64,000 bases of DNA, taken from Monocercomonoides exilis PA203. Lineage: Eukaryota > Protista > Preaxostyla. A program made the position numbers and the translations under genes. Position 1 is the stretch's first letter; each line of letters begins with the position of its first letter. The notes below the pieces were generated by a model, which was given only the letters and a program-made list of their open reading frames with translations, was not told where the DNA came from and ran no database searches. This document shows positions 1 to 64,000 of the stretch, one piece after another. The stretch covers positions 496,001-560,000 of the forward strand of contig LSRY02000002.1 of NCBI GenBank assembly GCA_001643675.2. The letters are read 5' to 3'.

Positions 1-62
1 TACAAAAATGAAAATTTTCATTTTTCATTGAAATTAATCATTAAATATTAAATAAATTGGCA

Positions 63-1500
63 TTATGATCATATCCCAAAAAATTTATCAAGAATAAGAA
101 AGTTGCTGGAAAGTCTTCTGAGGGTCATCAAAAGCTGTTGGAGGAGATGCTATAGTTCGACTGGAGACAATTAATGAATCCGCTTGAGTGAATGGAAAAA
201 ATTGAAAACGATGGAGTTGTGAATATTGAGCTGTTCATGTCGTGGATGGATTCAACAGCAAAATATTTGGAAAAATTAGAATCTAACTTGCTATGAAAAC
301 TGTTCGGAAAGAAAGATTGACTTCAAAAGTCGGAAGATTTACTGTTGTTATTGGCGAAAAAGAACAAGCTGATTTTGATGAAACAAAAATAGAAACACAA
401 TCTGGAACAAGCTTGACCGTCAAGAAAATGCGTGAACTGATTTGTATTAACATTTTTTGTAATGCATTAATAAAAACAAATTCGATTGAAAATGTTGTTT
501 ATGATAAAAAACACAGAAAACTCTTCCGATATTACAGTTACTGCTTCCGTTTCCAAAGACTTCATTAAAAGATTGCCCGAATTGAAGACTTCAAAGTCAA
601 AAATTGCAAATGCGAACAAGTGGCAATATTTTTCCAACAAGTTTAAGTGCTGAGGAATAACATGCTGTTTGGAATGCAATAGACAAATAATTTCAGCAAT
701 GTCCTGATCTTCAAATTAGACAAGGTTTCGCTCAAGACACCAAACAGCTCCAATCAAAATGTTGTGCATCCAGTTAATGCAAAACCCTGTTTTGCAAAAT
801 CTGCTGCACGAATGGTAAATTCTTCGTTGAATGCGGCTGTTGCTGCTGATGGTTAATCACTTCCTTCAGTGATTCTGTGGCCAAATCTCTAATTTCCTGT
901 CCATTCGAAGCCTCTTCAATCTTCAAATCTTGAGATTTGACCGAACAAATGCGGATGGATGGAATCTTCAACATTTAGGAAGTATGCACTTTCAATACTT
1001 CTCCCTTCAATCAAAGAAAGAAGGCAACGCATGTCACTCAACGAATTTAACTGCTTGCTTCTGATTGAATTCTATATTTCTCGAACAGGTCCAACAATCA
1101 AGTAAGAATTCAAAAAAGAAAACGTTGATGTTGTGATATTCGTCCATCACAGCACACTCACATGTCAGCCACTGGACCGAGGCGTATTTGCAGTTTTGAA
1201 GTCTGAGATGAGTTCACAGTTCGATGCACCTTTTCGTCTTCTTCAACTGTGAAAAGAACAGCTCTGCATGAAGCTCTATAGCAATCAATTCATTTGGCAC
1301 AATCACCTTCAGTCATCAAAATATCTTACGAATGAATGCGGCTTTCTTAAGGACTCGTCTGGGCCAGATCTGATGCAGCTTTCTCCTTCATAGACTTATT
1401 ATCTTCCTTCTCATAAAAATCGATTTGACTCCCAAGGAAAGAAAATAACTAAAGAAAAGTTACTTAATGAGTGGGATGATTATTGGGAAAAGAAAAGCGA
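63..1500 (+). mobile_element. Decayed pogo/Tigger-like (DDE_1 family) transposase relic
   Basis: Manual translation across stops and frameshifts gives motifs in DDE_1 order: IFKLDKVSL (~707-733, cf. I.N.DET), PNKCGWMESSTFRKYA (~941-988, cf. sGWM...F), LLLIEFYISR (~1055-1084, cf. LLllDgHsSh) and NVDVVIFVHHSTLTCQPLDRGVFAVLKSEM (1121-1210, cf. lPph.th.lQPlD.gvF..lK). ORF 293-568 may be part of the N-terminal DNA-binding region. No clear TIRs were seen in the window. Confidence 0.8.
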
Positions 1501-2892
1501 AATGGAAAATGAAAAAAAAAAAAAAACATTTCCGATGAAGGAAATATAGAAAAAATGAATATCACAAAAAAAGCTGTAAAGGTAGTTCATAATTCTTCAA
1601 GATGAAAACGATAAGGAGATAGAATCATCTGAAGAAATTGAAAAAAAAAATTAAAAAAAAAAAGAAATTAAGAAAAAGAAAAGTCATTTGCATATTTGAT
1701 TCAAGTTTTGTATTTTTTTAATTTTTTCAACATTTTTTCATTTCAAAAAAATTTGTTTTTAACAAAAGAAATTGGAAATATAAAAAATATGACACCATCC
1801 ATAAACTTTCTCGATGATAATTTTATTAACAAAATACAATATATTTTGAATAATAAATGGTGTTAATGGTTAACGTTTACAAAAAAATATAGAAAATAAA
1901 AATATATATGAAGTTTAATAAAAATGAATGATTCACTTATAAATATATATAAGTTTTATTTGCAAATTGAATATATATTAGAATTATCTTCATTTTATGT
2001 TGCGCTTTGAAAGAAAATTTCATAAAAGTTATCGAGTATTATTGATTAATTTTTCTGCAGAATCTTCATTTTCAAAGCCATTTTCTATGAAAGAAAAATC
2101 TGATTTTTTTTTGGAATAATTCACACTTAAGAATATAACTCAATCAAACAATATTCACATTCAGAAATTAAATTGCTAATTCCAAAATTGATTTGTTTTT
2201 GGTGAATAATTCAATAAAATAGAAATTTCGAAATTGACTTGTAAATTTTCAATTTTGAATTATTTTTGGAGCGATTAGAGATAAAATAAAGATATAAGAA
2301 TTAGATGTAAATGAAGTAACACTCTGTCAACACAATCAAAAACGTAAGAAAATCGAAAGCATTTGAATTCTATGAAAAACCAAAAACATAAAATAATTAG
2401 TTAAGAATTTCATAATTCAAATGAAAAACATTTAAAATCAGAGACATTAAAGTTGAAAATTTAGCTATTGAAACAAAAAAAGAATGGGAAGATTAATAAA
2501 TAATGAAAGAAATAATTTCCACATCTGATTAAAACGAAAAATTTCAACAAATATTTTAAAATAGGTCAATATTAATTTACATTTCTCTTGAGTTTGTAAG
2601 ACAAAAGATTCGATGGATCAAACAGCCAAAAAAACAAGCAACTATTCATTGCACACTAATTTTTCATAATAAATAATCATAAATAGCAGAAAAATGTTAT
2701 TTATTCCCTTCATCGTAATAAAAAAAAAAAAAAAAAAAAAAAAAACAGAACAGAAAAAGAATCCATAAATAAATATTAATAAATTACTTTGTATAGAAAA
2801 GGATTAAAAGATAAGTTGTGTCTGTTCATACATACTTTTCAAACAGATTCAGAAATATAAGAACAACCTCATAATTGAAACCAGGAGAAGTG

Positions 2893-5211
2893 TTATTGAG
2901 AAGAGAATATGAACTGCATAATAAAGATGGAAAGTCCATACAAAATAAGGCCAATGTGGATAATCAGCGAGAACACCATTTTGGCCTTAGATGGCCTGGA
3001 AGGTCCTCCTACAAGATTAAGTATATATATCATTTATGAGAAGAAAATGTTTAACCATATAAACATCATTAAGTTTAAGAAAATAAATAAATTTAAGTCA
3101 AATATAAGATACTCGAGTAATAACCGATATTCATACCATTTGATAAAGCAAGCATAGATGGAGTGAAGATAGATGAAGGATACAAAGTGAAATCTCCTTT
3201 ATGCCCCTTCACAACACGAATCATCTCAATCAGACAAGGAAGTGTGTATATGTATATGAACCTTTGAACAGAAGAAATATCGTCAAATAATAAAAATAGA
3301 AACAAAAATGCAATAATTATTTAATATTTCTTTCATCAAACATCTCACAAATATAATACAAACCCACAAAACGATCCCGCAAATCTCAGCACAGTTCCAA
3401 CTTTTGGATAAAATACAGCAAACAACGTTGTCACACTCATAAAGAAGATAGATGCTGGAACAATATGGATCCAGAAATTCAACGTAGGTTCTTTCTGCTT
3501 CTGCCTTTGTGGACGTACAATTGGCTTGTGAAGAGAAGACAAAGCATGTCCATCGTCTGAAGCATCAGAATCAGAAGCAGCAGGCGAAGCAATTGGTTGT
3601 TCGTGAGGTGACATAAGACTTGTATCAGACGAGGACTGAGATTGATATCCTGTCTCGTAGCTTTGTTCGATTTCACTATTTTGGTAGCTTCTTTCCTCTT
3701 TTCTCAGCAGCTGCTTTGTATCGTCAAAGTCCTCCTCTTCTTCATTTCTCTTTTCTCCCATCGCTGCATTTTCGCTTGCTGCGTTCTGCTGCTCCATCCG
3801 ATCTTTATCTGTGTCGCTGTCATTCACCGACGAAAACGAATGTGGTGGCTTTCGATCATAAGGCACAACTGTCGTGGTTGTGAGAGTCATTTTCGGAGCA
3901 GATTCCACATTGGAGGAAGCATAAGATGCTGAAGTGGACGAAGAGCCGAGAAGATGTGTACGCTCTTCAGAAGAAGGTTCAAACGGAGAAGAAGAAGGCG
4001 AAGTGACAGGTGAGGAAGACGGTGAAAGTGTTGATGACTTGGCATCTTTGTCTTTTCCCTCAAAGCCACCTGTTTCCAGTCCCTCTCTTTCTGCTCTCTC
4101 GCGTGCTTCTCTTTCTTTTCTCTCCTTCCGCTCTTTCCTTTCCTTTATTCTCTTCCGCTTGGCCGGTGAGCACTTCTCAAAGCCAGTTCCGCACTGCACC
4201 CACGAAGCAGGGAAAAAGGTTGAGAAAAACGCCACACGCATTGTTCTATGCATAACAGGAAAACACACAAGCATTTGCAGTGTTAATGCAACACGAGCAA
4301 TAAAAGCAGGAATGTTTGTTGAAGAAAACACAAGAAGATAATTATCCACAATTGACTTGATTTCTGGCGGATCTGTGTTGGGATCTTTGAATGTGTGATA
4401 TCCCAAATACCCACTCACCCCAACGAGAATGTAAATTAGAATGTCCACAGTAAATCCCAAGAATATATCGCGGGTATTATGTTTTGGATTTGCTGGATTC
4501 AAGAAAAGGCTTGGAACGATATTATGTATAAAAAAAGACATTGACAACACCCCAATCGACGCAGGAAAATGGTCATCAGCCATTTCTAAATCTTTTGTTT
4601 GTATTCCATCAGGAGGCATAAATCCCGTAACAATGACTATTCCAGATACTATGATAACAGCAAAAATTCCTAACGATGACAAACGTATAATAACTGATGG
4701 ATTAGGAATCATAACAAGTGGAAGAAGCATAGCCGTAATACATAGTGCAGAAATTTGCGTCGTCCACCAATCTGGGGGTGTTGTTTTTGCAAAGACAAAA
4801 ATTGCTGAAACAACCTGATGAAAGTTTTGTGACAAAAATATGTGGAATGCTATTTGAGCAACCAGTAAAACAAGAATTGAAACAAATTGAGCTAAATAAA
4901 AGCTCCAAGGTCCGAGCACCTCTTTGCATCTGTAAGAAAAATCGTAATGTCCACCACTATTCTTTAAAACTAAAGTTGATGTGTAGCACGAAACATAGCC
5001 AGATAAAAGAACTAAAATAATTCCAAGCACTAGCCCTGCCTGGTTTATAACTTAAAAAAGATAATTACATTATAAATAAAGAAGCAACCAAACCCCATGG
5101 AAGTGCAATGATGGTTGAACCAATCATCACTGTTGCAAGTGAAAAAATGCTTGTAAAGCTTCCTTGCTTTTTATTTGGTTTTTCTTCTTGAAGTAAAAGA
5201 AGGGAGCTCAT
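2893..5211 (-). CDS. SLC38A9-like amino acid transporter (AAAP/Aa_trans family), about 4 exons
   Basis: Exon 1 from ATG 5211 reads MSSLLLLQEEKPNKKQGSFTSIFSLATVMIGSTIIALPW, the SLC38 TM1 motif. The main exon (ORF 3345-5030) contains GVLSMSFFIHN, NPANPKHNTRD and FARVALTLQMLVCFP. Two short 3' exons read FIYIYTLPCL... and ...LIIHIGLILYGLSIFIMQFIFSSQ*, with the stop at 2893-2895. Splice points are approximate. Confidence 0.85.
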
Positions 5212-5360
5212 CTTCAATCAAAAACAATGTCCGGATTACGAGAAATAAAAATGACGAGATGATCTTAAACCCACCGTTTGAATTAATAAAAGATAAAAAA
5301 GTGTGAATATAACGTTTTTCACGTGGATATTGATTATTTTGTTTGTTTAAAAATTACAGA
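5212..5360. promoter_or_regulatory. Putative bidirectional promoter (transporter / eIF3h)
   Basis: Only 149 bp separate the two divergent start codons. Confidence 0.55.
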
Positions 5361-6834
5361 ATGTCAAAAAATCTTCTAAAAGCAGTAGAGAATGGTGTTA
5401 TTAATGAAATAACCATTGATGGAACAGTTATTCTGCAAATCATCAAACATTCTGTCGAGCACAATTCAAAATTTGTTTCTGGCGTTCTTACTGGATTTGT
5501 CTCAGAAGACTCCATTGATATTTCAAATTCATATCCATATCTAACAGATACTGCCGATCCGGAAAAGGTGAGCGAATATACAAAGCGATGTCATCTTCGA
5601 CTTGAGGGATCTGATTATGATTTTGAACCAGTTGGTATTTACATAACTTCAAGCTATTCTGATTTTATCTCAGAAAAGATTATCAACACAATCTCCGCAA
5701 ATGAGCAAACTGTCAAAAAATGTGCATTTTTAGTTTACGATCCACAAGAAACAAGACTTGTATGTAACTTCAAAAGATTATTTTTTATCTGCATAAATAT
5801 TTAATTTCATATTAGGGACGACTCTCATTAAAAGCGTATCGATTAGCTCGTCCATTTCTCAAGGCAGACGCAAATCGATGTAATGCTCAAGAAACGTTTG
5901 CCCTTTTTTATATGCCAGATTGAAATATTATTTTTATTTAACTTTTTTTAAAAGTATATTACAAGCTAAATATTCAGATGATTTATTTGAAGCATTGCCA
6001 CTCAAAATCACAAACATTGATTTTGTTAAAGCATATCTGATGCAACTTCGTTGCGAAGAGTATTCAACCACACTTCACCACCTCACAGAAGATCAATCAT
6101 CGTCATCTTCTTCATCTAAGTCGTCGCAATCACCCTCAAACGTTCTCTCCATCTCTTTCTCTGATGCCGATTTTGCAGCGCTTACTCTGGAGAAAGGATC
6201 CCAAATCCATCATAGGATGGAGTTACTCTCGTCTGCATCAGAGAACTTGGCCACAGAAGAGACAAAGTTCACAAGCTATCACAGATTGCTGTCAAGGCAC
6301 CGTTTATATCAGGAGAAAAAGCGACAAGAGGCTGCGAATCCATCTTCTTCGCAGTCGAAGGAGAAAGACATGAAGTTTGTGATTAAGGAGCCCTTCTGTG
6401 TGAAGTCTGTGATGATCAAAGAACAAGTGCACCACCACGCACAACGAGCAAGCGAGCTGACGAAGCAATCATATGCTGTGATTAATGCGTTGGATGAGAT
6501 CCAGAAAGCACTTCGGAGGAAAGGGATGGGAGAGGAAGAGGAGCAAGAGAGCGAGGACAAAGAGAAAGCAGCACAAGAGAAAATTATGGAGAAAGACGAA
6601 GAAGGCGATGAAGAAGGTGACGTGGCTGTGGAGGTTGGAGTGGAGGTTGGAGAGGTTGATGACGAGGACCACGCGATTTTGCCTCAGATTTCTGGAGAGG
6701 AAGAAGGAGATGACGAGTTTCCATTGGGAATAGCTGATCCAACTGCTACGCTTCTGGAGAATGAAGATGCTGATGTTATTGAGCCTCTTCTTTCTACGTC
6801 TACAATTTTGGAAGGAGCAACACTTGAACCATAA
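5361..6834 (+). CDS. EIF3H: Eukaryotic translation initiation factor 3 subunit H (inactive MPN domain), 3 exons
   Basis: Contains ITIDGTVILQIIKH...VSGVLTGFV.EDSIDISNSYPY and FLVYDPQETRL. Intron 5760-5815 (gtatgt...attag) is followed by GRLSLKAYRL, matching eIF3h GSLSLKAYRL. Intron ~5896-5955 is followed by LFEALPLKITN, matching eIF3h MFEEVPIVIKN. Confidence 0.88.
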
Positions 6835-7473
6835 ACATGCTTATGCATTGTGGCTGTTCTTTTGTTGTTCTTTTCTTTCTTTCATTCTTCTTCATACTCA
6901 CCTTTCTTTACTCTTTTCTAAGCCTTTTTTTTTAGCTTTAATTTTTGATGGCTTTTCCCAATTCATTGACTTAATTAAACAATTTACATGGAAGAAGATT
7001 TTTTTCCCCCAAAGAAAATGAAGCTCTTGAAAAAGCGATGCATTCACTTATGATTGAAAATGATTCAAACAATCTTTTTTTAAAAAAAATCGACAAACAA
7101 ATGAATGAAAAAAAGTATATGTACCATAAAAACATTGTTAATGAATGTGCTTTTAGAGGATGTTCTGCTTGACTCAAACTCAATTTATAAGCAGAACTTA
7201 AAAAAAAGAAAAAGAAAAAGAAAAAGAAAAGGATAAGAATATTAAAATTAAAAAAAGAGAGATCTACACACAAAATAAATATGTACGAAAAGAACAGACA
7301 AAAACAAGTGAAATTCCACAAAAGCACAGATTCAAGTGATGATGCTTTACAAGGAGTATTCACAACTATTTTTTTAAATGATCGATTTATTCAGATATAT
7401 ATATTTTTTTTAATTGCAAAATTGAAGCAAAGAAAAGAAACGAGAATTTGAAATATAAAATTTAAAACAAAAG

Positions 7474-7584
7474 AAGAAAAGAAAAGAAAAGAAAAGAAAA
7501 GAAAAGAAAATGAAATATTCAACAAAAGAAGGAGAAAAATAGCAAACAAAAATGAATATTTGAGCTCAACAGACAAATGAACTG

Positions 7585-7619
<35 letters not shown>
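7474..7619. repeat. (GAAAA)n microsatellite and ~35-nt poly-A run in the convergent intergenic region
   Basis: Visible directly at 7474-7510 and 7585-7619. Confidence 0.9.
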
Positions 7620-7621
<2 letters not shown>

Positions 7622-8362
7622 AAATAATCTTTAAAAATAAACATTTTTATTGTTATAAATAAAATCATCTGTTATAACTTCTAAAATTGCATCAATAAAT
7701 TTGATCATTTAATAAAAACAAACAAATAAGCAATACAAGAAAAAAGTTATTAAAATGCAAACAAAACAGCATTATGAAAATATCTGAACAATGAAAAAAG
7801 TAAAAAAAGCAAAAGCAAAAACAAAAGACGTTGCTATGGACAGACAGATGAAGAATTGCCATCAGTTATAAAACTTAAAAAGAACATACACTCTGCATAT
7901 GGCGTTGATGCACAAGGCCATATGTTCAAAGCAACGAAAGAGAAAAGAATGAAAAATAAAATAAAATAAAATATAAAATAAATATAAAGAAGAAAGAGAA
8001 AAATCATAAAAAATAAAAAAAAACTGGATAAAAGGAATAAAAACAATAAGCAACCATTCACAAACTTTGACTGCAACACTCATTAACGTGTCAATGCAGA
8101 TGATATTTTCAATGAAACAGGCAAAAAGAACAAGCTTTATTCTTTTTGAACTTTACACCTCATTTATCTCAAAATTCATCTGCATTCAATTGCAATCCAA
8201 CAAACAAACAAGCAAGTAACCAAGCAAACAAATAAATAAAACCTTCTTTTTTATCTTTTATCTTTTTTCTGTTTTCTTTTTTCTTTTTTCTTTTTTCTTC
8301 TTTCTTCTTCCCTTCCTCCTTCACATCCGCTTTCACTCATTCAACACCCTCCTATTTACTCT

Positions 8363-11300
8363 TCATTCTTCCACCATCACAACATTCCCTGTATTCCCTG
8401 TATTCCCAGTATTCATCGAATTCATTGAATTCCCCACAGCTCCCTTCGGCTTCGGCGGCGGCGGCCTCTTTGGCGGGCTGAATATCGCCGAAGACGTCAC
8501 ACTCGGTATTTCCTCCTCGCTATTTCTCCGAGACGGCGGCGGCTGTGGCGGGCCCCGCAGCTTAATCTCTGCGATTTCCTTTTCTCTTTTGCTCTGCTGC
8601 TCTTTCTGCTTCTCCTTTTGCTTCTGCAGCGCCTTCTGAATCTCCTTCCTCTCTTCTTCTTCTGCCATCCTCCTCTTCTTCCCTTTCTCGTCTCTCTCAT
8701 CGTCAAATGGCTTGATATTCTTCCAGTCGAGCTTCAAATGAGACAGCACACGTTCCCACAGCTTCGCATTCGGCGGTGGAATAAAAGGATTCCGGAGAAA
8801 CGGAGAAACTGGCGGGGTGGACACGGGCAGTGCGAAGGGATAGACTGATTTCTTCGTGTTTGTATTTGCATTTGGATTTGTTTTTGTCTGAGGGGAAAGA
8901 AGAGCAATGGAAGGGATGCTTTCATCAGAGAGAGGAATGTCTTCATCGTCTGCAATGTCAACTGAGGAATAGAGAGAGGACAAGGGAAGGAGATGTGGTG
9001 TGCTTGATGAAGAAGAGGAAGAGGAAGAGGAAGAGGAAGAGGAAGAGGAAGAGGAAGAGGAAGAGGAAGAGGAAGAGGAAGAGGAAGAGGAGGAGGAGGA
9101 AGAAGGAGAAGAAGAGGAAGATGAAGAAGGCGATAAATTATTGACAGGAAGAGAAGGAGAAGAATCTTTTGCAGAAGGGCTGGTGAGTGAATTGTGAGCA
9201 GATGACTCAGATGAAGCAACAGGAGTGGAAGGCAAAGAGGCAGTTGAATCAACTGGAAGAGTTGAACTGTTCAAAGAAGAAGAAGAAGAAGAAGAAGAAG
9301 AGGAGGAGGAAGAAGAAGAAGAAGATGATGAATCAGATGATGTTGAAGAAGAACGTGCTTGTGAAGGTGAAGGAGAAAGTGAAAGATGATTTGACGAAAG
9401 AGAAGAAGGCGAAACTTGTGCGATCTGAACGACCGGCGGAGGAGATGACTGAACAGAAGAAGAAGAAGAAGAAGAAGAAGATGATGATGATGATGAATTC
9501 AATGAAGAAGAAGAAGCATTATCATTATCATTATCATAAGCATTTGTATCAGAAGACGTTTCTGATGAGTTCAATGAAGAATTTCTTGTTTCCTTCAGAG
9601 AAGATGATCTTGCAACAGAAGGAACAGGAAGTGAACACAAATTCAGCTGTCCCAGTTGTTGCTGCTGCTGTTGTTCTTGTTGAGTGGCTGAGAGTTCAGG
9701 CAATTCATCAAAGACTGAAGAAGAAGAAGAAGAAGAAGAAGAAGAAGAAGAAGAAGAAGAAGAAGAAGAAGAAGATGATGATGATGATGACAATGATTTA
9801 ACATCACTCACAAGAGCAGGTGGATAAGGTGATGATGCATCTGAAGAAGAAGAAGAAGAAGAGTAAGGCGAAACAGAACGAGAAGCGTGATATGAATTAG
9901 TGTTATTATTATTATTAACACTATTATTACAAGCATTATCATTTGTGCTATTATTACTGTTACTATTACTATTATTATTAGCTTCACAGCTAGCAGAGAG
10001 AGTGCGCGTGTGAGTGTGGAGAGGAAGAGAGCGAATGACTGGAATGGCTGAAAGAGCAGGAGAAGAAGAGAGGCTGAGGCTGTGTGGAGTGGATGAGAGG
10101 GAGGAAACTGAAACTGAATCTGAAACAGAATCTGAATCTGACTCGGAAGATGAATTAGAAATGGAAGAAGGAGAAAGAGGAGAGGAGGAAGAGGAAGAAT
10201 TACTTGATGCAATTGGAGTGGAAGTTATATCAAGTGTTGTGGTTGATGAAGATGAAGAAGGAGAAGAAGGAAGAGAATAGTTTTGTGTCTGGTGTGTGTT
10301 CAGAGCAGAGAAAGAAGGCCTGCCTTGCAAAGAGATAGAACGAGGAACAGAAGGAGAAGCAGTTGAAGAAGAAGAAGAAGAAGAAGAGGAGGAGGATGAA
10401 GAAAAGAATGAAGAAGACGAAGGAGAAGACGAAGGAGAGGAAGAAGAAGAAGAGGAAGAGAAGGAAGAGAAGGAAGAAGAATGAGAATGGGCAGAGTTGC
10501 TTCTGAAAGGGATGGAACGCAAAGAAGGGCTGCGAGGTGTGGAAGAGGCAGTGATCAGAGGAGCAGCAGAAGACAAGAAAGAGGAAGGAGAAGGAGGAGA
10601 TGAGACAGAAGAAGAAGAAGAAGAAGAAGAAGAAGATGGAGAAGGAGAAGAGGAAGGAGAGGAGGAGGAAGAAGAAGCAAAAATCGACGGAGATGATGAT
10701 GGTGAAGAAGATGGCGAAGAAGAAGAAGATGATGAGGAAGAAGAAGAAAGCGCAGGCGAATGAACAGCCGATGCAAAAGGAATGCTCCTCAACATTGGCG
10801 AGTTTGCCCTGGATGAAGTGAAAGAAGCAGAAATGGAGCTGTTTTGCTCAGACGAAAGGAACGAGGAAGGAGAAGGAGGATTGGAAGAGTTAGAGAACGC
10901 AGGTGATGCTGTTGATGATAATTGTGTTTGGGATGGAGAAGAAGAGGGAGAAGAAGAAGACATAGAGTTATTTGGTGAAGCAACTTCATTCGCCTCCTTA
11001 ATTTCCTCTTTACCCCGTTCATTCCTTTCATTCCCTCCATTCATTTCTCCCTCCTTCCCCTCCTTCCCTTCCTCCCTTTCCGCTTCAAACAGCATCTCCC
11101 CCTTTCTCGCTGCTTCCAGCACTGCCCTCGCCGTGCCGCTGTTGAAGTCAGGTGCCGAGTACATCTGCTTCAGAGCATCGCTCGCTTTCGTCAGCTGCGC
11201 TATCTCGTCCAGCTGCGGCTGAATCTGCTGCAGTGTGAACAGATCCTCCATCAGCTTCAACGACCACGTCGAAGACGGTGGCTGGAACGTGGAGAAGGGA

Positions 11301-12974
11301 GGAAGAGTGAAAAGGGACTTCTTCTGCGGCTGTGGTTGTGGTTGAGTCTGTGATTGAGGCATAAGCACAGACTGAGAAATAGACTGAGATTGAGTCTGTG
11401 ATTGAGCCTGCCCTTGAAGCTGAGTCTGAGTCTGATTCTGAGGTTGAGCAGGCGCCTCGTCCTTTGCCTTCTCAGCTGCTTCTCTTTGGGCGATGATTTC
11501 GCGCCACTCGCTGGATGTCTTGTTGACTGTGTCGACAATCACAGAGCGCTCGCCGTCGCTTTCGGCAGACATGAGAAAAGTGCGAGAAGGAAAGAAGAGG
11601 AAGAAGAGGAAGGTGGATGCGGGGTCGAGGCTTGTGGCGAGGTGGAGCGTGGTGGAGAGGCTGAAGAGGGTGTTGTCCAGAAATGACAGAGCAGAGGAAG
11701 AAGAGGAAGAGGAAGAAGAAGATGATGACACAGAAGAAGAAGAAGATGCGGAAGAAATGACTGCTTTTGATGACAGCTCCCCCGGAGCCAGCCCCATTTT
11801 CTTCTCGATCTCCTTCCATTCGCTCTCCATCTGCTCTCCCGTCGGCACAACCGCAGCTTCAACACCGTCCAGAAATGACAGAAAGCGGATGTCCAGTTTA
11901 GGCGGAATGGGAATCCCTTCGTTCTGGTCCTTCTTTCCAGAACTCCACACAGACGGTACTTTTTCGAAGTCGCACACAATCACAATGTCGCTGAAGAGCA
12001 CCAGGATGCGCTTGTCGGCTGAGTTTCTGTTCACTTTCATCACATTCCATTCGCTGATGTACCGCCGCGACGGGTGGACAATGTTCACGTGTGTCTGTAT
12101 CAGCCTGCTCTGCAGTTTCAGAAGACGATCCAGCTTCTTCTTTCGCTTAACAGTGTTGTTGATGAAGTAGACGACAGACTCAACTCGGTCACATGCCTTG
12201 TTTAAGTCGTCATAGTCAGGATGATCTTTGCTTGTTTTTTTCTTCAATTCTCGAAGCAGAAGATTCATCTGACTCAATCTTTGAATTGGTTTGTGCAAAA
12301 GAGTTGGAAGATTTGTTTCGCGAAGTTGAGGTTCAGCAACACTGACAGATTCAAGAAATATTTGAAACTTTGAATTTGTTGTTATCAAATGAATGAGATG
12401 AGCTGTGGCATTTGAGTGATCTTCGAAATATTCAACATAACACTTGAGAAAATCTCCCTAAGAAGAAGAAAATGATAAATTATAAAAAGGCATAAAGACA
12501 CAAAAAAAGTTAAATGCACACCAAAAAACAGTACAATTTCCCAATACGCTGTTCCCATGGATTTAATGCAATTGCTTTTTCCAAATTATCAAGAATTGCC
12601 GCATGAACATTTCTAATCGTAAGAATGTTCAAAAAAATATCATGAACATCTTTATTTGTGATTCCGAGCGATCCATCCTTTGCTCTTTTTTGTAAAGGAA
12701 ACATATAGTACTGCATTGAAAATTCATTTTTTTGCATTTATTAAAAAAGTAAATGCTCAATATTAAACTAAAAAATATAATAATAAAAATTTACCTTTAT
12801 GGTATCACCTAATGATTTTATATAATTCCGTTCTGTCTGCAAAATTTCAAGTGCAACATTTTGATGATCTTTGAGTCCACGAACGCGTTTCATAAGTTGG
12901 CACCGAAATAAATGGCGCCGCCAGGCATGCTGTATAATTATTGATGCATGCTCTTCACGGGACTTTTCGTCCAT
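8363..12974 (-). CDS. IQ + Dbl-homology + PH Rho guanine nucleotide exchange factor with long Ser-rich disordered tail, 3 exons
   Basis: IQ-like IIIQHAWRRHLFR. DH motifs: VALEILQTERNYIKSL, DVHDIFLNILTIRNVH, LLHKPIQRLSQMNLLLRELKKKT...HPDYDDL. PH start: RRYISEW...RILVLFSDIVIVC. C-terminal PxxP clusters. Introns at about 12794-12714 and 12522-12459. Confidence 0.88.
9012..9089. repeat. (GAAGAG)n coding microsatellite encoding poly-Ser on the minus strand; further (GAA)n tracts at ~9275-9325, 9455-9480 and 9717-9775
   Basis: Visible directly in the sequence. Confidence 0.9.
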
Positions 12975-13056
12975 ATAGATATTTTAAGGATTATTTATGT
13001 GATCAATTATATTATCAGAAAAATCAAAAATTTTCTATTTAACGAAAAAATACATA

Positions 13057-13853
13057 TTAAGAACTTACAATAAATCCAAATTCGTCTATTTCATTATCTT
13101 TTTCTTTTTCCAAATCCATTAAAGAATCTTCTTTGAATTCATAATCTTTTTCTTTTTTCATTTCCAATACTGGAGAAGATGCCACCTCTTTATCTTCTTC
13201 CATCATATTGAAATCATCTTGTTTTTCGGTCGTTTCTTTTTCTTCGTTTTTTTGTTCATCATTCTGAAAATCGTCCTTTGATTGTTTTGCTTTCGAAGAT
13301 GCTGATGAATTACAACTTTTTGACTGAAATTCCCTAAGTTTTTTGGACTAAACAAAACACATCAATTGCTTAAATTTAAAGTTATTTATCATACAAGAGT
13401 ATCATTTCGTCTGCAAAATAAAAAAATATCATCTGAATTAACTGGAAAAATAAAATCAATTAATAATTTTTTTAAAAATTTTAATAAAATAAATGACAGA
13501 CTCGTTTTTCTTTTTGCGTGCTCTGCAAACATTACCAAATCTGAGGTCATAATATCTTATTGAAATATTATAATCTTTTTAAAAAAAATTACGTTTTATC
13601 CATAAGAATGAAACCTCCAATCTTTATAATTATTTCGCTTATCACGGCCGGAAGTTGTTGAGAAAAATTTAACTCTACGCCAGATGCTTTTCGGCTTTCA
13701 ATCTTTTCTTTCAATTTTTCCTCACATAAAAGATAAAGTTGTTCCTGTGTTTTATGAATAACAATATTTTGATTTTTTGTAAACAAAAAAGTTTTGGATA
13801 TGAGGAAATATTTCCCAAACCCTGAGTAATTTAGTTTTATCATTTCGTGACAT
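13057..13853 (-). CDS. CENPS: Centromere protein S / FANCM-associated histone-fold protein MHF1, 5 exons, about 184 aa
   Basis: Exons 13853-13821, 13744-13615, 13555-13502, 13441-13395 and 13347-13057 all have GT-AG introns (76, 59, 60, 47 nt) and consistent phases. The spliced product is MSRNDKTKLLREQLYLLCEE...LNFSQQLPAVISEIIIKIGDIMTSDLVMFAEHAKRKTINSDDIFLFCRRNDTL plus an acidic tail. This matches the CENP-S signature LCEE...FS.Q.IAAISEL...DLEMFARHAKRTTINTEDVKLLARR. Confidence 0.88.
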
Positions 13854-14016
13854 TTCATTATTTTGTTATGGTAAAATCCTTTTTTGGTTAATGCATCTTC
13901 CAAGGTGAAGCAAAAGAGAAACAACTATTAACATTATTGACATATTCTCCGGTTTCCATAATATATTTTCATTAATATTTTTGAATTAAAACATTGGAGC
14001 CTAAAATCTTTACGAG
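13854..14016. promoter_or_regulatory. Putative bidirectional promoter (CENP-S / Wee1-Myt1)
   Basis: 163 bp separate the divergent ATGs. Confidence 0.55.
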
Positions 14017-17000
14017 ATGAGTTTGCCGACCCAATCCCCTAAAATCAGTGATGATTTATTAGGAATTGGTAAGGGCCCAAAACCTTGTCCGGAATCTTTT
14101 TTATTTATTGACGATTGCTCTTTTAAGCCAAAACCTTCTCCTTTAAATAAATTACATTTACAACTTGAAAAAAATGGATCAGTTACACATACATCATCTT
14201 CAACAGATGTGGCGCCTATTGTTTACCACCAAAGTCGAATCAGTGAATTTTCGCATCGTTTTAATTATTTATTTGACACAATATCTTTGCTTGGTTCCGG
14301 ATCGTTTAGTGAAGTATACAAAGTGAGAAGCAAAGCAGATGGCAAACTTTATGCTGTAAAGTGGACAAAAAAACATCATAGAGGAGACGAAGATAGAAAA
14401 AATTCAATAATTGAACTTCATTCCCTTTCTCGGATTGGACATCATCCAAATTTAATTTCTTTTATTCAAGCATGGGAATGCGATGGATTAATGATCATTC
14501 AAACGGAGTTATGCGAAAATGGAAATTTGGAATCGTTTATAACCGAAAATGATGTTCTCGATGAATCGATGCTTTGGAATATTTTGTTGGATGTAGCACT
14601 TGGAACAAAATGGTTGCATGATCAGAATGTCATTCACTTGGATATCAAGCCAGAGAACATTCTTCTATCATCCGAAGGAAGTTTCAAGATAGGAGATTTC
14701 GGACTAACTCATCAACTTGGTCTAACAACTGCATCAATGGAAGGAGATTCGCGATATCTTGCACCCGAAGCGCTTGACTCAACTCCAACGTGTGCTGCAG
14801 ATGTGTTTTCGATTGGTGCCACACTATTCGAAGCAAGCGAAAGAATCATTATGCCTTCACAAGGTGGTGCTTGGCATCGACTTCGACATAATCCTCCAAT
14901 GCTCACAGGAAGAAGCAAGGAATTGAACGATCTTGTTCATCGAATGCTTTCATTCAACCCATTAGATCGTCCATCCATTGACGAAGTACTTTTCTCTCCG
15001 ACGCTCCAGAAGATGTTGAATGAGCGCATGCTGAAATATCCTTCGATGATGGAGATATCAACTAAGCGAATGAGCCGCATAGCTTCTGTTTTTTGGTCCA
15101 CATTCTTCAAACTTGCACTTCATCCTCCATTGCATTATGTCAAACGCATTGGAGGAAAAGCAGAACAGACAGAAAAAGAAGAAGGCTCAAAAATGGACGC
15201 TGAAAAAGATCAAGCCAATACTTTCACTCAGAGAAAAGTTGAAGCAGTACAACAATCAGAGGAAGTTCCATCTTGGATCATGCAAATTGAAGCACTCAGG
15301 GAAAAACTTAGAAAAAGAGAAGAAAAAAGAAAGAAAGAAGAACAATCCAATTCCTTTAAAATAGAAGAAGATAATATTGCAGTTAGTTTTGACTCTTCAG
15401 TCAAAAGAGATGATTCAACTTTTCAGTTTCCTTTTGATGAACCATCGCCTTTTAAACCAAAGCCTCAACAGATTGACGCAATTGTTGACAAAAGTTTAAA
15501 TGAATTTGATGATTACTTGAACGAATTCAATGGAAAAAATGAAAGCGAAAAAGGAGAAGACAAGATGGAAATTGATTCAATTGATCCAAATGAAACTCCT
15601 CCAAAAGAGAATAATACAACTGTCTCATTATGTCCATCAAGTTTTTCTTCAAAAGAAACAACGCCAGTATCTTCTCGCTCATTTATTCAGAGCTCAACAC
15701 AAAACATCCACGAAAGCAATGATTCTTCAAATAATGACTCCAACGCTCTTTCTGAGAATACGTCTCAAGCAGCCAGCGAACCTCACACACCAACAACACC
15801 CCGAGCACCTATATTTTATCCGCGCGAAGAGCTGGACTTCATTGATGATCAACATGCATTTGACGATGTTGCTTCGTTTGGAAGTAATACCCGAACAGCA
15901 ACACCGACAATTGATTTAATCACTAAAAATTGCACGGGAAACACGCGTTCACCTTCTCGTCCTGCGTCTTTTGTTACTCCTTGTGCTTTTTCTCCGATGA
16001 AGCCCTTTGCACAGCTGCCAACTTCCATTCCACAACCTTCTTCTTTTGCATCTTCAACAGCATCAGATTCATTCCCAGCACTTGGAAAGGCTTCTGTTGC
16101 TCAAAATTCACAATCAAAAGCTGCTTCAATTTCTCAAAACAATCATCCTTTGGCCTTATCTTCTCAAGCGCAATCAACTGCATCTCAAAACACAGTAAAT
16201 GCAGAAGAACTCAACTTTACACATCCACTTCAGCTTGCCACGTATTTCATACCAATATCTGCCGAACTGACCAACCCCTTTTCACACGAAATAAACACAC
16301 TTACTCAAATTGTTCACAAGTTTGATGAATCACAGGTACAAAATGCTTCTGCTTCTGATCCAATGGAGAATTTAAATCAAAGCCAACAAAACAATTTCAT
16401 GCAACGACAAGAATCATCTAAACTTCAACAGCAAGAATCAAGTGAACAGCAAATCCAGCAACAGACTCCTTCTCCTTCATCTCCAAGTTCAGCTTTTTCT
16501 TCCAGTAATTCATCAACACTCTTCCCAGAAGCAACACATGTGGAATCGATGGTTCCATTAGATGATACACAAAATATTCAGAATAATCGCACGTTGCCTT
16601 CCACATCTTCACATTCACCTGACATCACTTCTCTGCATCATAATTCAACTCCATCTCTTTTTGCAACAGCATCAACAACCAACACAAACACCAGCACTGC
16701 TACTGCCACTGCATCGGCTTCAGATTCATTTTCCTCTCCTTCTCTCACCCCATCTTCAGCTCCAACTTTCTATTCGTTTTTGAACTCTTCTGTTTCTCCG
16801 TCAAATGTATCGTGGCATGCACTCACACTGACACCGTCTACACCATCTGCAATGGCACCGCTGATGGCGACCTCTTCGCCATCTGCTTCGACTGTAGTTC
16901 AAGCTGCTCCTTCTGCTTTTCCATTACCTTCTATTTCAGCTTTATCGTCATCTTCGTCTTTGCTGTCTTCAACAGCATTGCCAACATCATCAATAACATC

Positions 17001-20000
17001 GTCTTCTTTTCCAATTTCATCTTGCCCAACATCAACTTCTACATCTCTTTTTGGTCCACTTACAACATTATCTGCCACCTCTTCGTATTCTCCTCCTGCA
17101 TCAAGTGCTCCTTTGTCTTTTCAGTCTTCACAACAATCCACTGTTCAGCAAAATTCCATCTCAATCAGCCCCACCAATCGTAGCGGTTACAGCACCACAC
17201 CTTTCATCAGCTCTGCTTTGGCCAGCTATCACAACTCAGCCAAGCAAAGCCCCAACTTCATTCCTCTTTCACCTTCTCTCTCTTCGCTGAAGCAGCAACA
17301 GTCATCTCAATCAGATGAAAAAAGGCACTCACAAATGGGAGCTGTCGGCACAAGCAATCAAGCTCCAGGATTAAGTTACTCTCCATTTTTATCGCTTATT
17401 TCAGCATCAATAAGCAAACCCAGCAGTAGTTCTGACCAATCGCCTTCATCTCTTTCACTCCATTCAGACACAAATTTCCATCGCAGACCGTCACACACAC
17501 GCAATCACTCACACTCAAGATCGCATACACGCTCCACTTCATTCACAAGATCTCATTCGCGAACACCCACAAAATTGGATCAATCGCAAACATCCTGTTC
17601 ATCGTCAGTCAACAAAAAAGTGAAGAAGAATATAGAAATGAAATTTGGACAATTCCAGTTACAAAGACAAACACAAACAGATAAACAGCGCTCATCTCAA
17701 CAAATCCAAATTCCAACAAAGATTTCTTCGCTTCCTGTTATGATACCCAGGCCATTGCTTGTATCTGACCATTCTCGTTCGTCGGTACATAATTCACGTT
17801 CAGATAATGAAATGCAAGCTGATTCAATACTTTCTTCATCGTCGCCATTTCTGCCTTTGCTTCCAGCAGCTTCTCTGGTATCAACATCGCCTTCAATGCA
17901 CACACCAACAAATGAGCGAAGTGGTTTTTATTCAGCCAATTCACCAAGCTCCAATCACAAGACACACAATTCACAAACGCCATCGAAAGAAATTTCGCCG
18001 TTTCATTCCTTTTTCAATGCGCTGCGCGACGAAGAAGACGAAGTCTACAGGCTTCCTTCATCTCGTTCGATGAACAGTGCTTCTCCTTCCACCCCACCCA
18101 GCACACCTTCCACTAACGAATCACACAGATCTGCATCTTCTTCTCACAATTCATTGGATCGTCAATCAACACAGCCTTCCAAATCCTCTCAAATAACACA
18201 ACGTTCACAACACTTCCGTTCGTTCACACCCGAGTCAAGAACAATGACTCCGATCTTATCTGACAGCGGATCCTTATCCACTCCACGACAGACACACACC
18301 CTGTCCACTCCTCATGTGCAGTTCTTTACGCCGCCACCGCTCCAGTCTCCAACAGAACCTCCTCTTTCACCAATACTCAAAACACGAGCATGTTTGCACC
18401 CCCTTAGAGAAAATGAGATGAGAATTCCAAGTGAATTCTTTGGCAGCATTGAACCTAGTAAAAAATTTGAAGTTTCCAAAGGAGGCAATTCAAAAGAGAC
18501 TTCTTTACAGAAAGCGAATTCACTAACGGAAAACTGTCAAATTAGTTCTCTCAATTCAGAGCCTAGTTTTCCTCCAAACAATGGGAATGCGATCGCATCT
18601 ACTGCATTTCCTTTACCAGGTGCGTCTTCTTCTTTCACTTCTTCTATTTCAACATCTGCACAACCACAACAACTTACAACATCTCAATTGTCTTCAGTTG
18701 AATCACCATCATTGCAAGGAATTTCCAGCTCAATAGGCGCAAATAAAGGCATATCTAATATTTTGTCCAGGCACATTTTTGAGCACTCTGCAAACGGATA
18801 TGATCCACTGATGTCTCCTGACATAAAGACAATTGATCTGACACACCATATTTTGCCATTTCGGTCTCCATCTTTTTCATCTCTCATCAAAAACATAAGC
18901 AATTCTGATCTCAGCTCGTCAAATGACGAAGACGAAAGCGAGGACGAAGACGATTCCTCAGAAAACAGCGACGAGAATAAAATGATCATTGACGAAGAAT
19001 ACAGCACCAGTTCTATACAAAAGATGGAGCATGACGATGCAAAAAGAAGGATTACAAAAAGAAACAAAAGAAGCAGAACTGAAAAGGATAACAAAATGGA
19101 GCAGGATGTGGATTGCAAAAGGCAGCTCATGTTCCGGTCTGTTGAAGAATACCAATCGCAGCAAATTGATGCATTTTTGATGGAAGCATCGTCCGCTTCA
19201 TCAAAAACACAATCGCATTCAGTTCAAAATCTGTCAGCCTTCCCTTCACAGTTTACTTTAACAGACTCTGCTTATTCCACTCAGCGAGTACTGTTTCTTC
19301 CAACGGAAACACCAATGCGACGTCTTGCACCACTTTCGACGCCTTTTGTTGAGGCACGCTCGCAGCTTCCGCAGCATCGCTCACCATCTTCTCGTGACCA
19401 ACAGCAGCAATTATGTTCCGCGCAGACTCCAGTTGCACCACGAAGCATTGTGTCATCAGCATTGCTTGCTTCAACTGCCTTATCGCCTTCATCATCCTCT
19501 CTTTTTTCGCAGCAGTCTTCTTCTTCTTCTTCTGCTTCGCTTTCTCCCAGCGACCTCTTGCATAGAGATAGTGTTGTGGTTACACCGCCGTCCAATCTTG
19601 ATTCTGCAACATCTTCTTCACCTTCTTCTTCTGGCATGCTTTCAACACAACTACTTTCTCCATCGTCTTCGATTACCCAATGTTCATCATCTGATTCATC
19701 TCCCATGTTTACTCCAACACACACTCCAACTTTAGATGCTCCACGCCCTGCTATTTCGCTTGCTTCTCCCAAGCAATTCGCTTACAGATCGCTTGCACTC
19801 ACCTCTATCCCATCGGTGATTGCCTGCTACCTCACACTTCCTTTAGGTATTCTTCTTCCGTTTATTTCGAGCACAATCAGCTCTTCATACCTCGCACGAA
19901 TTGTCTTCACGAATATATGCTTTTCGGAAGAGCAGATTAAAGTTCTTTGCAACAATTTCCCTGAATATTATTCTTTGCTTGCGTCTGCTGGTCTTTCCAC

Positions 20001-21132
20001 TTTCAATTCTTATTCATCGAGTTCTTCTTCCGCTTTGGAAAATATTTGCCACAATTATTCACGTTCCAATCAACTTGACAGTCAATCTATTTTTGCTCCT
20101 GCTCCATCTTTCTTATCTCTCCAAGGTTTGCGCACTCCAACTGTATTTGATTCATCTACAATAAAATCAACAGCATTATCTGCAAGTTGTCTGGCAACAG
20201 AAAGCAGCCATTCGACTGCCTGTGCAAATCAGCCATCATCACACTTATTCAGCACAATTTCTTCTGATTCATCGTTCCTGTCGCCAAATGATTCTCCCTC
20301 TTCTTTTTCTTCAGCTTCAACTTTTTCATCTTCTCAGTTCACTCCCCATGAATCGTCTGATGTTTCATGCCAATCGCATTCAACAAGTCAGCTTGACCGT
20401 CTTCGAGCTAACATTGCCGGAAAGCTCTGTGGAATATTTTTGGTTTCATGTTTCAGAAATGACTTCAGAGGGTTTCACCAGAATGATTCTTGTGAAGTCA
20501 AAGGACAGAGCCCAAAAGAAACACAAAAGGATTCGGAAAACAACCATCTTCAAGAAAAGACAAAGAAAAAAAAGCGAAAACTGGCTAGATATGCAAAACC
20601 CAGGAGAAAAAAGAAGATGCAAAGGCTTCCACTGGACAAAGCAACGAAATCATTTATGAAAATCCGTAATTCAGATGCATTTCCTTCTCCGCCTCAAATG
20701 TTGATCGATTCATTTCTTTGTTCGTCCTCTTGTAATGCTTCCTCGCCTGCAATTTCTGTTTGTATAACCCCTTCCTTTCTGCATTTCATTCCAACAAACT
20801 CGCCTTTCTTTTCGTCTTCTCAGGCCAAGCTACAACAGTTTAATCATTCTTGCATTCATTTTCCTTTGTTTGGGCCATTTAATGGAAATTTTCGGGATTT
20901 GGCATATGGCTCGGGTTTCTTTCCTTCTTCTGAATGCAAATCTTCTTCTCCTTCAACTTCTTCTCAATCCCATGAATCTCCTTTATCTTTCCCATCCAAT
21001 TCTTCAGTGCATCCTCCTGCTGAATTATGCACCTTGAATAGAAGAGAGCATCTTCAGAGAGGTTGTGGTGCGTATCGATATTTGTGTTCTCTTTCGATTT
21101 TGCTCAATTCTATTCTTTTATTTGACTGGTGA
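14017..21132 (+). CDS. Wee1/Myt1-family CDK-inhibitory kinase with ~2000-aa Ser/Thr/Pro-rich C-terminal extension
   Basis: LGSGSFSEVYKVRSKADGKLYAVK, HPNLISFIQAWE...IIQTELCENG, IHLDIKPENI, KIGDFG, EGDSRYLAPE (Wee-family EGDxRY) and ADVFSIG. Single uninterrupted ORF. Confidence 0.92.
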   Translation: MSLPTQSPKISDDLLGIGKGPKPCPESFLFIDDCSFKPKPSPLNKLHLQLEKNGSVTHTSSSTDVAPIVYHQSRISEFSHRFNYLFDTISLLGSGSFSEVYKVRSKADGKLYAVKWTKKHHRGDEDRKNSIIELHSLSRIGHHPNLISFIQAWECDGLMIIQTELCENGNLESFITENDVLDESMLWNILLDVALGTKWLHDQNVIHLDIKPENILLSSEGSFKIGDFGLTHQLGLTTASMEGDSRYLAPEALDSTPTCAADVFSIGATLFEASERIIMPSQGGAWHRLRHNPPMLTGRSKELNDLVHRMLSFNPLDRPSIDEVLFSPTLQKMLNERMLKYPSMMEISTKRMSRIASVFWSTFFKLALHPPLHYVKRIGGKAEQTEKEEGSKMDAEKDQANTFTQRKVEAVQQSEEVPSWIMQIEALREKLRKREEKRKKEEQSNSFKIEEDNIAVSFDSSVKRDDSTFQFPFDEPSPFKPKPQQIDAIVDKSLNEFDDYLNEFNGKNESEKGEDKMEIDSIDPNETPPKENNTTVSLCPSSFSSKETTPVSSRSFIQSSTQNIHESNDSSNNDSNALSENTSQAASEPHTPTTPRAPIFYPREELDFIDDQHAFDDVASFGSNTRTATPTIDLITKNCTGNTRSPSRPASFVTPCAFSPMKPFAQLPTSIPQPSSFASSTASDSFPALGKASVAQNSQSKAASISQNNHPLALSSQAQSTASQNTVNAEELNFTHPLQLATYFIPISAELTNPFSHEINTLTQIVHKFDESQVQNASASDPMENLNQSQQNNFMQRQESSKLQQQESSEQQIQQQTPSPSSPSSAFSSSNSSTLFPEATHVESMVPLDDTQNIQNNRTLPSTSSHSPDITSLHHNSTPSLFATASTTNTNTSTATATASASDSFSSPSLTPSSAPTFYSFLNSSVSPSNVSWHALTLTPSTPSAMAPLMATSSPSASTVVQAAPSAFPLPSISALSSSSSLLSSTALPTSSITSSSFPISSCPTSTSTSLFGPLTTLSATSSYSPPASSAPLSFQSSQQSTVQQNSISISPTNRSGYSTTPFISSALASYHNSAKQSPNFIPLSPSLSSLKQQQSSQSDEKRHSQMGAVGTSNQAPGLSYSPFLSLISASISKPSSSSDQSPSSLSLHSDTNFHRRPSHTRNHSHSRSHTRSTSFTRSHSRTPTKLDQSQTSCSSSVNKKVKKNIEMKFGQFQLQRQTQTDKQRSSQQIQIPTKISSLPVMIPRPLLVSDHSRSSVHNSRSDNEMQADSILSSSSPFLPLLPAASLVSTSPSMHTPTNERSGFYSANSPSSNHKTHNSQTPSKEISPFHSFFNALRDEEDEVYRLPSSRSMNSASPSTPPSTPSTNESHRSASSSHNSLDRQSTQPSKSSQITQRSQHFRSFTPESRTMTPILSDSGSLSTPRQTHTLSTPHVQFFTPPPLQSPTEPPLSPILKTRACLHPLRENEMRIPSEFFGSIEPSKKFEVSKGGNSKETSLQKANSLTENCQISSLNSEPSFPPNNGNAIASTAFPLPGASSSFTSSISTSAQPQQLTTSQLSSVESPSLQGISSSIGANKGISNILSRHIFEHSANGYDPLMSPDIKTIDLTHHILPFRSPSFSSLIKNISNSDLSSSNDEDESEDEDDSSENSDENKMIIDEEYSTSSIQKMEHDDAKRRITKRNKRSRTEKDNKMEQDVDCKRQLMFRSVEEYQSQQIDAFLMEASSASSKTQSHSVQNLSAFPSQFTLTDSAYSTQRVLFLPTETPMRRLAPLSTPFVEARSQLPQHRSPSSRDQQQQLCSAQTPVAPRSIVSSALLASTALSPSSSSLFSQQSSSSSSASLSPSDLLHRDSVVVTPPSNLDSATSSSPSSSGMLSTQLLSPSSSITQCSSSDSSPMFTPTHTPTLDAPRPAISLASPKQFAYRSLALTSIPSVIACYLTLPLGILLPFISSTISSSYLARIVFTNICFSEEQIKVLCNNFPEYYSLLASAGLSTFNSYSSSSSSALENICHNYSRSNQLDSQSIFAPAPSFLSLQGLRTPTVFDSSTIKSTALSASCLATESSHSTACANQPSSHLFSTISSDSSFLSPNDSPSSFSSASTFSSSQFTPHESSDVSCQSHSTSQLDRLRANIAGKLCGIFLVSCFRNDFRGFHQNDSCEVKGQSPKETQKDSENNHLQEKTKKKKRKLARYAKPRRKKKMQRLPLDKATKSFMKIRNSDAFPSPPQMLIDSFLCSSSCNASSPAISVCITPSFLHFIPTNSPFFSSSQAKLQQFNHSCIHFPLFGPFNGNFRDLAYGSGFFPSSECKSSSPSTSSQSHESPLSFPSNSSVHPPAELCTLNRREHLQRGCGAYRYLCSLSILLNSILLFDW

Positions 21133-21290
21133 ACAATAATCTTTTGAGAAATTGCTGCTTTTCCTTTTTAATATTTAATGTTCATGAATGTTTATCATAG
21201 TATTTATTTTTGAAGTGAACATTGTGATAATTGAATTGACCTATTAAAATTTTTATTTTTATGAACGAATGTGATAAAAACATTTTGTAA

Positions 21291-21430
21291 CAGTAGATGG
21301 TATTGGAATAAGAAAATTTTATTGAAATAAAAATAATAATTCGAATAACCAAAGTTTATTCCAGATAACACCAGTTTATTCGAATAAAAAAAATTTATTC
21401 CAGAAAGACCTAGTTTATTCCAATTAATCC
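21291..21430. repeat. Left terminal array of TTATTCGAATAA-type units
   Basis: About 6 degenerate units at roughly 20-bp spacing. Confidence 0.8.
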
Positions 21431-21810
21431 CTCAACAAAAATTTTTGTGATCCTTTTTATCAATTCGAATGTTCTGAAAAATGAGAATATTGAAAGAAAA
21501 ATGAACAATATTTATTCATGGAAATTCAATTCTGAAAAATTATGTTTAACAGTTATGGTCCAAAATTAAAAAATGATTATCAGAAAATTTGTGCCAAAGG
21601 ATTGGAGATCGAATGAAATGGCAATTAATTCTTCAAAACCTTAAACACTATATTTATCAAAAAATGAACAGAACCAGTGATATGCAAAATTTGAAGGGTT
21701 TCACACAATGAAAGAAGAAGCGTTAAGAAAGCAAGGAAAGGAAGAACAATCCATTAATTATTCGGAGGATTAATTCTCAGAATTGTTTTTAATTTGACAT
21801 ACAAATCAGT

Positions 21811-23046
21811 TTGCGAAAAAGGACTTCTTCCCGGGAATTATTAGATTTGAAAATCTTTGTTGGAACAGAAAATGGCAAATGGCAGAGTGAATGTATCTTT
21901 GACTGCAGTTTCACTTCGTGCTCACTTACAGGTTTAAATGGTGGAGGGATATGCCGTACTACTGTTCCAGCTGCATTCAAAATGAGGAACCTCCAATTTA
22001 TTTCGTGCAACGCATTGTCATATGGCGGAGGATTTTGGTTTAATCCGAACCAACAAACAGCACCAAGCAACAACCTTTATTGCTATTTCTTCTTCTTCCA
22101 CGATTGCAGTTGCAACGCCTCCACTCCATATGGCCATGATGTGTATTTTCAAGACAATTACAATTTCTTCTCATCGAACAACCCATTCTACGAATCGTAT
22201 ACAACGAATAGTGATGAAAAGATGGTGTGCTATTGGAATGGAGCATATCAGCATACAGAAAAGAAGGATTGGCTGAAAGAAGGGATGAAGGATCGGTATG
22301 TTGGGGTGAGTGGAAATGACACAAACAATCTGTGTGGGATGACTGAATTGGCACCGTGCAAGACAGTGGGGCATGCGGTGAGTTCGAGCATGGTGCAGCT
22401 GAGCTCGACAATCACGTTGCTGGGTGGAAGGCATGTGAGCGAAGGGGTGACGATCAGTGTTGGGAAAAAGAAGATAATAATAACAGGGAAAGGGAAAACA
22501 ATGAGTGTGATTGGGACGAATTCTCTTTCTTTGACTTCGACAACGCTGTTTAGCGTATCTTCTGGTCAGCTGGAGGTGGGACATGTGGGGATCGATCACA
22601 ACTCTATCAGAAGTTCATTGCAAAAAATGTTTGCAGTATCACTCTGGAAACAGCAGGAAACATGCAGCAATCGAGCTCAACTTTTTTGTTCATCTCCAAT
22701 CAACCATTTTACTCATTTGTGCAGCATTCTCTCATCCTCTGCCACTGCTCAGCCTCGCTCAGATTTCGTGGACAGGACAAGACAGACACTCCTTTCAGCA
22801 GCCAAAGATGGAAAATCTTGTTTCACTCAGTCCCCACAGATTTTTCTGTTGTCTTCGAAATCGCACTGTTCCTCCCCCACATCCTCACCTTCTCCTTCTC
22901 ATTCTCATTCTCCTTCTTCTTCTCCTTCTTCTACAACCTCTTCCTCTTTTTCTCCTTCTTTTTCTTCTTCTGCTTCTTCATCTTCGTATTCTTCTTCTTC
23001 TGCGATTTGCCGTTTTCCACCAACTGCCCCATCTTCAACTTCGTAA
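21811..23046 (+). pseudogene. Chimeric fragment: GGA-type cassette plus first repeat module of the giant surface-protein family (~21855-22630), fused to unrelated Ser-rich sequence
   Basis: FFFFHDCSC...PYGHDV...NPFYESYTTN...EKKDWL...YVGVSGND...CG...PCKTVGHAV parallels 29090-29610 of the 4191-aa ORF. There is no ATG or signal peptide at the start, and no TM segment. Confidence 0.8.
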
Positions 23047-24574
23047 ATGTTTTCTTCATCAACTTCTTCTCCAACTTTTTCGATGCCATTATCACTTTCT
23101 TTGCATTGGATCGGAATATCGACCTTATGATTCATTAAAGCTGTTCAATCGGAAGCACAGACAAATTGAATCAAATATTATTTCATTCACTTTTTATTCT
23201 CTAAACATCATCATAATCGTTATCAATGCCTTTAATTGTTTTGCAAAAAATGCATCAGAACAGCTTTCCTCTTCTGCAGTGGTGCATTTCGCTCTGCTTC
23301 ATCACTTCGAACAGCTTCCGCGATCCGGCTGTTACAAATGGAGTGAATGAGGTGAATGGGCACGGAAGGAGGAATGACTATGGGATTAAGGAGCTCACAG
23401 GGACGTTGCGTTCATCCGCTCGCTTTATGACACCGCCAAGAAGCAACGAGAGAGGAGCGCATGTTCAAAAAGGTGAGGCAAAGAATGTGGATTTCAGAAG
23501 CAAATTGAGCGCAGAGCAGAAGGAAGGAAATCAGAAGGAAGAGCCAAAGACGAAGACTAAGATGGAGAAAGACGAGTTTTGTGCATCTCAAATTTACACT
23601 TTTGATACAAGACTTCAACATGCAGTAACAGAAAGGAGGAGGAGGGACAGGGGAAGAGAAGAAGGAGGTGATGAAAATGATGATGAACAACAGCAGGCAT
23701 TTTACTCGTTTGACTGCACACTCTCATCTGCCCAGCTGCACACTCAAAGTGGCGTAGCCTCCTCGACAATTGCTTCCTCTTCTTTATCTTGCTTGCCACA
23801 CACACAGTTGCCTACCCCTTCTGTTCTTGTTGGAACTCCTCCATAGTTACTTACTCCTTCATCTCCAGCCACCGACTCCTCTTCATTCACACAGAAGTCC
23901 CTCTGCACATTCAACCCAAGCTCTTCTTCTTTATCGTCCATGCCTTCATTTTCCTCTCTTTCATTTTCCACTCCAAAGCATTCATTCATTGGGTTCTATC
24001 GTTCTCTAAATGCTGCAGTCAACAAAATTGCAAGGAATCTTATAAAGCCAGTGAGATAGCAGATAGCGGATGATGATGAGAATTCATTTTCTTAGTGCAA
24101 ACGGAATGACTCAAAAACAACTGGAACATCATCATCTGTAGTTGATAGAGTTTCGAGTGGAGGGGCGAACAACAAGCACAATCAGATAACTTGAATGATT
24201 TCATTTAAATATTTTTCCTTTTTCAATTGGAAATTGTTTTTGGTTTTTTTTAACTGATTGATCATAAATGTGTAAAATAAACAGAAAAAATAACAAAAAA
24301 GAATTAACAAACATTGCGAAATGATGAATTTTATTTTATAGTTGACTGCAGGTCTATTTTGATTGTTTTTATTATTTGTAAATTATTGAATATAATTTAT
24401 CTTCATTCATTTAACAAAACAGTTCAAAAATTTTTTGATAGAAATTCATTATGAACAAATCTTATCAATTATATGATTTTTTTTAATAAACAAATATAAT
24501 TCATAAATAAAAAATGCAATTTAAGAAAGTGGTTCAAGCGAATTTTTTCGAATACCACAATAAATTTTTATCGA

Positions 24575-24717
24575 AAAAAGTTATTCCGAAAAGCCAGAGT
24601 TTATTCCAATTAAATTTTTTTATTCCAATAAAAATTATTTATTCCGAATAAACTTTATTTATTCGAATAAGTTATTATTATTCGAATAAAACCTTTCTAT
24701 TCTCATTGTATCTAGTA
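24575..24717. repeat. Right terminal array of TTATTCGAATAA-type units
   Basis: About 6 degenerate units related to 21291-21430. Confidence 0.8.
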
Positions 24718-25381
24718 AAACAGTTATGAAGTTCAATCAATCCATTTTGTGTAATCTTTTTCTGCAAGTATTATTTTTAATGCATATTAAATATTTAAAA
24801 TATTTTGTATCGAATGAATGTAGAATTTGAGTGCATAAAATATCATAATTTTTCATAAAATATTATGGTAAAGTTAATCAATTATTTGTTTGAAATGTGA
24901 ATTATTTTCTTGCTTTTGGTGTCACTGTATAAATATTATTAATAATTATATCTTCAATTTCATAGAAAATGTGTTATGCATTTGTGCATGGAATCTGAAC
25001 CTCAAAGAAGGGAAAAAGGTTCAAGTTTTTATTTTTTCTTGGCAGCCTTCGATAAGGGAAGAAATGATTACTGAATCGCGAGCATATGAAGATTTTGAAA
25101 AAATCTTTATGTGAATTGCACAAATACAATTTTCAGTTACATCTTATTCATCCGAAAATGTTCAAAAAAACAGATCATGGCTAAGCGTTTAATAACGAGT
25201 GTAAGTTTAGATGAACATCACACACAATACAATTTTATAAACTGTTTAACATTTTGTGGAGGAGGCGTTCCAATGTGGTATCCTCAGTCAAGTTCGGTTT
25301 GGACAATCTGTGAAAACAGAGCGGTAAGTTTTAAAAATAACAAATTGGTGTTGAACTGGTTGGTATTTCTGGATCTATAAT

Positions 25382-26626
25382 ATGAACTCTACTTGCCAAT
25401 TCCTGTTTTCCAAATGCACGTGTGTTGGAAATTCTGGAAACAATTCAGTAGGTTCTTTAACATTTAATGATCCTCCAGAAAATAAGCCAAATCAGTTTTT
25501 GATTGAGGAATGCCAGTTTATCAGGAATAAATTAAATGGTTCTTCTGCTTTTGGCGGTGCTGCGTTATGTTGCACAAACACCTTCACTTGGATGAATAGT
25601 ATAAAGTTCATCGCATTCTGTTTTTTCGATAGCAATTCCGCAACAAATGGCAGAGGAAATGATGTGTTCTTCAATGGCAGCAGCATCACCCAATCTCCAT
25701 TCGAGAATTGTGGCTCAACAACAGCATCAAAAAGAGTGTGGAATCAAGGAACTGCTGATAACGCTGAGTACAATGGCTGGCTCCCACTCATTGCCCAGAA
25801 CAAAATTATTGCAAATGGTGGAAGTGATGTCGATTCCTGTGGCAAAACACAGCAAAGCTCCTGTGCCACGGTGGAGTATGCCCTCTGATGCGTTGATCCC
25901 TTCAGCGATTCCTCCCTCTCTCTTCTCGTCTCCACTTTCACTCCAACAAAGACTCTCACATTTCGTGCTCCAAATACAAAAATCACTGGAAATGGCACAA
26001 CTGCCACCATCATCGCCTCCAGTGGCATTCCCCAACCACCAAACTCACTTTCACAGTCATCACAGTCATCATCATCATTTTCATCCTTGTCATCATCATC
26101 AACATCTTCTTCACCAGATCCATCTGCCACTTCTGCCCTCTTCCAACAGACACAGTGCTCCCTCACAGTCTCTGCCCTCGCCATCGCTCACAACTCCACA
26201 AATGCAATCACCCCCATCCTCTTCCACCTCTCCAATGACTCCCCTTCCCTCAACCTCAACACAACTACCATCACCGGAACAACCTCCATAACAATAAAAA
26301 CTCCCCTCTTCTTCCTCACTGCTGGCTCCCTCGCTCTCAACCACACAGCAATCACCAGACTCGCACTCAACAGCCAAAGCATCTTCCACCTCACCTCCCT
26401 CACAGCACCCCTCTCCCTCAACTCCTCCAACATCACCGACATCACCTCCACAGCCTCACCCGCCAGCTGTGTCCTCTCCTCTGCCACCTCCCCTGCCCTC
26501 TCCATCTCCCTCGCCAACTGCACCATCACCAACATAGACTCAGCTCCACAAAACCAACAGACTGCCACCAATGGCGGATGCATCTCATTCGCCTCATCTG
26601 TCTCTGTTATCACATTTTCTGTTTGA
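25382..26626 (+). pseudogene. Truncated paralogue of the giant surface-protein family with one in-frame TGA (25886-25888)
   Basis: ORFs 25382-25888 and 26087-26626 are in the same frame. They read GGAALC...FCFFDSNSA.NGRGNDVFF...WLP...GGSDVDSCGKTQQSSCATVEYAL*CVDPF and continue to NGGCISF, where the reading frame ends abruptly. Confidence 0.8.
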
Positions 26627-27724
26627 AATCCCTTCTTTGCGGATTTTGTGTGAGCGGAATATAGTTAGTGCTTTAGAAAAAGAGTAGAAAAAATTAACGG
26701 AGAATGACAAATGCTCAGAGAAACAGAAGCAAAAACGAAAAGAAAAATAAATCATTTTGAAAAGATGTTGGAGTTATTGATTCGATGAAGAAGAAGTTAA
26801 TGGGGGAAGAAGAAAATAAAGAAGAAGAAAAAGAAGATGAAGAATGTGGAAAGAGAGATAAAATAAAGTGTAAGAAAGAGAAAAATTACACATTTTTATA
26901 ATTGGACTATCAAACGAGAGAGAGAGTGCAAAGAATGAAAAGAAAAACCTGAAGAGAAGAAAACAAAGAAATCAAAGAAAATATTTCTATGAATTAGGAT
27001 CTTCAACAACACAATGTTGTGTCTAAGGTGAAAGCATTTGAAGCACAACAAAAGACGTGAATGAAGCCAATTTGAGAAATAAAATGGTCAAATAAAATCC
27101 TTTTTCTTTGGGCCATTTTTGCAAATTCTGTGAAATATTTGATCGATTAATTTTCCAATGAAAAAGCTGAAGATATCTGTTTATAAATTCAATAAGGTCT
27201 TCAAATTTTTCGCAAAGATTGATAAGTTAACAACAGGAAAGAAACACAAAAGGAAAATGAAAAGCATTAACCTTTCAAAGGCTGTGATAAAGAATAAGAC
27301 CTTCTTCAACATCTAAAATGCTTAACATTTGATTTTGAAGGGACAAACAATAAAACGATCAACATTCGAGAAAGGAATTAATATCTCTCGAAAGTTCTTG
27401 AACCTCAAATTTTTCTCAAGAATAAGTTAAATCAAAGATATTGCACACAACTGAAAGCAGAATCCGTTGAATCAACGCAATCAATAAGAATTTGTTGATG
27501 AAATAACGTTATAACTGATATGCTTTTCAACAGAATGAATTATCATAATTCACTTACAGAATCGAAAACAAAAAGAATTTGTTATGACTTCATCGATTTT
27601 TTCCTGTGCAATTTATTGACAAATAATTTTTCCTTTTTGGAAAAAAAGTTATTTCAACCATAATTGAAAATTGCAGTTGATCACAGTTTCTGGAAAGAGA
27701 AAAACAAGCAGCAATTTCTTTCCA

Positions 27725-30700
27725 ATGCGCGTAAAGTTGGCAAAATGCAATGGTATCCCCATATTGATACTTTTGGCGCTTGTTCACTCGTCAGTCGAGA
27801 AAAGTGTGAACGAACAAGAAGGAACAGAAAAAGGAATTTCTATTGATTTTGGAGAAAAAGGCATAAATCCATTTGAAAGAGGACGCAATGAAATAAAAAA
27901 CAAAAATAACTTTTTTGCAAAAGACATTTCATGCTCCAGAAATTGTCTCAAAGACTCGTTTTTAAAAGATGTGAAAGAACAACAAATTGAAGAAATAATT
28001 GAAAAAGAAACAGAAAAGGAAACTCGAAAAAGAAGAGAAGAATATATTGATAATAAGGATTTTTTGATAATTAATGACAAACGACGAGAGGCAAAAAGCA
28101 TCATAAGGTGTCAAATTGAAGCATGGAATTCTTCAGTTGCGATACGCAAATTGGAAGTTTTTGGATCAGAGAAAGGGAAGGGAATTGATGTGGGAAGAAA
28201 CTCGTTTTTGCATTTCGAATGTGTGGAGATGATGGTGGAATGCGCACATGAATCTCCAATTCTGTGCATTGGAGGAAGAATCCTTCTGGAAAATACAAGC
28301 CTGAAAATGGAATGGGAAGGGAAAACGATGCCTCCGATGTTTTTCTCTGGGCAATGCAGCAGAAGAGAGAACGAGCTTGGAGAGGCAAAGATAAGAGCGT
28401 GCAGCTTTGGATCCTTCTGCTTGTGGGACACAGCTCCATTTATTGTGTCACCAGCATTTGAGAATGTTGAAGTGATCGGCTCGAGATTTGCGAACATCAC
28501 AGTTGGAAGCCAGTGGAGGTTCGTCGATGGAGGACTATACAGTTGCAAAACAAGGCTTGAATGTGTGGAATACATGCGAGTGGAGGATGTGCTGGATGGG
28601 GCTATTGTTCCTCCGCTGAGCATGCCATCATCATCTGTTGTCTCGCGAAACTGCACCTATCAAGGCAACATCAGACATCCGAACAAATACGATATTTACA
28701 AAGGAAGCGAAGGAAGAAGAGAACTTGACGCATCGGCTTCATTTGAGGACGACACATTCGAAGGCTGCAGAACTGATGCCGGATCAGGAGGGGCTTTAAG
28801 TGTTAAATCTTCTTTAGTGTTGCTAAACGTTACGAGATGCAATTTCACAGGATGCTATGCATATACAGGAGGAGGTGCCATCGATGCGACAAATTCAAAA
28901 GGAGCAATGGTTATTGAAACATTTTTCCTAAATAATACAGCAGAGACTCAAGGAGGAAGCTATAACATGGTTGGGAATAATGAGTGTTCACTAACTCGAA
29001 AGTGTCTGTTCAAAAACAGTCAGGTTTACGAACAAGGAAGAGGAAGTGCTTTCTGTTTAAGCGTTTATTCCAATTATTTTCCAACGAGCTGTCTTGGATC
29101 TGACGATGGAAATGGAGGACAAGCCCAGGTTATGGATTGCCAGTTTGTGAAATGTGTTAATAAAGGAAATTACGGGGCTGTAATGAGTTGGTCATACTCC
29201 AGCATTTTTGCAATGAGGAGTTGCCAATTTATTAAATGTTCAAGTTTTCAAGAAGGAGGTGCAATTCGCCACCATTTTGTTAAATGTCCAGGAGATCAAA
29301 CGAATTTGAAAGCATTTTTCTTTTTGTTTTTTCATGAATGTTCTTGCACAAATGGTGAGAATCCATTGGGGCATGATGTTCGTCTTTATCAAACAAGTGC
29401 AAATGTGAATATCACATCGACACCTTTCAAAGAGAGTTATACAACAAACACTAACGAAAAACGGTTATTTAATATGGGCACAGGTAAATATGAAAAAGAT
29501 TGGCTTCCAACAACGAAAAAGTTGTTCACCTCTTGCTTTGTATCAACAAGTGGGAATGACGGGGACGAGTTGTGTGGGTTATCTGACGAATCGGGATGCA
29601 GAACAATTTCACATTCGCTGGGGAAGTGCATGACTCAGTTTGAGTCGATGATATTTTTGGGGAAAGGAACACACACATCAGAGGAGGGAGAAATAAGTGC
29701 TGGAAATCGGGAGCTGAGTGTGCGTGGGGAGGGTGTGGAAGAGACAGTTGTGAGCACAAACAGCATGGAGAATGGAGACAGTCTGTTAAGTGTGACAAGC
29801 GGAAGAGTTTTTGTGAGCTTGTTCACAGTCGAGCACTCACACACGAAGCATGAGATGAGACTGTTTGTTGTGAGGGGAAGTGGAAGTGTGGAATTGAAGA
29901 GAATGCGGATGCAGCCATCAAACGGACATTCATCTCTGAATGCATTTGGAGCATCACTGATCGTGTCTGGAGCAGGAGAAGGGAAAGTGGGGATGGAGCA
30001 GGTTGAGATTGGAAACTTTGTGCTGGAAGATGCGCCAATTATCGATGTTGAAGGGAAATGGAAAGTGACAATGTCATTTACCACTTTCAGGAATATTGTG
30101 AGGTTGAGGGGAGGTGGGAGTGTGATATCGAAGAGTGTGATAGAAGGTGAAGTGTTGCTGATGAACAATGTGACGATGCAGGGATGCAGATGTGAGAGCG
30201 GGGACGGAGGAGGAATGGCAGTTAGGATGGAATCAGGAGCTCGTGCTCGTGTGGGGAATGAGAGCGAAGTTTTGTTTGGTGGGTGTGAGGCGAAAAAAGG
30301 GCAGAACGGAGGAGGAGGGTGTGGAGGAGGGATGATGATTGAAGTGAAGGAAGGAGGATATGATTTTGTGATTGACAAAGCATCTTTTGAAGGGTGTGTG
30401 GCAACAAAGGCAGGGAGCAAGCTGTTTGTGAGAGCACCCCAGATGGAAGAGGTGGCGAAGAGAGAGCGGCTGAAGTTTGCAATTGATGAAAGCAATCTGA
30501 GTGAGGTGTGTGGTTTTGAGAATGGGGATGAAGCGAATGTTATTCCACTTGTGGTGTATCTGCGGAGTAAGCCAAATGAATACTATGTTGGAGGGCGGAA
30601 CAAGAGAGACTGGGAGATGTGTGGATTTGGAGATGTGCAGTGTGCGAGTGTGGATTATGCGATCAGGAAGCATGGGACTGGGGCAGGGATAACAGTTGTG

Positions 30701-33700
30701 GCGAGCAGCGTGGCAGTGGTGAAAGGCGAGGTTGAACTTATGAATGGAGTTGTTGTGGTGAAAGGACAGGCATCTCCACCTCGAGTAGTGATAGAGAGCA
30801 GAGAGAGTGGGAGAGCAGAGGGAGTGATCACAACAGCTGGAGCAACAACATCGATTGTGAATCTGGTGATATCGCTTCCAGTAAGTGTGGGTGAAGGAAG
30901 AAGCGTGATTGCGTGCCGGAGTGGGAGTGTGGAGGTGAGACAGTGCAATTTAGAGGGAGGGGAAGGAGAGAGGATTGGATATGTGGTTATGCAATGCAGC
31001 GGAGGCAAGTTGAGTGTGCGACAGGTGGCAGTGAGTGGGCTGAGCTTTGGAGGGAGCTGCATGGTCTGTGTGAGCAATAATGGAGAAGGATTGATTTCCC
31101 AGACAAACATTAGTGGAGGAACAGTGGAATGTGAAAATGGATTGGTATATTATGCATCGAGTGGGAAGCTTGTTGTTGAGCAGACGAAATTTGAGGGGAT
31201 AACATGCTCGTTGAGTGGGATTGTGGTTGGACGAGGAGGGAGCGATCTGGAGATGGAGAAATGCACATTCAGCGGGATTGAGAGCACAGCAGGGAATGGG
31301 AGTGGAGTGCGGTGTGTAATTGGAGATGGGGAGAGTGTGGTGATTGGGAACAGCAGCTTTTCTGGGTGTTGTGTGGAGAAAGGATGTGGAGGGGGAGTGT
31401 GTGTGGAGATAGAAGCAGGAGGATATTTTCGAATGGGGAGGAGCGAGGAAGAAACATTTGTTGAAAAGTGCAGGAGCTGTTTGAGAGACAGAGTTGGAGG
31501 ATGTGGAGGAGGGATGTTTTTGAAAATGGAGGGAGGCAGTGAATCAAAAGGATGGGATTATGAGGTGTGTGGAGTGGTGTTTGGGACAGGTGTGGGGAAG
31601 AATGAAGCAACAAGAGGAGGAGACAATGTTTTTGTGAAAGCTGAAGATCTGAGTGAAGCAGTGAGTGGAGGAAAGTTTGTGGGAGTGATTGCGACAGATA
31701 AAGGGAGAATGAGAGAAGCGATGGGGTTTGAAGGTGGTGATGAGAGTTTTCTGATTCCGCTGATGTTTTTCATGGTTGAAGTGGAAGGTGTTGCGGGGCA
31801 TGTTGGAGGAGTGAATAAGCGAGACTTTTCAGGGTGTGGGTTTGAAGGATATGGATGTGCGACTATTGGGAAGCTGGTTGGATTGAGGTTTGCAAACAGT
31901 GAGAAGAAGATAATTGTGAATGACGGGTTCAGCTGGAGAGAGAAGGTGGAGATGAGCAGATGGAAGTGGGAGCTGAAGGGTGTGGAGAGAGGAACAAATG
32001 TGAATGTGGCGTGGGGAGAGGCGGGAGTTGGAAATGGGATGATTCACACAACAACAGAAACACATGTGTCAAATTGCACATTTGGCGTGTTGGTGAAGAG
32101 TGAAGGAGTGTGTTGTTTGATTGAGTGTGTGGGAGGTGATTTGGAGATGGTGTGGTGTGTGATGAGGCTGTCTGGTGAAGAGGGATTGGATGGTGCGAGT
32201 AGTGGGCTATTGAAAGTTGAGGGAGGCGGAGTGGTACTGGATGCGTTTGTGGTTGAGGGAAGCGGGGAAATAGAGTTTATGGGAGTGCCAATTGATATTG
32301 GAGGAGGTGGGAAGATGAAGGTGAACAACAGTGTTTTTGACTGTGCTTGGCACAGAGGAGGAGATGGAGGGTGCATTGGAGTGGAGAGTGGAACTGGTCA
32401 ATTGCGAGATGTCCATGTTGATAATTGCACGATCAAAGGAAAGTGTGGATGTGGGAATGGGCTTCGAGGAGGAGGGATGATTGTGAGGCAGGGTGAGGGA
32501 GCAGAGGTGGTGATAGAGGGGACAAAGTTTGAAGGATGTGAAGTGCCTGAGGGAGAAGAAGGAGAAGAAGGAGGAGAAGGAAGGGGATTGGGAGGAGGGG
32601 TATTTTTATTGTGTTCAGATGGTGTGAGTGGGTTTGAATTGAAAGGGCTGGAGTTTGAGGGGTGCAAAGCATGGAAGGGGAAGAATGTGTTTGTGGAAGG
32701 GAGGGATTTGAGTGCTATTGTGAGTGGAGGCTCAATGAATTTTGAGAGAGGTGAGATGGAGATGGGGGATCTGATGGGATATGAGCGTTGTTCAACAGGT
32801 GATACTTTTGGAATTCCACTTGGTGCATATCTTGATCAGTTTGGTGGAACAGCATATGTTGGAGGAGAGTCAGACTGGGGATATGATCATTCAGGTTGTG
32901 GGATGGCATATGCGCCGTGTCGAACAATTGAACAGGCACTGAAAGTGCGTTTTGGAGGAGTAGTTGGAAGTGGAGAAGTGGTGGCGATGGAATCATTTGA
33001 GCTGAAAGATCATGTGGTGCTTGAGCTGCAGGGAGTGAAGTTGAAAGGGGTTGTTGAGGGAGGAGAGACAAGTGTTCTGGTTCGTGATGATGGAGCAGGG
33101 GAGGGAGTAGGGATGTTGGAAACCAGAGTGAATGTATTTGTGAAGAATATATCATTTTCTGTTCCCAACGAGTTTTCGGCAGCCAGATGGGAGTGTCTGT
33201 TTGCATGCAAGGGAGAGGAGCTGAAGCTGGAGAACTGCCAGGTGGAGCAAATGAATGGGCAGTTGAAAATGAAGTATTCATTGATAAAAGCGAGTGGAGG
33301 AAAGGTGGTTGTGGATGGGTTGAAGATGGCAAACATGAATACAGGTGGATTTGAGTTGTTTGATCTGTGTGGAGGTGAAGGAGTGTTTGAAGGATTGGAG
33401 ATGGAGAATGTTGTTTGTGGAGCCGAAAGTGGGCTGATTGGCGTGAGGGAGGGATCGGCACTGAGGGTGGAAAACAGTACAGTGAAGGGAACAACAATGG
33501 ATGATGGAAGTGTTGTTGTGTTTGAAGAAAGGGCAAGTGTTGGGGCGAAGAACATCAGTGTGGAGGGAAAGACACGGAAGAGCGGGAATGGAGGTGTGTT
33601 TGCAGGGAGAGTGGGAGAAGGGCAGAAAGTGGAGGTGAAGGAGAGCACATTTGTGCAGGATGTGTGCATGGGGAATCCGTCTTGTGGAGGATGTGTGTTT

Positions 33701-36700
33701 GTGAGTGTTGCAGGGAAGGGGGAATTTGTGTTTGATTCGAACAGGGTGGAGAGGTGTGCAGTGGTGGGAACAGCAGGATATGGAGGAGGGGTGTTTGTGG
33801 AGCTGGAGGACAGGGAGGCGAAGTACTCGCTTCGAGAGGATGTGTTTGAGGGGAATGCTGCAGCAAAGGGACTGGATGTGTTTGTTGTGTGTGGGGAGCC
33901 AGAGGTGATGCTGCGGGAGGATCTGTGGATGGGTACAGTGGATGAGGAGAGCACGCCAGAGGTGAATGTGTGGGTGATGGACTCGGTGACAGACACAGTG
34001 ATCGACTTGTCAGTGAAGAAGTATCTGTTCCCTGTGGAAGGGGCGATTGTGTATGTGGAGGCAGGGAGGAGCACAGCATCCGACTCGTGCGGAAGCGAGG
34101 TGTCACCTTGTGACAGGTTCATCGATGGGTTTATGAACATGGGAGAGGAGAAGACGACGATCCAGATGAACAACGGGAACTGGATGGATTATGTGATTGA
34201 TCGGAAAGGGAAATCGCTGGCAGTGCGAGGGAAAAGTGCTGGATGCAGCTTGGAGGTCAGAGAACATGGATGCTTCAGGCAGAGCATTGGAGACTCACAG
34301 ACAACACTGACACTCAGCCGCCTGGATTTCAGACTGCCAATGGTGGCATCAGAGGAAGTGGATGGGCTGATCAGTGTGAGTGTTGGTATGGTGATTGTGA
34401 TGAACTGTGTGTTTGGGGCAGGTTCAGGAACAGATGTTGGGGGAGAGGAAGCAGGAGCTGATGTGAGGTGGGAGACAGGGATGAGGACAGTGAGGGAAAC
34501 CGGAGGAGAGGTACGGATGAATCAAGTTTCAGTGGAAGATGTAAATTTTGGAGTGGATGGAGGCTTTGTGAAGATGGAGGGAGGAATGATCATCATGAAC
34601 AACACGAACATATCGAATGTTGGAGGAACTGGGAAGGGGTTGATTGAAGGGAGTGGAGACGCTGAGTTTGGGATGCACAAGGGATGTGTGGAGGAAGTGG
34701 ATGCGACGGACGGGGGAGTGGTGTGGATGGAGGATGTGAGAAGTTTGGAGATTACAGAAGGCAGCACATTCAATGGATGCCGATCTGCTCATGGGGATGG
34801 AGGAGGAGTGCACTGCGAAGTGAGTGAAGGAAGCAGCGTGTGCATCACAGATGGAGTGTTGGAGAGGTGTTGTGTGAATGGTGAAAGCGGAAGAGGAGGA
34901 GGAATATATTTGAATGTTGCAAGCTCAAGAATGGGAGATATGAATTTTGATGGGCTTGAGTTTGCAGAGAACGCAGGAGCATGTGGAAGAGATGTGTTTA
35001 TGGAGTGTGAGGATCTGAACAAGACAGTGACTCGATCTCGATTTCGGTTTGCAGTGAAGAACGGAGAAGGGGAGGTGATTGTGGATATAAAAGGAGTGGA
35101 TCAGATGCGATTTGTTGAAGAGGCAGTGGATCTTGTAGTGTTTCTGGTGGAGCATAAGTGGGGAGAAGTGCACGTGAGAGAAGGAGGGTACGACATGATA
35201 GGATGTGGGAGTGAGAAAATGCCATGTGAGACATTTTGGAGAGGGGTGAAGAATGCAGATCGTGAAACAGTTGAGGGAGCTAAGATCTTGGTGAAAGGGA
35301 AGATGAGGGTTGCAGATTGGTTTGATGTATCGGGGATAAGAACGGTGTGCAATGGGGCAGGAACAGGAGCAGCTACAAGGTGTGTGATGGAGGTTGGGGA
35401 GGAGATCAGTGGAGGAGATGGGAAATGTGTATTTGAGAACAACAGGAGAGCAGGATTTGAAGGAGTTGAGTTTGTTCTACCAGGGATGTTTGCAAGTGGG
35501 CAGGAAGTGGTGCTGCTTTCGGAGACAGATGAAGGTGCATTGAGCATGACGGATTGTGTGTTCCAGTTTGAGAGTGGAAGTGCGATGGGATATGGAGTGA
35601 TGAAGGCGATAGGCGGAAAGGTGGAGCTCGTTGGATGCTCGATAGAAAAGGCAACATTCAGTGGGAGTGCCTTTGAGTTCAGATCGAATGTGATGATTGA
35701 AGATTGCACAATGAAGAAGGTGAAAGCTCCAGAAGAGAAGGAGGGAGGAGGGATGAAAATGATTGTGAAGGGTGAACATACTCTGGTGCTGAAGAACACA
35801 ACGGCAGAAGAATGCGAGTGCTCAGTTGCATTTGGGAGAGGAGGGTTTTTGTTTGTGGATTGTTCAGGGTCGCTGATTGTTCAGCCGTTTAAGCTGAATG
35901 GAGTGACGTTCAAATTGAACAGGGCAAAAGTTGGTGAGCATATGTTTGTTTTGGCAAGAGATCTGAACAAAACTGTGACAACAACTTCGTTTGGGTTTGA
36001 CTATCAGGGGATGAAAGAGAACGGGAACGGATTTGTTGGGAGTGATGAAAGCAGGAACGAGACAGATCTCCTGAGATATGTTGTGGGATACAAGAGCCGG
36101 AAGATATATTTAAGTTCAGAAGGGCAGGATGTGATGCGGTGTGGAAATGTGGACGATCCGTGTGAGACGCTGTGGAAGGGGATGGAGCAAGTGGAGAGGA
36201 CAGAGGAGATGAAAGAGATTGTGGTGGGAGGGGAGGCGAGAGTGGAGGATGACTGGACAATGAAGAATATGGTTGTGAGTGGTGTGGGAGGAGGAGGAGA
36301 GGAGGATGTGAAGGATGAGCTCGTATTCAGTGGAAAAGAAGGGGATGGTGTGTTGAGTAAAGATCCGTTCATCACATACGCTGGGACGCTGTGTGTTCGG
36401 AGGATGAAGATGGTGGTTGGGGGTTCAGGTGGAGTGGAGAAGAAGGGGATTTTGAGTGGAGGAGGAACACTGCTGGAAATGGAAAGATGTGTGGTTGGAG
36501 GAGTGGGATCTGTCGGGGAGTTGTGTGGATCGGTTGTTGTTGTGAAAGCAGGGGCATTGGTGGTGGTGGATATGAGATTTGAGCGAATGAAGGTGAAGGG
36601 CTGTGTGGTGATGGTGTTTGAAGGGGTGAGCTGCAATCTGAGGGAAGTGCGGATGAGCTCGCAGGAGTATCACGAGGGTTGTGCAATCAGTATTGTGAGC

Positions 36701-39700
36701 AGCAGCAAGGGTGATATCGGTAGATTGGGAAATGCAGGAGGGATGAGTGGAACGAGTGTATCATTGAATGGATCAACATTCGTGATGGTGGAGCGGGAGG
36801 ATGATGGGTCGTGTGTTGTGGAGAGTGTATGTGGTGGAAGTGTGAAGGTGGTAGTGAATGAGAGCACATTCGAGTCATGCAAGGCAGGAGAGAGTAAGAA
36901 AGGCGGAGTGGTGGAGTTCCGGCTGAATGAGGGAGGAGAGTTCCGGATGAAGGGAGGGAAGATTGTGCAAAGCAGCTGTTCGATAACACAGGGGCGGGGA
37001 GGTGGAGTGTATTTGGGGTCAGAGCTTGGAGGAGATCTGAACTTTGTATTTGAGAAGGTGTCGTTGAGCGGAAACAACGCGTTTGTGGGGCGGGACATCT
37101 TTGTTGAGTGTGTGAACATCAGCCGGCAGATCAACGAGAGCCAGTTCAAGATGGATCTGCGGCAGGAGGTGTATATCCAAGGGAATGCAATCTATGGGGT
37201 GGACAGGCGGAGCGAGACGCCAGTGAACCTGATGGATCTGATCACAGTGTATCAGGCAGCGACGATTGTGGTGTCGAGTGTGCTTGGGAAAGGAGGCAGG
37301 AACTGGCGGAAGTGCGGGACAGTGGAGCAGCCGTGTCTGACATTGGGATATGGACTGGATCATGTGGTGGCAGAGTTCAACTCGATGCTGGCGGTGGATG
37401 GGGAGAGCGAAGTGGAGATGGAGATAGATATTTTGAGCATGGTGGTGAGGTCGAAGAGCTGGGAGATGGCGAGTGTGAAGATTGGGTCGGGCATATCCTG
37501 CACAGGGGAATATATGATTGGTGTGGGAGGAAGCACTGCTGTGGAGCTGGTGGAGTTTGGTTTGCCGCGAGTCTTCCCCACTTCACACACAAGTCTCTTC
37601 TGTATGGAGGAAGGAAATGTGATGTTTGATCGAGTGAGATTTAGTTCATTGGAAGGAGACGGACACCAGGCATCAGTTCCTATTCTCATGGAGTGTGCAA
37701 GCGGGAAGTTGGAGATGAGTAGGTGTGAAATGGAGGATGTGTGTGGTAAGTGCTTGCTGAGGTGTGGAGGAGCTGTGACTGTGAGACAGTTGAGGATAGG
37801 GAATGTTGAGTGCCAAGGAGGAGGGATAGTGGTGAGAGAAGGGAGCATGGTGATTGACGAGTTGAAGGCTGAGGGGATGAGGATGGAGAAGGGGTCAGTG
37901 GTGGAGATGGAGGAAGCAGCAAGTGGAGATGAAGCTGACATTGTGCAAGTGAGTCGAGCTGTGTTTGTGAACATCTCGAGTGCTGGAGAGAGAGCAGCAG
38001 CAGTGACGAGTCGATGCAAGGGAGCAAAGTTGGAGCTGTCTAACTGTTCGTTCGAGATGTGTCAGAGCTCAGGAGCAAAGGGAAGTGTGATTGGGGTGTG
38101 GAAGAGCAGGGAGGCTATGCTGGATGGGTGCAAGATTGATGGGAGTGAGACAGAAAGCACTTCGAAGGTGAATGCAGATGCAGCTGAGGAGATCTGCAGG
38201 TGGAATGGATCTGTTGCAGACATATCGGAGAGTGTAGGGACAATGAGAGACACAACAATATGGAATGCAAAGCATGGCGCACTGTCTGTTTCTGGTGGGG
38301 AAGTGACAATCGAGAAAGGAGAATTTTTGAACAACAATCCATCTATAATGAAGTATCCATCGATAAGAAGGAACATTGTTTGCTCTGGTTCAGGCACACT
38401 GGATGTGAAGAGTCTGAAAGGTGGAGATGGCGTGCTGCCAAATACTTCGTTGTGGATTCTGAATGATGGATGTATGATGAGGGGGATTGGATCAGAACGA
38501 GAATCGTTATTGTTCATCCCCACACTTCGATCAGTTGAAACAGAGGAGAAAGAAGGAACATTGAATATTGTGTTCAGAGGCACTCTTCTTCTGCCATGCA
38601 ACCTGTCATTCATGATTGTGAAACAGGTTGGAGAAGAGAAAGAGATTGTGAAGTATTCATTTCTGGAGGAAGGGTATGTATCAGAGACTGAAGTGAAAGG
38701 GATTGCGGAGAAAGAGCTGGTCAGAAGTTGTGGAGAAGAAACAGAAGTGAGCGTGTGCATTCATTTTGGGGATGCAAATAATCCATCTTCAACTGATTCC
38801 TTCATTCTGAAAAACAGAAGTGAATCAAAAACAAATGGAGATGAAAGAATTGTTGAAGGAGGAAAGGAAGGAAAATCTTCATGGTTGTTGATAGTGATTG
38901 TGCTTTCTGCGATATTATTGGTTGTTCTTATCTCACTTGTGATGTTTGTTGTTCGATGGAGAAAGCAAAAGAGAAGAACGGAAGAATTGGAAATAATTGT
39001 GGAAGATACAGTGAAGAAAGATCCGAAGGCATTTGAGATGGTGACGATGGAGATGTCACCTGAGGAGCAATGGAGAAGAGCCGAGAGGGAGGCAGAGAAG
39101 AAAAACGATGAGAGGATCAAGAAGAGAATATATGATACGAATATGCAGCACTCAGAGTCATCCGAGCATTTATTATCTGAGAGTGGATCGACTGAATATA
39201 TCTTGGGAAGGGATTCAGACAAGATAACTCAATGGATGCTGGAGAAAGTTGACGAAAAAGAAGAGGAGGAAACAAGAAAGCGAACACCATCACCATCCAT
39301 CTCATCCACTTCAACCATTTCAACTACAGACACAGACACAACATTTGTTCGGAGAGAGGATCTGTGCCCAACCACTTCATCGATGTCGAATCTGGTGGAT
39401 GCGATGGCATGCTCGTCTCCTCATGAGAAGCTGATTGTGGACTTGAGGGATTCACTGTTCATGTTGTTGCACGGGCTGAATAAGACAAAGGAGATGGCGA
39501 TTGGGACGCTGGAAGAAAGGGAGATAACTGCTGCTCAGATCCTGTTCTGGGTGGCTAATCTTGCTCTTCATTCATTTGATGAAATGGAAAATCCTCTTCA
39601 ATCTTTAGCCAATCTGAGTCCACATATTGTTTTGTTTTCAGAGCATATAGTCATCTGCATAGTGATGCATTCTGATTTATTGTCAGATGATAGTTCAGAC

Positions 39701-40246
39701 TCATCATCCATCTCTTCATCAACTGTTGTAACTTCTGCAAGTGATGATGATGAAAGTGACTCTCTTCCCTCATCCGCGTTTGAAGATGAAGATAGTTTCA
39801 AAAAAGAGTGCCTGAGGTGGAAGGCGCCAGAGCTGCAGGTGAACAAGAAGATGGGGGCAACAAAGGAGTCAGTGTCATTCTCGATCGGGATGATGCTGTG
39901 GGAGTGCTTGACGCTGAAGATCCCGTTTGGGGATTATGAGGCAGAAGTGGCAGGGCAGAAGATTGTGAATGGAGAAAGGCAGGGTTGTAAAGCCATCGAA
40001 GGAAGTTCACTTTGTGGGTTGATTGGAAGGTGCGAAAAACAATCAGCAGAGGAGAGACCATCACTGAACGAGCTGAAGCGGGAGTTTATCCAACGCTTTC
40101 CAGCTGGTTCGTTGATGCTCACCATTTCTGATGCAATAGGACTTAATACTGGCTATGATGGGGATCGCAGAATCAATGAAAGTGGCAGGTCGGGAAGCGA
40201 ATCGTGTTCAACAACAAGCATCCATTTTATCACTGATTCTTGTTGA
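27725..40246 (+). CDS. Giant intronless type-I membrane receptor-like protein (~4170 aa): predicted beta-helix repeat ectodomain, TM helix, degenerate TKL-like pseudokinase
   Basis: First ATG at 27725 gives the signal-like MRVKLAKCNGIPILILLALVHSS. GGAL/GGAI and FxxN motifs follow, then 8 modules starting [YFH]V...G.D...CG....(P)C.T. TM WLLIVIVLSAILLVVLISLVMFVV (~38880-38955) is followed by RWRKQKRR. The C-terminus has RWKAPE, FSIGMMLWECLT..IPF and ERPSL. Confidence 0.85.
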   Translation: MRVKLAKCNGIPILILLALVHSSVEKSVNEQEGTEKGISIDFGEKGINPFERGRNEIKNKNNFFAKDISCSRNCLKDSFLKDVKEQQIEEIIEKETEKETRKRREEYIDNKDFLIINDKRREAKSIIRCQIEAWNSSVAIRKLEVFGSEKGKGIDVGRNSFLHFECVEMMVECAHESPILCIGGRILLENTSLKMEWEGKTMPPMFFSGQCSRRENELGEAKIRACSFGSFCLWDTAPFIVSPAFENVEVIGSRFANITVGSQWRFVDGGLYSCKTRLECVEYMRVEDVLDGAIVPPLSMPSSSVVSRNCTYQGNIRHPNKYDIYKGSEGRRELDASASFEDDTFEGCRTDAGSGGALSVKSSLVLLNVTRCNFTGCYAYTGGGAIDATNSKGAMVIETFFLNNTAETQGGSYNMVGNNECSLTRKCLFKNSQVYEQGRGSAFCLSVYSNYFPTSCLGSDDGNGGQAQVMDCQFVKCVNKGNYGAVMSWSYSSIFAMRSCQFIKCSSFQEGGAIRHHFVKCPGDQTNLKAFFFLFFHECSCTNGENPLGHDVRLYQTSANVNITSTPFKESYTTNTNEKRLFNMGTGKYEKDWLPTTKKLFTSCFVSTSGNDGDELCGLSDESGCRTISHSLGKCMTQFESMIFLGKGTHTSEEGEISAGNRELSVRGEGVEETVVSTNSMENGDSLLSVTSGRVFVSLFTVEHSHTKHEMRLFVVRGSGSVELKRMRMQPSNGHSSLNAFGASLIVSGAGEGKVGMEQVEIGNFVLEDAPIIDVEGKWKVTMSFTTFRNIVRLRGGGSVISKSVIEGEVLLMNNVTMQGCRCESGDGGGMAVRMESGARARVGNESEVLFGGCEAKKGQNGGGGCGGGMMIEVKEGGYDFVIDKASFEGCVATKAGSKLFVRAPQMEEVAKRERLKFAIDESNLSEVCGFENGDEANVIPLVVYLRSKPNEYYVGGRNKRDWEMCGFGDVQCASVDYAIRKHGTGAGITVVASSVAVVKGEVELMNGVVVVKGQASPPRVVIESRESGRAEGVITTAGATTSIVNLVISLPVSVGEGRSVIACRSGSVEVRQCNLEGGEGERIGYVVMQCSGGKLSVRQVAVSGLSFGGSCMVCVSNNGEGLISQTNISGGTVECENGLVYYASSGKLVVEQTKFEGITCSLSGIVVGRGGSDLEMEKCTFSGIESTAGNGSGVRCVIGDGESVVIGNSSFSGCCVEKGCGGGVCVEIEAGGYFRMGRSEEETFVEKCRSCLRDRVGGCGGGMFLKMEGGSESKGWDYEVCGVVFGTGVGKNEATRGGDNVFVKAEDLSEAVSGGKFVGVIATDKGRMREAMGFEGGDESFLIPLMFFMVEVEGVAGHVGGVNKRDFSGCGFEGYGCATIGKLVGLRFANSEKKIIVNDGFSWREKVEMSRWKWELKGVERGTNVNVAWGEAGVGNGMIHTTTETHVSNCTFGVLVKSEGVCCLIECVGGDLEMVWCVMRLSGEEGLDGASSGLLKVEGGGVVLDAFVVEGSGEIEFMGVPIDIGGGGKMKVNNSVFDCAWHRGGDGGCIGVESGTGQLRDVHVDNCTIKGKCGCGNGLRGGGMIVRQGEGAEVVIEGTKFEGCEVPEGEEGEEGGEGRGLGGGVFLLCSDGVSGFELKGLEFEGCKAWKGKNVFVEGRDLSAIVSGGSMNFERGEMEMGDLMGYERCSTGDTFGIPLGAYLDQFGGTAYVGGESDWGYDHSGCGMAYAPCRTIEQALKVRFGGVVGSGEVVAMESFELKDHVVLELQGVKLKGVVEGGETSVLVRDDGAGEGVGMLETRVNVFVKNISFSVPNEFSAARWECLFACKGEELKLENCQVEQMNGQLKMKYSLIKASGGKVVVDGLKMANMNTGGFELFDLCGGEGVFEGLEMENVVCGAESGLIGVREGSALRVENSTVKGTTMDDGSVVVFEERASVGAKNISVEGKTRKSGNGGVFAGRVGEGQKVEVKESTFVQDVCMGNPSCGGCVFVSVAGKGEFVFDSNRVERCAVVGTAGYGGGVFVELEDREAKYSLREDVFEGNAAAKGLDVFVVCGEPEVMLREDLWMGTVDEESTPEVNVWVMDSVTDTVIDLSVKKYLFPVEGAIVYVEAGRSTASDSCGSEVSPCDRFIDGFMNMGEEKTTIQMNNGNWMDYVIDRKGKSLAVRGKSAGCSLEVREHGCFRQSIGDSQTTLTLSRLDFRLPMVASEEVDGLISVSVGMVIVMNCVFGAGSGTDVGGEEAGADVRWETGMRTVRETGGEVRMNQVSVEDVNFGVDGGFVKMEGGMIIMNNTNISNVGGTGKGLIEGSGDAEFGMHKGCVEEVDATDGGVVWMEDVRSLEITEGSTFNGCRSAHGDGGGVHCEVSEGSSVCITDGVLERCCVNGESGRGGGIYLNVASSRMGDMNFDGLEFAENAGACGRDVFMECEDLNKTVTRSRFRFAVKNGEGEVIVDIKGVDQMRFVEEAVDLVVFLVEHKWGEVHVREGGYDMIGCGSEKMPCETFWRGVKNADRETVEGAKILVKGKMRVADWFDVSGIRTVCNGAGTGAATRCVMEVGEEISGGDGKCVFENNRRAGFEGVEFVLPGMFASGQEVVLLSETDEGALSMTDCVFQFESGSAMGYGVMKAIGGKVELVGCSIEKATFSGSAFEFRSNVMIEDCTMKKVKAPEEKEGGGMKMIVKGEHTLVLKNTTAEECECSVAFGRGGFLFVDCSGSLIVQPFKLNGVTFKLNRAKVGEHMFVLARDLNKTVTTTSFGFDYQGMKENGNGFVGSDESRNETDLLRYVVGYKSRKIYLSSEGQDVMRCGNVDDPCETLWKGMEQVERTEEMKEIVVGGEARVEDDWTMKNMVVSGVGGGGEEDVKDELVFSGKEGDGVLSKDPFITYAGTLCVRRMKMVVGGSGGVEKKGILSGGGTLLEMERCVVGGVGSVGELCGSVVVVKAGALVVVDMRFERMKVKGCVVMVFEGVSCNLREVRMSSQEYHEGCAISIVSSSKGDIGRLGNAGGMSGTSVSLNGSTFVMVEREDDGSCVVESVCGGSVKVVVNESTFESCKAGESKKGGVVEFRLNEGGEFRMKGGKIVQSSCSITQGRGGGVYLGSELGGDLNFVFEKVSLSGNNAFVGRDIFVECVNISRQINESQFKMDLRQEVYIQGNAIYGVDRRSETPVNLMDLITVYQAATIVVSSVLGKGGRNWRKCGTVEQPCLTLGYGLDHVVAEFNSMLAVDGESEVEMEIDILSMVVRSKSWEMASVKIGSGISCTGEYMIGVGGSTAVELVEFGLPRVFPTSHTSLFCMEEGNVMFDRVRFSSLEGDGHQASVPILMECASGKLEMSRCEMEDVCGKCLLRCGGAVTVRQLRIGNVECQGGGIVVREGSMVIDELKAEGMRMEKGSVVEMEEAASGDEADIVQVSRAVFVNISSAGERAAAVTSRCKGAKLELSNCSFEMCQSSGAKGSVIGVWKSREAMLDGCKIDGSETESTSKVNADAAEEICRWNGSVADISESVGTMRDTTIWNAKHGALSVSGGEVTIEKGEFLNNNPSIMKYPSIRRNIVCSGSGTLDVKSLKGGDGVLPNTSLWILNDGCMMRGIGSERESLLFIPTLRSVETEEKEGTLNIVFRGTLLLPCNLSFMIVKQVGEEKEIVKYSFLEEGYVSETEVKGIAEKELVRSCGEETEVSVCIHFGDANNPSSTDSFILKNRSESKTNGDERIVEGGKEGKSSWLLIVIVLSAILLVVLISLVMFVVRWRKQKRRTEELEIIVEDTVKKDPKAFEMVTMEMSPEEQWRRAEREAEKKNDERIKKRIYDTNMQHSESSEHLLSESGSTEYILGRDSDKITQWMLEKVDEKEEEETRKRTPSPSISSTSTISTTDTDTTFVRREDLCPTTSSMSNLVDAMACSSPHEKLIVDLRDSLFMLLHGLNKTKEMAIGTLEEREITAAQILFWVANLALHSFDEMENPLQSLANLSPHIVLFSEHIVICIVMHSDLLSDDSSDSSSISSSTVVTSASDDDESDSLPSSAFEDEDSFKKECLRWKAPELQVNKKMGATKESVSFSIGMMLWECLTLKIPFGDYEAEVAGQKIVNGERQGCKAIEGSSLCGLIGRCEKQSAEERPSLNELKREFIQRFPAGSLMLTISDAIGLNTGYDGDRRINESGRSGSESCSTTSIHFITDSC

Positions 40247-40818
40247 GTCCGGTGCTTGTTAATATACGCAAAAAATGATCAAAAGGAACCAAATACTGGT
40301 GAGTTTTGAAAAATGGTAAAGAGTGAAATTTTTATTTATCCTTTGTTTTCTTTGTGTTGTAATTGGTTGAAAGCAACTTACAAAAACAGAAAGAACACTC
40401 CTTTGCAAAGGAGGTGCCACTCAAACAAGTTATCAAGGAACTTTTTTCTTCTCACATTTTTTGTTTATTCATCAACAATGAAAAGACAAATCCATATTCT
40501 GAATGAAATAAAACATGGCATTTTTTAGTTTTTTTTTTTCGACCTTTCATTTCACCTTCGAAGACAGTGATAAATGATCTTTGTCTTCTCATTGAGAAAA
40601 GTTATTCGATCTAAATTCAAAAGAAAGTTTGATTTCGAAAAAGATCAGTCAAATACACACACAATTTTTTTCCAAAAAATACATGTTTTAGTGAAGAATA
40701 TGATCGTCAAAAAGATAATATTTTTATTATCACTCATCACATGAAAAAACGAAAAAATAAAACAACAATTTAAGAGCTTTGTGCTTTTTCCGTGAAAAGG
40801 ACAGACATCTTCATTTTT

Positions 40819-42230
40819 TCAGAAAACATAATTATCCATGCACTCAGCTGATGGCCCATTCAACTTGCAACAAAACGATTTCATGAAGCAAATGATCATC
40901 TCTTCGCAACCTTCGCTTTCCAGCTTTTCACATGTCCATCTTCTGGTGCTCTCCTCGTATGAATTGGTTCTTTCTCTCAGCTTCTTCAACATCTTCGAAA
41001 CAAAACCCAAGCAATGCTCAGTTGCAAGATATTCCAGCGTTGGCTGGCTCAATCCTTCCAGAACAACATCAACAGATCCGCCTCTCACCAGCACTGCAAC
41101 CGACACATCCCCCAACCTCATCAGAAACCCAACCTGTTCGATGCACCTCAGAAACATATCTTCCTCACAGCGCCTTGTTGTTCTGCCCAGCTACACGACA
41201 CACCCATCCAACCCAACACATTCTTTGGAACACAATCGACACTCTCAAAAATAAGTTCCATATTATCACCAACCATCTCATTATCAGCCACACCACCTTC
41301 TTTTCTTTCACTTCTTTTTTCTTTTTATTTTTCTCTCCAATCCACACATTCCATCAGCACTTCAAGCTCATTCGCTGCCTCTTTCCCAAAGTGCAGCTCT
41401 CCCTCAATCATATCTTCCACTCCTGCCTCTTTTCTCTTCAGCTGCAAAATCAGAAGATCACAAGCGCTCTGATACCCCATATTCGTGAGGTTGCCATGCT
41501 CCTCGTGTTGCCTGATGATTCCCAAAAGCCCTTCAACACATATCCTTGCTTTAATCCATTGTCGAAAAAAGAGAAATATCATATTCTCACAAATCCCTTC
41601 AAAAAGACAACAATGTGCACACTGAATCAATTCTCATGAACTTCAAAGCAAACAACGCATATTCTGCTTCTTTTTGCGCCTCTGCCTTCTCCTCCCCCTC
41701 CTTGTTCGAAGAAACCTTCAGGAGACAGCGAGCACACGTGGATACCAATTCCTCCTCCATGCAATAATGATACACATGCAGAGAAAAGAACACTTCACAG
41801 AGGTCACTCAGTCACTTCTCATTCTTCCCTTCTGTCTTCTTCTCCTCTTCCCCAATCGCCAACTCAAAACTCTTGCACAGCGCAGAAGAATAAAAGTTTG
41901 GATTCTTTTTATCATTCAGCATCCGCCAACATCCAATCTGCTTCATCAGCGGAACAATCTCTTCAACGATATTTTCTTTTCTCCAACCATTTTCTCGATT
42001 TCATCAAAGACTTCTTTCTTCGAAACTATGCCCAGCTCCCTTTTCACTCATGCCCCCCACCAAGCCTGCCATTTCTTTGATTTTCTGCCTTTTCTCACAC
42101 TCACGCAAATTCCCAAGCTGGCAAAGCATTTCTTCAAAAAGAGAGATATTCCATCAACACAAAACATCACATGCAAACACAAATGAAAGTCTGCACGCTT
42201 CGCCTTCCTGTCTGAAACTTCCTCACTCAT
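40819..42230 (-). pseudogene. Frameshifted member of an alpha-helical (ARM-like) lineage-expanded hypothetical protein family
   Basis: Consecutive minus-strand ORFs 41599-41793, 41325-41630, 41165-41347 and 40819-41157 each shift frame. Motifs CLLKV...E.QKE.E.AL.AL, H.NLT...YQSA, ELHF.KEAA.ELE.L..CVDW and ...E.LE.EG.EE recall a multicopy oxymonad family. That family assignment is from recall and was not searched. Confidence 0.65.
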
Positions 42231-42724
42231 CTGGAGCATCCGTTCTTTTGTCTTTTTGATCGAGAAATTCAATGCAGCAGCAGTTTTTGCAACGGAATAA
42301 AAATGCATCTCAACAAATACACAGATTTCTCAATTAAAAAACATCTGCAAACAATTGTGCTCAACAAAAGCGGAGCTGGAGAAAACAAAATAACTGATAA
42401 AAAAATGTTTCGTTTTTTATGTTTCTCAACGTTTTCAGTTTTTCTTGGAAACATGAAAAGATGTTGTCTTTCAAGCACCAACAAAGAGAATAACAGAAAT
42501 AAAAAATATTGAGAAAATAATAGAAAAACATTGAAAATACTCGATGTTGTTGTGTGAAAATGGATAAAATGCTATTATAAATATCAAACAAATCAACTGG
42601 CTGAATTTTGTTTTGACGAATTTTTCTCTTTTTTTCAACCAAAGAAATGATGTTTCTTCAAAGATCAAATAATAATTTGAGTTTTCTGAAGTTTTGCACG
42701 CAAGAACCCGAACAAATTCCTGCT

Positions 42725-45700
42725 ATGCGGCTACTCCATCTGGCCTGTGCATTTTTCTATTTTGTGGCTGCGCAGCTTGCGTCTTTAGACCACGAAAAAG
42801 CTGCAATCAAGCCAAAAGAGCAGTTTTTGCCAGCTGTACTTTTGACGAACAGTTCCTTGGAGAGCTCGAACTTGGTGCTCGATGAAAGAGGATGTTCTGC
42901 AGTTTTCTCGGTGGACAAGGACTCAAAGCTGCATTTGACGCGCGTCACTTCGTTGAAGCCTGCGAGCCATTTCCATCCGTCTTGCGTGTCAAGCGGGCAG
43001 TGCTTTTTTGTTAATTTTTCAGTTGTCTTCGAGGCAGCTTGGAATCGCTCTGCTTGCAGTTTGGCGGGGCTTTCTGGCGGAGCAGGAAGGTCATCAGTTT
43101 TGTTTTCTTCATTTGATTCTTTGGTTTTTTGCCCATTGAAATCTTCTTCGTTTGTCTGCGGGGGCATCGGAGATTCTGAGTCCGTTGAGGGATGCATCTT
43201 TTCGAATGTCACAGCAAAAGAAGAACCCATCAAGGAACTGCAAATGGCAGACCATTTATCCGCTGTTAACTCCTCTGTCCTTCTCAACAACACATTTTTC
43301 CGATGTGCAGACGTTTACTATGGAACAGTTGTGCACGGATTGTCGCCAAGTTCCCCAGCTTGTGATTTCCGATCATCATTCGACCGCTTTATTCGATGCA
43401 CACATTCACAATCAACTGAAAAATCATCAAAATTCCACTTTTCTCGAACTGAACGCGTTCCAATGGCAAATCAGCATGGAATATTTTCTAATGAAGAATG
43501 GATTGAATGTAAAGGGCAACAGGGAGGTGCAATATATTTTGACGGATATTACATTACAAAAGATTATGATCTTAATATCAGCAACTCAGTTTTTGAAAAA
43601 TGCCATTCAGATGATAAGGGCGGTGCAATATTTATATATAAAATCTACAGACACAAATGCGCTGGCTGCCACTTCTTTGGAAACACAGCAGTGAACGATC
43701 CACAAGACATTTACGTAGCAAACACTGATTCATATTACAAAATAGCAAATTTTGCATTTTCGAATTCTTATTCAACAACAACAGGGACGAGTTTTTATAT
43801 CAACGGACAAGGTAATTTTTCTAATTTTATTGCCAACATGAGCGAGCAGATGAAAACTAAGCCTTCTGGGGTTGATGGATGGGGATGTGGATTAGGAACC
43901 ATTCCATGTCAGACAATCGCATATGCGTATTCAGCTCAAAGAACAAAGTATATTATGTCAATGCTTTGCGAAGAAGGCACATACACACCTCCAGCTCTGA
44001 CGATTTCAGAAAAGCCTCTGACGTTAGCGGGCACAGGAATGGACAAAACAACGATTGGAAGCTCAGTTGCAAATAATGCTATTTTTATGGTTAGCGGAAA
44101 CAAACTGGTTGTTCAGAATTTGTGTTTTCTGCTTTCAAAGAAGAATTCGAGAATACTGAGAATGACAAGCGCCTCTTCATTTTCCTCGTCGTTGGGTCAC
44201 TCATCCAATGAACCAAATTCTTTTTATTCCTCAAATTCTGGTCGAAGCAATTCTCAGTTTGAGTCAATCAAAATCAACCAGACGGCAAACTCAGAGTTGT
44301 CTACGTCGCTGTTTTCGATTGAGTCTGGGCAGTTTTCTGTGTCAAGACTCACAGCTGTTAATATCCGGCTTTCGTCTTCGTTCTTCTCACTCTTTTTTTT
44401 CTCTTCTTGCAACAATCCTTCGATCAGCGATTGTGTGTTCGATAACATTACTGCCTGGTATTCTGCTGTAGCTTCAATATATTCTCCTATTTTCACCCAG
44501 CTCAGCTCATCAAATCTGACGCTTTCTCTTCAAAACTGCTCATTCAACAACATTACTTCGAAAGATTGTGCTACTGGTGGATGTCTTGCATTCAATGCGA
44601 AATTAACATCATTGTCAAGTGATTCTTCAATTTCGAATATTGCCTCTTCGCTCAGCATTAACAACTGTTCTTTCAGTTTGTGCGCATCCAAGCCTGCAAA
44701 CAGCAAAGGAGGTGCTATTTATGCCAATTACGGTCGGTCAAAACCAACAGAAACAGATTTTTATGTGTTCAACACGAGTTTCAGCTCAAATCAAGCCACT
44801 TTTGGAAGCGATTTGTATTTTGTATGCTTCGACTTTGAAGAAAGCGTAAATGATCAGCTGTTTGGCTTTGTTTCAACAGCAGAATCGATAAAAGGAATTC
44901 AAATGTCAATTTTTGGAGACGATTTCAATTATTTCCAAGGTGATCCTATTGATTTGATGATATTCCTGAAAGGTTATTTTGCAATGACTGTATATGCAAC
45001 ATCTGAATCAAGTGGCGAAGACATATTTTTCTGTGGAGAAATCCGTCGCAAATGCTCCACTGTGAACTATGCACTTGGCAGATTGGCAAGTCCTTCTTCT
45101 TCTTTTTCAAATGGACAAAGAACTATTTATATTTCAGGTTCTTCAACAGTAACATCTAGTGGCAATCTTTTGAGCTCGGTATCAATTTTATCTGACGTGG
45201 GTTCAACAGCAAAATCTTCTTTATCCTCTTCTTCTTCTTCCTTTTCTTCTGACAGTGTTAAAGCCAATCTTCGCATCCCATCTTTTGTTACTGGTAGAAG
45301 CAGTTATATTTTCCACTCCTCGGGCGAGACATCATTCAATTGCCTTGCATTCTCAATTGCTCCGTCGGTGACAGACGAGGTTAAACATCTGCTTCAATCG
45401 CTTGTTTCTTTGCAAAATGGAATATTAACATTAAGTGATTGCTCGTTTCAATGGGATGAATCATATTCGTCTAATTTTTATTCCTCTTCTCTCATTCTGA
45501 TATCATCTGATCAAAGAGCAGATGCCAAGCTTGTTATCAACCAATGCACCATCAGCCATTCCGCTTCTTTGGCCATTTCTGCTCCCATCTTTGATCTGTC
45601 GCAGGGTTCAATCAGCTCCCAATTCACTTCTCTTCACATTCAGAATGTCACATCCAGCAGTCGAAGCTCAGCTGTCTTTGCGTTTAAGTCTTCTTTTTCC

Positions 45701-48700
45701 TCTTCTTCTGATTCTTCTTCATCACCTTCATCTTCAACAGCCAATCCACAGACCTCGTTCACTCAGTGCAGCTTTGCCAGCATCAAAGGAAGCGAAGGCA
45801 CAAATGCGCTTTTTTCGACAAGTCCATTGATGACAGGCTCGGTTGCGTTTGAGCAGTGCAACTTGACGGATTGTGTGGGAGCCAGTTCGACTGAAGGAGG
45901 AGGGATGCGATGGGATGTGTGTGACTCAGAAGAGATGAAGATGATCAATTGCAACGTCAGCAGCTGTGCTGCGAAAGAGAGCGCTGGAAGCAGCAGAGGC
46001 AGCAATGATGAAAACAGCAAAGGCAAAGGAGGAGGCGTCTATCTGATTCTGAATGGGTCTTCGAGCAACTTCCTTTTTGAGTCGTGCACTTTCTCAGACA
46101 ACCGGGCAGAGGTGGGCAGAGACGTGTTCATTCAGTGCGAGAAGTTGTATCAGGCAGCCGATTTGTCGAAATATGTGGATGTGTTTTCGAGTGCATTCGA
46201 TGTAGAAAACTCGTTCTTTGGTGCCGAAAGTTCAGCATTGTCGAATACTGTTGATCTGCTGGATGCGATGCGATACAGAAGCACAGTTGTGTTTGTGTGT
46301 GGGATCGCTCCTTCCTCTTCTTCTGCCATCAATTTTGCCATCAATTCTGACCCATCTGCACCAACCAGCCAAACAGGTGTCGACTGGTTCCGCTGTGGTC
46401 CCTCGGATGATCCGTGTGAAACGATCGATTTCAGTCTGAAGCAAAAGGCAGCAGCAGAAACGGAAGCAACAGAAGAAGAAGAAGGAGGAGAAATGCAGAA
46501 AATAAAAGTGAAGGAGTGTTCGTTCATCAAAGCAGAGATTGACCTTTCTGATTCGATTTTGTCAGCCGCAGAAGAAAGCGAGGAGTGCAGAGTGGATTTT
46601 GTTCAGTCGATTCCAAAGGCAACAGGAATTGCCATCACAAACACGAAAACAATGAAAATCTCTCATGTTTCATTCAATGTTCCAACTGCATTCACAAATG
46701 GCATGACGATCCTGATTTCATCGCAAAGTGGAACAACATCGTTAGAATCATGCAATTTCTATTTGAATTCATCTTCTTCATTTGCTCAGTCAAATGATGA
46801 CACTGATTCCTTCTCGTTTCCTCTTGTTGGAGTGTTTTCTGGTGTGCTGTCTGTTGTCTCGTGCTGCTTCGGTTCAAATTCAGCAGTCAATTTTGGTTCT
46901 GATTTGATGGAAATCAGCGACTCAGTCGACTTCACCTTTGACACAGCGACATTTCAGAATTTGTGCGTACACTCTGATTGTCTCTTCAAAGTTGTGCATT
47001 CAAACGAGGCTTCTCTGCTTCATTCGACTTCTGTTTCTGCTTCTGCTTCTGCTTCAACAAGAGCACAAACAGAACAAACAAAAGGAGAAGGAGATGTTTC
47101 TGGTGAAGACTTTTCAGAGTATTCATTCAAATTCCTGAACTGCACATTCAACTCGATCTCTTCAATCACTTCAGTCTCTTCAGTCTCTTCAGCTGTTCGG
47201 ACTGGAAAAGCGTCGCTTCTGTCGCCTGAACACGCTGCGAGTGTTGTTCTGTCGAACTGCTCTGTCTCCACATGTCTCTCTGAAGGATCCCTCGAAGGAG
47301 GAGCACTTCGCCTGTCTGCCTCGTCTCAGTCGCCTTTCACTCTGAAGAAGAGCAGCATCAGCAGCTGTGCGTGTAACACAGCCAGCGGAAAAGGTGGCTT
47401 CTTGTTCCTCTGCTTGGACGGAAGAGATGCCGAATTCAACTTCGAAGAGCTGACTTTTTCTGGAAACGAAGCAAAAGTGGGAGAAAACATGTTCCTCGCT
47501 TGCACAGAATTGAATGCTTCGATCAAGACCTCGAAGTTCAACTTTGATTTCTCTGATTTTGCTGACAATATCAACGCCTTTGTCGGCAACGACACAAAAT
47601 ATGGAAACAAAGATTTGGCACTGTTTTTATTTGCTTATTTGGGAAGCACAATCAACGTAGGCTCGGAGGGATTGGATTTGGTTGGGTGTGGCACTCGTAT
47701 TCCGTGCCACTCATTTTGGACATCCATAAAGCATATTGACACAGAAGCCAGCAACAAGCGAATAATTATAACCTCCTCAACAGACGTCGAAGACGAACAC
47801 GACATTTCTGGGCTGATAATATCATCGCAGAATGCTTTGAACCCACTTTCTGACTCGCCTTTCCCTTCTTCAACGCTTTCCGTTCATTCCAAACTGAACA
47901 GTTTGAACAATTCACAAAAAGGTGTGCTTGTCAATTCTCGCAGAGCCACGATAGAAGATGTTCTTATTTCGATTCCTTCGTCCTTTTTGGATGGGAATTC
48001 TGTTTCGATCAATGAGAATGTGCTGTTTGCGAGTGAATGCGACGATGCAGCAGATTTGGGAGGGAGCGGGCTGAGTCTGACGAAATGCATATTCCAAAAG
48101 CAGATAGATGAATCTGTGAAGTACAAGTTGGTTGCTGTCATGAAAGGGAAAGTGTCTTTGTGTGATGTGTGGGTGGAGGAGATGGCATTCAGCTGCTCTG
48201 CTTTTGCATTCAGTTCAGGAGGCGTTTTGTGGTTTGAAGAATGCCATTTTGCGTCAGTCAATTTGGAACCGAAATCTTTCATTGAAATGTTGGAGGTGGA
48301 AAAGCCGAAAAATGAAAGAGAAAGAGAAAAAGAAGGAGAAGGAGGTTCATCAACAGCTGTTCTTCTGTTGAACGCTTCTTCATTCAGCAGCATCAACAAT
48401 GGAGCATCGAATCCGTGTTCTTCGATATTCTCTCTTCAGAACAGCTACGAAGTTGAAGTTGTTGGATGCACTTTCCAGACACTCGGCTCAGAAGGATGCA
48501 AAAAGGGAGGAGCGATGTCTTTTGAGCTGAAAGGAGCAGATGGACAGCTGAAAATGAAGGGTGTGGGAGTGACGAACAGCATCTGCAGCAGTTCTGAAGG
48601 ATGTGGGGGAGGAATCTATTTGACATGTGCAACAGACAACAATGACAGATATTCATTTTCAGAGATAAGTGTTGGGGGAAACAAGGCACACCAGGGAAGA

Positions 48701-51700
48701 GACATGTTTATTGTGGCGAATGATCTGAGGAAGGGTGTGAATTCTGAGTTGTTTGCATTTGCGACACAATTTGAGGAAAAAACGAATGCGCTGGTTGGGT
48801 TTGACAGGAGGTATTTCAACGAGGCGATTGATCTGATGATTTTTGTGGAAGGTTTTGTGAGTGCGTCTGTTCTGATTGAGGCGCCAGCAGGGCAGAACGA
48901 GGTGTTTTGTGGGAGCAGATATGTTCCGTGCCAATCGCTTGACTATTCTGTCAATCGACTTGCCGAGTGCAATGCAGATGTGCCACTTCGTGTGATCACT
49001 GTGAAATCGAATGGCTCAATCGAAAATGACATTTCACTCAACTCAGTCAATGTTCTGTCATTTGGCAAAGAAAACAGCGGGATTAACATCAGCACCAATG
49101 TTCAGTTTGCATCTGGAAGTGTTGTTTCATCCACAGCCGCTCTTTCGTTTTCTTCGATCGATTTTCATATTCCACATGTTTTTGTTATTGAGACACCCGA
49201 AGGTGCTTCGTTGTTTTCCTCTTCGACAGAAACAGGAAACATCCAATTTTCATCGTGCTCTTTCATTCTCACTTCTTCAGAATCGCAAGATAGAGCGAGT
49301 TGTGTGCATTTGATCAGCGTTTTGGGTGGAGTTGTGCAGCTTTCTCAATGCCATGCTGATTCTGCCTCATTTTCTGTTACGCCTTTTGTGATTTCGCAAA
49401 CAGCCCAAGCTTCATTTGAGGGAGTTAGCTTTGCACATTTATCATTTTCATCTTGCTCACTTTTCGATCTGATTCCTTCAACACCAGAAGAGAAAGATGA
49501 TTATTCCTCTTCAGCCAATCAAGAATCTCAGCCAGTTGAAATAAGCTTCAAGAACTGTGAATTCAAATCTCTTCATGTGAGTGAGTATGACGAGCAGCCT
49601 TCGTTTGGGTTTGTTCAGCTTGAGACGCATCTGTCGATTGTGAACTGCTCTTTGGATGATTTGACATCTGCGTTGAGTGAGAAAGGTGGAGGAATGAAAA
49701 TTGAACTTGGAACAGAAGGAAGCTTCTGTCTGAAGGGAGAAAATTCTGAGCAAATAAGTTCTGTTAGCCATTGCACTTGCTCGACTTTTGTTGGAAAAGG
49801 AGGGTTTTTGTATCTGAGCTGCTGCAACTCGATTGATGGATTCTCTTTGTCTGATTTGGTGTTTTCTGAGAATGAAGCATTTGTTGGGAGAAACGTGTTC
49901 ATATTGAGCTCCGATTTGAATGCCTCTGTTGTCATTGAAAGGTTGATGTTTGATTGGACTGAATGGAAGAACACAACAGCTTTCTTTGGGGCAGATGAAG
50001 TGAATTTTACAGAAGGCATTTCTTTGGACAAGCTGCTGTTTGAACACACAGACACTTCTGTTGTTGTGTCGTCGAGTGGAAGAGACATTCGCGGGTGCGG
50101 ATCAGAAAGGGAGCCTTGTCTGTCATTTTGGGAAGGGATGAGGCATTTCAGAGAAGGAGTCCAATTCAGAGAAATCAAAATCAACACAAGTGCTGCCATT
50201 TCAGACGAGTGGGATCTTTCAAACAGTTCAATAAGCCCATCTGTTCCTTCTTCTCCTGGTTATTCTTCTTCTTCTGATGAGCCTTCGTCAGATGAATGCA
50301 CAATCAATGTGGGAAAAACGATTCAATCTCTTTCTGAGCCTTCTGAGGCTGTGCTCACAAACAAGCTTGTGCTCACATTCACCTCCATCAATTTCTGCCT
50401 GCCTTCGTCTTTCGAAACACCACAAAAGGAACTTCTTTTCACAGAGACGGGAACAGCCACACTTAACAAATGCTCCTTTGCGATGCAGACAGCAGAAGAA
50501 GGCATTGCCTTTGTTCTTTTCCATGTTTCGTCTGGGACACTTTCGATTGAAGGGTCCAAAATGGCCGAGCTCTCCTTTGCGACATCGGCCATCCGACTTG
50601 CTGCGCCAGCTGCACATTTTGTGGCAAGCGCTTTTTCTGTTGATGTTCTGAATTTAGCAGATGGATCGTTTATTTCTGTGGGCGATGCTGAAGAGAAGGG
50701 AAATGAGGAATCAGTCTTATCAGGGAATGACAAAGAAATGATAGCAAGCGAAATCAGACTGGAGAATCTTCAGTGGCATCTCATCAGCAGCACAAATGCG
50801 AGGACTTCGATTATTTCTTATGAGAGCGCGTTGTCTGTGGCGTTGACGATGGACAACTCGACATTCAGCGACTGCAACAGCGAGTCTCTTCTGGGAGGAG
50901 CGTTTTGTGTGTGGATGAAGGAGAAGGCGGGTGGGTTGGCTGGCAGCTGGGCAAATGAAGGCAGTCTGCTGGCGAATCTGTCGTCTTTTGTGACATGTGC
51001 GTGCTCAACGAGTGATGGCAGAGGAGGCGCAATTGTATTGAATTGCCTGGACGATCCAGAGCATTCAGATGCTCCGTCTGCGAAGAAAGCGAAGGCGCTT
51101 CCAATCAAATTTCGGTTGATTCGGTTTTCTTTGAACAGAGCGAGTGTGGGGAAGGATCTTTTCATTGTCTGCCGATCGATTGCTGAGCAGATCAACGAGG
51201 CGCTGTTTGCGATGGACTTCAGCGAGCTGGCCTTTGACAGAAATAATGCGATCTTCGGGATGGACAAAGAAAACGAGGGGCCAATTGATTTGGTACCATT
51301 TATTGTGTTCTACAAGTCAGAGCGGGTATTTGTGTCAGCAGAGAAAGGAAAGAACAAGAAGGACTGTGGGCGAAGGGAAGACCCGTGTGAGACACTCAGC
51401 GAGGCAGTGCGGCATCTGAACGACGAGCAGTACCAGAACGTGCTGGTGGTGAAGAAGGCAGCTGTTTCAGCAGAGACAGCCATTTCATCAGCGACAGTGC
51501 AGACAGTCGGAGGCAGCCCAGCTGTTTTTGAGTTCAAATGCGAAATCGCTCAGACAGGTGGAAGTGCGGATTGTGTTGTGTCTTCGTCTGAGGAGTGCAG
51601 CATTTTGGGGATGGACATCGTCTTCGGACCCAGCTTCGCTTCACCTCATCGCTCTGTCTTTGGCGTGAGGAGCGGAAATCTGACACTGGGCGACTGCACA

Positions 51701-54523
51701 ATCAGGTCAGAAGAGCTGGCGCAGTTGGCAAACACCGTAATTTATGTTGAGAGTCATTGTTTGTGTTTGAGCAATGTTTCGTTCTCATCCATCCGCCTGC
51801 AGGCATCAAGGCAGCAGCCATTAGCAGCAGCATTTGGAGCAAAGCAATCTGAACAGTCTTCTTTTGCTTTGTCTTTATTTGAGCCAGAGGCAGGCCACTC
51901 ATTCATTGAGGCCTGCTCAGGTGCTGCTGTGGTGCTAGATGGTGTCTGCTTCAAAGAGCTATCTTTATTTGTTGTGTCGGGCGATACCTCGCAGTCGGCT
52001 CATTTCATCAAGTGCGAGTCATCGTCTCTGACAGTCAGCGGGCTGAGAATGGAAGATTGTTCTGTTTCTTTTATTTCGCCAACTGATTCGGTTTCTTCTT
52101 CTTCTTCTTCTTCTTCTCACAATTCATTTGAGTCATCTGCAAACTCTCTCATTTCTGTGTCTTGTGACAGCGTGGTTATTCTGGGAGACATTCAGATTGA
52201 GCGTATTTTTGAGTGCTGTGGTGTTCTGTCTGCAGAAAGTGGATGCAAAGTGGAAGTAAAGCAGAGCAACATCTCTTCGCTGTCTTCGCATTCATCTGTC
52301 TTTGCAGCAGAAATATCTGCATCTGTTGTTTTGAGAGAAGTTAATATCAGCCAAGTGGCTGTGGAAGAGGGAAGCTTGTTTGCTCTTCTGTCTCTTTCTC
52401 CTCATCTTTCTACTCTTTTCAATGAAGAATCAGATAATTTTGAGTTTAATTCTGAATTTTACATGGCAGTCGATGAAAACGGCGAAACGCAGTTTGAGTT
52501 GATTTCTTCAGAAATCAGCAATATTCAACTGAAATATGCAGAAGGATCAGCTCTGAAAGCAGAAAATTGGAACAGCCACATTCTGATTGACTCGTGTGTG
52601 TTTAGCAACATCAGTAGGCAGCGTGAAAGAGGAAGCTATTTGGATTTGACCTCGTGTGGAAGTGTTGCAATGGAAAAGAGCTCGTTTTGGGGTGTTGCAG
52701 AAATGAGAAGCCAAAATGGACGGAATATTCATTCAAAAGTGAATGAAAATGATGAAATTGGCGAAGAAACTGATTTTGTGTGTGAATGGAACAGCTCATC
52801 AGTCAACTTTGTAGGAAGCACAGCGAATATAAGCAATACTTCATTTGAGAACTTCTCTCAAGGAGCCATTTCTCTGTCTAACTCGACTGTAACGATTGAA
52901 ATGGGGATGCTTCAGAGCAACAATCCATTTGTTTCAGGCTATCCTTCTCTTCGGCGCAACATTTTGTGTTCAGATGGAAGCACGTTGAATGTGAAGAGTG
53001 TGAAAGGAGGAGATGGAATGAACAACTCCTCATTTTGGATATTGGGCAAACATTGCACTTTCAGAGGAATCATAACAGAAGTTTCCTCTCCTTTCTTTGT
53101 TCCCAAAATAACATCTGCGCAGACAACAAAACGAGAAGACAAGATGGAAATTGAATTTGTGGGGCAGCTCTTGCTGCCATGCAACCTGGAAATTCAGTTC
53201 ACATTCAAAAGAGGAGAATATTTTATGCTGAAAGAGTGCGAAAAAGTGAATTTTGTTGACGAGAACGAAATTAGCTGCGAAATGGACCGTTCATCATATG
53301 AATGGGAAGATAAAGAAACGGAAGTGTTTGTACGTATTTTGTTTGGGGAAGAAGCAAGAAAATCAACAGAGAATTTTATTCTGAAGAACGGAAGCAAATC
53401 TCAACCGAAAGAAGACGAAAGCATTAACAAAACAGACGAAGGTGACAGTAAAAGAGAAATAAATCCGAATGACACAGGGAGCAGCACCGATAAAAAGAGT
53501 GTGATTGAATGGAGTTTAATTGCATTGGTTGGATGTGCATTTGTTCTTGTGGTATTTGTGTTGGGATTCGTTGGAGTTGTGTGTGTTCTGCGGAAGAGGC
53601 TGAAGAAAGCAGAGAAGAAAATTGAGGAAGTGAGCTTCGAAAACATGGTTCTGATGGGAAAAATTGAGAAGAGAAGAGGAGAAAACAATGGAGGGAGCTT
53701 TGAGATGAGTGAGATGCCATCCACACTGCTGGAGGGGATGACGAGCCAGATCCCACTTCTCATTGACAACGATGAAGATCTTCCAGAGCCTCCGTCAATG
53801 ACTGATGAAGAGTTGAATGAGAATGATCTGCCAGATTTGGAGTTGCCATTGCCATTTTCTGAAGATGTGTCTGTTTCTGAACTTCATCAGAACAATTCAT
53901 TCAATGTTATATCAGCAAAGAAGCCATTTCGAGAGAAGGAGAAAAAGAACCTGAAAACATTGCACTCGGCGATTCATTCAGTTGAAGGGGATTTCACACT
54001 GGGAACAAGAGCGATGGAAGTTGTTGATGGGAAGGAAGTTGTTTTGGCGGTGGCAGAGCTGTTTGAGCATCTGATTTCAGCTGGAGACGAAAGGGTGGAA
54101 ATGATGGGGAAGCAATTGTGCCCGTATTCAATCTTTGTTGAGGAAGGAAATGGAAATGGAAATGAAGTATTTGTCTTGGGAGAGGAATTGGAGGATGAGA
54201 AGCAGAAAGAAGAAATGAAGCGATGGCAGGCACCAGAGCTGTGGAATGAAAGGAACGAAGAGGAAGAGGATGGGATTGAGCAGGCAGTTGTGTTTTCACT
54301 TGGGCTGATTCTGCATGAGATGACAACAGGAGAAGTGCCGTTGAGCGAGTGTGGTGCAGAAGAAGCACAGGAGATGATGAGGGATGGGGTGCGACCGCTG
54401 ACAGAAGGAATCGAAGGAGAAGAAATGGTTGAGCTGATGGAGAGGATGTGGGCAGATGAGCCAAATGAAAGACCTTCGTTGGCTGAGGTGATTCAGTTGC
54501 TGATGGAGATGGCTGAGAGTTGA
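42725..54523 (+). CDS. Second giant intronless type-I membrane receptor-like protein (~3930 aa) of the same family, with degenerate kinase C-lobe
   Basis: Signal-like MRLLHLACAFFYFVAAQLAS from ATG 42725 (the ORF is open from 42647). A GGAIYF/GGAIFI cassette precedes 7 CG....(P)C modules. Shared domain C.WN.S...NNP...YPS.RRNI.CS...VKS.KGGDG...LLLPCNL. TM at ~53510-53590, then RWQAPE, FSLGLILHEMTTGEVP and MW..EP.ERPS. Confidence 0.85.
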   Translation: MRLLHLACAFFYFVAAQLASLDHEKAAIKPKEQFLPAVLLTNSSLESSNLVLDERGCSAVFSVDKDSKLHLTRVTSLKPASHFHPSCVSSGQCFFVNFSVVFEAAWNRSACSLAGLSGGAGRSSVLFSSFDSLVFCPLKSSSFVCGGIGDSESVEGCIFSNVTAKEEPIKELQMADHLSAVNSSVLLNNTFFRCADVYYGTVVHGLSPSSPACDFRSSFDRFIRCTHSQSTEKSSKFHFSRTERVPMANQHGIFSNEEWIECKGQQGGAIYFDGYYITKDYDLNISNSVFEKCHSDDKGGAIFIYKIYRHKCAGCHFFGNTAVNDPQDIYVANTDSYYKIANFAFSNSYSTTTGTSFYINGQGNFSNFIANMSEQMKTKPSGVDGWGCGLGTIPCQTIAYAYSAQRTKYIMSMLCEEGTYTPPALTISEKPLTLAGTGMDKTTIGSSVANNAIFMVSGNKLVVQNLCFLLSKKNSRILRMTSASSFSSSLGHSSNEPNSFYSSNSGRSNSQFESIKINQTANSELSTSLFSIESGQFSVSRLTAVNIRLSSSFFSLFFFSSCNNPSISDCVFDNITAWYSAVASIYSPIFTQLSSSNLTLSLQNCSFNNITSKDCATGGCLAFNAKLTSLSSDSSISNIASSLSINNCSFSLCASKPANSKGGAIYANYGRSKPTETDFYVFNTSFSSNQATFGSDLYFVCFDFEESVNDQLFGFVSTAESIKGIQMSIFGDDFNYFQGDPIDLMIFLKGYFAMTVYATSESSGEDIFFCGEIRRKCSTVNYALGRLASPSSSFSNGQRTIYISGSSTVTSSGNLLSSVSILSDVGSTAKSSLSSSSSSFSSDSVKANLRIPSFVTGRSSYIFHSSGETSFNCLAFSIAPSVTDEVKHLLQSLVSLQNGILTLSDCSFQWDESYSSNFYSSSLILISSDQRADAKLVINQCTISHSASLAISAPIFDLSQGSISSQFTSLHIQNVTSSSRSSAVFAFKSSFSSSSDSSSSPSSSTANPQTSFTQCSFASIKGSEGTNALFSTSPLMTGSVAFEQCNLTDCVGASSTEGGGMRWDVCDSEEMKMINCNVSSCAAKESAGSSRGSNDENSKGKGGGVYLILNGSSSNFLFESCTFSDNRAEVGRDVFIQCEKLYQAADLSKYVDVFSSAFDVENSFFGAESSALSNTVDLLDAMRYRSTVVFVCGIAPSSSSAINFAINSDPSAPTSQTGVDWFRCGPSDDPCETIDFSLKQKAAAETEATEEEEGGEMQKIKVKECSFIKAEIDLSDSILSAAEESEECRVDFVQSIPKATGIAITNTKTMKISHVSFNVPTAFTNGMTILISSQSGTTSLESCNFYLNSSSSFAQSNDDTDSFSFPLVGVFSGVLSVVSCCFGSNSAVNFGSDLMEISDSVDFTFDTATFQNLCVHSDCLFKVVHSNEASLLHSTSVSASASASTRAQTEQTKGEGDVSGEDFSEYSFKFLNCTFNSISSITSVSSVSSAVRTGKASLLSPEHAASVVLSNCSVSTCLSEGSLEGGALRLSASSQSPFTLKKSSISSCACNTASGKGGFLFLCLDGRDAEFNFEELTFSGNEAKVGENMFLACTELNASIKTSKFNFDFSDFADNINAFVGNDTKYGNKDLALFLFAYLGSTINVGSEGLDLVGCGTRIPCHSFWTSIKHIDTEASNKRIIITSSTDVEDEHDISGLIISSQNALNPLSDSPFPSSTLSVHSKLNSLNNSQKGVLVNSRRATIEDVLISIPSSFLDGNSVSINENVLFASECDDAADLGGSGLSLTKCIFQKQIDESVKYKLVAVMKGKVSLCDVWVEEMAFSCSAFAFSSGGVLWFEECHFASVNLEPKSFIEMLEVEKPKNEREREKEGEGGSSTAVLLLNASSFSSINNGASNPCSSIFSLQNSYEVEVVGCTFQTLGSEGCKKGGAMSFELKGADGQLKMKGVGVTNSICSSSEGCGGGIYLTCATDNNDRYSFSEISVGGNKAHQGRDMFIVANDLRKGVNSELFAFATQFEEKTNALVGFDRRYFNEAIDLMIFVEGFVSASVLIEAPAGQNEVFCGSRYVPCQSLDYSVNRLAECNADVPLRVITVKSNGSIENDISLNSVNVLSFGKENSGINISTNVQFASGSVVSSTAALSFSSIDFHIPHVFVIETPEGASLFSSSTETGNIQFSSCSFILTSSESQDRASCVHLISVLGGVVQLSQCHADSASFSVTPFVISQTAQASFEGVSFAHLSFSSCSLFDLIPSTPEEKDDYSSSANQESQPVEISFKNCEFKSLHVSEYDEQPSFGFVQLETHLSIVNCSLDDLTSALSEKGGGMKIELGTEGSFCLKGENSEQISSVSHCTCSTFVGKGGFLYLSCCNSIDGFSLSDLVFSENEAFVGRNVFILSSDLNASVVIERLMFDWTEWKNTTAFFGADEVNFTEGISLDKLLFEHTDTSVVVSSSGRDIRGCGSEREPCLSFWEGMRHFREGVQFREIKINTSAAISDEWDLSNSSISPSVPSSPGYSSSSDEPSSDECTINVGKTIQSLSEPSEAVLTNKLVLTFTSINFCLPSSFETPQKELLFTETGTATLNKCSFAMQTAEEGIAFVLFHVSSGTLSIEGSKMAELSFATSAIRLAAPAAHFVASAFSVDVLNLADGSFISVGDAEEKGNEESVLSGNDKEMIASEIRLENLQWHLISSTNARTSIISYESALSVALTMDNSTFSDCNSESLLGGAFCVWMKEKAGGLAGSWANEGSLLANLSSFVTCACSTSDGRGGAIVLNCLDDPEHSDAPSAKKAKALPIKFRLIRFSLNRASVGKDLFIVCRSIAEQINEALFAMDFSELAFDRNNAIFGMDKENEGPIDLVPFIVFYKSERVFVSAEKGKNKKDCGRREDPCETLSEAVRHLNDEQYQNVLVVKKAAVSAETAISSATVQTVGGSPAVFEFKCEIAQTGGSADCVVSSSEECSILGMDIVFGPSFASPHRSVFGVRSGNLTLGDCTIRSEELAQLANTVIYVESHCLCLSNVSFSSIRLQASRQQPLAAAFGAKQSEQSSFALSLFEPEAGHSFIEACSGAAVVLDGVCFKELSLFVVSGDTSQSAHFIKCESSSLTVSGLRMEDCSVSFISPTDSVSSSSSSSSHNSFESSANSLISVSCDSVVILGDIQIERIFECCGVLSAESGCKVEVKQSNISSLSSHSSVFAAEISASVVLREVNISQVAVEEGSLFALLSLSPHLSTLFNEESDNFEFNSEFYMAVDENGETQFELISSEISNIQLKYAEGSALKAENWNSHILIDSCVFSNISRQRERGSYLDLTSCGSVAMEKSSFWGVAEMRSQNGRNIHSKVNENDEIGEETDFVCEWNSSSVNFVGSTANISNTSFENFSQGAISLSNSTVTIEMGMLQSNNPFVSGYPSLRRNILCSDGSTLNVKSVKGGDGMNNSSFWILGKHCTFRGIITEVSSPFFVPKITSAQTTKREDKMEIEFVGQLLLPCNLEIQFTFKRGEYFMLKECEKVNFVDENEISCEMDRSSYEWEDKETEVFVRILFGEEARKSTENFILKNGSKSQPKEDESINKTDEGDSKREINPNDTGSSTDKKSVIEWSLIALVGCAFVLVVFVLGFVGVVCVLRKRLKKAEKKIEEVSFENMVLMGKIEKRRGENNGGSFEMSEMPSTLLEGMTSQIPLLIDNDEDLPEPPSMTDEELNENDLPDLELPLPFSEDVSVSELHQNNSFNVISAKKPFREKEKKNLKTLHSAIHSVEGDFTLGTRAMEVVDGKEVVLAVAELFEHLISAGDERVEMMGKQLCPYSIFVEEGNGNGNEVFVLGEELEDEKQKEEMKRWQAPELWNERNEEEEDGIEQAVVFSLGLILHEMTTGEVPLSECGAEEAQEMMRDGVRPLTEGIEGEEMVELMERMWADEPNERPSLAEVIQLLMEMAES

Positions 54524-55500
54524 GAGTGGCAGAAGAGCATCTGTTTATTTGTTGCGATTTCAATTGGAAATAAGTCAAGAGCACAAAAGCACAAGAAAAC
54601 CAAAAAGAAAGCCAAGAATCTTCCAATCGATTTGCTCAAAATTATAAAGATTGTGAAAATGAATAGATTTTCTCTTCTCTTCTTTTTCTTCTCTTTCTTC
54701 TTGTAATTCTTTTTGAACATCATTTTTCAAAAGAGCTTTATGTTTTTGCAATTTTTCGTTTCTTATTTTTGATTTTTCGTTTCGGAGTATTGATTGATTT
54801 GTTCTAATTAAGCCATTCCTTTTTTCTGAGAATTTTCATTGATGTTATTATTGTTATTTTTTATTCCATTTGTTCTGTTTTATTTTAACATTGCTCATTC
54901 ATTCAAGTTTTTCTTTCATGTTTGTTCGAGCAAAATAATCTCTCCCTTTTTTTGTGTTTGTGCATATTCTTGCACTTTTCCATCTTCTGTATTCTTTTTT
55001 TGAAGTTATTGTGGTTTATTAAGCTGAATGCGAGCATCAAAATTATGAATTTCAACATTTATTTGAAGGCACTTTGACACAGCTATCACTATGAATCGTT
55101 AAAATTTTGATTTTTTTTTTATATTTTCATGTTTCACTATTTTTTTTCAAAAGCAACTTATCACCAATTTTGCTTTCTTTTGCGTCAACATCATTGTTTT
55201 AAAGATTTTTTTCGGGCAAAGAAACGAAAATAACAAATTAAAGCCTTTCCTTTTTTGAAATTTTCTTTCATTTGAGTTTCGAACATTGATAAAAGAAAGT
55301 AATAAATTTTAACTTCATTGCTGAACAATCATGAATGAAAGCACTTTGATATATTTGATTATGTTGAAAATTTCAACGAGGTTGTGAAATGAAAAAAAAA
55401 AAGAAATCTTGTTGAAATTATTCTCAAAACTGAATATTATTCATGTTCATTCTATCAAGAAATATATTCATGAGATGTGAAGAAGATTTTGCAGTGTTTT

Positions 55501-55545
55501 ATTTTATTTAATTTTATTTAATTTTATTTAATTTTATTTTTTAAT
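55501..55545. repeat. (ATTTTATTTA)n short tandem repeat
   Basis: About 4 units are visible. Confidence 0.85.
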
Positions 55546-56089
55546 GCGTGTGAGTGTGTGTGTTGCAAGTTTTTTTATTTTTTCTCGAAAAGGTTCAGAA
55601 TTCATACTGAAATATTGAAAGAACTTTAATATAAAGAAGTGTTTAGAATATTTGTCGGCAACTTAATTATGCTCCAATGGCATAAAAAATAAAGAAAAAA
55701 ATAAACCAATTTATTTGGACTATTTAATGACAAAAAGTTCGTCCATTGTGCAATTTTTTTCGATGAAAATAATTGAAAAACAATAATTAATCCCATATAT
55801 ATATATTTCAATTAAAAATCTTATTATATTTCTCAAGCATTCAGCAAGAATAGGAAAGACAGCAAAATGCACATGCGAACAATTCAAAAGTGATGCAAAG
55901 AAAGAAATCGACAAGCATGAAGCGTTTCGACAGTTGTTTCATCATAACGATACATTCAATAAATTTTGAATGTATCGCTCATTGCTGTGAACAAAATGCC
56001 GGGTCGTTTTCAATCCTCAAGTTTTATGTAATATCTCCTAAGAACAATAGATGAGGAACTATTTAATCTTATTTTGCTCCAGAATCTTT

Positions 56090-59000
56090 TCAACCTCCCT
56101 TTTCATTGCTGCTTTCTTCTGTAGAAACATACTCTTCAGAAAGTTCATTATCGTCTTTATCCATTTTACTTAACCTTCGTCTTTTCATATTCTCATAACG
56201 TCTTTTGCGAGCCTCGTCCTCCCTTGCCTTTTTCGCTAGTTGCTCTTCATTCTTCTTTTTGAGAATTTGACTTCTTTTCTCTTCTTTTTCTTTTTGTTCT
56301 TTTTCTTTTCTTTCTCTCTCTTCGGCTTCTTTCGCAAGGCGTTTTTCAACTTTCAATTTTAGAAGCTCTGCTTTTGTCAATTTTCTTTGAGTCTGAAGTT
56401 CCTTAGAATCATCATTTAATTCATTATCATTCCGTTTCAATGGATCATTTGTAGAATCTTGGTTGCTTTCGCTTGCAGATTGCTGCGGCTGTTCAATGTT
56501 GCTTGAAAGATTTGGAGAACTATCATTTTCATCTTCTAATACTCTCTCAGAGGAACTTTCTAATTCAGTCATTCCGTTCTTTTCCTTTTTGTCTTGCTTA
56601 TTTATTTGCTCGTCATTTTTGTTGCCCTCCTCTTCAGAGATATTGTCTTTTTCTTTTGAATTAGCAGCATTGTTGTCTTCTTCAATATCGTGTGGATTTC
56701 CATCGCTTTCTGTTATCTTCCTCTGATTTTCAAAAGGTGATTCTTCAATTTCATGTTCGCTTTTTTGTTCTTTTGATTGATCTGCTCTCTGAATGGTTGC
56801 AATATGTTGATGAACTGAAGTTCTATCTTTGAGCTCACCCTTCTCAAATTCTTTTAAATTCTGACTTTCATCAAGTGTTTGATTAAGCGATTTGTCAGAC
56901 TGGAATTGTGAAATTTGATGCGCTTTTGTTAAATCGCTTTCATCAAAAGCACTTTCGTTTATTTCAGATGAATTTGCAAGTTCATCATTCTTCTCTTCGA
57001 TTAAATCATCATTTCTTTCTTCCAACTTTTCTTGATTTTCACTATCCAAAGATGGCTGCTGCAACTCATCTGGCATATTGCTTTCTTTAATTTGTGCTTC
57101 TTGCTTGCGCATGGAAGAACTCAGCATATTCAAATCAAATGGTGGTTCAGTGGCATGTGTCGTTTCCATCATCCACTTTGTCAAACGTTCAATAACTTTT
57201 TGCTGTTTAGTGACTGTTGCGCTCAGCTCCTCAATTTTCTGCTGAACGTCTGCTTGAACTTTGCTCTTTGCTTCCTTCTCTTCGGATTTTTCTTCTTTTT
57301 TAGTGTTCTCCGATTCGTGTTCATTCTTTTGTTCTGATGCAATCTCGTTCAATTCTCCTTCTTGCTGCTCTTTATCTTTCTGTCCACTGACTCTTATTGC
57401 TTTCCTTTGTTGCTCATCTTCTTCTCCGTCCATTCTTGTTGTATCACTTATTCTCTCTTCTTCTGTCAGAGCCTCGTCAACAGAAGTTCCTTCGTTATGC
57501 CGTCTCACAGCCGTAATTGTCGTTTTTAGAGGAGACTGTCTTCGAATAGCAGGTGGCGAAGATGTTCCATCAAAAGCACGTTCAACGTCAGGGTTTTGAT
57601 CCTGAGAAAAAGACATTGTTGATGCATCAAACCCAGATTCTGGTTCAGAAGATGAAGATGAAGCATTTTTTTCTGAAGTTAATTGTCCTGAATCTATCTG
57701 TGCATTCATATCTTTCGCTGTATTGTCCTGCGACCATTCGCCAAGAGTTGACATAACGTCCTTTTCAGAAGGCATATCAGGACTATCGTCATTGTCAGTG
57801 TCTACGACAGGATCAGGAATCAGATTCAGCAAAGATAGAAGTTCAGCTACACCCTCTCTCACTTGCCTCACCCTGTCGTAGCGAATCTTTTCCACTTTCT
57901 CTTTCACAGATACCTTGTTTCGGCAGATGATGCGAAGGCCCACTTGGCCACATTCAAATAGTTTTCGTTGTTCTTCGGCTCTTTCTTTCTTCCTTTCTTT
58001 TTCAATCAGTATTTGAGACAAAGTTGGAGTTTTATACTGAAATGATCCTGCAGGTGCTGAAGACAAAAAATTTGGATTATTCGAGTAATCAAATGGCAAA
58101 GAAGAGTATTTTGAAGATATTTCATTGAATGTTTGTTTATAAGGAAGCAATTGTGGAGATGCCTTGGCTTCTGATGGAGATTCAAATACAATTTCATCCA
58201 CCTGCAATGGGGATGTTTGCGTAAACAGCTGGACATATGTCGTAATTACCGCAATTAAACAATCCACAGCTGCGCGGCGAGTGTTCCATTCAGGCTGTGA
58301 TAAATACTCTTGGGCAATTAGCATTGCCCTTTCGCACTCATCAACCATTACACATGGACATACCATAAACATTGTACTTAAAACAAGAAGAAGTTGTCCT
58401 CCTAAAAAACAATCTGGGTGGCTGAATAATAATATCAATCGTTGACCAAAGAACGGCCAAGATAAAGCAACGGCCTTGTTTAATGTTTACAATTATTGAA
58501 TACAAGCAACATTTTGAATATAACTTTTAAAAAATCATTTAAAAAACAAACGTCTGGATCAGCCCTTTCGCATATTGCTTGAATCGCTAGCGAAGCTCCT
58601 TCCATGAAATTTTTGTTTCCTGTCTCCTCCATATTATGTAATAACGGCTCAATAAGTGACCTGATTGGATAATCCATTCCTTCAATTATATATCCACGAA
58701 AAGGATTTTGTGCAAGAGAATGCTGCTTCCAATTTACACCCTGTGTTAACTCTTCAGCCAAAAATCCAAATGTTTCAGCACAAATATCTCTCATTCCCGT
58801 TTCATTGTCCTTCAAACGCGATATTAAGTAAGTAATAATTTTTGTTAAATATGGTTGAATGCGTGCTCCGTGAACTTTAACTGTACATCCAAGCAATCTT
58901 ACTACTTCTTTTCGTGCGATAGATGCATCCATAGTTTTGACTCCAAATAAACATGACTTTAAAAAGAAAAATAAAAACCAAGAATAAACAATGAAATTCT

Positions 59001-59218
59001 TGCTCAAAAAAAAATACAAATACCAAAAATAATCCTAAAAAATTGAATTCCAATGAATCTATGGTAGAAAGTAATTCACTGACCCCTTGCATAGATGTGT
59101 CACGATCCGATAATTTACCAATACTGCGCAATGTATTTGTACGAAAAGCATTCTCAATTTCTTGCTTTGTAAGTTTATGTGGTTTCTTTTTTTGAAATGG
59201 ACTGTTTTTTCCATACAT
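56090..59218 (-). CDS. TORTIFOLIA1/SPIRAL2-like HEAT-repeat microtubule-associated protein, 3 exons
   Basis: Exons 59218-59024, 58956-58552 and 58474-56090. Motifs KLSDRDT...VSEL, ARKEVVRLLG...HG...PYLTKII..LISRLKD.ETGMRDICAETFG.LA, EWNTRRAAVDCL and RYDRVRQVRE correspond to TOR1 KLxDRDT, HLTKII..IVKRLKDxDSxVRDAC, DWATRKAA and RFDKIKPVRE. A central coiled coil and a charged tail follow. Confidence 0.82.
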
Positions 59219-59448
59219 CAGTTAATGTTATAATCCCTCCAACTTTTATCTTTTTGATTTTCAAAATGATAATAAATATATATTGGTTCACATAAAATAA
59301 AAATGGAAGTATTGATCAATATATCAAAGGAATTTTTGGATCAATTCCACTCCAAAATATGTGTGAAATATTGTTTTTAATAATCAAATGACCGCTTTAT
59401 TTGTGGCCTTTATTTTCTAAATATGTATTTTCTTTTATGCTCAGAGTT
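59219..59448. promoter_or_regulatory. Putative bidirectional promoter (TOR1-like / RPS19)
   Basis: 230 bp separate the divergent ATGs. Confidence 0.5.
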
Positions 59449-60066
59449 ATGGACGGATTCCATCAGAAGAGAGCCAGTATTACCGTGAAGGACGTTCCCG
59501 CTGATAAATTCATTAAGACTCTTGCAAAACACTTCAAAAACACAGGTGCAGTTGAGATGCCAGCATGGGGAGATTATTGCAAAACAGCTTCCCTGAAAGA
59601 GCTCGCTCCAATTGATCCAGATTGGTATTTCATTCGTGCAGGTTTGCAAACATTTAACTTTTATCGATATCAACTTATAATAATAATTAATCTGTTTTAA
59701 ATTTTTATTAAATTTGTCATTTGCATGATCGCAGCTTCAATTGCCAGAAAGATCTACATTCGCCAAGGAACAGGTGTTGGTGCATTGAAGGATGTGTATG
59801 GTTGCACAATTGACCGTGGAACTATGCCGTGCCACCACGGAACTGCTTCAGGCAAAATCATTCGCCTCATCATCCACCAATTGGAGAAAGCAAAGCTTCT
59901 TGAGCCAGTTCCAGGGTATGCTCATTCAATTTATTGAATTTATATTTTTCTTAAAACGTTATTCTCTATTTTTTTTAGAAAATTTGGCGGACGTCGTGTG
60001 ACCCAACAAGGACGTGAAAGTCTCGATCGTATTGCATGCCAAGTTGTTTCAAAGAAGAAGCATTAA
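59449..60066 (+). CDS. RPS19: 40S ribosomal protein S19 (eS19), 3 exons
   Basis: TVKDVPADKFI...KELAPIDPDWYFIRA|ASIARKIYIRQGTGVG...ASGKIIRLIIHQLE...|GGRRVTQQGRESLDRIA. Introns at ~59642-59734 and ~59916-59978; stop TAA at 60064-60066. Confidence 0.95.
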
Positions 60067-60355
60067 ACTTTTTAACTTTCAATTCAATTGTTGATCTTTC
60101 ACGGTAGAGTCAACTTATATTGAATCCATTTCAACATGCATTTGTTGAACTTCACTTCTTTCAACACGTTGTGGAGTTATGACTGATCAATTTGATTATA
60201 TACGTTTGAAACGTTTTCCTTAATTAAAAAAATTGAAATGAAAAATAGGTTTCCCAAAATATCATCAAAAAATTATGATAATTGCCACAAAAAATGATTC
60301 AATAATATTGCTTCAATTTGAATTGTAGAAAAAAAAAGTGATAAAAAATAGAAAA

Positions 60356-63300
60356 TTAAGCAGTAGCTTTTTTCATTTCTGTGGCAATTTTGACCTCACC
60401 TGGGAGAAGTATGGAACTTAGTGTTTGCTGAAACTGAGCAAGCTTAGCTTCTAATTCTTTTAAATACGAGCACATTAATTGCTGACATTATCAATATTTA
60501 AACAAAATGATTCAACAAATATTTTTTTTTAAATATAATATTTTCGAAATTCAAATATTAATATCTGAAAATTACCAATCATCTAATGCACACCATTGTG
60601 TTTGCTTGATTTATTGGATCGTTTTGAAGTTCTGCGTTAATTTCGCCTTGGCTTCGCCCAGTTGACATCATAAGATCAGCTTTGCCTCTGAGCGCTGCCA
60701 TCATTTCTTCAATATCTTGCTCATCGTCATCCATTTCATCATAAAATTCTTCATCTTCATCGTCAATTCCTTCTTCTCCAATCATAACTTCGCCTGTTCT
60801 ATCTCCTTTCTTTGCTGTTATATTTGATTCGAGGCTTTCTTTCTCCTCGTTCCACAGCTTCACCACAATTTTAGTCAGTTTTGACAGAAACGGTATTTGT
60901 GAGTATTGTATCTGTGCATGTGCCGACCGCGACCGAGTCATAATTCTTCCGTCGTCAATGGGATCGCCTTTCACAACGGCTGCAATGACAAAAGGATTCC
61001 CTCCGCGCACAAGGCACATCATCGCCTCAATGGTGACTTTGATGTTGTAGTCTCCACGGACCGTCTCTTCCACCTCGCACATCCGCGACAGAAAGCCGTT
61101 GAAGCGCAACTTCGCATCAATAGCCTCACCAGGGGTCTCTGTGAAAGTAGTCAGCAGAGCTTCCAATTGGCCAGGACATTTTCGAATGAAAAAGCAGAAA
61201 AATAGAAGGAGGTTCTATTTCGTTAAGATTGAATGCAATCGGTTTATGTTTGAAATTCATGTGAAAGATAGAAATTGGTAGCATGCATAAATGAAAAAAA
61301 GAAAAGAAAAGAAAAGAAAAGAAAAGAAAAGAAAATCAATGAGATATCATTCAAAATAAATAAAATCAAACTTCTGAGGTAGAAGGCGGGATTTGGTCGT
61401 TCATAAATCTCGTTATCAGTGAAAACACAAGATTGCCCATCAGCCCTTGTTTGATGAGCTCCTGTCCAGCAAACTCAACCAGCGACCGCGCAATCAGCCC
61501 GAGATTGATTGCAGCTTCTGGCGAAGGAGACCCGTTCAGTAAGAATGTGAAGAAAGCCAGTGCTTTGTTCAAGCTGTCGCCAACCAGGATTTGAGGGACC
61601 AGGCGGAGCATTCGGCTCAGAGTCTCTGACGCTGCGAGAATTGCGCTTCCGTTCATCCGCAGCGTGGTGGGCACGTTCATCAGCTCGTTGAACAGCAGCT
61701 GGAACTGCTCAGGGCTGAATGTCCCCGGCGCCAATGTTCCTGCCTGGCTGTCTGTGCACAGCGTGTTAGAAAAGCAGTTGAACAGGGTTTCAACTGTGCT
61801 CTGAGGCTTTGATGCTGCATCAGGAGCAGACAGCTCCGCAATGGCAGTGCGAAGACGAGTTAACAGGAGCGGCCACAGATGCTGCTGCACAGTCATTGGC
61901 CCGCCTTCGATGGGCACAGACACCAAAATGTGCAGACACTGGGGCACTTCGTCTGTGACGTCGATGCATTCGGGGAAGTCGTCCAGCATCTTTAGCAGAT
62001 ACGCGATGAGGTGCGGCACGGCTGGGCCGATCTGCTCCTTGCCCATGTTCATCAGCATGTAGAACGCATCGATCACACCAGAAACCTCTTCGTTGCTGAA
62101 CATGTCAGCGTCCATTGCGGTGAGCACTCCCAAAATCTCCATCACTCTCCGAGATATCAGCTCCTTCTTCACATTACGGCACAAGACTGTCAGCGATTTG
62201 GCTGCAGTGATTCTAACAAGAGGTGGAATTTCTGGTGAAGAGGAGGAGGAAGAAGGAGGTGCAATAGAACTTTGAGGTGTTGAAATGGATTGTGAAGAAT
62301 GTGTAGTGTTATTTTTGAGGAAGTTGAGGCAAAGAGTAATTAGAGATTCGTTGTTAGCATCATCGATCAATGAAGATATCTTAGACATGCATTTAATCAT
62401 CTGAGCACACAGGAACGGGACGCCATTGACAGGATGTATGATGTCTGGAGAAAAATCGATAAACACTTGCAAATATCTGATTGGATTGAAGCTTGAACTG
62501 GACTGCTTTCCGGCTTCAGGCATTTGAACGATGGCTCCCATTCCATACAGCATCTGCGCAGCAGCAATATCTTCTGGATCACTCATGTTGAATTCTCCTC
62601 CGAAAGCATCGCTGCTTTCACCCATTTTGTGCATCACAACAATTTCTGACACGCGCAGCGCTGCTTCGTGGAGCGTCCACCAAAGTGGATGAGCTGGAGT
62701 GGCTGTGCGAAGCTGCTTGCTTTCGGTGACTTTTGCCTCGCATGCCAGCAACAGCAGGTCTGATACCGTCATCGAGGTGGATTCCTGTGTGCTAGCTGCA
62801 GAAATTGCATTTGAAGGAGAAGAAGAGGAAGAAGCGCCCATGTCAACTTCTTCATCTCCGATTGACTCCATCATTTTGTCAACCAGCTCAATCACAGATG
62901 ATCTGGCTGAGCTGATTATCATCTCTTCATCATCAAAATAATTATCAGCATTGGCCAGCCACCGCTTCATTGAAAAGTTCGTCATCTGAGCATATTCAAT
63001 TAAAACAGGAAACATTGTATAGCACTTCACCATCAGTGAATGCATTGCATCTTTGTCCATTAGACTTGCGAAAAAGTCGAGAATTGATTGAATATATGAA
63101 TAAAGAGACTCCAGCCCTGTTGGTTCAACCGCTGTTTCTGAGAATATATACAACTGTTTGTATTTGCTAAGTTGCTCGGTTAACGCGTGTGACAACAATC
63201 CAATGATTTTTAAGAAGTCCATATTTTGTGATGCAAATTTTGGCTTGAAAATTGCAATTGTATTGCAAAGCTTGCAAAGAAAGAAGTTAAAGAAGAGTTA

Positions 63301-64000
63301 AATCATCAAGCAAAGCAAAAACAAAAACGTAACAGTTCAAAGTTTATATTGCATTTGTAACTAAAAAAATAGCATACTCTAACAACTTCTACTCTCAAAA
63401 GATAATTTTCATCAGTTGGGCTCGAAGAAGAAATAAATGTAAATGAAACTGAAATAACAAAATTCAAAAAATCCTTGAATTCTTTGGTGTCCTTTTGTTT
63501 CTTATCTTTCACCGTAGAGCATCCTTTAATTATTGAGCGACATATGGAAATTGCTGAAGAAAGCATTTCTTGTGTGGGTCCTTGGTTATAAGCGCCAAGA
63601 ACTTGATGCACAATCCCGACTAATGGAACAAGAAATTCATTCACTGAAAGAGCATCTGCAAGTAGATCAAGACATCTCCATGCGCCCTCACAAAGATCTT
63701 TCTTTTGAAGCGTTTGAGCAAATCCCAAAAGTGTTTGGATAAGTTCAGGCCATTTATCAGGATAATCCTTTTCAGCTATAACTCCAATTACATGACATAC
63801 AGATGACAACACTTTTTTATCTGGCATATCAATCAATTTCAGAATTGAGGAACGAACTGATGCTTTTTCAGTTTCAGATATTACAATAGTTGCCTGAATA
63901 TCATCTCCGCTCCACCAAAATTCCTGTGCAAATTGTTTAAGAAGAACTGCTGCGAGGTATAAGTTCAAAAATTCGGAAATCGAAAAAAAAAAAGAAAAGA
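60356..64000 (-). CDS. IPO9: Importin-9-like karyopherin beta (5' end outside the window), multi-exon
   Basis: LAAVLLKQFAQEFW, IAEKDYPDKWPELI, WWTLHEAAL, IMTRSRS...YSQIPFLSKLTKI, an acidic loop and NDPINQAN. The last exon ends ...EMKKATA* at 60356. Confidence 0.85.
61297..61335. repeat. (GAAAA)n microsatellite inside an importin-9 intron
   Basis: Visible directly. Confidence 0.9.

What the first reader, a model, noticed from the sequence alone, without database searches (positions are those of the whole stretch)
21855..54523. Candidate cassette-shuffling receptor system: intact giant receptors flanked by partial cassettes sharing one hinge
Seen: four co-oriented family members lie within 33 kb, two intact and two fragments (21855-22630 and 25382-26626). 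Both fragments cover the same piece: the end of the AT-richer GGA(I/L)/FxxN cassette plus the first stalk module. In three copies the cassette ends at a Trp-Leu hinge (KDWL ~22270, GWLP ~25780, KDWLP ~29500). Base composition switches abruptly right after the hinge: to G-rich, C-rich and G-rich respectively. Known: silent partial cassettes feed expressed loci in Borrelia vlsE, trypanosome VSG mosaics and agnathan VLRs. Inference: the distal cassette and the stalk are exchanged as units, generating a diverse surface receptor or adhesin repertoire.
Basis: partly seen in the sequence, partly recalled or inferred. Interest (0 to 1): 0.85.

Follow-up and report, generated by a model that had tools for sequence, protein, structure and literature searches.

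The report
Patchwork oxymonad receptors; fragments are recipients
The giant surface-receptor genes of the gut protist Monocercomonoides exilis really are patchworks made by copying short DNA segments between family members, but the two broken copies here are not spare cassettes for their neighbours: one is cargo of a jumping gene, the other a decayed duplicate, and both are overwritten by the family, with no sign that they feed it.

Summary
The window is from Monocercomonoides exilis. The four family members and three Trp-Leu hinges are real; the donor-cassette reading is not supported.

The four belong to four subfamilies with no DNA similarity to each other, so the fragments cannot feed the two intact neighbours. 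Fragment 1 is cargo of a 3.42-kb inverted-repeat (probably hAT) element present at 13 or more loci, so its ends are one inherited capture. Fragment 2 is a decayed gene piece co-duplicated with its neighbour. Both are being overwritten by family sequence (recipients); no donation was found.

Mosaicism is real (PHI, shared tracts, AU tests on 100 full-length proteins) but spread along the head. The hinge is a domain boundary and one recurring breakpoint: it starts a ~45-aa cap with five interchangeable alleles that swaps alone, not the whole stalk. Kinase-remnant tails also swap. The composition step lies -72 to +135 nt from the hinge and is subfamily-wide.

Best reading: segmental gene conversion plus birth-and-death, no programmed switch shown. 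The scan had already reported this family's mosaicism and receptor-carrying elements on other DNA; I found no paper describing it.

The parts
21294..24714 (.). 3.42-kb non-autonomous DNA transposon with inverted ends (TAGAT...ATCTA) and subterminal 13-bp palindromic repeats; carries host gene pieces; probably hAT-type
   Evidence: Inverted arms; sharp shared left end with unrelated flanks in 9 copies; 13 or more copies with the cargo at 76-85%, plus 2.4-2.9 kb, 5-6.8 kb and 170-235 bp versions by paired ends; imperfect target duplication GTAACAG 21287-21293 / GTAAAACAG 24715-24723
21301..21426 (.). Left subterminal repeat array
   Evidence: 11 of 12 window matches of the 13-mer lie in the two arms; 0.55 expected by chance
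24600..24714 (.). Right subterminal repeat array and inverted end
21860..22621 (+). Fragment 1: last ~135 aa of the beta-helix head, KKDWL hinge (Trp 22270), cap allele A and start of stalk module 1; transposon cargo, overwritten by family sequence
23982..24220 (+). Second, decayed piece of the same subfamily (start of the head), inside the element and out of gene order
   Evidence: 68-71% DNA to intact F1-type genes; tblastn E 1.6e-9
25211..26656 (+). Fragment 2: head end, GWLP hinge (Trp 25778), C-rich stalk module 1; TGA at 25886-25888; no inverted repeats around it; co-duplicated with the 27-kb gene
26600..27724 (.). Spacer shared with a twin locus (C14:675-677 kb); 98-100% identical over 26600-27199, 91-98% beyond; dates the duplication
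27725..40246 (+). Intact giant receptor G27 (MONOS_1931), 4173 aa: N-terminal domain, beta-helix head, hinge (Trp 29501), about seven capped beta-helix stalk modules, one TM helix, kinase C-lobe remnant
29501..29640 (+). Hinge and ~45-aa Cys-containing cap of stalk module 1 (segment that comes in discrete alleles in the F1-type set)
38885..38941 (+). Transmembrane helix of G27
   Evidence: Hydropathy 3.46
39794..40084 (+). Kinase C-lobe remnant of G27; no GxGxxG, HRD or DFG
   Evidence: PF07714 positions 162-257 only
42647..54523 (+). Intact giant receptor G42 (likely start 42725, 3932 aa): short head without WL hinge, at least six stalk modules, TM 53534-53590, kinase C-lobe remnant 54194-54499

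Best explanation
These are members of the largest M. exilis gene family: single-pass surface proteins with a variable right-handed beta-helix head on a stalk of capped beta-helix modules and a dead kinase-remnant tail. Copies similar enough to pair exchange short segments (tens to a few hundred bases) by ordinary ectopic gene conversion that starts and ends in conserved blocks (mosaicism shown; mechanism inferred). The HTEKKDWL linker is one such block, so divergent alleles of the ~45-aa cap behind it are swapped as a piece; other blocks do the same within the head, further down the stalk and at the membrane (shown). Gene birth and death, segmental duplication and transposon capture scatter fragments, which keep being overwritten as long as they resemble living genes (shown for both fragments here). 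They are mostly sinks. Function as adhesins or receptors for bacteria, glycans or the host surface, with selection for head diversity, is inferred.
For: PHI p=0.001 (F1-type, 17 loci) and 0.006 (F2-type, 27 loci). Identical tracts of 36-388 nt between otherwise ~80% identical paralogs, partners changing along the gene, 8 tracts crossing the hinge. In 100 full-length proteins picked by the head only: distance correlation head vs module body 0.30 against a clonal simulation of 0.54-0.90; the two head halves 0.42; cap vs either flank 0.29-0.32; the two halves of the module body 0.75; cap type needs 41 changes on the head tree, 32 on the body tree, 9 on its own. AU rejects each segment's tree for the other two (p<=0.006). 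Pairs with 74-78% head and 75-84% body identity have 39-47% caps. F2 and its twin: 98-100% in the adjoining flank, 92-95% in the module, 60-80% in head and cap. Element copies: 72-86% in cargo vs 90-93% (7 of 8 copies against the window) in adjoining element DNA, cargo never monophyletic in bootstrap trees, stops or frameshifts in several copies, more alleles absent from genes (1.8-8.1% vs 0.5-2.7%). MONOS_1540 joins a G27 ectodomain to a G42-type tail. dN/dS 0.22-0.37 with variable columns in register beside the GG motifs.
Against: Direction of transfer into intact genes cannot be read from one assembly; element copies share 43-94-nt tracts with genes, which fits either direction. Ten of 17 F1-type loci are short forms with open frames and the same dN and dS as long forms, ending 183-201 aa past the hinge; these could be true donors. 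DNA samples are the best 30 of hundreds and were chosen by a match across the hinge. AU tests with a segment's own tree included are liberal.
Confidence: 0.7

Rival explanations
1. Donor-reservoir system: truncated head+module-1 copies (mainly arrays elsewhere such as contig C42, perhaps also transposon-borne pieces) are kept as an archive that feeds intact receptors by biased conversion.
For: Short forms with shared 3' ends, intact frames and inverted pairs on C42/C80; a 388-nt identical tract between a short form and a longer gene, and 187 nt between another short/long pair; earlier scan notes s1-463791 and s1-471001 read other windows this way (direction not checked by me).
Against: For the two fragments in this window: no DNA similarity to the neighbours, a stop in F2, transposon context of F1, recipient signatures, F1-specific peptides absent from 112 full-length proteins. 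No directionality shown for the short forms either.
Confidence: 0.17
2. One reading: distal cassette and stalk are exchanged as whole units at the WL hinge, with the flanking fragments as silent cassettes, as in vlsE/VSG/VLR.
For: The hinge is a local minimum of left-right congruence (0.21) and five cap alleles begin exactly there; head and body trees are incongruent.
Against: Equal or lower values inside the head (0.13 at -170 aa, 0.21 at -220); sequences return to the common type about 45 aa later; all five close paralogs of G27 and of G42 match straight across the head-stalk junction; 0 of 272 F1-type pairwise homologies end within 300 nt of the hinge and 14 of 716 F2-type ones end in the first 100 nt after it (biased sample); fragment ends differ and are inherited.
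Confidence: 0.06
3. Plain birth-and-death without exchange; apparent mosaicism comes from star-like radiation with recurrent mutation, or from assembly chimeras in repeats.
For: Star-like trees; Nanopore assembly with homopolymer slips (paired copies differ by frameshifts); PHI is not significant for the F1-type stalk (p=0.30) and borderline for the F2-type head (p=0.054).
Against: Clonal simulation on the most star-like tree still gives 0.54-0.72 where 0.30 is seen; perfect tracts up to 388 nt; twin loci 98-100% in the flank but 60-80% in the head; short-read contigs match the window's unique parts (24680-25595) with no substituted letters.
Confidence: 0.07

Closest known systems
M. exilis tyrosine-kinase-like family (PMC6759080, PMC8767320)
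   Same: This is that family: largest in the genome (320 TKL), overlapping 'unclassified repeats'; G27 is MONOS_1931.
   Different: In the passages found, the papers do not describe the beta-helix ectodomain, the loss of catalytic motifs, mosaicism, cap alleles or transposon-borne pieces.
Chlamydial Pmps and trichomonad Pmp-like proteins (PMC6701047, PMC11166332)
   Same: GGA(I/L/V) and FxxN repeats marking beta-helix coils; trichomonad versions also have a C-terminal TM helix and are candidate adhesins.
   Different: No autotransporter barrel, no ATPITK motif; about 4000 aa, many capped modules, kinase-remnant tail; hundreds of recombining copies.
Borrelia vlsE / trypanosome VSG mosaics / agnathan VLR
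   Same: Segmental copying between conserved blocks diversifies variable positions on a fixed scaffold.
   Different: No single expression site, no contiguous ~90%-identical cassette array for these neighbours, no one-way transfer (definition from PMC11499132); exchange occurs among many intact genes and into fragments.
Ectopically recombining surface and receptor multigene families (Plasmodium var homology blocks, plant NLR/RLK clusters, chicken Ig pseudogenes; from own knowledge)
   Same: Birth-and-death plus conversion at conserved blocks, variable distal domain, homogenised stalk, domain and tail swaps.
   Different: Different fold and lineage; selective agent and rate unknown here.
Pack-type non-autonomous DNA transposons (Pack-MULE, Pack-CACTA, gene-capturing hATs; from own knowledge)
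   Same: Inverted ends, dispersed copies, scrambled host gene pieces, no transposase seen.
   Different: Cargo keeps being overwritten by its parent family; superfamily only inferred; autonomous partner not found.

Membership tests
vlsE/VSG-type silent-cassette system | Silent cassettes ~90% identical to the variable region of the cognate expressed gene | tested here: not met
   No blastn match between any two of the four window members; F1 vs G27 only 30-48% protein identity in the main blocks; best remote relatives 82-86% DNA
vlsE/VSG-type silent-cassette system | Contiguous cassette array with common boundaries | tested here: not met
   F1 inside a transposon, F2 a lone decayed piece; ends differ by hundreds of bases. 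Short forms on C42 do share ends but are not these fragments
vlsE/VSG-type silent-cassette system | One-way transfer, donors unchanged | tested here: not met
   Both fragments are overwritten relative to their sister copies; no F1-specific peptide in 112 proteins
vlsE/VSG-type silent-cassette system | Single or exclusive expression site; switching within a clone | not testable with these tools
   Only assembled contigs of RNA runs, which cannot show transcription or level
   Boundary scan: hinge 0.21, inside head 0.13-0.43, cap 3' side 0.34; only module body 47-227 aa is coherent; tracts cross the hinge
Pack-type non-autonomous TIR transposon | Terminal inverted repeats and dispersed copies with sharp ends | tested here: met
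Pack-type non-autonomous TIR transposon | Captured host gene pieces, no transposase | tested here: met
   Two family pieces; no long frame other than cargo-derived ones and no PF05699 match in the element
hAT superfamily | 8-bp target duplication (nTnnnnAn) and (C/T)A..T(A/G) ends | tested here: inconclusive
   Ends fit; window flanks GTAACAG / GTAAAACAG fit an 8-mer only with a one-base slip in each A run; all 9 left flanks have A at -2; right ends of other copies not held
hAT superfamily | Autonomous partner with hAT transposase and the same ends | tested here: inconclusive
   Genome has many ~900-aa frames with the hAT dimerisation domain, but none of the 41 listed matches lies in the 5-6.8 kb versions
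Pmp-like beta-helix adhesins | GGA(I/L/V) and FxxN repeats forming a right-handed beta-helix | tested here: met
   4-5 GGA(I/L/V) and 11-16 FxxN per giant; model of an F1-type relative, pLDDT 73, nearly all beta; matches are parallel beta-helix proteins, with low TM scores (~0.2)
Pmp-like beta-helix adhesins | C-terminal autotransporter barrel (Chlamydia) or ATPITK motif before the TM (trichomonads) | tested here: not met
   Pfam finds only kinase remnants; motif absent before either TM helix
Receptor TKL kinases | Ectodomain, single TM, cytoplasmic kinase-like region | tested here: met
Receptor TKL kinases | Catalytic motifs GxGxxG, HRD, DFG | tested here: not met
   None present; only the C-lobe with xAPE

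The most novel reading that the evidence does not exclude
M. exilis runs an undescribed eukaryotic receptor-diversification system in which conserved blocks (the KKDWL hinge among them) delimit interchangeable segments, and truncated copies, including transposon-dispersed ones, are maintained as a donor archive that rewrites the binding face of hundreds of giant beta-helix receptors fast enough to matter within a host or culture.
Probability: 0.15. Interest if true: 0.85.

Novelty: new variant of a known kind. Interest (0 to 1): 0.45.

Why it matters
The largest gene family of the model amitochondriate eukaryote is annotated as tyrosine kinases or unclassified repeats. It is in fact a set of giant beta-helix surface proteins with dead kinase tails whose heads are reshuffled by gene conversion, which points to strong pressure at the interface with gut bacteria or the host. 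The discrete cap alleles and twin loci give clean markers to measure rate and direction of conversion in clonal cultures. The result also warns that fragment boundaries here reflect transposon capture, not cassette design.

Tried and rejected
I did not fetch more DNA of this genome by another route, so target duplications of other element copies and the long element versions were not read. The first DNA samples were biased towards matches across the hinge, so the hinge test was repeated on proteins chosen by the head alone, which changed the reading: the hinge is one real breakpoint. Pfam finds nothing in either fragment. The hAT dimerisation search did not hit the long element versions. No inverted-repeat element around F2. 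The C-rich stretch 40830-42260 is not a family fragment. RNA contigs cover parts of the element and F2 at low depth but cannot show transcription. The literature searches found no description of this ectodomain or its recombination. AU runs failed twice for a thread setting and were rerun.

Full report
Source. The window is G000:C14:496001-560000 of an 82.3-Mb, 101-contig genome, the size and contig count of the Nanopore assembly of Monocercomonoides exilis PA203 (PMC8767320). The 27-kb gene is identical to MONOS_1931 wherever the two align. Published work calls the largest family 'tyrosine kinase-like' and notes that it overlaps unclassified repeats (PMC6759080, PMC8767320).

Anatomy. G27 (27725-40246) and G42 (open 42617-54523) are single-frame proteins of about 4000 aa. 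Each has an N-terminal domain, a head of GG-motif repeats, six or seven stalk modules each opened by a Cys-Gly-x-Cys cap, one TM helix and a kinase C-lobe without GxGxxG, HRD or DFG. A model of head + module 1 from an F1-type relative is almost all beta with one helix in the cap, and its structural matches are parallel beta-helix proteins (alginate lyases, tailspikes, Ag43), though with low TM scores. The WL hinge is therefore the linker between two beta-helix domains (inference from the model; the linker itself has low pLDDT). G42 has a short head and no WL hinge.

Observation check. The hinges are where stated. The fragments overlap in content but not in ends: F1 -410..+351 nt, F2 about -570..+850 nt from the Trp, and F2 has a TGA at 25886. 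The composition step is at -60, +120 and +48 nt, only the F2 one clearly above chance, and it recurs at the same offsets in intact relatives.

The fragments cannot feed the neighbours. No two of the four members give a blastn match; F1 and G27 align only as proteins. Each has its own subfamily: F1 and F2 have hundreds of candidates at 78-86%; G27 and G42 have five close paralogs each, matching at 85-93% straight across the head-stalk junction.

Fragment 1 is transposon cargo. It lies in a 3421-bp element, 21294-24714, with inverted ends, subterminal palindromic 13-mers (11 of 12 window matches, 0.55 expected), a sharp left end with unrelated flanks in nine copies and an imperfect target duplication. 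At least 13 loci hold the element with this cargo; shorter, longer and miniature versions exist. A second piece of the same subfamily sits at 23982-24220. Both ends of F1 thus descend from one capture. The cargo differs between copies (72-86%) more than the adjoining element DNA (90-93% for 7 of 8 copies against the window), never forms one clade, and carries stops or frameshifts in several copies. Its alleles are more often absent from genes, and five peptides peculiar to the window copy occur in none of 112 full-length proteins. The hAT assignment is an inference from ends and flanks; no partner transposase was located.

Fragment 2 is a decayed, co-duplicated piece. A twin at C14:675-677 kb lies upstream of a G27 paralog. 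The twins are 98-100% identical in the adjoining spacer, 92-95% in the C-rich module and only 60-80% in head and cap, so at least one was overwritten after duplication. A few older loci share its 3' junction at 70-77%; no inverted repeats bound it.

Is exchange focused on the hinge? In DNA from 17 F1-type and 27 F2-type loci, PHI is significant overall (p=0.001, 0.006), neighbouring 150-nt windows are nearly uncorrelated almost everywhere, and identical tracts of 36-388 nt lie along head and stalk, eight of them crossing the hinge. Because these loci were chosen by a match across the hinge, I repeated the test on 100 full-length proteins chosen by the head only. There the hinge is a real boundary: five discrete alleles of a ~45-aa cap begin exactly at the WL and return to the common sequence afterwards, and close pairs (74-78% head, 75-84% body) can have 39-47% caps. 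But left-right congruence is as low inside the head (0.13-0.43) and at the cap's far side (0.34) as at the hinge (0.21); only the body of module 1 is coherent (0.56-0.75). All three segment trees reject each other and head-body congruence falls well below clonal simulation. Tails swap too: MONOS_1540 has a G27-type ectodomain and a G42-type tail. Heads have deeper synonymous diversity than module 1 (dS 0.54 vs 0.28; 1.06 vs 0.21), overall dN/dS below 0.4, and variable columns in register beside the GG motifs.

Mechanism. Shown: mosaic structure, cap alleles, tail swaps, capture of F1, overwriting of both fragments. Inferred: ordinary homologous gene conversion primed in conserved blocks; selection for a variable binding face; an adhesin or receptor role. 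Not shown: an expression site, one-way transfer, or switching within a clone. The best candidates for true donors are not these fragments but the short forms on C42/C80, which share 3' ends, keep open frames and share tracts with long genes; direction is untested.

Earlier scan notes. The same family, its conversion mosaics, candidate donor arrays and receptor-carrying Merlin and hAT elements were noted on other DNA of this genome, and the element in this window was noted separately. I found the element and the mosaicism before those look-ups; the hAT idea was prompted by them. None mentions the hinge or the cap alleles by those words.

Limits. One assembly gives no rates. Homopolymer slips may be sequencing errors.

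Verdict. Real features, partly right intuition, wrong role for the fragments. New variant of a known kind; interest 0.45.

Noticed in passing
L006, L011, L018, L021, L023-L028 (contigs C42, C80): F1-type short forms with open frames that end 190-196 aa past the hinge, most in a shared hydrophobic tail (..LALGENYLLFILF), several as tail-to-tail inverted pairs about 3.8 kb apart; same dN and dS as long forms. Donor array or GPI-anchored/secreted short proteins.
   Followed up: partly
L007 vs L008: Near-identical inverted pair differing in a three-residue patch whose two versions both occur in other paralogs: a small conversion tract.
   Followed up: no
L032, L033, L043, L050, L053 (C25): F2-type truncated forms with a shared frameshifted end about 440 aa past the hinge.
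   Followed up: no
P0005 (MONOS_1540), P0008 (MONOS_11638): G42-type cytoplasmic tails (62-66%) on G27-type or F1-type ectodomains: tail swaps near the membrane.
   Followed up: partly
window 25900-26600 and 29700-38000: Opposite coding-strand skews in homologous stalks: C-rich in F2-type (third position C 0.51, G 0.04), G-rich in G27 and F1-type, with near-neutral heads. Cause unexplained.
   Followed up: partly
Miniature 170-235 bp versions on C20, C25, C67, C91.
   Followed up: partly
window 14017-21132: 2371-aa protein with an N-terminal kinase domain that looks Wee1/Myt1-like and a long Ser-rich tail; the element sits about 160 bp behind its stop.
   Followed up: no
window 40830-42260, minus strand: Decayed copy of another protein family (looks helical-repeat-like, with EAEYALFAL-type motifs), not part of the receptor family.
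   Followed up: partly
window 29075-29330 (G27 head): The public model MONOS_1931 lacks about 85 codons of the head (and N-terminal sequence) although the frame is open and paralogs keep these residues: probably a false intron call.
   Followed up: no
P0113-P0115, P0124, P0127: Distant head homologs in Streblomastix strix and Blattamonas nauphoetae (the latter with kinase and PP2C domains): the head repeat type is shared across oxymonads.
   Followed up: no
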